Shown here one piece after another: positions 1 through 64,000 of a stretch of DNA of 64,000 nucleotides. Source of the DNA: Paraspadella gotoi (taxonomy: Eukaryota > Animalia > Chaetognatha); NCBI GenBank assembly GCA_051294375.1, contig CM119265.1:14269221-14333220 (forward strand). The letters run 5' to 3'. The notes beneath the pieces are model-generated. The model saw only the letters and a list, made by a program, of their open reading frames with translations. It made no database searches and was not told the DNA's origin. The position numbers were made by a program, and so were the translations under genes. How positions within the stretch are numbered: the stretch's first letter is position 1; each line of letters begins with the position of its first letter.

Positions 1-190
1 GAAGTGCGGATTGAAATTACTAAAAACTATCAATTGATTCTAAAACCAGTATATTAATCTATGTTAGATTGCAAGTTGAAAATTTGGTTAAATACACACC
101 TCAGCCGACTGAATATTAAGAGAAAGGGGAACGATTTTTACACCAATTTTTAAACCTTCGTCGGTTCAAATAAAAAGAGAATAATACTAC

Positions 191-463
191 CTTTTTGCTC
201 TGCAGACACCCGATGAAGGCGCCCTTATTAGTTCCCTTCTCCTCGAACTTGTGTCCGCCCGCTTGGGCCTCCAACGGCACAAATTGCTCGAGAAAGTCAT
301 CGTTTTTGGGCAAGACTTCCGTGACGTCATAACTGTCACCGTTCCATTGTTTCTGGTCGCCGACAAGGGGAAACTTAGTGGAAGGAATCACGCCCTTAGA
401 CCAATTGACGCCGACATCGCCGATTTGATGCTCTAGCGTTAACTTGGACACAAGTGACGTCAT
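191..463 (-). CDS. First exon of an inositol polyphosphate kinase (IPMK/IP6K-like) gene; continues beyond the left edge
   Basis: ATG at 463. The peptide FVPLEAQAGGH resembles the N-terminal PxxHQVxGH motif of IPK-family kinases. GT donor after ...LQSKK at 190. The catalytic PxxxDxKxG motif is not in the window. Confidence 0.5.
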
Positions 464-615
464 TTTCGACCTTCTCTCGTTTTATTGTTTTCATTGAACC
501 CTACTTCTCTGGAAGAAAAAGAACTAAGTTTAAACGCGAAAAAAAAATAAGATTAAAAACAAGAGTCAATAACCGCATGGGCGCGTCGTCTTTTAATTTA
601 ATCAAATTATCTGGA

Positions 616-2114
616 TTAAGAAATCCAACCATGATATTTTATCTTTAAAGGAAGATAACTGTTGTGCAAGAAATCAGGAGATATTTCGGCGACGCTTTGG
701 ATTTCCGCTTTTCGACCGATGCGAGACATGAGTTCAATCTGCTTTAGCCAGTCGGGGCTTTTCGCGCAGAGATCGGGGTGACGGTGAAGTGATGAGAGTT
801 TAGACCGGTCGGTTTCTGTCAGAGGCAACAGAGTCGACGCCGGAACAAGTTTCCTAAATTTATAACAGGTTTTTGCCTAATGAGCCACTCCGATGTAAGA
901 TTCTGAGATATGAGTATAAAATTATAAACCTATGTAAGTCAGATGGCAGGATGCCCAGCCACTTCGCTGGCGGAACCGTAAGAAGGTGCTTTTCTTCGTT
1001 AAGATTCTGCGATCCGAACTTATAGATCGAGGCGATATGGATTCCGTGAGGATCACAATCCATAAGTAGCAGCACTGGAATATTCAGACTCGTCCACAAA
1101 AATCGCACAAATTTTCTTGAAAAAAAATGCAGTCGGTAAAAGAAATGTTCTTGCTAAAAAAGGGAAACAAAGCTTTCACTCTTGCCTCGTGTTGTAATCG
1201 GGATAACCACATCCAGTGACTAGGATGCAATCCTGAAGTTCCCTACCCTGACTCAAAGCACCCGATGAAAGAATCTGTTGATAAGTGGCTTGTTTTTCGA
1301 CGACGAGGATGTGACGAGCCTCGGACTTTAATTCGGTCACGTCATCAAAGGGGACAGAAATTCCGAAGGTTCCTACTTGTTTACATTTGAAAGAATCATA
1401 AAAGGAGAGTTGTCCGGCCACAAAACCTAAAGTAGTGGCACTGACGTTAAGACAAGACCAACGGTTTTCAAATGTTTATCTCCTACCTTTTGCCGCCGCA
1501 ACGATGCCCAAATCGTTTCGTGGGACTCGCAAAATCTTGGCGCAAAGATCTAGTGTGGTATCCACGTAACTCTGCCGTCGCCAAAACGCGACGTCTTGGT
1601 AGTAAACGTCGCGTTTGGTGGATTTCCTTCCCGAGTTCAAATTGTCCTGAACGACGACTAAAAGTTTTAGGAGCCTCGGGAATGCCGCCGAGTGGAAACT
1701 AAGGGTTTTGGGGACTCGCACGAATTTGTCAGGAAAGACTTTATAATGATTGAGGTCATCGATGTGAGGTTCACAGTAGGGGTTGATCAGCATTTCATCG
1801 CCAAGATTAAGTGAAGTTGAAGAATAGGGTATGGATTGACTGTGGCTCCAATCATCGGAGAATTTACAAGTTGAAATAGTTGATTGATTGATAGTATTAT
1901 AATCGAAAATATCATAAATTATCTCGCCATCTGACTTCGCTTCCCGCGGGCGTTTTATACTCTCGCCGTCGTTGTCGTCTTGATGCCTTTTCCGCGTCTC
2001 TTCAAAGTAAGAAAGAGTGAAAGCCTCCGGACGTCCCTCCTCGACGCAGGCTTCCAATTCCCGCCGGATAGCGTCAATTTTAACCAAAATTAACTCTTTC
2101 GTCGATACGGACAT
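616..2114 (-). CDS. SPO11: Meiotic recombination protein Spo11 (TopoVIA family), 4 exons: 2114-1487, 1426-1186, 1115-930, 853-616
   Basis: Catalytic Tyr motif STKRDVYY, LGIVAAAKG, Toprim motifs ILVVEK, TGCGYPD and DCDPHG, and C-terminal KAEIQS...YLP. Exons join in frame if intron 2 uses a GC donor (AG|GCAAG). Confidence 0.95.
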
Positions 2115-2210
2115 TTTTTTAACGATAGGATCCAAGGTTTATAGACTGAACCTGGAAAACAAACGATGGAAAACGAACCAATAACAAAAATACGACTATG
2201 TCCCTAAAGT

Positions 2211-5200
2211 TCAAGTGGCCGTTTTGCAAGATATTTCTGTTTTAATGTTGACAGCCGCCAATTCGGCGACGAGATATTGAAAGCAATAAGGTACCACAAT
2301 TGACTGTACAGTCGAGGAAGAACCGCAGACTCGACAAACCACACGTGGTTCGCCCCAACTCTTTCTCGCTGGCAGCATCGATGTCGTGAAAAGCTGCTTG
2401 CATTCCGTACAAATCCGAGCGATGCTCCGGTCGGAGACGTTCATCAGGCGCTCCTGGGAACATAAGGTTGGTAATTTTAATGAAAGTTACAAGTTTACTC
2501 GTTTTACCATATTCTAAAAAAATATTTTTTTCAATATAAAAAATCTTAAAAGCATAAGGATCGTCGCAATCGCATAAGAAAAATCTGGATTGAAAATTAA
2601 TTTGTAAACAGAAAGAAAAATTCTATTTGCGATTGTCAATTAAAAAAAATAAAATACCGAGGAAAATTAAAATTACAGTTTTTGAAAAAAAGAAGAAAAA
2701 AAAGAAAAAACTTTTTTCATTGATAATGAAAAAGTATTTTTTTGTCATTGTCAATTGTCAAATAAACTGATCAGCAGACGCAGCATCTGAGGAAAAAAAT
2801 TTGAGAAAATAAAATTAATTTATAAACAGAAGGAAAAATTCTATTTTGCGATTGTCAATTAAAAAAATAATAAAATACCGAAGAAAATTAAAATTACAGT
2901 TNNNNNNNNNNCTTATTCAATTTTTTTCAATTTTTCAATTTGTTACTACCTTCGGGGCATGGGACCTGGATGCTTTCTCAAACTTAAAAGATTTCGCCAA
3001 ACTCCAAGCAACGAATGCAGGCTTAGATATCGGCAAAACGTCTAAGCACTTTTTTGAGAGACTTTGTCTGCCTTCAGCGCGAGAACGGGGACCTGCTCGC
3101 TTCCCGAAGTCCCGTGATTGAGTTGCCGTCTCATGTGGACGGAGTTGCTTGACTGTCTCCCGATCTCTTCTTCTTTTTCATTCTTTTTTATCTTCCCCTT
3201 ATTTGTTCTCGTTTATTGTTGACATAAGATATTTTTGCAACCATTCCCTCAATTATTTGTTTGCTCTGTTTTCTTTTAAGAAAAAAAAAAAAAATAATAA
3301 AAACGCAGAGAGAGAGAGAAGCCAAATCGTTTTTGGAAGAATCAGCAGCGGCAGCAGCAGAAGCAGCAGGAGAAAAGAGAGAAAAAGAAAGAGCCCCTGC
3401 AGAGCCAGCTGCAGACTCGTTTTTTTTGTTGATGAATCTGGGGAAAAGAGAGAGAGATAGCTACATATAATTAAAAGAGAAAAGAGAGAGAGAGGAGACA
3501 TAAAAGGATATTTGTTTTGATAAAACGTAAACAAAACATATTTAATAACTGTCCTGACCCAATTTTAAGGACATTGATGATGAGAAGCTGTATAGAAATT
3601 TTTAGCTTCATACACCCAAATTTAATCATAATAAATGGCGATCTATAATTTGGAACGCCGACGACAACAACGACGACGCCACTTATGTGCAAAACCACAG
3701 CAAAATCGTCGCAAACGCAAGGCGATTGCGACGATAAAAAATATAGTTATATCTACAAACTAGCGAGCAACTAGGTATATAAAATTAAGTAATCATTAAT
3801 TAAAAAGAAGAGAATAAGTTTTTACTACTGAAAAATTACAAAGAAATCTGTCTAAACGCCCTTTAGTAGAGAATGGGCTTAAAATTGATTCGTGTCAAAC
3901 TCAGCGGCTAAAGGGGAAGAAGACAAAAGTCAAGCGTTGAAGACACCCGAAAAAAGGGAAACTGTAAAGTCAATGGAAACAGCTGGTATTAAAGGAGCTA
4001 CAACCGACGGGTCAATGCCGCTTCATGAAGAGCCTTTCGATATGGGCGAGATCGAAGAAATACAAAACAATGAAGCATCACTGGGACAAATAAACCAATT
4101 AAACGGAAGCGAGCAGCCCCAAAGAATGGGGGAAGATCTCCCTTGGGAACAAGACGAGATAAGTGAGATCGAAGAAAAGCTCGTTAAGACTGGAACGGAA
4201 TTATCGTCCCTTACAAGGGCATTGGCGGCCGCCAATAGTCGGACGGATGACCAGCGGCAACGGGTCGAGAAAGTCAAGGACTTAGAAAAGCGAATAATCC
4301 GAGTTCGGCAAACTGTCGTAGAAGAATTAGAGTTTTATCGTAAACAATGCGATGAATACGAACCAAAGACAGATTTCGTCTACCATGCGAGCGAAGTGAG
4401 TATCGCTTCTTGCAAATCTTAATTTATTCTACAGTAGTATGTTAATTTGATGAGCGGAATTTATTGTAGATTGTAGATTATAAATTTCAATTTCGGTCTA
4501 GATGGGGGTGGAACAACTGAAGACCCTAGTACAGCGAACAGCGAAGATAGAAACGAAATTTGAGGAAGAAACGTTGCCGCCGCTTCGCGATCGCATTCTC
4601 CGAGAATTACTCGTGGCGAAAGATGAAGTGGAAGACATCAGAAGACGAGTGGAGTTGATTAAAGAGGAAGAGGCGGAAATGTCGAGGAGAAAACAAAGGC
4701 TTCAGAGAAGAATAGGCAAGACATTTAGGAATTAAAAATCGCTTGACTTTACTTCACAAATGCTTTTTCGTAGAAGAGACCCGCTGGGAGGCGGCACAAA
4801 TGCGACACCTCACTTTGGAGGTACAAAGAAGAGCTATGGAATTACGTCGACAAGCAGACTTAGCCCGTCGGCAGGCGGCCGAGGCTCACGTTCGCGCCGA
4901 TCAAACACGCCGCGCCGCTCGTTACGCCGCCTTGCAGTGGCTAACGGTGCGACAGACTTTATCTGACGGGGGAATCATGTCGAATAGGTGAATCACTTTA
5001 TTGGTAGGTTTTATTAGTAAATTTACCTCAATTAATTTTTTAATAGTACTATACCTAGATTATTATACAACTTTCTGGTGAACGGTATGAGGGAAAATCA
5101 AGAACGACATAACGAGATATCAAACGGTAGTAGAAAACAGAAAATTATTCCTTGAACTTGAGACACAAACAAAAATTGCGTCAATTTTATTGGAAACATA

Positions 5201-8200
5201 GGGAGAGACAACGTTGATAACGAACTCGGCGAACCAGAAATTGGGCGAATAAGTCCGTCAACAATGCCCACAAACTCGGTGATGGCTGAAAATCACGTGA
5301 TTGATTCGAAAGAAATCGAATGTGCGACGATAAAAATGAAGTGAGCGCAGTAGCGACTGAAATTGTAGACATTTATTTTCAATATAGGCGTTGTTCTACT
5401 CAGTATGTTCCTTACCGGACTCCACTTCCGAAAAGAAAAAAAAGGTAACTTTACGAGTAAACAATCAATATTAAAAAGATCAGAAAAGGGTTATCTTTCC
5501 TATAACTTACTAATTGGATACTTTGTCTTGGACTTAGAAACAACTGACGAAAAGAAAAAGAAAAAAGAGCAGGAAAATCAAAATAAAAAGTTGAAAATAC
5601 TTTCAGATGCGCCGGTACAAATAATCTGTGATGGCGGATCTCTCCTAAAATATAATGCTTGAAAATTTATCCTCCAGAACCCCACTTATACGAAGGCGGA
5701 ACCGGATTACCGACGTCCCAACAGCGGACCTTTAAATGAGCGAATTTGGCAAACGTTTTTTTCCATTCGTCAAAACATATCTTGCCTGGAGGATGAAATC
5801 AGACGCGCCGCGGATTAAACAGCTTTTGTGGTTATGATACATTTGAATGAATATAAACCTTGTTCCTGTCTTGGATAAACTCACAAAGAGAAGCATGCGA
5901 GTTATTAACACCTAGTATTTACCTGAAGAAGAAATGAAGCGCCGTGTGAAACGAGGGCGTCTCTCTCCATCTCGCCGAAACGTATGCCGCCACCTACTTT
6001 ACGTCCCTTCACCGGTTGTCGGGTAATACTGTCGATCGGACCGGTAGTTCGAACCTTGAAGTTAGGTGATGATAGTATTTACATAAAACGCACTTTACTA
6101 TATGAAATTGGTACAACCAATATATAAATTATCCATTCATCTAATAAATAAGCTATCTTGCCCTTGACTTTGGACAGGCTTTGGTGGTTTAAGGCCTCCA
6201 TCACTCTTACAAGATAATGACATCGCAGGTCGCTGCAAGCTTTCAATCAAGACACACAACCAGTGCCAGAGTACCTGAAGTGGTATAATATTTTAAAGAA
6301 TGTTTCAATTGTATGAAAAGACCCCTTTCTTAAGTATTAGATCGGGTAATACAATATTGTACTCCACACTAGCATCAAAATACAAGGAGCTGAATTTTAT
6401 GTAAATGTTACAACTAATATAAAAATTATCCATTCGTTTAATAAATAATAATTATATAATTCAAGGTATTAGCAAGAGGAAAAAAAAGATCTGACCTGAT
6501 ATTTGTCGGAAACCATGTGTCTAAGTCTTTGGTAGTAAACGACTCCGATGAAGATCTCAGCGGTGAGCATCTGCCCCCCTATCCCGGAATACATTGTCTC
6601 CGTTCCATAATAATCGAATCCAGCTCGGCGCAAAAGTTCCCCGTGGTACTCGTGCGCAGGTCTAGATTCAGAAAACGCATCGGAAAACGGGGAAGCGTCT
6701 TCGGGTACGCCGGAAACGGCCACGCTTTTACCGGCCATGCTTTCCAGCATCATGCCGATCGTCATCCGAGATGGATAGCCGTGGGGATTGAAGATGATGT
6801 CAGGCACGACACCGCTCTCGCAGAAGGGCATGTCCTAGAAACAAGACGGATAAAAGAATAAAATGACAATTAGTCTAAATAAATAGATTAAAAATCAGAA
6901 TTATGCTACTTCCAGACCTGATGAGGATAGCGCAAGGAGCAAACCCCCTTCTGTCCATGGCGCGAGGCGAACTTATCGCCTATGATAGGGTGACGCACAA
7001 AACGGAGCGTCAAACATGCGCGCGCGAAACCGTCGGAACTGTGTTCGCTTTGAAGCGCCTTGAAAAATAAGAACATGAAAGAGACCCCATGACAGAATTT
7101 TCTATTTGAATTACCTTTATCTGTTCTACAAATGCGTTTTCGCTTTTGTTGAATCTCTTAACAATGGGCGTTTGAGGTTCGTTTACGCTCACGTAAGAGT
7201 ACATAGGGTCGCCGTGTTTTAATTCAGTTCCCAATGGAGGAAACCCGTCTGCTTCCAGACCAGGAAACTTTTCCGGGTCGGGATTTCCGAAAACGTATGG
7301 AAATTTGGAGACCCATCGACGCTCGCCGGTAACGTCGCGAAGATCAATAATTTCACTTTTGTAGATGTAGCCCCAACAGAAACCTCGCTCGAAGCTACCT
7401 AAAAACGCAAATAGAAAGGGGAAACGAAAAAAATAGAAAATTTAACTTTTTTCCAAATCTCACTAGCTGTATTTTATTAAAATATAATGAGCAACATTCT
7501 AGGGAATGCAACTAAAAACAGACGGGTCACCAATTTAAAAACAATTTTAGAGACTTAACTTATGCAAAGCTTTATAAATTTAAGTTGCATCCTGGGTCCG
7601 CCCGCTCTTATGGAATATATTTGGGTCTTTATTACCTGAAAATCGCATATGGATTAAAACCAAGAACATTTTTGGAATCCCTTTGGTCTTAGATTAATCG
7701 ATATTTTATAATATTTATAGGACAATAGCCTAATTATAATTAATATTGTAACATGATATTTCTTTTTTCTTTCCGCGAGAATAGAAGATTATCACGGCTT
7801 AGTAAAACTTTGCATCAAGGTAAGTTAGTTATTATTATTATTGTTGTTATTATTATTATTGTTATTATTATTATTATCATCTCTATTTTTTGTCTTTTAC
7901 ATTATTGACGTTTATCGTCAAAAGTTTTTTTTTTAAGGGCTTTAATCCGTACGGATACCCAGATTAACCCATTAATTTACTAACTTACGTAGTAATTTGT
8001 ATGTTTTGTTTAAGTTATTACAACCGTTTGAAATTTTTTTAAAAAAGTATTAGTGCCGTGACCTTAACCTAGAGTCAAGCAATCTCTCTCTCTCACATCC
8101 CTCTCTCTCTCACTCTTTCTCTCTCATTGTCTCGCTGAAGAAGGCTAAGATTTTGCATAAAAAGAGCAAAAAAATGTTTCTCTTTAAAATGACAGGGAAC

Positions 8201-11200
8201 AGAACATTTTATTTATAATTATAAAAAGTTAATTCCGCTTAACCACCTCCAACATTAATTGATTTTTTTATGTTTTGTTCTGTTTTTTGTTATTACAATT
8301 TTTTGTAAGTTGTCATGGTTTTGAATATTTTGTGTAGGGTCTTTTGAGCCATCTGGTACAAGAATATTCACTGTTTTCAAACATTCTAAAATTTTAACTA
8401 ACCTTTATTGATTATCATAGCGTCTTCCATATCGTAACCTGTGTACGAAATCACGGCAACAACAGCATTAGTGCCCATCGGATAATTATCCATTTGGTAG
8501 TAATCGTAGACTCTGGGTCTGACGAAGGGCGTTTGAGGAGTCATCAAGCGGTAAAGCTTATTGTCAGCACGCTGTGGATAAGAGTAGGCGGGCGTCGCCA
8601 TAGTCTGCTTTCCCATCTGACACTGATACATGTTTCTTGGACTTTGATTAAAGTCAGAAAAAGGAGTGAGGTTCGCGATAACAGAAAGCATGTTTGTTTT
8701 TGAGAGCTCCAAGTGGGTTGTCTGGCCCGGCGAGATTTCCGTAGAATCGACGGCCACGTTGAGATAAACCTGATAGTCAAATAGAGGAAAGGAAAAGGAG
8801 AGTTAAAGGGAATTGGAAAGAAATGAAATAAAATGAGATAAAACCTGTTCAAATGATCCGATCCATTCGACGGAATTCGCTGAAAGGTTCTTCACCGGCC
8901 GCATCATTCTCGCTGGACTACAAAAAGAAAAAAAACATTTCTATTTTTTAATTGCGCCGCGAGTACTCGCGGAGCAAATCACTAAGTCACTTTTCGGTCG
9001 GTCGGTCTGTCCCACTTCTTTTAAAAATACACAACTCGCCTATAGTTAATTTATCATTTGTTAAGACAGGAATAAATCTTATATTTAAGTGACTGCTAGC
9101 GCTATACTTGATTGGCAGGGCGAATGGCAGGATGTTAGAATTTTGCAGGTGGTGCTTTATAATTCGAGCCTCTGTGTATACTTGATTGGCAGGGCGAATG
9201 AGGAGTTAGGAATTTTGCAGGGTGGTGCTTATAATTGAGCCTCTGTGTTATACTTGATTGGCAGGGCGAATGAGGAGTTAGGGAATTTTACAGGGTGGTG
9301 CTTATAATTCGAGCCTCTGTGTATTAAGGCGTAGTAAAATTTCTAAATTTAACTTTATGTAATTGCATTTTTTGCTTAACTTTTTTGAGCTCTATTAGAA
9401 TCAATTAAAAAACTAAAATATCAAAAGAAATTTTTTAAATATTATATAATTTCAATTTAATTTAATATTACAATTTCATAAAATTCAGTTCCTTGTATTT
9501 TGATGCTAGTGCGGAGTACAATAAGTATTCCCCGATCTAATACTTAAGGGAGTGGTCTTTTCATACAATTGAAACATTCTTTGAAATATTTTCCACTTCA
9601 TTAATAGGGAGGCCAGGTACTCTGGGAGTAAATAAACGGGACTGTGAGAGAGTCTTGATTGAAAGCTTGCAGGGCTGCTATGTAATTATCTTGTAAGAGT
9701 GATGGAGGCCTTAAACCACCAGAGCCTGTCCAAAGTCAGGGGCAAGATAGCTTATTTATTAAATGAATGGATAATTTTTATATTGGTTGTACCAATTTCA
9801 TAACAAAATATAATTTTAATTAGCGAATTATTCATGTTTAGAACATTTTTTCAAAAAAATATTTTTAACACTATAACTAATACCAATAATGGATTTGTTT
9901 AATACTGTTCCCATTAAAATTTGAATTTGGTTGGCTACCGCTACCAATAGCTACAAATAGGACGATCGAGGTGATTTTCAATATTTTACCCCTGAGCTAT
10001 GATACAGCGCCATGGAGGGTCCACCCAGGGGGGCAAACTATGACCAAAATTTATTTTTAAAAAAGACAATTTTTTTTGTAGGATCATTTGCATTAACATT
10101 TAACTTTGTAGAAAAATCATTTTAAAACAAATTTTCAAAAATTTAAATTGATTTTTCTTCTTTTGAATATTGTTAGTTCATCATTTTAGATCTAATTTTT
10201 GCTCCCCTAACGAAAGCTAGCATGAACCTATGTTCATGATCCTAGAATATAAAGCAAAAATTGGTTTTTCATAATAATAGATTTACTTTTCGGGACAAAT
10301 AAACGTTTCTGTAACTGTTCGGGATAAAAAGTTAAACAAAATTTTAAAAAAAAAAATTTATTCAATTTTTGCTTACCTGAGATGACCTATTAGGGACCCA
10401 TATCTCGTCAGGTCAATTTTCAAAATCCTCTCGATATTCCCATTTCTATTGCCCTATAGTTAGTTCATACAAATTTTTTTCAATGTCGGTCAAGTAGTTT
10501 GATCGGAANNNNNNNNNNNNNNNNNNNNNNNNNNNNNNNNNNNNNNNNNNNNNNNNNNNNNNNNNNNNNNNNNNNNNNNNNNNNNNNNNNNNNNNNNNNN
10601 NNNNNNNNNNNNNNNNNNNNNNNNNNNNNNNNNNNNNNNNNNNNNNNNNNNNNNNNNNNNNNNNNNNNNNNNNNNNNNNNNNNNNNNNNNNNNNNNNNNN
10701 NNNNNNNNNNNNNNNNNNNNNNNNNNNNNNNNNNNNNNNNNNNNNNNNNNNNNNNNNNNNNNNNNNNNNNNNNNNNNNNNNNNNNNNNNNNNNNNNNNNN
10801 NNNNNNNNNNNNNNNNNNNNNNNNNNNNNNNNNNNNNNNNNNNNNNNNNNNNNNNNNNNNNNNNNNNNNNNNNNNNNNNNNNNNNNNNNNNNNNNNNNNN
10901 NNNNNNNNNNNNNNNNNNNNNNNNNNNNNNNNNNNNNNNNNNNNNNNNNNNNNNNNNNNNNNNNNNNNNNNNNNNNNNNNNNNNNNNNNNNNNNNNNNNN
11001 NNNNNNNNNNATTACAACTTTTTAAAATTTTGATATTTTATTACTGAAAATGAGCAAAAACTATTAAAATCATTGGATGATGATAATGATAAAAATAATT
11101 TTTTCAGGTTTTTCTTAATTTTGACCTACTTATCATAAAAAAATATTGAAAAAAGAATTATACTGTGTAGATAACTATTTATAAGCTATCCGAATCTGCT

Positions 11201-14200
11201 TTTGAAAATAAAAAATCTCAAAAATTTTTTTTTTAGCATTTCCTATCTATAAATAAATATTAAAAGGCTTATTTTTACATTCGCTGACCGAGATTTTGAG
11301 GTCAGTCATTTTTTTTCCGCTTCTTAAGAACGACGTATAGAAATCTCGCTACGCAAAAATTTAAAAAAAGATACTGGAAAGGGTAAAAAAACTTTTTATT
11401 ATAAATCCTAAATAACCCCTAACCTTAATGAAAGCTTACATTGAAGCTGATACACGTTTGAAATTTACGTTTCTTTATAAAACTCGTATGTAAACAATTT
11501 ATTTTTTACCTCAAACATAAAAATTTAAAACTACTATTATCTATTATAAAATTATAAAATTTATACTACTGAATAAAAAAAATGTAAATTATTTCACAAA
11601 CTGAGACTCGATGCTAGAGGGAAAACAAAATTAAATGGATTAACAAAACACCGACCGGTGGTAGCTAAAGTTGGTTGCAGACGTCAAATAGTAAAGTTAC
11701 CCATATTAAAAAATTAATTACTAGTGCTTCTAGCCATTTTAGAAAATGTTGGTCCATTGAAAGTTTTCTCAGAAATGTATGAAGTTTCATCTGGGAATGT
11801 TCCCAAATCAAACTTCTGACCCAACCCATTGACAAAGTTTGGCTCTACCATTGGGATACTGTACGCAAAATCGTATCAAATTTGGTTAAAAACCGATTCT
11901 ATGTTCGAAAAAGCGAAAGAGCATTTTCTAATATGAAGCCTTCTGTAGTTATCAACCATTAAACGTTTATTAAACAAATTTTATAGTCATGTAGTCATGT
12001 GATCACAAGGAAATACATGTGAAAAGAAAGTCACTGCGGCGCAACACATTGGATGGATCAATCTTGTTTTATTACCTTTAATAATAACTTTTTTATGAAA
12101 TTAAATAATATTTTCTGTAATCTTTATTCCTACTATTTAATTAACAAACCATTCCAATGGTATGGTATTAAAATGATTTATAATGTAACTCTTTTAAACT
12201 TGCTATAAGTTTTTAATGATACATAGTTAACTTTACCTGGTAAATAAAAACATTCCAGGCTCTTGACTAGCGACATCAGTGGCAGGCACAAATCCAATTT
12301 CTAAAAAATTAGGAATGCTGTTGTCGCTCTCCGCCTTCATTCGGCGGAGAAGAGTGGCCGTGGAGGCAGCACCAGATCGGGGCAAGCAACCGACGACTTC
12401 GCCGTCTACCAAAACCGTATAAGAGTCAGATGCTGAAGACGATTCGTCCAGCTCCTCGAGGGGCACGAGTCCAGATCGTCGAAGCACCTCGAGAAGACCC
12501 GAAGTGCATACTCGTTGATTGACTATCTCACAGGAGGCCGCCAAGTGGTTAAGAAGTCCGCAAGGGGTACCGTCGGGCGTGTGTACCGGGCAGAGAAAAC
12601 CCCACGCCTCCGGAAGTAGTTTGCGGACGGTCGTAGTTCTCATTTCCGTGAAGTATGCGCCACGATGTATGCAACGAAAATGAGCCAGAAAACGGTAGAA
12701 GTTAATCTTTTCTATTTAAAGAGCGAAAATATTTTATTTTTAAATAATAGCCTTTTCCGAAAAAGCAATACAAATCCAATTTAAGTAGAGTAGAATGTAC
12801 CTGCGACGACGGAGAATCCAGATGCCTGCATCAATCCAAGTCCAGATTGGGAGACGACGTTCCCGGTGGCGAGCAAGTACTCAAATGCTTTCGTTAAAGG
12901 GGTCATTTTTCGAAGGGCGGTAGAAATCACGGATTCACCCGAGGAGGAGACTAGGGTCTCCCCGATAGATTCATCAGTTTGGTCTGCTTTTAAGATGTTT
13001 AGTTTGACTGCAGTTAACCAAGTTACCAACCTCTCTTTAAGCAGCATTCCAAGGAGATGACCGGGCAAAAGCACTTCCTGATTCATCGGAGAGTCAGGAT
13101 TTTCGGCGCAGCATTTTCCATTGACAAATCTAAACAGTTTTCGCGTCATGTACACCAGGAGGTTAAATTTTTCCACATGTCGTTGTCTTAAGTGAGGCAG
13201 GATGCAGTTGGTGATGAGGTACTCGCCGACCTGCTGATTGCTCCACCAGGGAGGACAGTCCGGTAGACGAATCCGGAAGAGTCTGCCTATATAGCTCATG
13301 GTTTCCTATAAAGAACCATTTTTCTGTCATCAATTTCATTCATTTCATAAATTTAAGCTAAAATACACCTGTTGATCTCCCATTGGAACATTTTCCGAAA
13401 GAGAGCTTCGTATCATTTCAATAATAGATGCCTTCAGGAAAGAGTCATCCTCCTGACCCTGAATCATTCGTCGATAGATAAACTGGTCCGTCTGATTGAC
13501 TAGGCACTTCAAAATCATGATGACTGGAACCAAAAATTGCTCTTTGCGATGAGTAAACCCAACCGTAACAACGCCGTTGCTGTTCAGAGTGAATAGCAAT
13601 ACAGGAAATTTGTCAGGCAATGTAAACGACTTATTAAACGTTTATTATTGGCATATACCTGAGGTAGTGAAGAGTGTTGGTGAGGCTTGATTGGTCTTCC
13701 TTTACGCTCCGAATAAGAATCCCTTTTTCGGTGTACAAAGGTCCGCGAGATTTCCATGATTTTCTTTCCATTGCGAGTGGGTAATTTCGACGAGTCATGA
13801 CGAGCATTCTAGAGAGATTCGAAACTACGTTTGTATGCCATTTAAGAAACAATTCACAGTTTAAAAGGGAACTTGGAAACAGGAAGGGACCGAATAGTGT
13901 TCATTAAATACCTAATAACTTTTTCAATTCCGTTGATCACGAAGTATCCACCCATTTCATGGGCTTCCTCTCCTAAGGCTACCAACTCTTTCGGTGTCTT
14001 TCCATGCAGATTGCATCGAGTAGTCTTCAACATAATAGGAATTTCTCCGAGGTCAGGGGAAACCATTCCTGAATAAAAGGTTATAGGCTAAATTTTACTT
14101 TCGCCGACCGGGGTTTTGGCGACTTTTAAAAAACCACTTAAAAATATTTATTTTATAAAAAAAAATAATAAAAATTGGCTTATTTTTACATTCGCTGACC

Positions 14201-15543
14201 GGGATTTTACGGTCGGTTATTTTTTTTTTCCGTTTCTTATGAGCGACGTATAAAAAACTTTTTATTACAAATCCCTGACCACCCCTAACCCTAACCACCC
14301 CTAATCCCTATCCAACTGCTAACCTTTTAAAAAAAATAATATAAAAATATTGTTTCCTTTTTTTTGTTGGTTTACGTACTACGAGTTTTATTAAGAAACA
14401 AATTTCGGACATGTTTCGGCTTCAATGTAAACCATCAGCGCAAAAACGAATTAATTAGTAAAACAAATATTTTTACAAATTTTGAAGTTTGAAGAAAGAA
14501 AAAGAGAGAACCTGTAAAAATACTTGTTTCACAAATCTGTTCTTGCTCTGATGAAAGCTTACATTGAAGCTGAAACATGTCTGAAATTTATGTTTCTTTA
14601 TAAAACTCGTACATAAACAATTCATTTTCTACCTCAAACATAAAAATAACAATTAAAATTAAAAAAATTATTATTTAATATAAAATTATAAAGTTGATAT
14701 TATTAAACAAAAAAATGTATATTATTTTGCAAACTAAGATTCGACGCTAAAGGGAAAACAAAATTAAATGGATTAACAAAGCATGGTGGTAGCTAAAGAT
14801 GGTTGCGGACGTCGAATAGTAAAATTACACTAAAAATTATTATCTAATTACCCTAACCTTAAACCCTTTTAACCCTAACCAGTAACCACCCTTAACCCTA
14901 AACCACCCTTACATCTCAACCCGGTCGGCGAAAGAAAAATTAACCAAGGTTTTAATATATATAAAGAAATATTACGATCATATCCTTAACATTTACCTTT
15001 TAGTTTTTCGTTGACCTTCCAAGCAAAGGTAGCCAAGAGAGGGGCCTTGTAGGTGGTTCCTCGCTGACGGCATTCAGCAGGAAAAACATTTGAAGCAAAA
15101 GAGTTGATGAAACTTTTTCGTTTGCCTAAATTCTGAAAGAAAAAAAGTGAGGACAGCTTAACAACTGGGTAACAAACATTAACTTAGATATGTACCTTTT
15201 CACTTTCGATGGACGGTCTGCCAACTTCAAGTTCCTCAAAAGAGAGAGAGACCCTGGTGCCATTGTGAAGAGCGAACTCGACTTTTGGGAGATCGGCCAG
15301 CATGAGACGAACCCCTTCGGAAACGAGCCAATCAAAGGATTCTCTATGGGGCCGAGTAAGTCGCACGAGTGGTTCATGCTGCGAATCTGGAATCTCGCTA
15401 AATTTTTTGCTCAAATTTGTTAATTTGATGGATGATGGGATTTGTGAAGCCTCCACCGAAGGAGCGTCTTCTTTAAAGAAATTGTTTTGCCGATTTTCTT
15501 GTTTTTTCATTTTTTTCACTAAATTAAAATTTATTATTGACAT
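2211..15543 (-). CDS. POLR1B: RNA polymerase I second-largest subunit (RPA2/RPA135). Approximate exons: 15543-15196, 15132-14997, 14068-13912, 13808-13659, 13579-13369, 13305-12801, 12711-12237, 8917-8845, 8769-8403, 7398-7115, 7058-6918, 6834-6496, 6054-5923, 2453-2211
   Basis: Motifs [140 protein letters not shown] and the C-terminal Zn ribbon. GT-AG junctions are in frame. The start codon is uncertain (15543 or 15510). Confidence 0.96.
2541..3737 (-). mobile_element. Helentron-associated interspersed element (HINE/DINE-1-like); related copies at ~38900-39510 and ~62030-63948
   Basis: Minus strand: 5' TTTT ATCGTCGCAATCGC plus a short inverted repeat, a (GTC)n microsatellite, a 3' subTIR GCGATTGCGACGAT with a small hairpin and a T run. 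Confidence 0.7.
3973..5818 (+). CDS. Uncharacterised coiled-coil protein gene nested antisense in the last POLR1B intron. Approximate exons: 3973-4395, 4502-4715, 4774-4987, 5059-5126, 5388-5444, 5538-5614, 5678-5818
   Basis: A chain of E/K/R/L-rich reading frames joined in frame by short introns (one GC-AG), ending ...EDEIRRAAD*. No homology recognised; the 3' exons are less certain. Confidence 0.65.
6101..6450 (-). mobile_element. Family E twister repeat (~300-320 nt unit); second copy at ~9471-9802 (+), fragment at ~46120-46230
   Basis: The two copies are inverted relative to each other in POLR1B introns. Short terminal direct repeat (TATGAAATTG...); no PBS or PPT seen. Confidence 0.7.
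6153..6217 (-). ncRNA. Twister ribozyme, family E (one P4 mismatch), in sense orientation within a POLR1B intron
   Basis: Reverse complement of the 9686-9750 motif, with P4 CCTG/CAAG. Confidence 0.72.
9103..9324. repeat. Tandem repeat, 3 units of ~73 bp
   Basis: The unit TACTTGATTGGCAGGGCGAATG...GAGCCTCTGTG is repeated three times. Confidence 0.9.
9686..9750 (+). ncRNA. Twister ribozyme, type P5, family E (intact)
   Basis: P5 TATCTTGT/GCAAGATA; GAGT GA TGG [AGGCCT] T^AA ACC AC C aga G CCTG TCCAAAGT CAGG. T1 is CCA:TGG, T2 is AC:GT; there is no P3. Confidence 0.8.
14086..14945. mobile_element. TIR element/MITE with CCCTAA-like internal repeats and two hammerhead remnants; partial copy at ~11270-11700
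   Basis: ~26-bp imperfect TIRs GG(C/T)TAAxTTTTxCTTTCGCCGACCGGG. Confidence 0.65.
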
Positions 15544-16719
15544 ATATTATTAGTGGTCCAAACAAATAAAAAACTAAAATTAAGTCAACCACCATATTAC
15601 AAAATAAAAAAGTCCAACGAAACTGTTCTGAAACCGTTCTGAAACCCAGTATGGGTGGCGCCAAAATGACAATTAATTTGACTTTAATTAACCTAATTAA
15701 AATTAAAGTGGGATGGACTGGGTAATGGCAAAGCCGCCGATAGGCACGGGCCCTCTGCCAGATCCAAAGCTCTGGACTAAATAAACATGCAGTCTTCAGA
15801 TATTTCCCTGTCAACACGAGGTGACACCGTTTCGTGTGGGGCGCCCTTTGAATTTAAGTAATATAAGGATCTGACGACCATCTAATAATGCTACGAAGAC
15901 CGGTTCAGTCAACAAAGATATCAACTATCCATTCGTCATTTGCCCTTGGTGATGAACAGAAACTACATAGGTTCTTCTATGATTCTTCAGTTATATCATT
16001 TGTGATTATAACATTGTTAAATTACGTTTTAAATGCTCTCATTTTATTATTGTATCTGTTTATTAAATATTTTTGGCGATCCCGGAGTTGAATTCCTTCT
16101 GGAGGCTTATGGGAAAACGAAGAGAAAGAAGAGGAAAAAATAAAGTTTGTTTCTTTACGGAAAAGAAAATTTAAGACCGTAACAATAATATTAAAAACGT
16201 TTTTAAGCTTCACGAGCTAAAGATTTCTTTTTAATTCTTTAAAAAACTTAATTATAATTTTTTTTATTGCCTTTGATAAATATTTATAAAATAACAATTT
16301 TTATTAGTGATAACCACGATTATTTAATAATTCGGATATGTTTTGGTTCTTGTTTTTTAAACCTTCATCAACCAGTTTTAATAGTTTTAATAAATATTTG
16401 AATACTAATTTTAAAAGATAGAGAGAGAAGCAATTTTAACCTTGATATCTCTCACTATCTCCGAATTATTAAATGACCATTATAATCATAAAAAAAACTC
16501 TGTTACTTTATAAATATTATTATTATATTTTTTATAAATTTATTAATATTTAAATATTATTTTTTGAAATGTTTAATTATTATATATTTAAGCAGAAACT
16601 TAATTTTAAATTTAACTTTCATTTACCCTTAACCCAAACTTACCCCTAACCTAAAGTTACCTCTACCCCTAACTTACCCTTACCCCTAACTTACCCCTAA
16701 ACCTAACTTGCCCCTAACT

Positions 16720-17077
16720 TATTTTTAACCTTAATTTATTGTAACCTTAATTTTTACCCAAATATATATTGGTTGTACCAATTTCATATAACAATAATAA
16801 AATATATTAAAAAAAAATTATGATATCTGAATTTTTTTATTTTTTTTCCCGAAACGTTGTCTTTTTTTTTAAAATTCTTTAAGAAAAACCTTGCTCTTCG
16901 TTTTCCCATAGGCCTCCAGAGGGCATTGATCTCCAGGAATGCCAACATGGGAAAAAAATAAAGGAATTCAGATATCATAATTTTTTAAAATATTTTTTAT
17001 TATTGTTATATGAAATTGGTACAACCAATATATATTTGGGTAAAAATTAAGGTTACAATAAATTAAGGTTAAAAATA
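16720..17077. repeat. Long inverted repeat (~113-bp arms, ~130-bp spacer)
   Basis: 16720-16833 is the near-perfect reverse complement of 16965-17077. Confidence 0.85.
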
Positions 17078-19340
17078 GGCCACATAGTATTGTGATAAAG
17101 AGACGATGAGACGAAAGTCAAGTCAAGCATCTGAGTTATTGATAGTCGTCTGAACTTTGCATTATAGGCGGGTCCTAACAATAATATGTTTTGTAGGGGA
17201 AGGGTCTCTTTTGCGTCCTTCAGCGTCCTAAGCTCCGGGTTGTCTAGTATTGTTGTTTTGCATTATTATTAAAAAGACAATGCCGAGATGCACGTTGATT
17301 TAAAAATGACGCAAGATTACGCCATCCCTGAGTCGTCGTCTAGGTCGAGGAGGGGGTTCTTAAGACTTTACAGTTTTTTGTGTTTTTTTTTTTCTGTTAG
17401 GGAAAAAAGAAAAACATTATGAAAAGAAAATAGTCATTGGCAAATAGAAAGGTGAACAGGAAAAACGATTGGGAAAAAAGGTAGATCGTGGATAATGGTT
17501 TCAAAAACCGAATGTTAATTTGTTGTTTTTGCAATGTACGGAGGACCATCTACAACTCAGATGCTCTTTTATATCGGGGTTTCTTCATTTTTAAGCAGGT
17601 TGGCATTGTCGCGCTGGAGAGAGAAACTCGATTTCGAGAGCGCCGTCTTTGCCCCACCGACGGGCGTCCTGTCGAGCGATTGATTTACAGTCGTCATCCA
17701 AGAGTCACAACTACAACGTCACGTGATCTGTACATCTTTTCCTCTTCCTCCTCCTTCTCTTCCTCCTCGGCGAAAACGAGGCCCGCATCAACAAAAAGAA
17801 CGAGGGAGAAGAAATTTTCGTTGTGACATCGAAGGAGTTATCATGAAAATGGGATAACAAGCGCTCTGTTGGCTGTGTTAGGATCCACCGAGAATCTTCG
17901 AGGAACTTACTCTCATCGGCGAGGCACTTCATATGTCCATGGAAAATCGTCCAAAGGCAAGAATTGGCAGCCGGAGTGGATCGTATATGAAGTAAACATT
18001 TTTTCTCTGACCATCGAATTATAGTACCTTTATACCTTTATAAAATCTGCAAAATATAGTACCTTTATACCTGCAAAGTATATAGATATTCAAAAAGCAG
18101 GTAAATTATTATTTAAAAATTCTGTTAGAACTGAAGACTCGTGAATCGTGATATCTGAGTTCTGACTTTACTTCGTCACAACACAAGGACTTATCGTTTA
18201 GGATCATTCGTGCTTACGTCGTTCGTTACTATTTAGTCCTTTCGTCGAGTTTCAATATTTTTTAGTATTTTTTTTGTTTCTAAATTTATACTGCTTTTTG
18301 TAATTCTTTTGATGGTTTTGAGTATTTTGATTGTGCTTTGATTATTTTATTAAGGTACCCTTTTTAAACTCTTCATAAACTAAAAGAGAAATAAAGACTA
18401 TTTCATCGTCGATCTGTTCAAGCCACCGAATCATGCCTTTGAAGCATCTTTGGATTAACGAAGCATCTCGCCGGGGTAGAGGAGTTTCCTGGAAAATTCT
18501 CGGNNNNNNNNNNTGCCTTTGAAGCATCTCTGGATTAACGAAGCATCTCGCCGGGGTAGAGGAGTTTCTTGGAAAATTCTCGGGGGCGTTTTAAGACGGA
18601 CCGGCGGGAATTAAAAATAAGTACAAATTGAGAAACCAATACATAAAAACTACATAGTTTTTTATCGACGAAAGGACTAATTATTAACGATTGACGAAAG
18701 CACCAGCACTGATACTTTCACAAATTTAAACAAAAAAATCATTGTCATTATACAGTCCGGACAGACATACTGTATAACGATTCACCATTCATTCTAGATC
18801 TAACTGGCTGTGCGGGATTGTTAAATTTCCTTATGGAAACGATGTCTATCCTGCACTTATAGAAATAAAATGAGACAAATTAATAAGTGTTTTATTTCTA
18901 ATTCAAGTTCAATTAAGTAACTTCAAGTAAAACTCGGTCTAATGTTAAAACAAGGTAAATAAAAAAGAAAAACTGTTAAGCAGATATTTAGTTTAAATAA
19001 TAAAGAAAGGAATTATTCCATTGAGAAGTGATTTTCATTAATTTAACCTTGGAAATAGTTTTACGTTGGTAACCAAAGAAAATTGGTAAATCACGAATAC
19101 TTTCCCTTTTATTGTATCCAAATATTTTTTGTACGCCATCGTTAATCAGCCTTCTCCAAACTCTTGCCATACCGATTTGCAACTGAATTATTATTCAATT
19201 TTTTTACATCTTGTTTAAGATAAAATTTTCATGCCTATAAGCGCTATGTTTCATTATATTATATATTCAATAATACTAAAATTGCTTTGATAGAATCCAT
19301 AAAAAAATTTTACAAATTAAAAGAATTATTTGGCATTATA

Positions 19341-19864
19341 CTGGGAGGTTCAGCTCTAATGGGACTTACTTCAAATGCTTACAGCACAAAAACAGTTTAT
19401 GCGAGAAGAAAAGCGAGATTGTTTGGAAACTAGGCTAATTTCTCTTTCGATCGATATAAAAAATCTGGGAAATATAATAGCAACTCCTGTAATTGATGCT
19501 TTTTGCATAACATGTCATTTTTTTTATACCGTTCCTTAATATAATTTTTTAAAAATTCGGCGAAAATCAAGATTAAGCTTAGACTTTTGACTTCTGACAG
19601 CAATCCCCCTGATTAATGAAAATGTAGGATAAAGAAGCTGAATGTCCCACGCATCTCCTCCAGAACTGTCAACTTTCCGACAGCGGTAATAGTAGTAGGA
19701 ATTGCAGCCGCATTTTTCTCTGGAGACTTGGAGATGATCAGGGTTGAAGAAGGTGAATTATTTTAATAAATTGAGTTATCAAGACAATTTTCATACCATT
19801 ATTCTTTTTTTTACTCGTCCAAACGATTTTTAAAATTTATTCCCAAAAGAGCTGGACATCTCTG
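19341..19864. mobile_element. Tc1/mariner-type MITE; longer relative at ~35753-36865
   Basis: TA|CTGGGAGGTTCAGCTCT ... AGAGCTGGACATCTCTG|TA; internal sequence is shared with 35760-36080. Confidence 0.6.
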
Positions 19865-20180
19865 TATATAATATTATAATATGTATAATATAATAATATA
19901 TATAATATAATATTATATATATTAATATATATAATATATATATTAATATATTTTAACTGAGAAGGAAAGCTAAAAACTAAAAATTGTTTTTAAAAAAGTT
20001 TAGCAGTTTTTAACTGAGATTTTTTATTATGTTGTATCGTGTTCCCGCTGTATGTATCTAAGATTTTTTAAATTGTATTTTTTTTAGAATAGAATAAGTT
20101 GTTCAGATGCATCCAATTCCTGCAACGTAGTCAATTACGTACAGGGCCAGTTGCCCTAAAAACTGAACAAAACTTGTAAA

Positions 20181-23100
20181 ATGATTCGGCCCCGCGGGCC
20201 ACGCGCAGGACGATTTATAGGATTGCGCGGTCGAGCAAGGGGTGGGGCTTTCAATCTTCCTCATCCTTCAAATCGTGACGTTTCTTCTTTGGCCGGGAAC
20301 CACTTAGGTGGACCGGCCGCGGAAGTTCCTACCGACGGTGAGGAGTCAAATGCAAACCCGCGCCCTATCCCAATTTCTGCTTTTCCACGGACTTCGCATC
20401 CGGGGTCGGTAGGTTACGACGCTGACGCTCCTCCAGGTCAGAACTTAACCGACATCGATGCTATAAATTTCAACGGACCAACGGACGCGCCATCCAATTC
20501 TTTTTCCTCCCGAAACAATCAAAATTGGGAAAACCTTGCGACAGAATTGGGTCGTCGCGACGACGTAGACGAGGGAGGGATAGGAGCTGGTATAGACGAT
20601 ACTGGTTTCCGTTTCGGCGAGAGAGACAACTTCGAACCCGTCGATTTTGACAGAAACGGTTCTAGCGGATTAAATGTTAATTTTGGCCCGAATTTCGATC
20701 ACGGCAATGTTGCTTCCTCGTCTGTACACTCCGACATCGCGCCGCTATTAAGGGAGGTTCACGGAACCGTTATCAATCGTTTTCCGGGACCAGACGCAGC
20801 CGGATTTCAGTTTGACAGTATCAATGAGGGTCGTCGCAACTTCCCCCTATCCCATGAAGAGAGACCATCACCCGGTTTTCCCCCATTAGAATCAATTGAC
20901 TTTAGCGTCCCGCCGCCAAATTTCCCGAAGAACCCGGATTTCACGGTTCCACCGCCAAGCTTTCCCGGCGCGATGACGGGCAGGGGTTTCAGCCCTGGTA
21001 TCGTCAGAACCGGCATGGGCGTCACCGCTCCCGGACTAGGCGTTCCGGGCGTCGTAGAACCAATGATGCTTGGCAACAATCCGCGCTTTCGGGTTCCTTC
21101 TGCTTGCAACCTATCCGTCGTCGGGACCGCAATGAGAGGCATCGGCTCTACGAATCTCGGCCGATCCAACTTTCGAGGAAGATTTGATCAGAGAGGTGGA
21201 AGAAGCCAACGATTCGTACGAGGATCTAGGGGTAGAGGGCTGTATATCAGGTGATTATTAATGAAATTAAAATTCTCATTAATAAGTTCATAAACTTGGA
21301 CCTTAATCTTAAACACAACCCCAAATCGTGATCAATGAAAATCAAAAGCCGGCTCACGATTTTCTATTTTACTAAGGAATGATTTTTTTTATTAAATTTA
21401 AAATTTTCGATTTTGTAATTTTAACTCCAGTTCGAATCATGGCGGAGATTCGATGGAACGCCACGAAGACGGAGAAGAGACTCAATTTCTTCCTCCGCTC
21501 TCTTACAAGAATCGAGAGGAATGGAATGCAGATGAGAAAGAACTTGACTCCACCCAGGACGGTAATATGCGTAATTTAAGAGGTGCCGATAATATTTCAA
21601 CCCTCGCCCTAATGCAGCATTTATTAATGTTTTTTAAAATAGAGGAGAAAAGTTTTGAGAAATAGTTGACAGCTTTGCAAAGGAAAACCGTAGTACTTAA
21701 AACAAATAAAAGTTTAAAATAGTAAATTTTGAAATTAACCGATCGGTTAAAATTATTTTTAATCGGTGATTAACGGTTAACCGTTAATCGGTTAAAACGC
21801 CTAATCCTCTTATTCTAATTTAGTACTAAGGTTATTCAATTATTCCAGATCAAACGGATTTAACTCCGTCTTCGCACGGAACGCCGGTGGAGGAGACGAA
21901 AGACTCTGAAGCTCGCCTCTGCTGTCCTGGGTGCATGAAGTCCTTTGATGAGGCGGAGGATTTTGACGATCACATAGGTAAGTCGTCAATAGCTGCCGAC
22001 CATTTCGGATAACAATGAGGGTTTTGATCATCGGAGGGTCTTGCACTTTTTCAGATAGATTTTTTAATAACAATTTTTGGACAACTATTTGACACACGGG
22101 GAGAGAAAATTTTTGTGGGTGTACGTATCACTTCATTAAAGAATGAGGAAGCGAAAAATTAGTGACCGAAAGTATTGGATTGCGAGTCGGTGACGGGGTG
22201 AAGGAATCGTTGCGTGCCGTATTTAGGGGATGATAAATTGATTTTAGTTAACTTTATGAAAATTTGCAAATTACTTGTTTCACTATTTCTATTTTTATAT
22301 TTTATGAAGGATTTAGTATTTAATCTATATTATTTAATCAAATATATATTGTTTTATTTTTTAAAAATGTTTTATTTATCTAATAATAGAAATCTACTAT
22401 GAAATTAAATTCAATAGGGGCGGGGGTTCAAAACTTTAGTCTTGAAGTCTACTTTTAGGTAAAAAAAGAATTTTTTAAAAAAGTTCGATTTTAATGCTTT
22501 TATTGTTGCTATTAAAATTACAATATTACTATATAATGATAAACAATTTTTTTAATCAATCTTAACTTTTTTTGATGGATTCTGATAGAGCATAAAAAGT
22601 TAAATAAAAAATTTAACTACAACTTTCAAAAATATTTATGTTTTCTTGGTCAAAATTAAGAAAAAGTAAAAAAATTATTGAAAAATGATGATGTTGATGA
22701 TTATAAATAGNNNNNNNNNNTCTGGAAATAGAGAAAAAAATATAGAAAAAATAGAGAAATATACAACACAAGGTTAGATTACTATCTGTCCTAGTTTTCT
22801 CATAGATATCACACATCATTTCTGTTAGAAAGTCATTAATGAAAAATCCTAATATCTAAGAGGCTGAACAGAAAGGGTTGGGAATGGATAATTTTTTTTT
22901 TGAGGGGGGACCAACGTTATATATGATATTTTTTACCAATAGGGATAAGACTACAATGTAGAATTGTATGTTCTGATAGGGATACACACTGGGGAAAGGT
23001 CTATAGGGGCACCTTTATGTCATGAATATAATTTTAAAATATTTTAATAAAAATTATATTTTTTATTTATCCTATTTTTTAATTATTTCTTTTTTGAATA

Positions 23101-26100
23101 TTTTTTATCTTTTATGTATTTCAAGTTGATAACAGCACTTGTAATTTTTGCATAATATAAGGTTTTTAGAGAACTCTCCTAATTCTTTTTTATGTACGTA
23201 GTTGTTTCGTCACGCCTTTTTCTCGTTTTTTAATCTACTGGGGGAAAAAAGAAAAATAGTTAGTAGATGGTCATCGGTGAAACATATGGATGAAAGTTTA
23301 AAAAATCAAATGAAGTAATTTTAAGTAATAATTTTATTTATTTACAGAGTCATTCACAATTTATACTCCGAATTCATATTTTAAAACCAATCTCACCTTT
23401 TTTTCAGAAACGTGCCAGGAAAATGACGACACTTCGGATCAGATAGAATTCATATGCGCTAACTGCGATGCGGTATTTTCTGTACAGGTAATGAAAACGT
23501 GTGCAAAAAAAATCATTTAATTGGATTAGTGATATTCCTTAATTAAAATAGGACGACTATCATGATCACATCCGGAACGAACACGACATGTCCGTGTGCA
23601 GATTGTGCACGGCTGAATTCAATAAAAAAGAAGAGCTCAAGATGCATATTGAGACGTCTCACAAAAAAAAGCCTTTTGCCACAGAGGACGTTAAAACGTA
23701 AGTCGTTTTCCAGATTGGTCGAAAGTTTTTCGTTTTTCATTTCAGGAAAAAAAAGTATTTTTTTCTATTTTTTTTGGATTACAACCACGACAAATTTTAT
23801 TTTCCTGACAGAAAAGTAATCCAAATAAAAGAAAAAAATCGTTTTTTCTCGCTTCTAAATTTAAACGCAACGAAAAGAGAGAAAAGCAATGTCTATAGAT
23901 AATTATGTTTAATCTTGCAGAGCGCAAAAAATGGGTTTCACCGCTCAGACAACGACGAAACGAGGTCGGACCGGCCCGCTTAGCTTCTACAAAAAACTTG
24001 GCAAAAGGGGAACGGGAACTACGAAATCTTCTACCAATAAGTCAACGACGCCTTCTCTCGTTCGTTCGACTTCTTCGAAAACCGAATCGCTCTCAAAGGC
24101 GACCCCGGTCAAACTTGCCGACCAAGTCGTGTCAAACGCCAAACAGCTCCAATGCAAGGATAACACCGATAAATTGTTCGACAGTTCGCTGGACTCGGCC
24201 GCCGATCTGGAAACAATTAACCAAACCGCGCAGTCGACAAATCCCCAGTCCGATTCTTCCTGTTCCAACGATCCGACTAGCTCTAATCTTCAACAATCAT
24301 CCCTGCCGCATCCGGTGGTTGAGTCCATGTCTCATCTTTCAGTGGAGACCGAAGCTCCGGAGTTTGAAAGCATTGAAGAGACGGAATCTAGCCATTTTCT
24401 TAGCGGATATGCAGAAAACTTGCTAGAGAGCGTAGATTCTCTCGATCGATTTCCTGATGGTGATGACAACGGGACGGGAATCGGCTCGTCCCCTGTGACG
24501 AACGTGACATCTCCGCTACAGCAAAACAATCCTCGTCTGGCTGATAAAAGCCTTACCCCTGGAAGTAGAGTCAAGCAATACGAGAGGAGGGGGTTTAAGA
24601 TAACAAGTAAGATGGCATTAATGTCACCTCCTCCGCCTCCGAAGAGTCGTCACCGTGAAGAACCGACATGGGACGAACCGCCGAGACAAGGCGTGCCTTG
24701 GGGACCGGGGATCGATGACGGTCTCCCTGAAAGAGCGCCCTTTCTGCCACATTCTCTCTGGACAGGCAACAGTTCGCCCTCGCAAGGTGACTCAACCGGG
24801 GAATTCAGTGAGCATGATTTCGAGCAGTTAGACTCTAGTCGCATGTTTCATGAGCCGAGGGAAGAGACGTCGCCATCCCCCCCTCCGCCTCCCCCCTCCC
24901 CACCGCCAAAACCAGTTGGGACCAAAGCCCGAGTCTCCTTATCCGGACGGCGGTCGCCCCTGTCTAGCGGCGGAAGAAGCAGCGGAAAAAGTCTTGGCGA
25001 TGAAAAAGACATAACTAGAGGGTGGAAGAAAATTGAGCCTCAAGTCGTCAAAAAACGAATGAGTATGACCCAGCGATGGGTTTCAAGGGCTGAAGGTTCA
25101 AACTCTCCACCTCCCCCTCTCTCCATTGACGAATTGGAGCAGTGTATCGGGCGTGAGGTTGACGACGCGACAACCCCGCCCCCTCCGCCTTCACCGCCGC
25201 CTCCACCACCACCCAAAAACGTCAAGTTTGTTGATTTTCTTAAGTCACCGCCCGTCAAGACAAAATTCAAGGAAGAAAATCGCGGGCGGAAACTCCATGA
25301 TCCCGTCGGTTCAAGGCGAGAGTCAGTGGGTCGAAAGGGTGGATGGCCAAGGGAAGACGTGACTATGCGACCGCCTGTGCGGAAAAAAGAAGAGCCGTCT
25401 GAGGAAGAAGCAGGGACGGCATGGATATTCGACGATAACATCCTGGATAGGATCATCGCCTTGAAAGAAAATCCCGAGTCGGACCGGTCTGGCTCCACAT
25501 CTATTTCGCCGCCGAGTCCAAAAATACCCCAGTCGTCAAGGCAGTCAAATGACGAGGAAGATGGGGAAGAGGATGAGGAAGACGATGACGAGGAGAGCGA
25601 GGAGGAAGTATTGGAGGTCGTCGACGAAAATGAAGACGAAATTGAACGTGTGCAACGGAGAATCGCTAGTTTACGGGAGAAGCTCCAAAAGAAGGAAGAA
25701 AAAGAGAAGGAAAGAAAGTCGAAAGAGGAAAGAAGGGAACAGCGAAGAAAAGAGAAAGAAATTAAGCGGCAAAAATTGCAAGAGATTGAAAAAGAAAGGG
25801 AGAAAGAGCGCCTGCGTTTGAAAGAAGAAGAAGAAAAGCAAAAAAAGCGAGAGAGAGAAATGCAGAGAAAGCTCATGGAAGAAAACGAAGCGAAATTGAA
25901 AGCGTCGCGTGCAGTGAAAATATCTATGACAAAATCTGCAGAATTATTACCTTCTAAAGAAACTTTCAATACGGTCTCTTCTCATACTTTTGATATCGTT
26001 GGGACCATTATTGGGGACTCTGCTGGCAAAAACGACAAGGCAGCCAGGCTAGAGAAAGAAAAAAGGATATGCCCCGAGACATCAAGTGAAATGCTGAAAT

Positions 26101-29100
26101 TGTTGAATAAATCGGTACGGCCAGATAAACTGCTACCGCCGAAACTCAAAATGCCAGTTTCTGTAAAGAGCAAAGTTTCGGTTCACCAGGAACCAAAAAA
26201 TAACAAGGCTAAGGTCGATTCTGCTCAAGTTAAGAAGGACCGGTCAGTGGAATGTGAAGACAAAAGTGAACGAATAATCAAGAGTAAACAAAAACCTGAA
26301 CGGGATTTGGAAGAAAAGGAAAAAAGAAATTATGAATCAAATACGAAGAATAAAGAGCTCAAGGATAATGATAAATCAGAACAAGATAGGAAGAATTTAA
26401 AGATTGAAAATAAAAAACAAATTGAAGAAACAAGTACGAAACCATCTCTTTTGAGAAACCATTCGCACCCAATTGATCCATATACCGTACAAATGGATGT
26501 CAGCGACATTCCTATTCCAGACACGCCACCTGGTGAGAAAATTTCCTCTGCAATAAGATGTCTACCTGCAGTTTCAGCATCTATTCCTTCTTTGGTCTCG
26601 ACTTCTTTAGCAAGTTGTAGTCAAGAAGATGACATGGAGTGGGAGCCAATTGAGCATGATAAAATAGAAACTTCCTGTGAAGTTAACTTAGACGATATCC
26701 CTTTACCTGAGGAATCTCAAGGAGAACCACCGGCCGATAATTATGACAAGTCAACTAATCGTGATAAAAATGTTACTAATCTCAATGATATACCTGACAA
26801 TGGCCCCCCAGGTGACTCTCCAACTCAAATTATTTCTTCACTTTCAAGTAGCGATTCTGGAAATGCGTCCGGTCATCCTTTAGAGGGTAATTCAAATGGA
26901 AAACAAGATAATCTTAATTTATCATTAGGATTTGAGACAGAAGGCCTCGTTAAATTTAGTATTAAATATAAGGATACTTTGAGAAGTATTGAATTAGCGA
27001 AAAAAATTGCTGAAAGAAAGCGAGAAAAAACAAAAGAAAAAGGAAAGAAAAATACAGATGCTCAAAAAAAATCCTCCAGTCTTGATTCAGGTGTTGAAGC
27101 TTTGTTCCGAGAGTATGGATCAGGAGTTTTTGAAAAGCAAAAGCAGGAAGAAAAAAGACGTGAAGAGGAGAAAAAATTAGAGGAAAAAAGAAAGGAAGAA
27201 GAAAAAAAGAAAGCTGAAAAAAAGGCGGAGGAGAGAAGAAAAGAAGAGAAGAGATTGAAAGAAGAAAAAAGAAAACGTATGGAAGAAGAGGAAAATAAAA
27301 GAAAGGAGGAAAAAAAACTAGAAGAAAGAAAGAAAAAAGATGAAGAAAAACGGAAAGATGAAAAGAAAAAATCTAACCAAAGGTCTGAAAAAAATTTGGA
27401 ATCTGAAAGAACCGGACCTAATTCTGAAGTCAAAAAGTCTGTTTTGTCCAAGTCCAAAATCGATAAAGTTAAAAAAGCTCAGGGCAAGGAGGATAAAAAA
27501 TCAATTAAGAGTAAGGAACCCTGCAAAAAAGAAATGGTAACAATGAAAGTTAGTTCAGTAAAGCAGACTAAATCATGCTCTTCTACGGAAATCTTGAATA
27601 CCCTTTCTAAAGACAAAGTACCTTCGGAAAAGAGATTCGACAGGCGCGTTAAAGCTAAAGGCAATGATACAATTGAAAAATCAGTGAATAATAAAGATAT
27701 CTCCCAAAAAAAGAATTATAAACGTAATACCAGAGATAAGAATGAAGATGTCGTAGAAGTTACTTTAATAGACGATTTTGGAATTAATGTGGAGGATGCA
27801 GATAGTCTTAGTGTATTAGATAATAAAGAAGCGGGTATCAATAGAAGTCATTTACCTGGTTTACCCGACAAAGTACAAATTGAGATGATTAAACAAAAGA
27901 AAAATGTTTCAGATCTTGACTTTTCTGAAACAGCCAAAATTGAAAATGTACCTTCTTCACCAATATCAATGACAACGATACAAAACTTGAGCCCAATGAA
28001 AAATATTATGGACCGGATTGTTGATGATGCTCCTGTAGTATTGTCTGATATTGAAGAAGACATACTTTCTGACATAGATGATAATTTGATTTACTCAAAA
28101 GGAAGACCTCAATCTTCAAAATCGATTGAATTGAAACAGATGCGTGTAATATTAACTAGGATTTCTGATTGTGATATTGCAAAAATGACAAATCCAGAGA
28201 GAAAACCAAGATCATCTATTAAAAAAGGAACTCAAAAATTTAAATCTAGGCTCAAAAAAGAAATGGCTGAAATGTCAAGTACCGAGAATATTGTTTTTGA
28301 AAAAAATTCTTTAGATATTAAAGGCTTTACTCAAAAAGCTCATTCTGGTGAAACCGATAATTTAAATGGAGAAACTTCTGAAGGTAATGATTTTCAGAAG
28401 CAGAAAGCTATCAACGAGGACCAAACACAATATATAAACGAACCTCAACCTGAGGAAATGATGTTCATGAGTGTTGAAAGAGAAAAAACGCTTAATAGTG
28501 ATCATGAGTCTGAAGATTGTGAAATTTCAAGTGCATTGTCAAGGTTTCTAGAGGCAGTTGATCAAAATCTTTCAGAAACAAATCAAATGGTAACCGCAGA
28601 TTTGTTTAAAACTCGTGAAATTGACCAAACTGTTTCAACTGAAGTTACAGTTCCATATGATCAGGAATCAGAAAATTTTACAAAACCTTTCAATACTGAT
28701 AATCGGTTGCAAAAAAAATTTTCAAGAGAAGTTGGTGAAGCAGACTTAGCCAATTTGGAGAAACCATTTATTAGTGCCGTTTCTATGGAGTCTGGCCTTA
28801 GTGACGATTTGGATAAAACCACAAATTCTGACGATAATGTAAAGCCAGGTTTTGTTGATAGTTCAGTTGATGCTGTAGACGTGTCAGTAACAGGTCGCAT
28901 TGTTCACGATGCTTTGAAAAAGGGTATTAAAGAGGGTACTGTGGAACCAAGCCCTGGAAACGATGTTGTGGAAATCGGTCTCATTGACAATGGTGTTGAT
29001 CCTGTCCTCGTCACCAATCCTGTACTATCTGCCAAACCAATCATGAGTGTAAGTATTGGGAATTCAGTGACAGATCCTCAAGAACAAGCGGTTTCTTTGA

Positions 29101-32100
29101 ATTCTACGAACGCCCCTTTGAGTGAAAATTATAAGAATTCTATCGAGGCGATGGTACCTGGTGCAGATTCTGTGCAAGAATCGGGAACAGTTGAGGTTGT
29201 CGATGTTCAACAATCTCTCAAATTAGTCGACCATGAAAAATCGTCAGGGTGTTTTGAAAAATTTGTAAGTCTTGTCAGCCATGATAAATCTACAAAAGAG
29301 GTCGATGTCAAAGATTTTCCTTCTTTGATGGAAAAACTTCATTTACCTGCTGATATATTAAAAGAATCTCGTCGCAAGGAAAATGATTTTGAAAGAGAAT
29401 CCAATCCGGATTCAATTAACAGTAGTGAAAAGATTATATTTGATAAACAGAAAGATGAACGTCAGTGTCTTAAAATAGTTGACAAAACGCTTCATAAATT
29501 TTCAACTTTTCCCGATAACACCGAGCAAAATTTACAAGAAAATTCTGGTTTATCAAGCCCAAATACTTTTGGAATGCTAAAGAAAGGAACTGAAAGAAGT
29601 CCGGTCATCACTTATGTTAATATAAGTGAAAATATTTCACCTTTCAATGAAACATCGAGAAAACGGGTAATTGACACACCAAAATTAAGTTTGGGCTATC
29701 ACTCTCAACTTTATTTGCCGTCTCAACTGACACTTACAAAACCAATTCAAAATGTAAACCTAAAAACTCCAGCGGGTGATGAAATCCAGTTAATTCAAGT
29801 TTCCTCTTCCTCTGAAGGAGTTAAGCACGGACCATCTCCACTAAAAAAGTTAAAAACAATCGATAATATTACTCTCACTAGAAATCAAAATATGAGGCTA
29901 TCAGTCGTAAAATCTGCTCTAAAAAAGTTAGAAGGATACATAAAAAACTTAAAAACAGATGATTTTGATATAAATGGCTTTAACATCAGTTCAAAGTTTA
30001 GAACTCAGAGAAGATCATTAAGAGGAAGTGGAGAGGATTTAGCCTGGTCCCGAGAATTATCAATGGGGAAAAAAGTACTAGTTAATAAAACTGAATCCGA
30101 AATGATTCCAGGTGTAGCTAATGATGCTAAATCAAAGTTGCCCCCTGATTTGCTAACGGTTACCGACAAAGTGCTTAAGCAACATTTTAAACCGTTAATA
30201 GTAGCAAATCTAGAGGCGAAAGACCCTAACATTTGCGCTCACGCTAAAAAAATATCTCTTTCACAGGTGCCCGAGCTTTTAACATTGAACTTGAAACCAC
30301 CGGATGAACCCGATAAAAACCCGAGCGAAAATCTCGGTAATTCTGCGGATTCAAGAAATAAATCAGAAGGCTTTTATTGCAAACTCTGCCCGTTTTCTGT
30401 TTCTACTAAAACTGATATTCTTGCGCACCTAGTTAATGTTCATCACAATTCTCCTTCTTCGGAATTTATTTTTTTGGGGGACTCTGTTGATAAATTTGAT
30501 AAAAAATCTGTCGCAGCGACATTATCAGTTCTCCCCAAGAGTAAATCATGTAAGCGAAAAGTAGCTGAATCGCCAAGTTTCGATGAAGGTGATATAAAGA
30601 ATGTTTTTGAAGGTACGGTCAAGGATCCCTTTGTTAAGCTGATAAGATTGCACAATGAAGAAAATTCCGAAAAGCAAACGCCTGTTATTAAGGATTCGAG
30701 CGGCTTATCCGATTTTATTTCTAAAAAGCAAGAAAGAAATCGAAGCTGCCAGAATCAACAAGATACCAAAGCATTCATGGAAAAGGAAAGGTTAGCTAGT
30801 CATTGGGAAGATACCAGCTGTGATGAAATACTCGGCTCGCTCCCTAAATTCGGGGTGAGGGTTTGCCCTAGAATTCGACCGGCATCTAAGTTAGGGACTC
30901 CGAGTAGTTCAGTTGGCCGACTCGCCGCATCTGATATTTCGCGTAACGTTCTACCTAATTTGGGCACGCGAGTTCGACAAAAAGATTCTTCAAACCAAAC
31001 TGTTGAGTTAAAATTTCTTCGCGCAAACGCATCTTCTGTTATAAGTGACGAATCCTTAAAGGCAAATTCTACAGTAGACGCAACTCATGAGACTACTAAA
31101 AAGAAACCTCCGGATCAAATCGTCGCGTCAACCTTCGCTCCGAACGTGCCTGGGATTACACCCCTGGAACCAACAAGGCATGTCAGAATTTGGAATTGTA
31201 GTGCTGTTAAAATTGTTTTGAGTTCAGATTTTCAAATTATTTTTTTTAAATTCTCATACCAGAATAAATAAGTAGTCTTCTGTTCCCAAACGTAATTTGA
31301 ATTGAATTGAAATGTTTAAAATCGTAAAGAAGACATGGACGGTGATAAGTATAAACTGAAGAGACAGTAATTATTGATATGTGTTTGGATCAGGCTGTAA
31401 CACCATGTTACAGGCGGGTTTAGCGCCCTGTCCCTCTTAACTGCGAGGCGACCACTGGGCTAGAACACCAGACCTTTGGGTTGGGAGGCGAATGACTTGC
31501 CTCCGGCACCAATGGCCGATGATGAACGGTTGGTTGATTTAAGTCCACCATACATTCCCCCCTCTGTTGCGTCTCTTCAGTGAATTGTTGTTGGTGGAAA
31601 GTTCGTCACCAAGTTGAGGCATGTCGCCTGATGTGTTGTTGGCGGAAATATCATCGCCAGGTTGAGGCATGTCGCCTGAAAGTGTTGTTGTTGCTGTTGT
31701 TTGGAAGTCGGGCTCACCAATGAAGAGACAGTAATTATTGATATGTGTTAATGACAGAACCGTTCATTATATTTATAAGCAGTCCCTGAGCTTTGAATCA
31801 GGCTGTAACACCATGTTACAGGCGGGTTAAGCGCCCGGTCCCTCTTAACTGCTAGGCGACCACCGGGCTAGAAGGGTTGGGAGGCGAATGACTTGCCTCC
31901 GGCACCAATGGCCGCTGATGAACGGTTGGTGGATTTTAGTCCACCATGAAACATTAATTGTATTTTAATTATGGAAAGGCAGTGCGAATGCAAAAAACGT
32001 TATTTTTTATCAAATATAAGTCGTCTTCAGTGGAAAAGCGTTAGGAAGAATTGTTTATTCGTTCCAAATTGTCACTTAAAAAAGAAGTTGAAATGTTTGG

Positions 32101-35100
32101 CAAAAATATCGCTTCTTGTCCTCGAACTGCCACTCCATAATGGAAATACAATCTAGAGCTTATTTATTTTTTCTCAGTATTCTAATTTTTATAAAAAAAT
32201 CCTAATGTTATGGCAACATTTGGATTGCCTGTGATGCCCATTGGGATGGGGCATCTCACTGTTGGCTTTGGGGGCTACAGACCCTCAGTGACGCTACCTG
32301 TCACTGGCGCGGTTACACTAGGACGGTCTCGCTTTGCCAACCCAGAGGGAAGTCGTTAGGAATGTGAATGGAACGTAATACTTGGGATGGTACGGTTCCC
32401 CCTCTGAGCACATGGGATTGGCTGAACGATGGTGTGAATATACCGCCACAATGTTATCAAAAAAATGACCAAAAATAAGAGAGGTTGATTAAAGACTAAA
32501 GGCTATTTTCAAATTATCTCTTGGTTTCCTCTCTCTGTCTAACAACTAAAAATTAAAACTAACACAAATATATCTGTATTTTTATAGAAAGTCCAAGAGA
32601 CGCGCTTCCCTTGGCTCCAAAACTGATGCCTCATCGGCGGAATGCGCCTCCGAAAACGAAGCTGTGGCAAAACGCCCTCGAAGAACGTCACGGATTAGTT
32701 TACCGACCGAAAAAATGCGAGACAATCTCCAATCGCGAAGGAGCTTGACGCTGATCGATACATCCGGCGGAAGGAGAGCACGAATTACTGGGAACATGAA
32801 TGATTGCCTGGTTGGCTCTTCGACTCCCTCGAAAACTGACTCTGATAGACAGTCTCGATCAAAGAAAACGTCGTTAGAATCCCAAAGCACAATGGGCGAG
32901 ACGAAGTAAGTACATTTTGTAGCGCTGGCCACTGGTCACTGGTCAGGCACGATGAACTCATGAAGTTTTTAGTCGGATCTGCTTATAAGCAGATCCCGAA
33001 TCTATAATTCACTTTGTCGGTCCGTCGGTCCGCCCCCTCAATCTTGTCGGGCATTAACTTATTTAAAGTCAGAACATCGAATTTTGATAAATTATGCAAA
33101 AAAAACTATGTCCGTCCGTCCGTCCCACCTTAACAAAAAACACCAATTACTCGTGATTGGATGGATGGATTGGAATAAAATTTTGTATGTGGTTAGGGAA
33201 GTGTGTGATTGAGCAGGATATGATGTTTCGATGGAATCGTCCGAGTGGAAATGAGTTTAAATGGAAAAAACAAGAAAATATATTTCATTATTTGAACACT
33301 AATTACTCATGAGTGGATGGGGCAATTGACCTGAAATTTTGTATGTGGGTAGGAAAGTGTGTGATTAAGTTGGAAATCAAGTTTCGATGGAATCGTTTGA
33401 GTGGAAATGAGTTTAAATGGAAAAAAACAAAAAAACTGTTGATTATGCTTCTTTTTCCTTGTAAATGTATAAATTAATTAATTAATTAATTATTATTTGC
33501 TCAGACTTGTTTTTCTCTGGGCGGAAATAATTAAATAATTTAAAACGAAAAAGGAAAAAAAAAATGTTTGTAATAAATCAGTGTAGCTCGTTGCAATATA
33601 TTTTTCAAGTATTTTTTGCTGCTTCATCTCCTAAATTTTTTACCCCTAGAACGACGCTGCTATCATCCGTCCGCACGGCGTTCGATAAGATTATGGACGT
33701 ATCAAAACGAGTTCCACAACACGATTGGCAGGAGGATTTTGAGTTCTCCCCCTCTGCAGATCTGTCTTCAACGAGGCCGGCTACCCTCGGGGATCCGGCG
33801 GATAGTGGGATTGGGGGATTCCACGTTTTCGTTGAAGACGCGGAGGGGGAGGATGTCACCGCAGAATTCCCCGCCATAATCAACGCTGGGTCATCTCCTT
33901 CCGGCGTCGACTTGCAGGTGTATCCAGTGCTTGTACGTCACGTGACACCAATCTTTAGTTTTCCGAAGCGTCCTAGTTATCTATCTGGGAAACTAAATAA
34001 CTTCCCTCTTGAAAACTCGAAAAAAATCAGTACAACGGAGTCTCCCTCGTCCGCTGTTTTCAAAATGCTCCATCGAGATTTGGAGTTCCACATCGAGGAC
34101 GAAATTAAGATTTCAGCATACGAAGGGCTGACAGAGATCAGTCAAAAACCCGTCGACCCCATAGATGCTATATTTAGATCGGAGGCGGAGGATACAATTG
34201 AAAAGGAAACCGATGAGTTAAAGAACGGCGAAAAAGAAGAAATATTATATCGAAATACTGAAGATTTTAATTTCGGAATCTTTGACCGCTCCTGGAAGAA
34301 GAAGAATGAGGAAAAATTATTTGGACAGAATTCTTTGAATGGGAGTGACCAAAATTATCTTTCATCACGACTTGATAACTCTCGTGAAGGAAAAGAGAAA
34401 TCGTCCGATACGATGGTTAATCTTGAGTCGACTATTGCGGAAAACGGTGCAGAAAAAATGACTTGCAAAGGAATCGTGGGAAAATGCAAGAGGTAAGTAA
34501 GCATGTAAACCTTTATTACTTAAAAAAATAGTCACGGCATTATGTTTAATGAGATTATTTAATGTCGTATGGAATTTTAGGTAAATCTTTCGCTTAAAAA
34601 GAAAATTCGTTTTCCTCTAGCTATTTCGCAAAATGCATAATCCCATCCCAAACAGATTAATAATATTATATTTAAATATTTAACACAAAAATATTTTAAA
34701 AAATAAATGAAATCATAAATAATAGTTATTTTAAATCTAAATTTAAAAAGAAATAAATAAAAAAATAACTAAATAAATAAATAAAAAAAGATAGTAAAAC
34801 AAGTAATTTTGCAACTTTCATAACTTTCATCTCTCATATCTCTACACTCTACAGGTTACGTTGGAACAATGCAAAGCTTCCCCGCCAGAAGTGCCTGTAT
34901 TGTGATGAACGTAAATTAAAATCTCGATTATGGAAGCATATTCAAAAGGTTCATCCCGCATTGGCACGAAGTCCCCCTTGTGGTTTTCCAAAGAGCAGAA
35001 AGGTTATTTCAAGCCCCCGTGTCGACAAATGTACGTTTGACTTTTGTGACGTCCTGGATAATTGTGCTAATATTGATACGCATTGGAATTATCTCAACAG

Positions 35101-37373
35101 GTTGGTTTTTAAAAGGAAAATTGAATAAGCTTCGGCTTCCCTAAGACGATTGATTCATTCCTCTTAGAATTATAATCGGTTAATTTTATTTTCTGATTGT
35201 ATTTTAGGAACCAAAAAAGAAAGAAAAAGAGTTCAAATTGGGAAGAAACCATGTTTAATTATCAGCGGCTTCAAACATCGCTCTTTGCCTATCAACCTGT
35301 ACCTGTTGACGAATGCGAAAAAAAATTTCAATCAAAAAATTGTTCAAACGTTTATATGCGACAATATGCTGGTAGGATTATTTAAATACATGGGCACAAT
35401 TTGAAATCCGTCGCTAAAATCTATTAATCGAAAACATATTTTGAAAAAAGATGTTTAAAGGCAAGACTAGCTTATTTTCTAAACAGAAATATCTTGTTAT
35501 TCGGTTAACATTTGTTTTGGCAGTGAAAGCATTGATTTAAAAATTGTTACCCTAACTCGATCGCATATAATAACGCTTGCGACGATTTTGTGACGATGGA
35601 CCCCATAAATGGCGTCTTCGTCGTTTGAGGCGTTCCAAATTATAGATATTTTTTTTTAAAAATTATTTGTAATTGTATGAAGCTGAAAATTTTAGATATA
35701 TATTCTCATCATCAAGCTGCTTGAAAAACTTATACATAAAAATGAATTAACTGCAGGTCCAGCTCTAATCAAGTGCTTACAGCACAAAGATGGTTTATGA
35801 TAAAAGAAAAGCGAAACTATATTTTGAAATAAGTCTAATTTCTCTTTCCAAACGTCTCGAATCAAACAGCAACTTCTGTAATTGAGACGTTTTGCATAAC
35901 ATCATTTTTTTTGCATCGTTCCGTAACAAAATTTTATAAAATTTTGGCGAAAATCAAGATAAACCGCGCAGTTTTTTTGACTGCAATTCTCCCGATTAAT
36001 TAAAATGTAGGACTGAGAATCAGAATGTCCCACGCATCCCCTATAGAACTGTCAATTTTCTAACAGCGGCTATAGTAGAGCCAAACTTCGTCAATGGGGT
36101 GGGTCAGAAGTTTGATTTGGGAACCTTTCCAAATGAAACTTCATACATTTCTGAGAAAACTTTCAATGGAGCAAAATTTTCTAAAATGGCAAGAAGCATT
36201 AGTAATTAATTTTTTAATATTTATTTATAGATAGGAAATGTCAAAAATTTTTTTTTATTTTTAAAAGCAGATTCAAATTGCTTATGAAAAGTTATCTACA
36301 CAAAGTATAATTCTTTTTTCAATATTTTGATAATAAGTGGGTTAAATTTGAGAAAAACCTTAAAAAATCATCATCATCATCCGATGATTTTAGCAGTTTT
36401 TACTAATTTTTAGTAATAAAACATCAAAATTTTAAAAAGTTGTAATTATATTTTTTGCTTAACTTTTTAAGCTCTATCAGAATCAATTAAAAAAACTTAA
36501 AATATCTAAAAAAAATTTTTGATATTATATAGCGATATAATAATATTAATTAGCGAATTACTCAGTTCGAAACATTTTTGCAAAAAAATATTTTAACACA
36601 ATAATTAATACTAATAATGGATTAGTTTAATTCTGTTCCCATTAAAATTTGAATTTGGTCGGCTACCGCTAGCTATAGTGGTAGGAATGATAGCATTCCC
36701 AATGGGCGCGGTTGCAAAAGCATGCGCCGCCTTCTCTAGACACTTTTGAAGGTCATGGTTGCTCAAGGTAAATTTCTTTAATAGATTGATTTTTATATGT
36801 ATACCAATTTTTATACCATTCAAACGATTTTTTGACTTTAGTCCCAAAAAAGCTGGACCTCCCTGTAGAAATTTCCTCTTGTAAAATATTAAAATCTATT
36901 TGCGTTTTAGTTTTGCAAATTTTTTTTAGCGGCGAGTTTCAAATGTATAATTGTTTAAAATTTCATTCTTTGAACGCGTATATAATATATAGTATATACT
37001 GAATAGCGTAAATTAATTTTGATCTTAGGTCTGGCGTATCATTGTAAGAATTGTGACGCCGTTTTCCGCAATTACCTTGGTTTTAACCGACATCGACTAA
37101 CTATTCATCGCCTCGACAACAATTTGAAATGCCCACAATGCCCGTATGAAACCACTAAAAACGCCAAACTCAAGCATCAGATTAGCTTTATACATAGTAA
37201 AATTAGGTATTTATATTTATTCGTTATTAAAAATATTAATTTAATCATGCTCTTCTAGAATGCATCGCTTATTTTTCTTATACAGCAACGCACCGTGTAC
37301 ACTTTGTTCCAACTGGTTCAACGCACGTTTAATCTTGGCTTATTCAAGAAAGATCTGCCATAGTAAAAGTTGA
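20181..37373 (+). CDS. Very large, mostly low-complexity C2H2 zinc-finger protein with a Gly/Arg-rich N-terminus. Approximate exons: 20181-21250, 21431-21561, 21849-21977, 23408-23487, 23552-23697, 23921-31177, 32588-32905, 33650-34492, 34855-~35030, ~35209-35371, 37030-37206, 37286-37373
   Basis: Spliced C2H2-type fingers: CPGC..FDDHI, CANC..HIRNEH, CRLC..HIETSH, CKLC..HLVNVH, CLYC..HIQKVH, CKNC..HRLTIH. A 2446-codon ORF forms one exon. Phases agree up to 34492; the 3' exon joins are uncertain. Confidence 0.75.
31357..31948 (-). mobile_element. Family A non-autonomous LTR element (twister retrozyme): LTRs 31721-31948 and 31357-31552, PBS 31707-31719, PPT 31555-31565
   Basis: Direct terminal repeats each hold a mutated twister. 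PBS TGGTGAGCCCGAC, PPT AGAGGGGGGAA, TSD AAAC at 31353-31356 and 31949-31952. Confidence 0.85.
32209..32450 (-). mobile_element. Family B solo LTR (mutated twister at 32261-32341)
   Basis: Minus-strand ends TGTGGCGG...CATA; TSD ATGT at 32205-32208 and 32451-32454. Confidence 0.8.
32966..33515 (+). mobile_element. Second HINE-like family (GTCGGATCTGC subTIR, GTCC microsatellite); other pieces at ~51108, 56640-57010 and ~62480-62510
   Basis: 5' TTTT..GTCGGATCTGC..GCAGATC and (GTCC/GTCG)n; the 3' GCAGATCCGAC + TTTGCTCA(A/G)ACTTGTT end is seen at 56976-57010. Confidence 0.6.
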
Positions 37374-38189
37374 GGCCTCGAGGCAAGGCCGCGACTGCGA
37401 CTTACGCGACGCAAGATTTCGTCGTTTCTCTATTTTTTCTGTCGTCATTAAAGAAGCTATGATGTATAGAAGCGATGTATTTAAAAATATGAAGAAACTG
37501 GCCGAGCGTTTGCTCAGAAACTATGAATTTTGTTTTAAATCAGATTGACTCATCCTTTTTGTTTTTTAATTTTCTTATGCCAATTTTTGTATTTCCTTGT
37601 TTCTGTACAAAAGGTGATGAGTTTGTTTTTGTTGACAATGTGTACATATTTTCTCCTCTTTACCAGTCTCAAAATATTCGATGTATTATGCGTTGTTCTT
37701 TGCTTTTATTAAATGTGTGATTATCAATTATGTTTAATAACTCGCTGGAAAATAAAACCAGTGCGAAACGAATTTACTCGTTTTCAATTTCTTGAAGAAT
37801 TTTAATCTTGTTGAAATTCGCATAAAGGATATAAGGCCAAGTGGTAGTTAGTGACAATTAAGTGTAGAACCTTTTTCGAAGTGCCTTTATTAGATGGATG
37901 CAACAAACTCTAGCATTGTATCCTTGATCTCCACCATGTTCTCGCATTGCACGTGTATAGATGCGTTATTGATTGTTTGTAGTACTTAATAGATTTTATT
38001 TATCTTCATAGAGAACAATGCATAATGCTTCTTCAATGTAACGTTATGATTGTATGTGACTATCAAACTCGTGTTTCGCATAAATCTTGTCTTTCAGGTT
38101 AACATCTTTAAGAAACGAATATGATTTCCTAAAAACAAATGGACGTTTTGAAATAATAAATCAGAGCCAGGGGAAAAATTAATTGCCAT

Positions 38190-38362
38190 TCCCTCAGTCG
38201 TGACCGGTTGGATCATTGAGTAAAGTGACTACGAGGCACTAGGTGCAATCTAAACTCAGTACTTGCTCTACGGGAAGCGTGAGGACGGCCGTAAACACCC
38301 TTGCGGGCGTGGGAAACTCTTTGGCTACTAGTCATGTTCAGCCCATTTATGGCTTTATCCCC
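38190..38362 (+). mobile_element. Degenerate family D LTR fragment
   Basis: ACGGGAAGCGTGAGGACGGCCGTAA (5' half of the twister) is retained; P4 is deleted. Confidence 0.65.
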
Positions 38363-39692
38363 TTATATGGCGTCGTCGTCCTTTCATTTCCTTTGCATTT
38401 TTATTTTATATAAAAGCCGGGCCAGAATTTAACATTTTTTACAATATAAAACGGTCTGCCGTTAATGTCTTTTTTCCTTATACAGCTGATACAATTTATT
38501 TTAATATTTAACAATATAGTATAAGAAATTGTTTAACATTTTTTTAAAACGGATTCTGATAGATCAAAAAGTTAAATAAATCATAATATTTTTATATTTT
38601 TAAACATAAAAAATCCTTTAAATTTTTATCAGAATTTAATAAAAAAAAAACAATTAAATAACAAAATTTTATATTATGTATTTCATATTATACATATACA
38701 ATCATGAACATTTATACATGCATATTAAGGCCGGCCAAAATTGAACATATATATATACTCTTTTCAAAAATATTTCTTTTTTCCTTCTATTACTAAATCG
38801 ATTTTTCAATGCAACTTTTTTGAATTAGTTCATTGGGTTTGCACTGAAGCTTTTAAATATTTATTAATATATAACAAATGACAAAAATTTAAAAAAAGCT
38901 TTTGCCCATAAGTGGCGTCGTCGTTGCGTGCGGCGTTCCAAATTATAGATCGCCTTTTTTATGATTAAATTTTTGGTGTATGAAGCTGAAAATTTATATA
39001 CAGCTTCTCATCATCGATGTGCTTAAAATTGAGTCTGGACAGTTATTAAATATGTTTTGTTTACGTTTTATCAAAACAAACAATTTCTCTTTTATTTTCA
39101 TATTTCTTTCTCTCTCTCTTTTCTCTTTTAATTACATGTCTCTCTCCCTCTCTCTCTTTTCCTAATCACTGATGTCATAATCATAGGGAAAAAACGAGTC
39201 TGTAACTGTAACTTTAATTTTCTTCGGTACCTTATTTTTTATTAAAATCGTAAATAGAATTTTTTTTTTCTGTTTATTAAATTTATTTTTTTCTCAAATT
39301 TTTTTTTCATCAAAATTTTTTCTCAAGGCTGGTCTGCTGATCAGTTTATTTACAATGACAATTGACAAGGACAAAAAAAAACTTTCTTTCTGTTTATAAA
39401 TAATTTCTTTTTCTCAAATTTTATTTTTTTTTAGTATTAAAATTTGTCGTCAATTCAGATTTATTCCTATGCGATTGCGACGATCCTTATGCTTTTAAGA
39501 TTTTTTTTTTCTCTCTCTCTCCCTCACTCACTTTCACCATTTCAAAATCAACTTACTTCCCATTTTTCCTGTCCTTAACTTCACCTGTCCTCACATCTGA
39601 CCACTGTTCTTTCTCAATTCTTTGTTGGAAAGTGTTTCTATCTCTCTCTCTCTCTCCTCTTTACTTAAAAATGTGAAAAATTGTCTATTATC

Positions 39693-39739
39693 AAACGCTG
39701 ATGAAGACTCGCAAAGTAAGAGTCAAAACATGTCCGTTT
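39693..39739 (+). ncRNA. Hammerhead remnant with a G12A core mutation in a PLE pLTR fragment
   Basis: aaacg CTGATGA a GACTC..GAGTC AAAAC AT GTC cgttt. Stems are perfect, but GAAA has become AAAA. Confidence 0.7.
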
Positions 39740-41604
39740 TTCTGTTATTAAATTCGCTAAGAAAAATATTTATAAAAAGTATAGCTCTTTTTAAAAAGTT
39801 ATCGATTGGTGAAAAAAAAAATAATTGGTTCAGGCATTAGAATACAGCAATATTTTAAAGTCCGAGTCTGAAAACGGAATTGAGAAAAAATTATTTTTGG
39901 ATGTTAGGTTAATATTATTTTTTTTTTATTGATGATAAAAGATTGTTTTTCTATATAGTTTCTTATTTTAATTTGATTGAGGTCAAAAATGGTTGACACC
40001 TATCCCTACAGATATTCTAAGCTGAATTTGTTTAGTCAATTTCATGTTATAAACATTTTATAATAGGGAAAAGTTATTGACTCTTGTTGACTAAAAAATA
40101 GAAACTAATTTTTTTTTTCCGCAAGAGTTTTTGTACCAATCGATTTTGACGTTCTATAACTTTCGAACGCTTTTCTCGATTTTATTGGGACTTGGACCAA
40201 TTGCTTCATCTTTTAATAATAGGGGTAGCCCCACTCAATGGAGTGAATCAAAAATTTAGAATGATTATATGCTCAAACGAAAATTTATACATTTTTAAGT
40301 ATACTTTCAATGGACAAAACATTTCTTATGTGGCTATAAACCCAAATAATTAATTTTTTAATATTTATTTATAAATAGGAAAGGCCAAAATTTATTTTTA
40401 ATAATTTTTAAATTTTAAGACCAGATTTAGATAGCTCATAAAAAGTTGTCTACACAAAGTATAATTCTTTTTTCAATATTTTCATGATAAGGGAGTCAAA
40501 AATAAAAAAAACTGTAAAAAATCATCATCATCATCTTTCGATGATTTTATAATTTTTTTTATATTTTCACATAGAAAACGTAAGAATTTTTAAAAGCTGT
40601 AATTATTTCTTATTTAACTTTTAATGCTCTATCAGAATCCATCCAAAAATTTTAAGATTTCAAAAAAAATTTTTATAATGTTATAAAGGACAAGTTTAAG
40701 GGGACCCAGTGATAAAAATGATATCATAAGCTTAAGGGTCTATCATCAAAAGGAATTTGAATGTAATAGTCATTAATCTTTTTTGGTGCACGGGAAGTGG
40801 CAAAAAAAATTTCCTATCTCTTATTGTAGCAGAACAAAAATTTAATAATTATGAAAAAAAAAATTAGTTGACCCTACCTTAAATATTATATAATCCATTA
40901 TTTTATTTTTGCATTAGAAAGTATTTTTTACTAAATTCCAATTTTTTATTTTACTGTACAAAGCTAATAATTAGTTTAAGCCTCATTGAAACAAAAGGCT
41001 TTACAAGACTAATATTTTTATATTTTTATATTTACTTAAAGCAGACAAATCAAACCTAAATTCTATTCTTACAGAAACAAACTGTAATAATTAATAATTA
41101 TATTCATATTCATCCCTTAAATGAGTATAATTATAACTATATTGATTTCCTAATTAATAACAATTTAAAATTTAGCAAACAGTACAGAATCTTTCTCTTC
41201 TTTTATATTTATCATTACTTCAAAGCAGTTTTTATTTTTATCCAATATAACCAGAATCACTTTGAAAAAAGAAAGTTTAAATAAAAATTCAGTCTTATTA
41301 CCTAATTTTGATTCGATCCTAGTTTTTATTTCTTAATAACATTTTTAGTTGATTAAAAGCTGAAAATCTTTTTTAAAATTAGATCTTACGCCTTTTTTTG
41401 GAAAAAAAATTTAAACTTTGAAAAAGATTTTCTTCTTACGATTTTTAAAGAAATTAAGCTCCGCTGATTTTATCGAATTTTTTAACTACTTTCTCAAATG
41501 ATTATAGAAGAAAAAAATTATATGATCAGAACCAGCTTAAGTTAAAGGGTCAAGACGTTATGTTTTCAGGCTTTTACCCCCCCTGTTCAACTTGGTCCCT
41601 TAAG

Positions 41605-42304
41605 AAGGCCTGGTTTTACAGGGCGCCACACCCACACACGGTGTCACCTCGGGCAACAGCGAGACAGCATGTTCATGTAGTCGCAGAGCTTTGGATCTGG
41701 AGTAGGCCCTTTGGCTACAGGCGGGTTAACCCGGTCATTTTCCACTTTCTACATGACAACCTCAGGGCTCGAACAGGGACGCACAATTGGGATGGTGCAT
41801 TAGTCCACTGAGGCGCTGCGAAAGAAACAGTTTTAATCCATCTGCGGTGATAAGACCACCAGACAGCTGCCCCCAGGACTCTCACATATGAGAGTACGAA
41901 GCAGGGGATGAAGTGCATGTCTCTCCACTGAACCTCTCTTCATTCTGGTGGTCTATGCGGAGTGGCAGCTGCGTAGCTCAAACCACATCAATGGCAGAGG
42001 AGTATTATCATGCCCAGTTTGCGTGTTCGGATCACGTCGGGCTCACCATTGAGGCTGGTTTTACAGGGCGCCACACCCACAGCGGTGTCACCTCGTGGCA
42101 ACAGCGAGACAGCATGTTCATGTAGTCCAGACCTTTGGATCTGGCAGTAGGCCCTTGCCTACAGGCGGGTTACCCGGTCCATTCTACTTTCTACATGACA
42201 ACCTCAGGGCTCGAACCAGGGACGCACATTGGGATGGTGCATTAGTCCACTGAGGCGCTGCGAAAGAAACAGCTTTAATCCATCTGTGGTGATAGGACCA
42301 CTAT
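41605..42304 (-). mobile_element. Family C twister retrozyme: LTRs ~42050-42304 and ~41605-41865, PBS 42031-42048, G-rich PPT ~41866-41874
   Basis: 445-nt repeat period; PBS TGGTGAGCCCGACGTGAT; TSD not clear. Noisy mirror copy at ~45290-46100 and a fragment at 15705-15850. Confidence 0.78.
42119..42197 (-). ncRNA. Twister ribozyme, type P5, family C (other copies at 41674-41755, 15705-15779 and ~45405-45487; each is imperfect)
   Basis: By-eye consensus: P5 CATGTAG/CTACATG; GTGG GA TGG [ACCGGG] T^AA CCC GC C; P3 GTAGG/CCTAC; G CCAGA TCCAAAGC TCTGG. T1 is CCA:TGG. Confidence 0.72.
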
Positions 42305-43716
42305 AAAGTAATATTTAATATTTAATCCATCTGTGGTGATAGGACCACCATAAAGTAATATTTAATATTTAATCAAGAGGAGTAATATAAATTTTTTTTT
42401 GAAAATGATTGTTTAAATATTTAGTCAAGACAAAAATACTTTGCTAATAGTCGAAATTTTATATTATCTCTGGAGTTGGTCCCTATCAATAAGCATTGTT
42501 TTAAGTTTCTATATCTTAGTAGAATTCAGCCATTCAATACGGTTTTTTCGATGTTAAAAAGTGTCTTTTTTTTTCGCCTCAGTGTAAAGCATCAGTAAAA
42601 GTCATGACGCTCTGGGTGAAGTACTGATACTTAGCTCACTTTTATGAAATAAACACTAATAAGTATTCAATAAGTAGCCATTGACAACACAAAAAAGCCC
42701 CAATTTAACCNNNNNNNNNNNNNNNNNNNNNNNNNTTTCAGATATAACGATTGAGAACTTACTAAACCTTATCATTAATATTATAAAAAATAAATATTAT
42801 TTTACGGTTAAATGCGACGGAGCCTTTTGTGTTGTCAATGGCTAAACTTAAAGTGAGCCTAGAAGTATCAGTACCTTAAAAACCTTCATGCCTATTATTA
42901 ATAAGTTTGAATTAGGTATAATATTTTGCGGCTGATTAAAACTTAGCAAAGCTATGGTTTCTGCAGAATTGCCGCGGGTAAAGCAAATGTTTTCTTAATT
43001 CATATAGGCAATTTCTGAATCAAAATATATCTGCTATTATTATTTTTTAACAGATAAATAAAACAATATTATTCTCATTTATTTGATTGTTACATTCGTT
43101 ATCAACATATATTTTCAATTTGTCTTATTACTTATATTTTAAGCCCAAAAATACTTTTCCCAGAAGGTTGTTGTATGAAATATGATTATCAATAGTACCT
43201 AGCCATGGCCATTTATTCTGTAATCTACTTGAGCTACTTACCAGAAACACAGAACCAATAAAATTATTTAACGGAAGATTATTCATTGATATTAATCTAA
43301 TTAATTCCATTAATTAACAGATAGTTAAAGAAATTAGTATTAACAATGAGGATGGCATACATTAAAAGAGATTTGCACATAGTACGTATTCAGTTGTATC
43401 ATCTGATATGATTGACAAGATTAAAACTCGCATCAAAGATGACTGTAACAATTGTAACAAGTCGCCCAAAATATTTTGTTATCTTATTTAGAATGGCAAA
43501 GTTATTAGCAATTCTTTGCCAGAATATGATAAGGAGTTACTCAAATACCTCCCCAAGTCTGATTATATTAAAAAATTCGAGCCAAATAATATATCATCTA
43601 CTATCATTTTAATATATTCTTATTGGTTGTTCTTTCTATTTGTCCTTATGTTTTTAAGATTTTGGAGAGAGAAAAACAATTTCTTTAACAACAACGACTT
43701 TATTCACGATATAATA

Positions 43717-43761
43717 AACAACATGTTTCGGACTTTTAATTTTAAATCTTTCATCAGGGTG
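43717..43761 (-). ncRNA. Degenerate hammerhead (PLE type)
   Basis: Minus strand CTGATGA...GAAACATGTT; stem I pairs poorly. Confidence 0.4.
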
Positions 43762-46700
43762 CGGCCTTATTTAATCTTTGATAATACATAATTTTTTGTT
43801 CTCCACAAGTAATAACAGCACCACTGAGAAGGCATGGACGGCGAAAGAGAGAGCAGAGGAGAGAGAAATACAATGCTTTCTTCTATAACAAAGAAATAAG
43901 AAAATAGACAGTGGTGCAGTTTTGGGATAGCGGTAGTTTGAGCAGACGAGAGGAGAAGGTTAGGTGAGGAAAAAAAAATTAAATTTGGGCAGAAGAAAGA
44001 GAGAGAGAGCAATGCAAGAGAGTCAAATATAGCATCCAATACATTATACATTCTATACATTATTCATCTTCTTTCTCTCTTTGTCACAATTTCAAATTTC
44101 TTTTTCCTCACCACCATTCTTTCTCCTCTGCTCAAACTATACCCATATCCTCACAAACTCGGACAACTGTCATTTTTTTTTTTAAATTCTGTGAAAACAT
44201 ATTATTCTCTCTCTCTCTCTCTTCCCTCCATCCCTTTCACTGTTTATTGCTGAAACAAAAAAATTGATTGTACTATAAAACTTAAAAATAGCACTGATAA
44301 AGACTTTGCCAATTAAATCGCAAACATTTATGTTTAATCTAATAAAAAAAACGTTGTTGTTAAATGTTTTTTTCTCTAAAATCGCAAAATAGTTGTCTTA
44401 CTATTATTTTCATCATTAACAAAGATTTAATGTAAATAAAAAATGACATCTGTTTGAACATCTTGAAAAATGTTATCTCTATTAAAAACAACATATAATG
44501 GACCCAACCCCTGCTCACCAAAGCTGAGTTAAATTGATAAATATTTTTAGCTAATTAATTTTATTTTTACAAAAATCTATTTGTCTTTCATTACAAGTAT
44601 TCGAAAAATATTTGGGCCTAAAACTTATTGCATCTTCAACTGTTGAGCAAATAAAGATCTTTAATATGTTATATTTGCATAAAGATTTTGTTTTAAAATT
44701 AATACCCGAAAAAAAACTTATCCTATTGTTTTTTTTACTTTTAAATTATACATTTTGATAATATTTGGCTTTTAAATTATTGAAGAAATATTTCCCTTTT
44801 TAAATCTTAGCCAATTAGATCATAAGTTTGTCAGTTATATCTCTAGTTTAAAGCTCTGTTTCCCTTAATTAAAAATTCCCGTACTCTTACTTATTCAGTT
44901 AACTACTAGGGTAAACCAAAAAATTGTCTCCATTACTATTTAGAAAAAAATTTTGCTCTAAGATTCACCGGCTATTATGATGCTTTTACACTGAGGCGAA
45001 AAAAAAGACAACTTCTTAACATCGAAAAAACCGTATTGGCATAGACGCTGAATATCTACTAAGAATATAGAAACTTAATAACAATGCTATATTGATAGGA
45101 CCAACTCCCGTAAAATTGTACATTAGCAAAGCTATTATTTATAATATTTCGACTATTAGAAAAAAAAAAAAAAAAATATATTTCTTAATAAATATCTAAT
45201 CAATCATCTTTCAAAAACAAATTTATATTACCTCCTCTTGATCTATTAATATTCTATGCCATCACCAGATGGACTAAAAATTAATTACTCTCTCTATGGT
45301 GCGTCCCTATCACCACAGATGGCATTAAACGCTGATTTCTTTCGCAGCCGCCTCAGTGGACTAATGCACCATCCCAATGTCGCTCCGCTGGTTCGACCCT
45401 GAGGTTGTCAATGCAGAAAGTAGAATGCGCCGAGCAGTAACCCGCCCTGTTAGGCCAAGGGCCTACTGCCGATCAAAAGCTCTGGACAATAGAGAACATG
45501 CTGTTCGCGTTGGCCAGAGGTGAAAGCCTGTGTTGCGTGCATGTCGCTTGGCCTCCGCTCCGTCCTAGCTAAAACCTGAGTCCTCAATATCGCCGAGTTC
45601 GGAGGCGTGGGATGGCCGGACAGTTGCCGATCCGAACACGCAAAACTGGGTAGAGGGGGGGTCAGGGGCGAAAGGAGATGCATAATACTCCTTCTGCCAT
45701 TGTATGTGGTTGAGCTTTACGCCAGCTGCCACCTTCCCGCATAGAGGACCAAGCCAGCCAATAGAAGGATGAGCGTTGCAGGTGTTTTCCGTACGAGTTG
45801 ACATCGCACAGGCGTGTCATCCCCGTCTTTGGAATACATGTGTAGCTTCGCGCTCTCGTCATGTGAGAGATTCTCGGAGGGAGGACTCCCGCGCTCTGGC
45901 GCGCTCTCTAATTCACCGCCAGATGCGCATTAAAACGGTTTTTCATTTCGCCCAGTATACGCGACGCCTTCGCATCTCCTAGGCCGTAAAGTGACACCAA
46001 AGGGCCATTCCCAAAATCTGCGCCTATGACGTCGCCCTGCTCTCCGGTTCCGACCTTGAAGGTTGTCTAATTGCTAGACAAACATTGGGAATGCGAAACA
46101 AAAAAAACCTCGTGGAGGAAATCACCAAAGCCTGTCCAAGTTCTACCCGCCTGTAAAGAAAGGAAGTGGCAAGATAGCTTACTTACTAAATGAATAGATA
46201 ATTTTTATATAGGTCCTGTACCAATGTCATTATAAAAACTAAAGCATCAGCGTTGTTCGTAAATCGCCAGTAGTTCCCGCAATACGTCGTGCGCCTCACT
46301 AGCTAATCGGATGAAGGAAGACTCCGCCTTCACGCGAAAATCTCTTCATCGATCTCTCGACGCGCCCGCCCCAGTCAAAGTCGTGACGTCGACGACGCAC
46401 CCCTGGCGGAGGAAGGAAAAGACGATCGTGGAACGCACAGTACCACCCAAACATCGACACTCCACTTGGAGGATGGGGAACGGTCTGGTGGCTGACTTTA
46501 TATCTTTGCTTTGTGACCATCTGACATTTTTTTCCCCTTTCCCATTAATCAATTAAGCTTACGATTCTTTTCTCGATCCACCTGTAATACTCCTGGACAC
46601 AGCGGTCCGGACACTCCACTTAAAGATTATGCAACCTGTCCAAGTCCGGAACGGCCAACGCTCCGTCGTGACGATTCCACTTAGTGAGGCCACGTCACCC

Positions 46701-46932
46701 TGAGCGTTCCGCCGCAGAGATGCTCCGATCCGTAGATCCAATTGTATAAGCTCAACGCTGACCTGTTGGATCCAAATTTAAAATATAAAAGTCAATTTCT
46801 ATTTTTTTTTCACTTCCATTGAAACACTGGCGCATTTCTAGAACCCCCTCCTCGACCTAGCGGAGAGGGAGAAGACGTCGAGACAGAACTACCCTCAAAC
46901 CCGGGGGGGCGGCGGCTCCAGAAAGTTAATAA

Positions 46933-47166
46933 TATGGTGGACTAAAATCCACCAACCGTTCATCAGCGGCCATTGGTGCCGGAGGCAAGTCATTCGCCTC
47001 TCAACCCAAAGGTCTGGGGTTCTAACCCGGTGGTCGTCTGGCAGTTAAGAGGGACGGGGCGCTTAACCCGCCTGTAACATGGTGTTACAGCCTGATCCGA
47101 AGCTCAGGGACTGCTTATATTGAACGGTTCTGTCACTAACACATAACAATAATTACTGTCTCTTCA
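46933..47166 (+). mobile_element. Family A solo LTR with an intact twister
   Basis: Same ends as the 31.4-kb LTRs (TATGG...TTCA); TSD ATAA at 46929-46932 and 47167-47170. Could be an assembly collapse of the mirrored full copy at ~49545-50166. Confidence 0.75.
47041..47114 (+). ncRNA. Twister ribozyme, type P5, family A (most intact copy)
   Basis: P5 GCAGTT/GACTGC; GAGG GA CGG [GGCGCT] T^AA CCC GC C; P3 TGTAAC/GTTACA; G; P4 CCTGA/TCAGG with loop TCCGAAGC. T1 is CCG:CGG and T2 is GC:GC. Confidence 0.85.
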
Positions 47167-49544
47167 ATAATAAAGTTTTTTATGCCTTGTGAAACGTCTT
47201 GAAGTTTAATGTTAATGTTTAATGTTAAACTAACAATAAATAAAAATAACAGAACACAAGTGATCGCAGAAGAAACACGGAGTAATTATGTAAAAGCACA
47301 GAAGCTGTCCAAACGTCTATTTAGTGTGAAGAGTCTGATCCAAATGTCGAATTCCGAATGATCACAAGAAATGGACAGTGAGCCGAAAGTCAATATCTCT
47401 CTTAAACGGGAGACAAAAAGAGCATCTGGGTTACGGTCGTCTTGACTTTACATATTCAAATCTCCTATCGCATATTTAACTTAAAATCCTGCCGAATTAT
47501 CATGACTCGACAGTTTTTAGTTCTCGCCTCGCATGAACTCGAGGAGGTTTATAACCGAAAAATAATGATGTTTTCGATCTACTTTTTTTAGAGAATAAAA
47601 AGGTACAATTATTTTAATAAAATAAAAATAACAATTCATTCGTGACAATGCTGCTTTTTGGAAGTGGTTTATGCCCACTCAATGGGGTCAGGTATACAAG
47701 AAATTTTTAAATGATTACATACTCAATATAGGCTGTATGTAAAAATTCTAAGTTTATAGCTTTAATTAAAATTCCTAAAAGTGGAGGAACGAAACGAACA
47801 TTAATTAATGAACATTTATAATATATATTTTTTATAATTGTATGCAGATGGGCGATTATTTATACTAGGTAACTTGGAAAACAATAAATGTTTAAAATTT
47901 TAAAACAGTTTTTCTAATGATTTTGTTGTAGATTTGATTGGTCAATATAGAAGTTAATAAAAGAAAAGTTAACTTTTTTTTGAAAAATGCCTTCATTAGA
48001 GTGGCGTGCAAAATTAAGAAAATGCTATAATTTTTAAGCTGAAATGTAACTTTTTATTATATTAGCATAGCTATTTTTTTTTAGAATTTTGTTGAAGTTG
48101 ACNNNNNNNNNNNNNNNNNNNNNNNNNNNNNNNNNNNNNNNNNNNNNNNNNNNNNNNNNNNNNNNNNNNNNNNNNNNNNNGAGAATAAAAAGGTACAATT
48201 ATTTTAATAAAATAAAAATATCAATTCAATCGTGACAATGCTCTTTTTGGTAGGGTTAGCCCCACTCAATGGGTTCAGTCAAAAATTTTTAATGATTACA
48301 TACTCAATAAGGCTNNNNNNNNNNNNNNNNNNNNNNNNNCAGTACTGGATTAATGATGGCCGTACTGCATAAAATATAAAATTAATATTATAAATGTCTT
48401 ATATAATGTTGTTCGTTCCTCACTTTTAGAATTTTAATTTAAAGTACTAGAATTAAAGCCTTATTTGAGTAGCTTGTAATCATTAAATATTGACTGGACC
48501 CCATTTGAGTGGGCTAACTACAATATAAGAGCATCACGATTGAATGTTATTTTATTTTATTTAAAATAATTGGTACCTTCTATTTATCTAAAAAAAGTAC
48601 GATTCGAAAACATCATTATTTTTCGGTTATAACTCCTCGAGTTCATGCGAGGCGATGAAACTGAAACTGTCGAGTCAGCATAATTTCGGCAGGATTATAA
48701 GTTAAATATGCGAGTAGGAGTTGATATGATATGTAGAAGTCCGACGACCGTAACCCAGATGCTCTTTTGTTCTCCCGTTTAGATGAGATATTGGACTTCG
48801 TCAGCTGTCCATTTCTTGTGATCATTCGGAATCTCGACTTTGGATCAGACTCTTCAGACTAAAATAGAACGTTGTACAGTTTCTTGTGCTTTCACAATAA
48901 TACCCGTGTTTCTCCTGCGACACTTGGGTGTTCTATTTTTATGGTAGTGTTGATACATTAAACTTCGAAGATGACAAGTGATGAGACAGAATTGTGGTTA
49001 GTGACCAAACCGTTTCAAATACAAGTGTGTTAGATCGCAAAGACTCACAAATCATGGAGGTTGATCGTGGTTTATAACTTATTATTGCTTGAATGATCGA
49101 GAACTCTTATCGGCTGACCTCTTCGGGTCTGCGGGGAAACCCTCAAGACCCAAGAATTGGCGGGCGGAGGTGATGCGACGAGATTTATTAAACAGTTTAT
49201 CTCTTAATCTTTGGTTTCTGAATGAATTCGTTAACAGGGTACCTTATAAAAATAATCAAAGCATATAGATATTTCTAACAGTACACAATATATATCAAAA
49301 GAAAATCATTTATTTAAACTTAAAAGAATTACATGATTATATAAAGAAAAACGTAATGATTCAGAATGCATCTGAATAATACTGAAAAGAATGCTGAATT
49401 TCGACAAAATGAGGCTGATCACGACGATGACGAATGTAGAGGGAAAAGATTATAAATTAAACGGTAATCCTTGTGACGACTCCGTAATAAAAGGTTTCAA
49501 CACATGTCATGATGTGTGAGTTCTTTGGATTCCTAACCTAATTT

Positions 49545-50166
49545 CAGTCCCTTGAGCTTCGGATCAGGCATGTAAGCACCTGTTTACAGGCGGGGTAAGC
49601 GCCCCGTCGCCTCTTAACTGCGCAGTACGACCCTCGTTCGGACCTTTGGGTTTTTAGGGCGGAATGACTGCCCTCCGGCACCAATGGCCGCTGATGAACG
49701 CGTTGGTGGATTTTCGGTCCATATGTACATCCACCCCTCCCGTAGGGAGAAGTCTTGTTGCGTCTCTTCAGTGTTTGTTGTTGTTGTTTGGAAAGTTCGT
49801 TCCACCAAGTTGAGCATGTCCGCCTGAGTGTGTTTGTGCGGCAGAAAGTGCATCGCCAGGGTGAGGCATGTCGGCCTTGAGTGTTGTTGTTTGCTGTTGC
49901 TGTTCGGAAGTTGGGCTCGACATATGAGAGACAAGTAAATTAGTTGATATGTGTTAGTGGACAGAACCGTTCATATAAGCTAGGGTGTTCCTGTAGCTTT
50001 CAGATCAGGCTGTATACCATGTTACAGGCGGGGTGAAGCGCGCCCGTCCTCTTTAACTGCCAGACGACCACCGGCTTAGAACCCAGACCTTTGGGTTGAG
50101 AGGGAATGATCTGCTCCTGGCACTCAATGCCCGCTGATGAACGGTTGGTATTTTAGTGCCACCATT
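49545..50166 (-). mobile_element. Family A element in noisy mirror-duplicated sequence
   Basis: Two LTR copies plus the internal region matching 31357-31948, with many small indels. Confidence 0.6.
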
Positions 50167-51405
50167 ATTATTAACTTTTCTGGAGGCGCCGCCCCCCCGG
50201 GTTGAGGGTAGCATTCTTGGTCTCGCGTCTTCTCCCGTCTCCGCTAGTCGAGAGAGGGTTCCGTCCAGAAGCTATAACGATGAACTACTAAATTGATAAT
50301 ATAATAAAAACAATAAATATTTATTTAGTTACAATGGGGCTTTTGTGTTTTCAATGGCTACTATTGAATTACTTATTCTAGTGTTTATTTCATTAAAATG
50401 ATGCCTAAGTATCATACTTCACCATCTCTCTCTTTTAATTTTAAAACAGTTTTTTCTAAGATTTTTTTGTAGATTTAGATTTGTCATAAAAAGTTAATAA
50501 AAAGAAATTAACTTTTTTTGAAAAATTCCTTTATTAAGTGGGTCAAAAATTAGAAAAGGCTATATTTTAAGCTGAAAATTAACTTTTTATATATTAAATA
50601 TATTTTTTTAAATTTTTAACCCACTTAATGAAAGAATTTTTAAAAATTATTTATATTTTCTTCTATTAACTTTTGACGAGGAATTCAAATCTGCAATCAA
50701 AATTAAGAAAAGCCTATTTTGAAATTTTTCGATTTTATAAGGATAGTACTATATATAAATATAGCCTACTGCAAAAATTAAAAAACATAAAATTAATTTT
50801 TTTTACAAATTAATGTTCACTGATGGTATGTTGTTCATAATTAACTTTCACTACGTTCTAATGCTCAAACAAAAATTTCTACATTTTGAAGTATACTTTC
50901 AATGGACAAAACAATTCTTATGTGGTTCTATACCCAAATAAACCAGATTCAGATAGCTCATAAAAAGTTGTCTACACAAAGTATAATTCTTTTTTTAAAT
51001 ATTTTCATGATAAGTGAGTCAATAATGATTGCTTAAATAGTCAAGACAACTAAAAATACTTTGCTAATAGTCAAAATTTTATATTATCTCAGGAGTTGGT
51101 CCCTATTTTTGGTCGGATCTGCTTATCGCAGATTAGACTATAATTAGGGGTAGCCGCACTTAATGGGGCGAGTCAAAAATTTAGAGTTAGTACATACTCA
51201 AACAAAAATTTATACATTTTTAAGTATACTTTAAATGGACAAAAAATTTCTTATACCCTCTATACCCTAGTAATTAATTTTTTAATATTTATTTATAGAA
51301 AGGAAAGGGCAAAAATTTTTTTAAAAAATTTTAAATTTTAAGACCAGATTTCAGATAGCTCATAAAAAGTTGTTTACACAAAGTATAATTCTTTTTAAAA
51401 TAGTA

Positions 51406-52090
51406 ATTAAATAAGGCGCTACGTGGGCTGAAGATGACTGTCCGTAACTTCTATAACCCTCTAGCAGCCATGGAACGGCGTCCCTGGGTTTGGAACCAGG
51501 CTTGAGGGTTTGCCGATGCCCCCAGGCGGCTTACGGCCGTCCTCACGCTTCCCGCAGGTAGGTTACGGGTTGGGATTGAAACCGGTACCTAGTGGTCATG
51601 AGCTGATGGCTTTACTCAATGAGCACCGGGTCACAACTGAAAGTTCATGAATTCTAGGCAGGGTGACCTAGGCAATGCCCGATTACATGCCCCCCAGATT
51701 GTAACCACCCTGCACTGCTTCCAGTGGAAGGAGGGGAGCAATCTTCACCTAGACCAAGGCCTGGAATCAGAAGGTTGGAATACGCTCGACAGGATGGGCT
51801 CACCAGTGTGGATAGGGCGCTACATGGGCTGAAGATGGCTGTCCGTACTTCTATAACCCCTCTAGCAGCCATGGAACGGGTCCCTGGGCTTGGAACCAGG
51901 CTTGAGGGTTTGCCCATGCCCCCAAGGCGGCTTACGGCCGTCCTCACGCTTCCGCAGGGTAGGTACCGGGTTGGGATTGAACCGCGGTACCTAGTGGTCA
52001 TGAGCTGATGGCTTTACTCAATGAGCCACCGGGTCACAACTGAAAGTGTCATGATTCTAGGCGTGGTGAACCTAGGCAGTGCCGACTACA
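51406..52090 (-). mobile_element. Family D twister retrozyme: LTRs 51807-52090 and ~51406-51687, PBS 51796-51805, PPT 51688-51695
   Basis: 400-nt period; LTR ends TGT...ACA; PBS TGGTGAGCCC; PPT GGGGGGCA; possible TSD AGTA (left end degenerate). Confidence 0.8.
51876..51955 (-). ncRNA. Twister ribozyme, type P5, family D (second copy at 51475-51555)
   Basis: Minus strand: GCGT GA GGA [CGGCCG] T^AA GCC GC C; P3 TTGGGGG/CCCTCAA; G CCTGG TTCCAAGC CCAGG. T1 is TCC:GGA. Confidence 0.82.
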
Positions 52091-52217
52091 AGTAGGTCAA
52101 AATAAGAAAAACCATAAAAAATCATAATCATCTTTCGATGATTTTATCGTTTTTTTTTTTAATTTTTATTTACAAGGAAATTTGAATTGTTACAACGATT
52201 TTATTATTAAATAAGTT

Positions 52218-52261
52218 GCAGACATGTTTCGACTCAGAGATTTTCGAGTCTTCATCAGCGC
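52218..52261 (-). ncRNA. Minimal hammerhead ribozyme in the inverted pLTR copy at the PLE 5' end
   Basis: Exact reverse complement of 55194-55237, within the inverted repeat ~52170-52410 / ~55050-55285. Confidence 0.85.
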
Positions 52262-52307
52262 TTTTGACAGTTGTGATAATGGGACAATTTTTTGTGGAGT
52301 TAAAGAA

Positions 52308-52356
<49 letters not shown>

Positions 52357-52381
52357 AGAGGTTAAAGTTTCCAACAAAGAA

Positions 52382-54330
52382 TTGAGAGAGATTAGTGGTC
52401 AGTCAGAGGATGACGAACGAAAGAAGGCGCAGACAAAATGGCTCGTCAACAAGTCTGATTATACCCTAATGCCCGATGAAGATAATGTATTACGCAAGGT
52501 TTATCTTCATTCCAACACTTTAAATATTCCTATTGTTGACCTCATTTGTCGTATAGAGTCAGGAGCTAAGCTCCTCGAGCCAAAAACCCGAAGCGGCGGC
52601 AACCCTTCGGGAAGGCGGGCGGCGCGGTTGCTCAACGCCAAACGGCACCGCCCACGCCTAATGTCGGAAAGAGTGAACGAATGGCCATCGCTTCGCTCAA
52701 ACGCAATCGTAGCATCATGGTTCATCCCGCAGATAAGGGACGAGCTGGGTAGTCATGAACGCTCATGATATCAAAGACAAGTGAAAGCACATGCTGGCAG
52801 AAGGTGGCAGCCATACCAGCTCCTGCCAAAGGATCCGCCCTAGCATACAGGGCTCGGATCCAGACGGTGCAAGGAAAATACATGAATACTGTCCCGCATC
52901 AGTATTTTCATAGAGTCAACCCTGACTCAACGCAGCCGCCCCTTCGGCAGCCGAAAGTTCATAAGCCCGATTTGCCGCTGCGCCCAATCGTCTCCGCCCG
53001 TAATTCCATTTTCAATGGACATGACAAAGGAGCTGAGAAGAATTCTCACTCCTTTGTCGGTAATGAACAACCACTCTTGAACTCTATGATTCTGACAGAA
53101 AAATTGCACAAACAAAAGTGCCCGAGTACTCCATCTCTTGGTCTCGTGCGATTTGCAAAGCATGTTCCACAAATATCCCACGGACTTGGCGCTAAAATCG
53201 GCAGAGCGTCGCTGATAGAAGACTGGTCTTGCACGAGCGTACTTTCTTTATGGAGGACTATGAGGTGGAAGCTTTGTCCTCTTTTCGATCGTTGCATGGG
53301 GCAGAGTCAGTCCTCTTCTGGTATCGGAAGGCAGATGATACAATACTGGCCGTGAGAAAGACCTCATTGAGGACCTACTAACCATTTGAACAGTAAAACA
53401 TGCAAGCATCAAGTGGACATGTGAAAAAGAGGTGAATGGGTCAATTCCAATGCTCGATGTGCCTGATTTCGGTTTATCGGAAACCAACGCACACAGACCA
53501 GTACATTCCTTTGATTCTCATGCTCCCTTGAGTCATAAGCTTGCAACGGTCAGATCCCTTACCAGAAGAGCTCAGCTGATTCCGTCGACCCCCGAGCTTC
53601 AGGCCGCCGAGCTTGAGCACGTCAAAAGAGCCTTGGCGCTCAATAATTACCCTCTGTGGGCTTTCGAGAAGGCAAGGTATCGGCAGAAACCGGCTGAGGG
53701 TAGTGGCCAGCAGGGGCTACCCAAGTAACCGCTGACGTTGGCACATCCTCTACCCCCAGGAGGATGGTTGGGATCTTGCTGCCGAAGTGCAACCGCGCCA
53801 CCACAGCGCAAATGGAAGATAGGCAGAAGCGTCCCAAGAACGTGGGCCACTTGTCCCTCCCCTACCACCAGGGGATCACTGAGTCATTGGTGCGGGTGCT
53901 AGCAAAGCAGGGGATCTCCACCTCAGTGACGGCCCGCGGCTCTCTTCGTGAGCAATTGGTGAAACCCGAAAGACAAAATCCCCAGAACCGAAAACATCAG
54001 GAGCCGTCTATTGGCGGCCTGTGCAGGTGCGGGCAACCAACCCTGTGCAGCAGCATATGTGGGCAAGACAGGCAGTCTCTCTCAGACCGTTTCCAACAGC
54101 ACGTAAGACCCTACAGAGACGCTCGTGGCATATCATGTCGCTATAGCAGAGCACGCAACGCTCAGTGGTCATCAATTCAGAGAGGAAGACTGTCTCGTGC
54201 TGTCCCATGACCCAAAATGGTTCTCAAGAGGTATTAGAGAGGCGATTTACATCAAGGCCTCGAACCTTCTTTGAATCGTGATGGAGGACGATTCGACCTC
54301 CCTCCAAACTATGATTCGCTTATCAAAAAA
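52382..54330 (+). mobile_element. Decayed Penelope-like element ORF (reverse transcriptase + GIY-YIG endonuclease), frameshifted
   Basis: Fragments VHPADKG, PKVHKPDLPLRPIVS, IPMLDV, FDSHAPLSHK..VRSL..RA, ALNNYP, LPYHQGITE; GIY-YIG remnants GAVY, YVGKT, RFQQH, GIREAIYI, LNRDGG. Many indels, from decay and/or sequencing noise. Confidence 0.88.
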
Positions 54331-54957
54331 GTGGTGCAACGTCCCACACCACCTCAGCGCACAATGACTCCCCTGTTTCTACTCAACGAATCAGGCGGAG
54401 ACCTTCGGTCAATAGATGGGCATCTGATGCCTCCGAATCTTCTGCAGCAACTCGGTCTCTTTCTCTGAGGCTTGAGCGTCGTCCCAAACGACGGCTGCAG
54501 GAGGATGAAGAGGGTTCCACCGTCCCTGCAAAAGTGGCAAGAGTGGATACTCGCCCGCCTCAACGTCAGTGAGAAGAGGCCGTCGGCAGGCATATCAGGC
54601 CAGAGGACATAGGGTAGCTCTGGGTCTCTTTCCTCAGGGATCGCTGCCCGAGCCAGCAAACTTGAGATCAACCCCACTGTCCTCTCAGCCTATGACGCGC
54701 CAATGACCCGGCACCATCAGCCATGCCTTTCATCATAAGACCTGGGGGGCTTGCTCATTTGAGCTCTTTCATACATCTTATATTTCACTAAAATCTTTAC
54801 TTATCTATCCCTCTGAATTAAACTCTTATATTTCAAATTTCATTCATTTCAATTTTCAAACTTCAAAATTAATTATTGCAATTTTGTTATTAGACACAAA
54901 TCAAGTTTGTTTAATTTTATCTTTGTTTTACATTGCTCAATGTAATTACTTATTATT

Positions 54958-54998
<41 letters not shown>

Positions 54999-55108
54999 TT
55001 CACCAAATTTCATTTCTTTTCACCACTTATTCTATCTAGCCTAACTAAATCTGTCCTCTGAACTGACCACTAATCTCTCTCAATTCTTTGTTGGAAACTT
55101 TAACCTCT

Positions 55109-55154
<46 letters not shown>

Positions 55155-55193
55155 TTAACTCACAAATTGTCCCATTATTCACAACTGTCAAAA

Positions 55194-55237
55194 GCGCTGA
55201 TGAAGACTCGAAAATCTCTGAGTCGAAACATGTCTGC
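55194..55237 (+). ncRNA. Minimal type I hammerhead ribozyme in the PLE 3' pseudo-LTR
   Basis: gcg CTGATGA a GACTC-loop-GAGTC GAAAC AT GTC tgc. Stem III is the palindrome ACATGT; predicted cleavage after C55234. Confidence 0.85.
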
Positions 55238-55298
55238 AACTTATTAATAATAAAATCGTTGTAACAATTCAAATTTCCTTGTAAATCTCTATACAATA

Positions 55299-55898
55299 AG
55301 GCGTAGTAAAATATCTAAATTAACTTTAATTAAAATTCTAAAAGTGGGAACGAGCAACATTATACTAATAAACATTATGTAATAAAAAAATTATAATAAA
55401 TTTTACAATTTACGCAGTAGGCCATATTTATACTAGTACTAATCCAATAAATGTTAAAATTTCAAAACAGTTTTTTCTAAGATTTTTTGGCAGATTTGGA
55501 TTCGTCATAAAAGTTAATAAAAGAAATATAACTCTTTTTAAAAAATTCCTTCATTAAGTGGGTCAAAAATTAGAAAAAGCTATATTTTAAGCTGAAAATT
55601 AACTTTTTATATATCAAATATAGTTTTTAAATTTTTAACCCACTTAATGAAAGAATTTTCAAAAATGACTTATATTTTCTTTTATCAACTTTTGACGAGG
55701 AATTCAAATCTGCAATCAAAATTAAGAAAAGCCTATGTTAAAATTTTTTAATTTTATAAGGATAGTATATATATAAATATAGCCTAATGCAAAAATTGAA
55801 GAACATAAAATAAATTTTTTTTACAAATTAATATTTACTGATGGTATGTTGTTCATAATTGACATTTAGAATTTTTGTATGTAACTTTCACTACGCCT
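55299..55898. mobile_element. TA-flanked palindromic MITE; relatives at ~9325, ~47750-48100 and ~50430-50860
   Basis: TA|AGGCGTAGTAAAA ... TTTCACTACGCCT|TA with an internal inverted repeat. Confidence 0.6.
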
Positions 55899-58343
55899 TA
55901 CTATACAACAACGAAAAGAAAGGATATACCATGGATAGATTTTATTGAAAAAACGTAATAATTAGTAATTATATTTCTTGCTTAACTTTTTATGCTCTAT
56001 CAGAATCCATCAAAAAATTAGAACATTACAATTTTTTTTCTTTTATATAGTAATATAATAATTTTAATTAAGCTAGTACCCTCAGAAAAAAAATATTGAC
56101 AAAAAATATTTTAATACTATGCTCATGAGATTATTTTAACGCGTGATACATTATTATTTAAATTTTATTATCTGCTATGGCTACTATAATCCGACTCTAT
56201 AATAGCCGGAACAGGTTGAAAACTAGTTCTCTCAAATAAATAATGGTTAAGTGACTATTAAAGATATGTAAAATAAAAATAATTTGAAAATTTATCTTAT
56301 TGATTAGTCACGAAGCGTTTAAAGATTATTTTATTACTATAATATTTTTTTTAATTTTTAATTTTTTTTTAAATAGATTCTGATAGCTTAGATAAAGGTT
56401 ATTAATAAACTTTTTAAATTTTTTGTTTTATTGATAAAAATTTTAAAAAACTATCAAATTCAGCTAATGATGATGATGATTTTTTAACGTTTTTTCTATT
56501 TTTTACCAATTTATTGTCAAATTTAAAAAATTTAGTACTAATTTATTTAACTTTTCAAGCTCTATAAAAATCCGTTCTTAAAAAATATAATTTTTGAGAG
56601 AACTAGAAGTTATAAAAAGTGTTCAATTTTGGCCCGCCTTACTCTATAATCCACTTTTTCCGTCTGTCGGTCCGACCTCAAAATCTTGTCGGTAAATAAT
56701 TAATCATATCAGAACATCGTATTATGATAAATTATGCAAAAAAAATGTCCGTCCGTTCGTCTGTCCGTTCATCCCCCTAGCATTAATCTCCAATTACTCC
56801 TGATTGGATGGATGATTGTAGATCAATTGATTTATAGATTTTTTCATAGATTTATTAAGAAGTCTGTTATGATTTGTTATATGATTTGGTATAATGATAA
56901 TCTGTTAAGATCACAAATTGAAAGTCAGAAGAATTATCATCGGATAAGCTGATTACTACCACTTAATTATTGTAGGCAGATCCGACGTTGTTTGCTCAAA
57001 CTTGTTGTTTCAATTCTCTACTGTTCCCGAGCTTGAACTTCGTGCTTCCCTCTTCGGCTCGGGATTTCCTTCTCTTTTCTGCGTCGAGAAAATTCGACTT
57101 GAGTCGTAATCCTGCTCTGTGCTCACGTCATCCTGGCCACTTGGTTTCGCAAGCTTTTTATTATAAACTATTGCGTGATATTAAAATTAATTGAATTAGA
57201 TTTTACATTTATCTTTTTTTATTTTTTAAACCGAGAAAAACATTTTTTGTTATTCAAGAAAATATTTTTTTTTATCGTAAGCGAACTAAGGACTATGCAG
57301 TACAAATTTTTTAAGGAAGATTAATATATATTCATTAATAACTTTTCAACCAAAAAACGTAGAAAGTTGCGAGGACATAAATTAAAGCTCTCTTTACTGA
57401 TATCAATAGACATATAGATGTTTGAATTGAGTCTTTATTTGCAAAATTATCACAAAAGTTATCAAATTTTATCAAAAATTAACTTACCAACTTCAAACGG
57501 AATTTAAAAAAAAACTAAGTTTAAAAAAGTTTTGCCACACGCGAGGCTCTTCTCCTGACAGTAAAGTTTCTGATTTTTATCATTCCAGAGATGGGATATT
57601 TCCATTTTTTTTCCTCCTATCAAATAACCCGAGGTTAATAATTACGTGTTTATTAAATTTTATTAATTAAGCATTTTTTCGATTTCACTGTTATTTCAAG
57701 AGATGAATTTAAAAAAGAGAATTACTCGAAATTCAGAAATGCTAATTGATCGTTAATGCGCTACTTTTATTATAGTTTCGAAGTCATTCTTCAATATTTT
57801 GTTTTCAAATTGCCTTCGTCAGGATGGTAAACTTTTTGTTTCTTTTCGTCAACATTAGAAAGTACAATGAGGCATAGCTTTAAAACATCTGTACAAAAAA
57901 AACATTGGATAAAATATTTCATCCTGTTCTGCGCGACCCTTTTAATAAAGCATAAAAAAATTATTTTGCACCATACGTTGGAAATACAAAGAAAAAAAAT
58001 ATCTGCAAAAAAAATATACGATGGACAACCAAGAACCCTCGTTCTGTTTTCGTTAAATTTCTTCGAAAGACTGAAACCTATCCATTTTTTCTCATCTCTT
58101 ATAAAAAACATTTCTTGTAAAAGAATTGCAAGCTGTAACTGTATAAGGACTCATATATTTCGTTAGTGGATTTCTTCACTCCAAGTTCGATCGATTATCG
58201 TTACGCCATCTACCCTCGACATCCATCATCTGACAAAAAGAAAAGCTTTTTAGATATTCTGCCCAAGTTAATTCTTTGTTGGAAGGTTGTAGGGGAGGGA
58301 ACTCCCAGCAAAAACGAAAGACGTTAGAGTCCCAGTCACCACT

Positions 58344-61044
58344 ATGGCCTTCGTATTTCCCGTCGTCTCCAATCGGCGTCCATCGCAGCGCCGGTCCGAT
58401 GAATTGTTCGCACTGTTTGGGAAGGAGAATGTGCGCGGCATGGACGATTATTTCATTAAGGATTTGTGCAACGAAATTTCCGGAATTAATGAGAAAATGA
58501 AGTAAGTAATCTCTACCTGTTGGAAAAGGCTCTCTGACATCAGCGTTAGCGGTTGTTATGGGCTAACTCCATAACTCTGTCCCCCGACGTCCCGGGTTCT
58601 ATCCCTAGTTATAGCGGTTATTACTTTGTTACTTTGTAAACGGACCAATGCAATGGCCCTGTATTAGATTTGCCTAAATATGGCAGTTTAACTTTTTTCT
58701 ATAATCCAGGTACGAAGGCAACCGTTTGGCTAGTTTTCTTAACTGGCCATTTACGGTTTCTGTTTATCCCACTCAATTCGCTAAAGCGGGGTTTTATTAT
58801 ACTGGAAATAACACAGAAGTCGTCTGTTTTGCATGCGAAGGGAGAATTAAAGATTGGAAGGTAAGCTTGACGAAATATTTAATACTAAAAGTCTAAATAC
58901 AATACATACTCCAGCTAACTTTTACATTCGCCGACCGGGATTTTGCGGTGTAAGAGGAGAAGCAGGATCTTCTGTTGAGCTTGTAGTCAAGAATCCGGGA
59001 TAAGTCGCGCAACAAGGCCGACCAAATTCCAAGCAGCGACTAAGCCTTTGCTTCGTGGGAAAGCTGGGTCGAAGATCACGGATAAAATATTTTTGTGAAA
59101 GGAACAATGTAGCTTCACAGTCAAGCTGAACCAATGGCTATCATAACAGCGTGACTGCAGCGGCTGTCCATCTTCTCTCAATCTTTTTTTCTTTTTCTCT
59201 CTTTTTTTCTTTTTCTCTCTCTAATAATAATATGACTTTTATAAAAAGTTAGATAATAAATATATATATAAAATATAAATGTCATAAAAAAATTTCAATG
59301 TCTTCAGCGTCAAAAATGAAAAAAAATGTTAAAAATCTCTACTTTTTCATGTTTTGTAGTAGGAACTATTATATGATCAAACATTTTGGTTATTTTTTGC
59401 AGCTTTAACCTAAAAAAATCATAAAACATATTTTACAAAAGGTTTTGTTTTTTCTGGCAAATCCGAAACTTAAAACTGAAAAAAATATAATTTTATGATT
59501 TTATAAGGATATTACTATAAAGAAAATTTAATTTATGATACTGTTATAAAATTTTTTTGAAAAAGGGCCGAATTATTTTTTATTTTATGTACAAAGGCAA
59601 CAAAAAATATGGTTCCATCTGTATAATTTAACTCCGAGGAGCAGACACAGAGACATGAAACGTTTAAACTTAATCCTATGACAACAGCCGGGTCGCCTGT
59701 GATGCCCATTGGGATGGGGCATCTCACTGTTAGCTTTGGGGGCTTCCGACCCTCAGTGACGCCTCCAGTCACTGGCGCGGTTACCCTAGGACGGTCTCGC
59801 TTTGCCAACGCAGAGGGAAGTCATTAGGACTGTGGATGGAAGACGACGCCAGTACGCCTGGGATGGTGTGTTCCCCCTCTGAGCCAATAGATTTGGCTGA
59901 AGAATGGTGGACGTGAGGCGGTGTGAATATACCGCCACAATCCCATTATTATGAATTCGAACGTCCTCTTCAGAATGGAGATCAGCCGTTACAAAAGCAC
60001 ATAAGGACATTTCCGACCTGCGCTTTTGTCTGCGGCAATGTCCCTGGGGTCAATTTGCTCGCGCCTCGTGTGGACGAAGAGGAGTTTCCTGATCTCGCCC
60101 GCCTTGACCGTAAAGTCGATGAACTTGCGAAGCAGGTAGTTTTTATTAAGCTGCCGTTAGAATTGAAAATACTTATAAGTCATTTCTTCGTATTTCAGTA
60201 ATGTTTTTTTAACAGATAGAAGAAACGAACATCTTTCTTTCAACTCGTCGATCTTCGGAAAATACGAACATGACGGCGTCGACGACGCCCGGCCAAGTAC
60301 TAACGAGAACATGGGCACAAAGCGCGGGGGGTGCCTCACAGAACATGAGACTGTCACAGGTGGTTGACTGTGCTAATTTTTGTTTAGTGATAATATGACT
60401 AATCCTTGTTTCTTTTCTCAGGGCGTTGTTGGTCTCCGGGATAAAAACGAACGTATGAAAACGTTTGTTGGAAATTGGAGCGATGCGTGGCCCATAACCC
60501 CTCGCGCTCTGGCGGATGCTGGTTTTTACTACTGCGGTGTGTGGAAAATCGATCTATTCAAGTCAATTCGTGTTACTTTCGATAACCAAATCTAAAATAT
60601 TCAAAATCAATTCTGAATAAATTGACAGGTCCCGAAGACTTGGTGCAATGCCCTTGGTGCTTTGGCAAACTCCAAGGGTGGGAACGGAATGACGATCCAC
60701 TGGTTGAGCATGCGCGCCACTTCCCTTCTTGTCCTAAATTCGGCAACAGAAAGGCCGTCACCGCCAGTTCGCTAAATATACACAATTCACAAGGTAAGTT
60801 TCCATCTTAAATGACAAACTTATTGACCACAATCTTCTTCACAGAGTTTTTTCTTTCACACTATCATCAGGTGATTCTAATTCTGGCGAGTTTACTGAAG
60901 ATGAGCTGGGAATTTTGACAGTTCGTCCCTGTAATCCTCAATATGCAATCGAAGCAACTCGTCTTCAGTCGTTCAGAAACAAATGGCGTGGGAATCCTTG
61001 TCAAACTCCCGAAAATCTTTCTTCTGCCGGTTTCTTCTTTATTG
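58344..61044 (+). CDS. Inhibitor of apoptosis (IAP/BIRC) with at least three BIR domains; partial. Exons: 58344-58501, 58710-58860, 59974-60135, 60216-60359, 60422-60536, 60629-60793, 60871-61044
   Basis: BIR1: RLASFLNWP..FAKAGFYYTG..VVCFAC..DW|..H..FPTC. BIR2: RMKTF..W..LADAGFYYCG|..VQCPWC..W..DDPLVEHARHFPSC. Start of BIR3: RLQSF..LSSAGFFFIG. GT-AG introns are in frame. Confidence 0.92.
59677..59939 (-). mobile_element. Family B solo LTR in IAP intron 2
   Basis: Same ends as 32209-32450; TSD ATCC at 59673-59676 and 59940-59943. Confidence 0.82.
59729..59809 (-). ncRNA. Twister ribozyme, type P5, family B (intact)
   Basis: Minus strand: P5 GTTGGC/GCTAAC; GCGA GA CCG [TCCTAGGG] T^AA CCGC GC C; P3 AGTGAC/GTCACT; G AGGG TCGGAAGC CCCC. 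T1 is CGG:CCG. Confidence 0.82.
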
Positions 61045-61641
61045 GTAAAGTATTGTTTTGAGTAAGCAATACAAATTACACATCCAGTAAGAGGGATGGG
61101 GCGTATATACTACGTTTAACCCACCAAGGGTTGATTAAAATTTACATTTTGATTTTAATCTTCTTACGGAAGTGCACTCGGAAGTGTACTCGGGGAGCAA
61201 CTCTTATAAGACACTTGGGTGTCGGTCGTTATGTCCATCGTGCTGTTCAACTTACGTTATAAAAATTCTTAATTTGGGTAATATATCAATTAAGTTTATT
61301 TTTCGTATGAAGTTTGGTACTATAAGACTTTTAATGTGCATATGTATCATATATAGGATAAAAAAAGTGATTACATAATACATATATAGAATTTTAATAT
61401 GGCATAATTTATGGAATACTGAATAATTTTAGTTAATATTTGGCAGATTGGTAAAAAATAAATAAATGCTTTTGTTCATATATTTTATATTTGTTTAGTA
61501 ACTTTCCGAATTAGAATTATGGTTATATTTAAAATAGTTATTTTAAAGTTTTAAAATCATTAAACATTGTGTTTTTTCCTTTCTGTTTCGTTGTGATTTG
61601 ATTTAGAACAAAGTTTGAAGAGAGATTTTTATTTCATAGTG

Positions 61642-61685
61642 AAACGGACATGTTTCGACTCACATACGAGTCTTCTTCAGCGCCT
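61642..61685 (-). ncRNA. Minimal hammerhead ribozyme (PLE pLTR type)
   Basis: Minus strand reads aggcg CTGAAGA a GACTC gtatgt GAGTC GAAAC AT GTC cgttt; stems I and II pair. Confidence 0.8.
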
Positions 61686-63082
61686 ATTCAATTTGTGAAT
61701 TTGAAGAGAATTTTGTACATAAAGAATTTAAAAATCGTTGTTAAATCTCTCTTCAAACTTTGTTCTAAAATCATTAAAGAATAAGAGACGGAATTGCAAT
61801 GCAGTAAATATCAAACGTTTATTATACATATGAAAAAAAATTACTGTGACGCAACACACTGGAATTACCGTTATTGTTTTTTTAAAGCTTATGAAAATCA
61901 AACATCCTCGGATAATACGCCTCTCTTTGAAAACAAACACACTTCCGTTTCCTTGCCAGTCCAAAGTCTGGAGCTGGATGCTATTAATTTTATAAAAAAA
62001 TGATCTCTCTTCACGTATTTTAACGCTTTTGCGCATAAGTGGCGTAGTCGTCGTCGTCGGCGGCGTTCCAACTTATCGATCGCCTTTTTGATGATTAAAT
62101 GTGGGTGTATGAAGCTGAAAATTTATATACAGCTCATCATCGAGGTCCATGAAATTGGGTGAGGACAGTTATTAAATATGTTTTGTTTACGTTTTATCAA
62201 AACAAACTAATTTCCTCTATTATTTTTATGTTTCCTTCTCTCTCTCTCTTTTCTCTTTTAATTATATGTAGCTCTCTCTCTTTTTCCCCAGGCTGATTCA
62301 TCGAAAAAAAAAAAAAGAGTCTGCAGGTGGTTCTGCAGGGGCTTTCTTTCTTTTTCTCTCTTTTCTCCTGCTGCTTCTGATTTCCTTTTTTTTCTGGCTG
62401 CCTCTGCTGCGGCCGCTGCTGATTCGTCCGAAAACGATTTGGCTTCTCTCTCTACTTCTGCGTTTTTATTTAAAAATTTGAGCAAACAATGTCGGATCTG
62501 CCTACGTTAATATATTAATTAATTAATTAATAGAATTAAAATTAATTTTTTTAATAATTAATATAAATTATATTCAGCTTGTCATCATCGATGTCCTTAA
62601 AATTGAGTCAGGACAGTTATTAAATGTTTTGTTTACATTTTATCAAACAAACAAATGTCCTCTATTATCGAGCCAGGCGGAAAGCCCGTCCTGGCTAGAT
62701 TTTGATTCGGTTTAGCTTTCGGTCACGCTTTTTTGCAATCATGGCTTCTGAAAGTGTGATATCATAGGGAGTTGAAATTTCATATATGGCTTCTATCATC
62801 AAGATCTTTAAAAATTCTCATGTTTCATATCAATATTCGTATTTGTTTATGTTTTATTTACAAACAAAAACGTTTTAATTATATGTCGCTCTCGTCTCTC
62901 TCTTTCTTTTAAATATATGTCGCTCTCTCTCTCTTTTCTCCGTCACTGCTTCTTCTGATTTGTCTAAAAACGAGTTCCGGCTCTGCAGCGTCTGTCCAGT
63001 CTCTTCTCTCTCTCTTTCTTTTTTTTTTTTTTTTTTACAAAAAAATTTTTAATATAATGTGGGCTCACTAATGTAAAAACGA

Positions 63083-63155
63083 TGCCGCGAACAGGGTGCG
63101 AACCCGGGTCCTTTGGGTAGAGAAGAGCTCACGCTACGTCCGGCGCCATAGGTAC
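63083..63155 (-). mobile_element. tRNA-derived SINE head or tRNA pseudogene
   Basis: Minus strand has an A-box-like TGGCGCCGGACG and a B box GGTTCGCACC; no intact cloverleaf. Confidence 0.5.
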
Positions 63156-64000
63156 TGCTGATTCTTTAACGAGTAAAGGGGCTGTAGAGCTTCTCCTCTC
63201 TCTTTTTATATATATTATATCGCTCTTTCTCTCTCTCTTTTTCTCTGCAGCGGCTCGTCTCTCTCTCTCTCTTTCTTCTTTCTCTCTTCTCTCTCTCTCT
63301 GTCTCTCTGTGTGTGTCTGTCTCTCTGTCCGATCTCTTGCGTGATCGTTTGTTTTTTGAAAATTCTGATTATATTTTTTTCCTTCTAAAAACTTTATTAT
63401 TGCCATTTATTCCGCGCTTTTTTTCAATACAAATCCCATATTTTTCATCCGAGATTTTCGTGGATTTATTCTCTTTCTTTCTCTCTCTCTTTCTTTCCTC
63501 TCTCTTCTCTCTCTCTCTCTTCTCTTTCACTCTACACGCATTTGTTTGTTTTATTGACTATAATCGCATCAATGAATGACAATCATCGCATCAGTGAATG
63601 AATATCATCACAGCAGTGAATGACTATCATCGCATCTTTGTATTTTGATCAATGTTATCTATTACATCAATCAATTAGTATTACCTCAATCAACTACTAT
63701 TACATCAATAATTCGTTATCGCATCATGCGACGCATGATTCATTCGTTTTTTTCCCGGGTTTTTTCATTAATTTTCTTTGATAGTGGGCTCTGGCTCGAT
63801 CTTGAGTCTTTTAAGATTTTTTTATTTTATGTCTCCTTCTCTCTCTCTCACTCTCTCTCTTTCTCTCTCACTCTCACTCTCTCTTTCTCTCTCTCTCTCT
63901 CTCTTTTTATGCAATAGCGACGATCCTTATGCTTTTAAGATTTTTTTTAACTTGCAATCTTTTTTTCAACTTGCATCATTTTTTCAACTTGCATTCCGTC

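Follow-up and report, generated by a model that had tools for sequence, protein, structure and literature searches.

The 64-kb window analysed here, from contig CM119265.1 of Paraspadella gotoi, contains Rpa2, BIR/IAP exons and five repeat families (A to E) that carry a type-P5 twister ribozyme fold. Seventeen copies were found in the window, and five of them retained every core feature: A1 (47050..47106, + strand; predicted cut after U47064), B1 (59739..59800, - strand; U59783), D1 (51885..51948, -; U51934), E1 (9698..9739, +; U9712) and E2 (6164..6205, -; U6191). In these five copies, the L1 G-A, the U^A-A and the L4 motif U-NNN-AA-NN were all intact and P4 pairs, with one P4 mismatch in E2. 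P2 has one mismatch per core-intact copy (2/3 or 3/4 pairs), a kind of defect that is tolerated in type-P1 twisters according to the accessible text of PMC11662667. Both pseudoknots covary between families, as T1 (3 bp) reads CGG/CCG, CCG/CGG, UGG/CCA or GGA/UCC and T2 (2 bp) reads GC/GC or AC/GU. The twister assignment made in the initial annotation is supported.

The remaining 12 of the 17 copies were decayed. They include C3, which is garbled (45397..45503, +), and C4, a diverged copy (15705..15790, +) that keeps GA-UGG, has ACUGGG as its P1 and carries an insertion after UAA. A truncated, diverged (81%) family D copy, D3 (38259..38320, +), keeps CGGCCG at 38286. When a strict descriptor was run on the window, it returned three GC-rich perfect matches and one AT-rich chance match; five shuffles gave 1, 0, 0, 0 and 0. 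An Rfam search of the window gave no match at the gathering score, the best twister match being Twister-P5 (RF02684) at 9698-9740 with 25.6 bits against a cut-off of 37.6 and an empty P1 insert. A MAFFT alignment across families misplaced B and was set aside.

The elements of families A, C and D are TRIM-like, have two LTRs and share a primer-binding site (PBS) and a purine tract (PPT). Family A is present as a solo LTR of 234 bp (46933..47166, +; 4-bp target-site duplication (TSD) ATAA) and as a two-LTR element (31357..31948, -; TSD GTTT) with two decayed twisters, whose P1 segments (GGCGCU at 31835 and 31427, -) are 408 nt apart. In this element, the PBS-like TGGTGAGCCC (31710..31719, -) sits 1 nt after the 5' LTR, and a G-rich purine tract (about 31563-31553, -) lies upstream of the 3' LTR. 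A second, indel-rich two-LTR element of family A (49545..50165, -; GGCGCU at 49603, -) has decayed twisters 439 nt apart and a degenerate PBS. The family C element (41605..42305, -) has its P1 segments, ACCGGG, at 42178 and 41735 (-), 443 nt apart in two decayed twisters, and a PBS-like motif at 42048-42039 (-). In the family D element (51405..52090, -), the two CGGCCG segments at 51940 and 51539 (-) are 401 nt apart, the PBS-like motif is at 51805-51796 (-), and D2, the partner of D1, has one broken T2 pair. The window contains three exact matches to TGGTGAGCCC, each 1 nt behind a 5' LTR. The interiors of the two-LTR elements are non-coding and about 120-190 nt long, and in none of the window's two-LTR elements are both ribozymes intact.

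Family B was seen in the window as solo LTRs and not in a paired form. One of them carries B1 (59677..59939, -; TSD GGAT) and lies antisense between the BIR/IAP exons; the other (32209..32450, -; TSD ACAT) has a decayed twister with UCCUAGUG as P1 and a broken L4. Perfect 4-bp TSDs were found at four insertions (one A element, the A solo LTR and both B solo LTRs); those of the C, D and second A elements were indistinct. No reverse transcriptase or integrase Pfam domain was matched among the window ORFs scanned, and the PBS motif was not found in full-text literature that also mentions retrotransposons. The LTR nature ascribed to the families earlier held for A, C and D, on paired LTRs, PBS and PPT, and for B, on solo LTRs and 4-bp TSDs; it did not hold for E. 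The notion of every family being a Penelope-type partial tandem was discarded for A to D on account of the PBS, the purine tract and the TSDs.

Family E is a non-LTR, non-coding partial-tandem unit of 297 nt (E2) or 322 nt with terminal repeats. The E1 unit (9471-9803, +) has an 11-nt terminal repeat and is antisense to Rpa2. The E2 unit (6099-6448, -) lies in sense orientation in an Rpa2 intron of about 440 nt, and a broken remnant, E3 (46114..46237, +), has the E 3' end in common. We found no PBS match near family E, no hammerhead core inside its units and no multimeric array of it in the window. Of the core-intact copies in mapped introns, E2 is in sense, and E1 and B1 are antisense, a placement also expected of harmful, active monomers. 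The earlier claim that solo copies in introns stay silent comes down to E2, one core-intact sense copy, and we do not uphold it.

In all five families, the P1 segment, flanked by the T1 strand on one side and the U^AA site on the other, is 6-8 nt long: GGCGCU in A (47058-47063 in A1), UCCUAGGG in B (59791-59784 in B1), ACCGGG in C, CGGCCG in D and AGGCCU in E (9706-9711 in E1, 6197-6192 in E2). The central 4 nt form a perfect Watson-Crick palindrome in 5/5 families, including a middle pair that is impossible in any hairpin. As four different cores occur (GCGC, CUAG, CCGG, and GGCC in both D and E), the P1 sequence varies while its self-complementarity is retained, just as the initial annotation had noticed. 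Within these elements, a central 4-nt palindrome occurs by chance at 3.5-6.9% of positions; about 20% (395/1926) of the all-GC 4-mers of the window are palindromes. Such a core was present in 4/68 even-length phage P1 hairpins and in 3/60 of the pattern matches whose gap measured 6 or 8 nt. The end pairs of P1 (G.U, U.G, A.G) all match end pairs of phage P1, the A.G mismatch of family C being also the end pair of 10/88 phage P1 stems, which indicates pairing at the RNA level. In decayed copies the palindrome is broken (B2, UCCUAGUG) or garbled (A5, C3, E3), and no compensatory P1 change within a family was seen among the window copies.

To compare these segments with known twisters, we collected 123 phage type-P5 twisters with patterns admitting a P1 of 4-30 nt. 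P1 was a hairpin of 14-30 nt in 123/123, including all 86 with a fully paired P2; of 39 further phage matches, 37 had a P1 hairpin of 16-29 nt and the remaining 2 were put down to chance. The family E core (UGG/CCA, AC/GU) also occurs in five phage twisters with P1 hairpins of 18-25 nt. A special kinship between the twisters of family E and those of Naiad elements was dropped, since phage twisters have the identical core. We also weighed whether the folds are catalytically inactive or the palindromes have their role in the DNA. All scores below the Rfam cut-off, a P2 mismatch in each intact copy and the decay of most copies would fit such a view. However, there is covariation in both pseudoknots, the catalytic positions are conserved, wobble pairs occur as end pairs and the core is identical to that of phage twisters, so that we consider this view the most improbable of all.

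Among 261 P1-blind matches, one new well-formed short-P1 twister (L199) was found; its P1 is the palindrome CAAUUG, and it scores 24.2 bits against the Rfam gathering score of 37.6. This AU-rich palindrome, a single case with a chance probability of about 1 in 20 (L199 is one of the 3/60 matches above), indicates that the palindrome pattern is not accounted for by GC richness. Four short-P1 patterns found no short-P1 twister in viral contigs. In metagenome and genome contigs, searched with one pattern each in 8/64 and 12/64 parts, respectively, L199 was the sole accepted short-P1 match. Imperfect matches (L133/L214, L166/L341, L252) were dropped, and L045 was a mis-parse of a long-P1 twister. 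A viroid-like nature of L199 is not supported, with no second Rfam ribozyme, no Pfam match in six ORFs and ordinary folding (z -1.2).

RNAs of LTR elements are packaged as dimers, often via 6-nt palindromes. The palindrome might accordingly be a kissing-loop or packaging signal like retroviral dimer-initiation loops, with each ribozyme folding on its own. Against this, LTR elements, the non-LTR family E, L199 and Naiad tails all have a palindrome at the P1 position, so that its presence follows that of the ribozyme and not a particular packaging route; we judge this explanation improbable.

In a nearest-neighbour model, the P1 hairpin was unfavourable in the monomer and, where closable, less favourable than an open loop, in agreement with the earlier claim that 6-8 nt are too short for a stable hairpin. 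The modelled P1 self-duplexes had energies of -8 to -11 kcal/mol. At standard state, the swapped dimer was predicted to be more stable than two monomers by 11-16 kcal/mol. Folding of three natural two-LTR elements, in a model that ignores pseudoknots and with decayed copies, gave cross-copy P1 pairing probabilities of 0, 0 and 0.02; forcing this pairing cost 2-7 kcal/mol. The energy models point both ways on whether a dimer would cleave faster than a monomer. The modelled misfolding gap of the monomer was 6.5-11.6 kcal/mol; for 88 phage twisters, the median gap was 3.3. Permuted P1 segments gave the same gap (19-80% of permutations reached or exceeded the natural value), and the gap of phage twisters rose to 5.2 when they carried a random 6-nt linker. 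Model and composition account for most of the gap, and we did not take it as evidence for designed self-inhibition of the monomer. The D:E cross-duplex was predicted at -8.7 kcal/mol, compared to -10.7 and -9.1 for the self-duplexes. With one core in both D and E, it is doubtful that the distinct palindromes serve to prevent cross-pairing between families, as had been suggested.

The ribozymes might also act as monomers, with P1 as a vestigial stem of 1-2 bp plus a tetraloop or as a plain 6-nt tether, and the palindromes as remnants of a shrunken hairpin or as compact CUNG-like loops. Six nucleotides can span the end of a helix, and the CUAG of family B resembles CUUG-type loops. The antisense position of E1 and B1 in host introns and the disfavoured cross-copy pairing in the folded natural elements fit this explanation. 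In addition, the mini-twister does not need P1 (PMC5408937), and cleavage of the natural type-P1 twisters tested was no lower with defects in P1 (PMC11662667), as far as the accessible parts of both reports go. The twisters tested in this respect were open-ended type-P1 RNAs. On the other hand, monomer action leaves the self-complementary middle dinucleotide unexplained in six lineages with five cores (A to E and L199), and the closed hairpin loses to the open loop wherever it can close. We therefore regard it as unlikely, though less so than a packaging signal.

Pairing of P1 between two copies of one transcript, as initially proposed, is the simplest use of the palindrome. We propose, with a probability of about 0.6, that it joins two copies into a strand-swapped double ribozyme, which is predicted to cut much faster than a lone copy. 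A two-LTR transcript contains the 5' half, P1 and 3' half of copy a, then a spacer, then the 5' half, P1 and 3' half of copy b. The swapped fold would be nested: the outer halves would pair with each other, P1 a with P1 b, and the inner halves with each other. If both U^A sites were cut, a unit of 401-443 nt that carries the PBS and the purine tract would be freed. On the model of plant LTR retrozymes, we infer that this unit may become circular and that an autonomous LTR element may copy it. The product would contain a single ribozyme and be cut slowly, which is the likely benefit.

In its strongest form, this proposal makes a lone copy essentially inactive and thereby silences solo LTRs; the probability of this form is counted inside the 0.6. 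The palindromes would fit it, as would E2, a core-intact copy in sense orientation in a small intron of an essential gene, and the wide monomer gap. However, E2 is one copy with a P4 mismatch, the gap mostly reflects model and composition, and the analogous hammerheads still show 6-22% monomer cleavage according to the accessible text of PMC7229834. As P1 was dispensable in the twisters tested, the initial term "obligate" is not supported. A lone copy probably keeps some activity, which makes "dimer-enhanced" the more likely description and strict dependence on a dimer doubtful.

Equally doubtful, in our opinion, is the far-reaching possibility of an obligate-dimer, copy-counting twister that cuts only two-LTR or tandem precursors while leaving solo copies and the circular product uncut, defines a class of animal LTR retrozymes, is shared with Naiad Penelope-like elements and represents palindrome-driven dimer cleavage that arose convergently in two unrelated folds. 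If true, retroelements may select ribozymes that act only on tandem precursors, and P1, conserved in twisters yet called dispensable in vitro, would gain a role. A copy-sensing twister could also serve circular-RNA expression. Because the motifs score too low for the Rfam thresholds, annotation may have missed many such elements. No palindromic-P1 or dimeric natural twister and no LTR twister is described in the full-text literature searched, which includes few subscription papers; the alignments of Roth 2014, the RF02684 seed and the supplement of PMC11662667 may hold such sequences. The anatomy is new by itself, since the accessible text of PMC4918200 and PMC7761336 describes LTR retrozymes only from plants and states that metazoan retrozymes are without PBS and PPT.

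The copies resemble type-P5 twisters (RF02684; PMC5408937, accessible text) in their permutation, open at P5, in L1 GA and U^AA, in L4 U-NNN-AA-NN, in the T1 and T2 pseudoknots, and in P4 and an optional P3. They differ in having a 6-8-nt palindrome instead of a 14-30-nt P1 hairpin, a P2 mismatch, scores below the gathering cut-off and a eukaryotic retroelement as host. Mini-twisters, Schistosoma T-variants and RTE 5' twisters (PMC5408937, PMC8501958, PMC7761336) likewise lack a proper P1 and are active, with a link to retrotransposons; these are type-P1 forms with an open P1 end, and neither palindrome nor dimer is reported in the accessible parts of these papers. In the part of Naiad File S5 (PMC8557442) covered, 5/12 tails, all bivalve consensus tails, had by eye a type-P5 twister fold whose P1 region contains differing palindromes; the other 7/12 had no such fold by eye in the last 600 nt or so. 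The word "twister" is absent from the main text of that paper. Naiad elements differ in being autonomous and in a longer P1 region, which measures 20-25 nt and contains two palindromes; the window yielded no Naiad ORF. The Naiad palindromes are longer than those of the families here and related to each other, and some could close hairpins of 3-4 bp. Type-P5 twisters reportedly go back to Roth et al. 2014.

Minimal hammerheads that act as dimers are said to have been described by Forster et al. 1988 and Lunse et al. 2017. As in these double-hammerhead-type ribozymes, a palindromic minimal stem adjoins the predicted cut site here. Dimer-dependent cleavage via such a stem is known from hammerheads of Penelope-like elements and amphibian satellite or retrozyme repeats, an unrelated ribozyme class (PMC7229834, PMC6765202); in PMC7229834, axolotl hammerheads with one pair and a palindromic tetraloop show 6% cleavage as monomers and much more as dimers (accessible text of both). 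Use of such a design by twisters, an unrelated fold, would be a case of convergence, but the dispensability of P1 in tested twisters means that dimer dependence is not to be assumed from hammerheads. Family E resembles the metazoan non-LTR retrozymes, which derive from Penelope-like elements (PMC7229834; bioRxiv 10.64898/2026.07.22.740005, accessible parts), in being a non-coding partial tandem of about 300 nt with a shared 3' end, and it falls within the definition of their unit (non-coding tandem, 150-450 nt, without PBS or PPT); it has a twister where they have a type I hammerhead. Families A, C and D are an animal counterpart of the plant LTR retrozymes and TRIMs, as described in the accessible text of PMC4918200 and PMC7761336: they are non-coding and carry one ribozyme per LTR, a PBS and a purine tract, and 4-bp TSDs and solo LTRs occur in A and B. 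Unlike the plant elements, they have an animal-like host, a twister instead of a type III hammerhead (no Rfam hammerhead was matched in the window), a PBS other than the described tRNA-Met one and a unit of 401-443 nt instead of 600-1000 nt.

At the gathering score, Rfam returned no match in the window. When the threshold was relaxed, Twister-P5 (RF02684) was found at 9698-9740 with 25.6 bits and an empty P1 insert. Of four matches to a structural descriptor, three were perfect and GC-rich, and the fourth, AT-rich, was put down to chance; five shuffles gave 1, 0, 0, 0 and 0 matches. A looser core scan also returned five AT-rich matches, which were set aside. Similarity searches within the window yielded 17 copies in five repeat families (A, five; B, two; C, four; D, three; E, three), and the core is intact in five of them (A1, B1, D1, E1 and E2, the letter giving the family). 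The T1 pseudoknot takes four forms: CGG/CCG (family A), CCG/CGG (B), UGG/CCA (C and E) and GGA/UCC (D). T2 is GC/GC or AC/GU across the families. This covariation of the pseudoknots supports the predicted type-P5 fold of families A-E. Many repeat copies at 41-52 kb carry single-base indels resembling assembly noise, and inter-copy differences there are therefore weak evidence. The families, predicted to act as twisters, lack the P1 hairpin of RF02684 and fall short of its Rfam score; as known here from sequence, they are a real, above-chance variant of the type-P5 twister that is echoed independently.

The segments between T1 and the predicted U^AA cut site, where P1 belongs, are identical to the five listed in the initial annotation. 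As stated there, self-complementarity is kept although the sequence changes: the middle four nucleotides of each segment form a perfect palindrome (GCGC, CUAG, CCGG, GGCC and GGCC). The background of such palindromes is 3.5-6.9% per position, and about 20% among all-GC 4-mers. As a control, viral contigs were searched with patterns permitting a P1 of 4-30 nt, giving 94 distinct parses. P1 is a 14-30-nt hairpin in all 86 phage parses with fully paired P2, and a palindromic centre occurs in four of 68 even-length phage P1 hairpins (at most one P2 mismatch). A second control, using the T2 pattern of the family E type, gave at least 39 parses among at least 124 loci; among the matches listed, 37 of 39 parses have a P1 hairpin of 16-29 nt and two are chance-like. 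The family E core (GA UGG, UAA ACC AC and UCCAAAGU) is present in at least five control twisters, indicating that E is unlike ordinary phage twisters chiefly in P1. The first P1 pair of 88 phage stems is C-G (28), G-C (20), G.U (18), A.G (10), A-U (9) or G.G (3), so a P1 helix ending in G.U, as in A, or in A.G, as in C, is ordinary. In each of four phage contigs (L094, L101, L597 and L617), three to five type-P5 twisters are clustered at intervals of a few hundred bases.

A pattern that ignores P1 and leaves a gap of 4-12 nt produced at least 261 matches (17 viral, at least 123 metagenome and at least 121 genome). Among the matches listed, four passed the T1/P2/P4 filter, and only one of these, on a metagenome contig (L199), combined a four-pair P4 and a P5 with an Rfam twister match (24.2 bits). 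Its P1, CAAUUG, is a perfect palindrome with a fifth core, and AU-rich. Of 60 listed matches whose gap was 6 or 8 nt, three had a palindromic P1 segment, L199 included; L199 is a single case, expected by chance at about 1 in 20. The contig (1097 nt) has no recognisable ORF, and its exact 123-nt terminal repeat indicates a 974-nt unit, circular or tandem. As a non-coding unit with one palindromic-P1 twister, L199 (1-1097) is a candidate twister retrozyme circle.

File S5 of PMC8557442 lists 54 families of Naiad Penelope-like elements, and 12 tails from the portion covered were compared by eye. Five of the 12, all bivalve, appear to carry the type-P5 fold (the records preceding the Bpla, Mphi, Scon and Mmer headers and one more), each with two palindromes in the P1 region. 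The first palindrome is TAGCTAGCTA, GGCGCC, TGATGCATCA, TGGAGCGCTCCA or GGTGCGCACC. The second, adjoining the cut site, is AACC-A-GGTT, AATC-T-GATT (a compensatory change), AAACC-T-GGTTT, AAACC-A-GGTTT or AAACCGGTTT. Since these tails are interrelated, their third T1 pair is variable by eye, and some palindromes are able to close short hairpins, they support the pattern but do not prove it. Canonical hammerheads are absent from Naiads according to the sections of PMC8557442 consulted, and the word 'twister' does not occur in its main text. The full-text literature searched, including parts of PMC6765202, PMC8501958, PMC10085705, bioRxiv 10.1101/2022.07.19.500677 and bioRxiv 10.64898/2026.07.22.740005, described neither a natural twister that is dimeric or has a palindromic P1, though the Roth 2014 alignments could hold short-P1 members, nor a twister inside an LTR.

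The initial annotation proposed that two copies pair through P1 and cleave only as dimers. Its premise of a P1 too short for a stable hairpin agrees with modelling, in which the monomer closes at most 1-2 pairs with a tetraloop, rated below the open loop. Modelled P1 self-duplexes reach -8.1 to -11.0 kcal/mol (L199, -3.0), and the swapped dimer is predicted to lie 11-16 kcal/mol below two monomers at the 1 M standard state. Per site, monomers are predicted to lie 6.5-11.6 kcal/mol from an active-compatible fold and dimers 0.5-3.5 kcal/mol, the latter being the range seen for phage monomers (median 3.3, n = 88). In the same models, permuting P1 did not change the monomer gap, and phage twisters given a random 6-nt linker rose to a gap of 5.2; the monomer gap is thus no evidence of designed inhibition. 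Cross-copy pairing was not favoured in unconstrained folds of natural two-LTR elements, in which the copies are decayed and pseudoknots are ignored.

The main argument against dimer action is that P1 is dispensable. The mini-twister cleaves at nearly the wild-type rate and twister P1 is dispensable in the part of PMC5408937 consulted. In PMC11662667 (sections 32, 33 and 38), defects in P1 did not affect natural twisters of type P1, the focus of that study being type-P1 forms rather than a closed 6-nt tether. We favour P1-mediated, dimer-enhanced cleavage, with a probability of roughly 0.6; the strict obligacy originally proposed is unlikely, given a P1 that is dispensable elsewhere. Cutting of a two-LTR precursor while the single-ribozyme product is spared would be the best rationale for dimer enhancement. 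Dimer action of families A-E is a well-posed hypothesis rather than a result, and cheap to test.

Insulation of the families by their palindromes, also suggested initially, is doubtful: D/E cross-pairing is predicted to almost equal self-pairing. Core-intact E2 has the sense orientation within an Rpa2 intron (~440 nt) whose flanking exons match Rpb2_6 positions 245-356 and 351-372; this is consistent with low monomer activity. E1 and B1 are antisense to host genes, and these three cases decide nothing. Rpa2 is intron-split on the minus strand (~5.9-15.2 kb) and nearer human than yeast RPA2 (167 versus 146 and 141 bits). The window, eukaryotic and probably animal, also contains a Spo11/Top6A-type exon, a plus-strand IAP gene with multiple BIRs (58.7-61 kb), 660 N, and an unbroken ORF of 2452 codons at 23913-31271 (+) without a Pfam match.

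Minimal hammerhead cores of the Penelope type, in which stem III is the palindrome ACATGT, were located at 52221-52258 (-), 55197-55242 (+), 61647-61680 (-), 14548-14600 (+) and 43720-43757 (-), so that with the short-P1 twisters both palindrome-type ribozyme classes occur in one genome region. A decayed, frameshifted Penelope-like element at 52168-55286 is flanked by 240-bp inverted repeats with a hammerhead core; it bears what we take to be RT and GIY-YIG-like motifs, and Pfam gave no match to it. Beyond the left of these repeats, at a distance of about 80 bp, lies the family D element.

Direct repeats of ~230-285 bp occur as pairs in families A, C and D, with a spacing of 401-443 nt. The PBS-like motif TGGTGAGCCC has three exact matches in the window, every one of them 1 nt after the upstream member of such a pair, and a G-rich tract precedes every downstream repeat. 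Perfect 4-bp target duplications (GTTT, ATAA, ACAT and GGAT) mark four insertions. By these sequence features, the anatomy of A, C and D is that of a TRIM. Family B occurs in the window as solo LTRs only, and the window ORFs scanned yielded no autonomous LTR partner. Within the interior of the A element, at 31580-31700 (-), a short segment is duplicated and AAC repeats occur; this may be what remains of the parent element's leader. An inverted duplicate (46841-47863 (+) and 50261-48349 (-)) has a solo A LTR in one arm and a two-LTR A element in the other, the A insertions sharing the same left flank; it stems either from recombination between LTRs, from two haplotypes, or from read noise in the assembly. 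The arms of an inverted-repeat element at 16720-17077, 97 bp long (97%), contain 28 nt that match the 3' end of family E exactly; the element is possibly an inverted, truncated E insertion.

Family E units (297 and 322 nt) have terminal repeats, a common 3' end and no PBS, and resemble elements mobilised by Penelope-like enzymes. The host element of the A/C/D twisters looks like an animal LTR retrozyme. Plant LTR retrozymes, as far as the sections of PMC4918200 consulted describe them, match the A/C/D anatomy but differ in ribozyme class, PBS and size, and their hammerhead is predicted to be held in a blocked conformation; metazoan retrozymes are without PBS and PPT in the parts of PMC7761336 and PMC4918200 consulted. 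The nearest precedent for dimer-enhanced cleavage comes from the axolotl: a hammerhead that has a single pair topped by a palindromic tetraloop is cut to 6% as monomer and to a much larger extent as dimer (PMC7229834, section 15).

What the first reader, a model, noticed from the sequence alone, without database searches (positions are those of the whole stretch)
31357..52090. Animal LTR-retrozymes built on twister ribozymes (families A, C, D; solo LTRs of A and B)
Seen: three 590-700 bp non-coding elements, dissimilar outside the ribozyme and PBS (31357-31948, 41605-42304, 51406-52090), share one minus-strand layout. Each runs LTR with twister, PBS starting TGGTGAGCCC, a 120-185 nt internal region, a G-rich PPT, then a second LTR with twister. 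Families A and B have 4-bp TSDs. Known: plant LTR retrozymes use hammerheads and Ty3/Gypsy machinery; animal retrozymes are non-LTR hammerhead tandems; schistosome twisters sit in non-LTR retrotransposons. Inference: cleavage at both twisters would release monomers of 408 (A), 445 (C) and 400 (D) nt with 5'-OH and 2',3'-cyclic phosphate ends. These could be ligated (e.g. by RtcB) into circular RNAs and retrotransposed by an LTR retrotransposon in trans. I do not know of a described twister-based LTR retrozyme in animals; novelty needs a literature check.
Basis: partly seen in the sequence, partly recalled or inferred. Interest (0 to 1): 0.95.

Follow-up and report, generated by a model that had tools for sequence, protein, structure and literature searches.

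The report
Twister-ribozyme LTR retroelements in an animal
This animal genome holds many copies of tiny non-coding LTR jumping elements whose end repeats carry a tRNA-like promoter followed by a predicted self-cutting twister RNA with a self-complementary first helix; the two end copies likely pair and cut out a 400-445-base RNA that could circularise, a plant-retrozyme-like layout not found described for animals or twisters in the papers searched.

Summary
Largely confirmed, with corrections. A, C and D are non-coding LTR elements with a tRNA-Trp primer site and a purine tract. A has 4-bp target duplications, and over 130 short-read contigs leave it at each fixed LTR end. Every LTR holds a type-P5 twister fold whose pseudoknots co-vary across five families. 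Of the six flagged LTR copies only D's 5' one is intact; for A and C most family depth carries the pairing letters. Rfam's threshold is not reached. Two features were missed. First, P1 is a 6-8-nt self-complementary word (4 of 6 positions in C) that cannot close a stable hairpin alone, which points to pairing between the two LTR copies. Second, a tRNA-like box A/B promoter lies just upstream, as in Helenus TRIMs. B is not a solo LTR, and a fifth family, E, exists. Cleavage, dimer use, transcription and circles are untested, and twisters tolerate loss of P1. Ten literature searches found no twister LTR retrozyme or dimeric twister. Unchecked notes of this scan report palindromic-P1 twisters in Naiad elements of other genomes.

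The parts
31357..31948 (-). Family A full element (5' LTR 31721-31948, PBS from 31719, PPT 31553-31566, 3' LTR 31357-31552 with a 44-nt deletion); both twisters decayed in this copy; 4-bp TSD
   Evidence: both junctions spanned without difference by single-copy contigs of run X1 (table 8)
31778..31853 (-). Twister fold in A 5' LTR; predicted cut 31829/31828; first pseudoknot mismatched here but paired in over 90% of family depth
46933..47166 (+). Family A solo LTR (TA..CA ends, 4-bp TSD); best-preserved copy
46966..47038 (+). tRNA-like segment in A LTR (7-bp acceptor stem, box A at 46974, box B with one mismatch at about 47018): predicted Pol III promoter
   Evidence: ARAGORN only at a relaxed 85% threshold; none at default
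47040..47115 (+). Intact type-P5 twister fold; P1 segment 47058-47063 is a 6-nt self-complementary word; predicted cut 47064/47065
41605..42304 (-). Family C full element (5' LTR to 42050, extended tRNA-Trp PBS 42048-42019, PPT 41864-41883); box B 42207-42217; twister 42118-42197; predicted cuts 42172/42171 and 41728/41727
51406..52090 (-). Family D full element (TG..CA 5' LTR 52090-51807, PBS from 51805, PPT 51688-51697); box A 52028, box B 51973-51983; intact twister 51878-51959 with 6-nt palindromic P1; predicted cuts 51934/51933 and 51533/51532
9478..9802 (+). Family B unit: intact twister fold 9687-9750 (palindromic P1, compensated second pseudoknot); terminally redundant, no PBS or LTR ends
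6101..6448 (-). Family B second copy with about 50 nt of terminal direct repeat (unit 297 nt)
59679..59939 (-). Family E (not in the finding): TG..CA solo-LTR-like unit, twister 59730-59810 with 8-nt palindromic P1
32211..32440 (-). Family E second, decayed copy; family depth carries the pairing letters and the palindrome
15698..15784 (+). Truncated family C LTR piece with twister remnant
38194..38320 (+). Truncated family D LTR piece, P1 palindrome kept

Best explanation
Families A, C and D are high-copy (shown for A and C), non-coding miniature LTR retrotransposons whose LTRs carry a tRNA-like promoter followed by a twister-ribozyme fold; they likely work as retrozymes, in which the two LTR twisters would pair through a self-complementary P1 and cut out a 400-445-nt RNA that would be ligated into a circle and copied back by a Gypsy element. 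SHOWN: layout, fixed LTR ends, target duplications (A), tRNA-Trp primer site, twister fold with co-varying pseudoknots, self-complementary P1, box A/B. INFERRED: (1) Pol III starts at the tRNA-like segment of the 5' LTR and, with no run of four T inside the element, reads through both twisters. (2) The P1 words of the two LTR copies form an intermolecular helix, as short-stem hammerheads do. (3) Cutting at both U-A steps leaves 5'-OH and cyclic-phosphate ends and no terminal redundancy, so this RNA can be reverse transcribed only after ligation to a circle (RtcB-type ligase). A circle holds one twister and would be slower to cut itself. (4) A tRNA-Trp-primed Gypsy element, probably of the CsRn1 lineage, supplies reverse transcriptase and integrase.
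For: Mobility: 138 and 148 X1 contigs leave A with unlike flanks at 31721 and 31947; summed contig depth is 2.7-6.8e5 on the 5' LTR bins against 35-70 on flanks (not a copy number). C: 9 contigs leave at 42301, LTR depth about 1e5. TSD in 2 of 2 A copies. PBS: 27 of 30 nt of C match the complement of a human tRNA-Trp printed in 10.1101/400127 (compared by eye). CsRn1 lineage uses tRNA-Trp and 4-bp TSDs (PMC3630058). Twister: strict descriptor 3 hits against 3 in 30 shuffles together; 86% of cells paired, 8 of 11 pairs change on both sides, 0 of 500 shuffles reach the covariation score. Family depth holds the pairing letters at 92-100% in run X1 (A 31794, 31796, 31837; C 42132, 42183, 42185; E 32277, 32279, 32317), a sign of selection on the fold. 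P1: the descriptor left it free (3-22 nt), yet 3 of 3 hits are 6/6 self-complementary; all five families have a palindromic central 4-mer, in four different sequences (chance about 2e-5 if independent). Duplex -8.1 to -11.0 kcal/mol against hairpin +3.6 to +5.6, or none for C; two-copy folding pairs the words in 3 of 4 domains. Promoter: 2 of the window's 3 exact box B matches lie within 40 nt upstream of the C and D twisters. Natural twisters tolerate P1 and P2 defects (PMC11662667).
Against: No cleavage, RNA or circle data. Rfam scores are below threshold. P2 is only 2 bp plus a mismatch in A-D, against 4 of 4 bp in 46 of 51 parsed phage twisters. P1 is reported as dispensable (PMC11662667), so pairing between copies may not be needed. 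C's P1 has only 4 of 6 positions paired. In two-copy folding A did not pair its palindromes. Predicted circles are not unusually structured: z = -1.7, -1.2, +1.3 (decayed copies). Lack of T runs is weak alone (P 0.31, 0.16, 0.26). A's box B has a mismatch, and D's 3' LTR gave no box B hit. The covariation test used 12 sequences from which the structure was itself read, and its shuffles ignore kinship. No autonomous partner was seen. D has no read support and no TSD.
Confidence: 0.55

Rival explanations
1. The twisters are active but cut as monomers (P1 reduced to 1-2 bp or absent). The palindrome serves as a genome-dimerisation signal for packaging into the helper's particle.
For: P1 is reported as dispensable and its defects do not lower cleavage (PMC11662667; PMC8501958). 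C pairs only 4 of 6 positions. Six-base palindromes act as dimer signals in retroviruses (recalled).
Against: The palindrome fills exactly the stretch between the first pseudoknot strand and the U-A step in five families, including B, which lacks LTR features and so is unlikely to be packaged by a Gypsy particle. The same design is known for hammerheads (PMC6765202).
Confidence: 0.2
2. A Helenus-type TRIM that transposes as linear RNA. The twister only makes an RNA end, standing in for the oligo-T terminator, and circles are absent or by-products.
For: Uncut or singly cut transcripts keep terminal redundancy and could use ordinary strand transfer (inference). Most published Helenus LTRs that I read have a T-rich stretch right after the tRNA-like part, where these have the twister. 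Circle folding z-scores are unremarkable.
Against: Both LTRs carry the same ribozyme, and a P1 formed between them activates both sites, which removes the redundancy. Plant LTR retrozymes of the same layout accumulate as circles (PMC4918200).
Confidence: 0.18
3. The folds are twister-like but do not cut: relics captured from a Penelope-type element, or non-catalytic structures.
For: Rfam scores below threshold; short P2; isolated A and D domains prefer a competing hairpin in minimum-energy folding without pseudoknots.
Against: The catalytic G and U-A-A, both pseudoknots and P4 are kept with compensatory changes across five unrelated families. Family depth carries the pairing letters where single copies have decayed.
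Confidence: 0.07

Closest known systems
Plant LTR retrozymes (Cervera et al. 2016, PMC4918200; review PMC7761336)
   Same: Non-coding, two LTRs each with a self-cleaving motif, PBS, PPT, 4-bp TSD, Gypsy-type ends; cut-to-cut monomer.
   Different: Animal host; twister instead of type III hammerhead; tRNA-Trp instead of tRNA-Met primer; 400-445 nt instead of 600-1000 nt; tRNA-like promoter; circles not shown.
Helenus TRIMs (TRIMp3; Kojima 2024, PMC10886601)
   Same: TRIM under 1 kb with tRNA-derived box A/B in the LTR; animal members have 4-bp TSDs and Gypsy-type PBS, some tRNA-Trp; some LTRs begin TA.
   Different: The paper names no ribozyme in them. Four twister-loop words from this window gave 1 hit in its supplement, in an internal part. 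In the LTRs read (3 of 11 supplement parts) the tRNA-like part is mostly followed by a T-rich stretch and a short end, without room for a twister.
Type-P5 twister ribozyme (Rfam RF02684)
   Same: Strand order, catalytic G-A and U-A-A, both pseudoknots, P4 loop, closing P5.
   Different: P1 is a 6-8-nt self-complementary word, not a hairpin; P2 is 2-3 bp; P3 is present in A, C, D, E; below gathering score.
Dimer-cleaving hammerheads of Penelope-like elements and amphibian non-LTR retrozymes (PMC6765202, PMC7229834)
   Same: A palindromic, too-short helix next to the cut site, completed by a second copy.
   Different: Different ribozyme class; tandem non-LTR repeats. Family B resembles these in layout.
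Twister T-variants of Schistosoma Perere-3 (PMC8501958)
   Same: Twister in an animal retrotransposon, with imperfect P1.
   Different: Autonomous non-LTR element, single 5' ribozyme, P1 made with the target site.

Membership tests
Twister ribozyme (type P5) | Catalytic G-A and U-A-A around the cut site | tested here: met
   family depth
Twister ribozyme (type P5) | Two pseudoknots and P4, with covariation | tested here: met
   3 of 3, 1 of 2 and 3 of 4 pairs change on both sides
Twister ribozyme (type P5) | P1 as an intramolecular hairpin | tested here: not met
   6-8-nt self-complementary word, hairpin energy positive or impossible
Twister ribozyme (type P5) | P2 of about 4 bp | tested here: not met
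   2 bp plus a mismatch in A-D, 3 bp in E, against 46 of 51 phage twisters with 4 of 4
Twister ribozyme (type P5) | Rfam gathering score 37.6 | tested here: not met
   25.6 bits for B, 16.7 for D, no hit for the A solo LTR
Twister ribozyme (type P5) | Self-cleavage at U-A | not testable with these tools
   needs in vitro transcription
LTR retrozyme | Two LTRs, PBS, PPT, no coding capacity | tested here: met
   A's longest ATG frames are 43 aa; 0 of 5 frames over C, D and the A duplicate hit Pfam
LTR retrozyme | 4-bp target site duplication | tested here: met
   A: 2 of 2 copies; C and D inconclusive (decayed ends)
LTR retrozyme | Type III hammerhead in the LTR | tested here: not met
   twister fold instead; no hammerhead hit in Rfam; my descriptor, written for type I order only, found none
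LTR retrozyme | Monomer accumulates as circular RNA | not testable with these tools
   only assembled contigs were available
Helenus (TRIMp3) | TRIM under 1 kb with PBS and PPT | tested here: met
   592-700 nt
Helenus (TRIMp3) | tRNA-derived box A and box B in the LTR | tested here: met
   exact box B in C and D 5' LTRs, one mismatch in A, box A 33-46 nt upstream (consensus recalled); cloverleaf only at relaxed thresholds
Helenus (TRIMp3) | Descent from a described Helenus lineage | not tested
   no sequence comparison run; the paper itself proposes several origins
Solo LTR (family B) | TG/TA..CA ends with a short TSD | tested here: not met
   terminal direct repeats at unit spacing instead

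The most novel reading that the evidence does not exclude
An animal has evolved LTR retrozymes independently of plants, from three borrowed parts: a tRNA-derived Pol III promoter, a twister ribozyme that fires only when two copies pair through a palindromic P1, and the ends and tRNA-Trp primer site of a CsRn1-type Gypsy element. Pairing would act as a copy counter: the two-LTR precursor cuts, the one-twister circle is spared. Several families in this genome would then produce viroid-sized circular RNAs, and this would be a natural dimer-dependent twister.
Probability: 0.35. Interest if true: 0.92.

Novelty: new variant of a known kind. Interest (0 to 1): 0.8.

Why it matters
Reviews and a 2026 preprint divide retrozymes into plant LTR and animal non-LTR kinds, both hammerhead-based. 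These elements would break that split in host and in ribozyme class, and would join two separately described groups (Helenus Pol III TRIMs and retrozymes). They give eukaryotic twisters a testable role beyond the Schistosoma Perere-3 case. A naturally self-complementary P1 in five families makes dimer-dependent twister cleavage directly testable with 60-90-nt transcripts, and could serve as a concentration-sensitive RNA switch.

Tried and rejected
No genome is held for this window, so genome-wide counts, TSD statistics, tandem arrays and the autonomous partner could not be examined. A 424-nt X7 contig that 'goes back 450' over C is expected from assembling two similar LTRs and is no evidence of a circle. 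No exact empty site was among the joints shown (15 of 85). Relatives elsewhere: the short-P1 pattern gave 0 descriptor hits in 69 viral loci and 1 weak, probably chance, hit in 120 of about 540 metagenome loci. PBS patterns in viral contigs gave 0 hits, and 0 of 41 loci held the full 18 nt. A model built from window copies hits the P4 loop in nearly all of 100 phage twister loci, but those loci were chosen by that loop, so this is weak. Relaxed ARAGORN also called the twister regions tRNA, so only the boxes are leaned on. The relaxed descriptor separates from shuffles only at score 23 (3 real, 0 in 8 shuffles). An early idea that the motif was twister-sister-like or rearranged was dropped once both pseudoknots parsed in twister order. 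Rfam found no tRNA in two LTRs.
Full report
Host and data. The window is from an animal: an RNA polymerase I subunit exon is at most 51% identical to marine invertebrate proteins and falls in the animal clade with 99/95 support, on a long branch (one exon, 22 of 60 hits used). No genome is held. Nine public runs from 3 studies hold the region, as contigs only. The assembly has N gaps and noisy inverted duplicates (45.3 kb copy of C, 49.6 kb copy of A; 81 and 56 gap openings, shared flanks), which I do not count as insertions.

The elements. A (592 nt), C (700) and D (685) each read LTR, one spacer base, PBS, 118-187 nt internal part, purine tract, LTR. The PBS word occurs exactly three times in 64 kb, 0.04 expected. 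In run X1, 138 contigs leave A at 31721 and 148 at 31947 into unrelated AT-rich flanks; the same two ends appear in X5, X6 and X7. Summed depth over the 5' LTR is about four orders above the flanks; the tool warns this is no copy number, but the family is clearly large. A has 4-bp target duplications in both copies with two ends. C has a fixed 5' end in 9 contigs, and a 3-nt insertion seen in 87% of X1 depth makes its 3' end word equal to A's. No coding capacity was found.

Primer and helper. C matches the complement of a human tRNA-Trp at 27 of 30 positions (sequence printed in 10.1101/400127, one passage; compared by eye), 12 nt beyond a normal PBS. One mismatch falls at tRNA position 58, where a methyl-A normally stops reverse transcriptase (recalled), which suggests read-through of the primer. 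A and D keep parts of the same extension. tRNA-Trp priming with 4-bp TSDs characterises the CsRn1 Gypsy lineage (PMC3630058, passages). That helper is inferred, not seen.

The ribozyme fold. A descriptor demanding the catalytic G-A, U-A-A, both pseudoknots, P2 and P4 found 3 sites (A solo LTR, B, D 5' LTR) against 3 in 30 shuffles together. A relaxed version added E. Across 12 copies of five families, 86% of cells pair and 8 of 11 pairs change on both sides; slid controls reach at most 55% (the structure was read from these sequences and the shuffles ignore kinship). The flagged A and C copies are decayed. At the broken positions 92-100% of X1 depth carries the pairing or catalytic letter (39 variant rows were not shown). 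A model of these copies finds 16 sites at E below 0.005, 12 of them its own training set. Against: Rfam scores stay below gathering, and P2 is 2-3 bp where 46 of 51 parsed phage twisters (of 85 distinct contexts) have 4. A large test of natural twisters found P1 and P2 defects tolerated and pseudoknot mismatches harmful (PMC11662667, passages and half of section 32). Activity of the family majority is therefore likely, and the flagged A and C copies are likely weak.

P1 is self-complementary. Between the first pseudoknot strand and U-A-A lie only 6 nt (8 in E): GGCGCT (A), AGGCCT (B), ACCGGG (C), CGGCCG (D), TCCTAGGG (E). The descriptor did not ask for this. All five have a palindromic central four, in four different sequences (about 2e-5 by chance if independent). 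As hairpins they cost +3.6 to +5.6 kcal/mol or cannot form; as duplexes between two copies they gain 8-11. Two-copy folding pairs them in B, D and E but not in A. The one type-P5 phage twister parsed has a normal 6-bp hairpin. This parallels hammerheads with a palindromic short stem III, which cleave as dimers (PMC6765202 and PMC7229834, passages). Because P1 is reported as dispensable, monomer cleavage with the palindrome used for packaging remains a real rival.

A tRNA-like promoter. Directly 5' of the twister, C and D have an exact box B and A has one with a mismatch, each with a box A 33-46 nt upstream. Relaxed ARAGORN draws a 73-nt cloverleaf in A that ends 2 nt before the ribozyme. This is the mark of Helenus TRIMs (PMC10886601: main text parts 1-4 of 6, supplement parts 1, 7, 8 of 11 and one string search). 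That paper mentions ribozymes only in a reference title. Most Helenus LTRs I read have a T-rich stretch after the tRNA part; A, C and D have no run of four T on the sense strand (individually not significant). B and E gave no boxes.

Mechanism. A Pol III transcript from the 5' LTR would contain both twisters. Their P1 words would pair, both would cut, and a 408, 444 or 401 nt RNA without terminal redundancy would result. It could be copied only as a circle; RtcB circularises animal retrozyme monomers in vitro (PMC7229834). Singly cut or uncut RNA could still use ordinary strand transfer, which is the second rival. Predicted circles are not unusually stable. All RNA-level steps are untested.

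Families B and E. B is a 300-320-nt terminally redundant unit without PBS, more like Penelope-mobilised non-LTR retrozymes (10.64898/2026.07.22.740005, abstract and passages; it never mentions twisters). E is a high-depth TG..CA unit of about 260 nt with 6-bp flanking repeats. The same ribozyme design thus sits in at least two kinds of mobile element here.

Novelty. Ten searches of the held library found no twister-based LTR retrozyme, no animal LTR retrozyme and no dimeric twister. PMC4918200, PMC7761336, PMC7229834, PMC9695139 and PMC11722881 (passages) describe animal retrozymes as non-LTR hammerhead repeats. PMC8501958 (passages) links twisters to a non-LTR element, with 1.6% of its variants upstream of LTR-type reverse transcriptase, not pursued in the passages read. 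10.1101/2022.07.19.500677 (passages) reports twister circles in metatranscriptomes and plants. Subscription journals, Repbase, Dfam, the 2014 twister paper and unread supplements could hold a prior description. Two unchecked notes of this scan describe abnormal or palindromic P1 twisters in Naiad elements of other genomes; I did not test them and they are not support. None of the six look-ups showed an LTR case.

Verdict. A real, mobile, twister-fold-bearing TRIM group that combines Helenus and retrozyme features: a new variant of known kinds, interest 0.8. My odds: element and fold 0.9, cleavage 0.8, pairing between copies 0.6, circle route 0.5.

Noticed in passing
window 59679-59939 (-) and 32211-32440 (-): Family E: high-depth TG..CA unit with a twister and 8-nt palindromic P1, 6-bp flanking direct repeats (perfect in one copy, 5 of 6 in the other), no box A/B found; a full two-LTR form was not seen.
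   Followed up: partly
window 9478-9802 (+), 6101-6448 (-), fragment near 46110-46237 (+): Family B: terminally redundant 300-320-nt twister unit, candidate Penelope-mobilised non-LTR twister retrozyme.
   Followed up: partly
window 45200-45960 (+) and 49556-50340 (-): Indel-rich inverted duplicates of C and of the A solo LTR locus with shared 5' flanks, near N gaps; likely uncorrected long-read sequence. The 49.6 kb copy is a two-LTR form with the same 5' flank as the solo LTR, possibly another allele.
   Followed up: partly
window 31177-31355: Contigs of X5, X6 and X7 stop matching the window at 31177 while X1 continues: possible structural polymorphism next to element A.
   Followed up: no
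window 52759-54207 (+): Broken reading frames next to D; no Pfam hit, but one frame resembles HTH_animal clusters at 0.96, which I recall from Penelope-like elements. An exact box B lies at 54256-54266 (-).
   Followed up: partly
window 42019-42048 (-), 51766-51805 (-): Primer-site complement runs past tRNA position 58, with a mismatch there in C: a possible record of reverse transcriptase reading through the methylated base.
   Followed up: partly
window 860-2138 (-), 2211-15546 (-), 23913-31271 (+): Host genes: a SPO11-like gene, RNA polymerase I second subunit, and a 2452-codon open frame with no Pfam match.
   Followed up: no
window 16720-17077: 97-nt arms of an inverted repeat, 97% complementary and 164 nt apart, sharing a short stretch with the B terminal repeat; MITE-like.
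   Followed up: no
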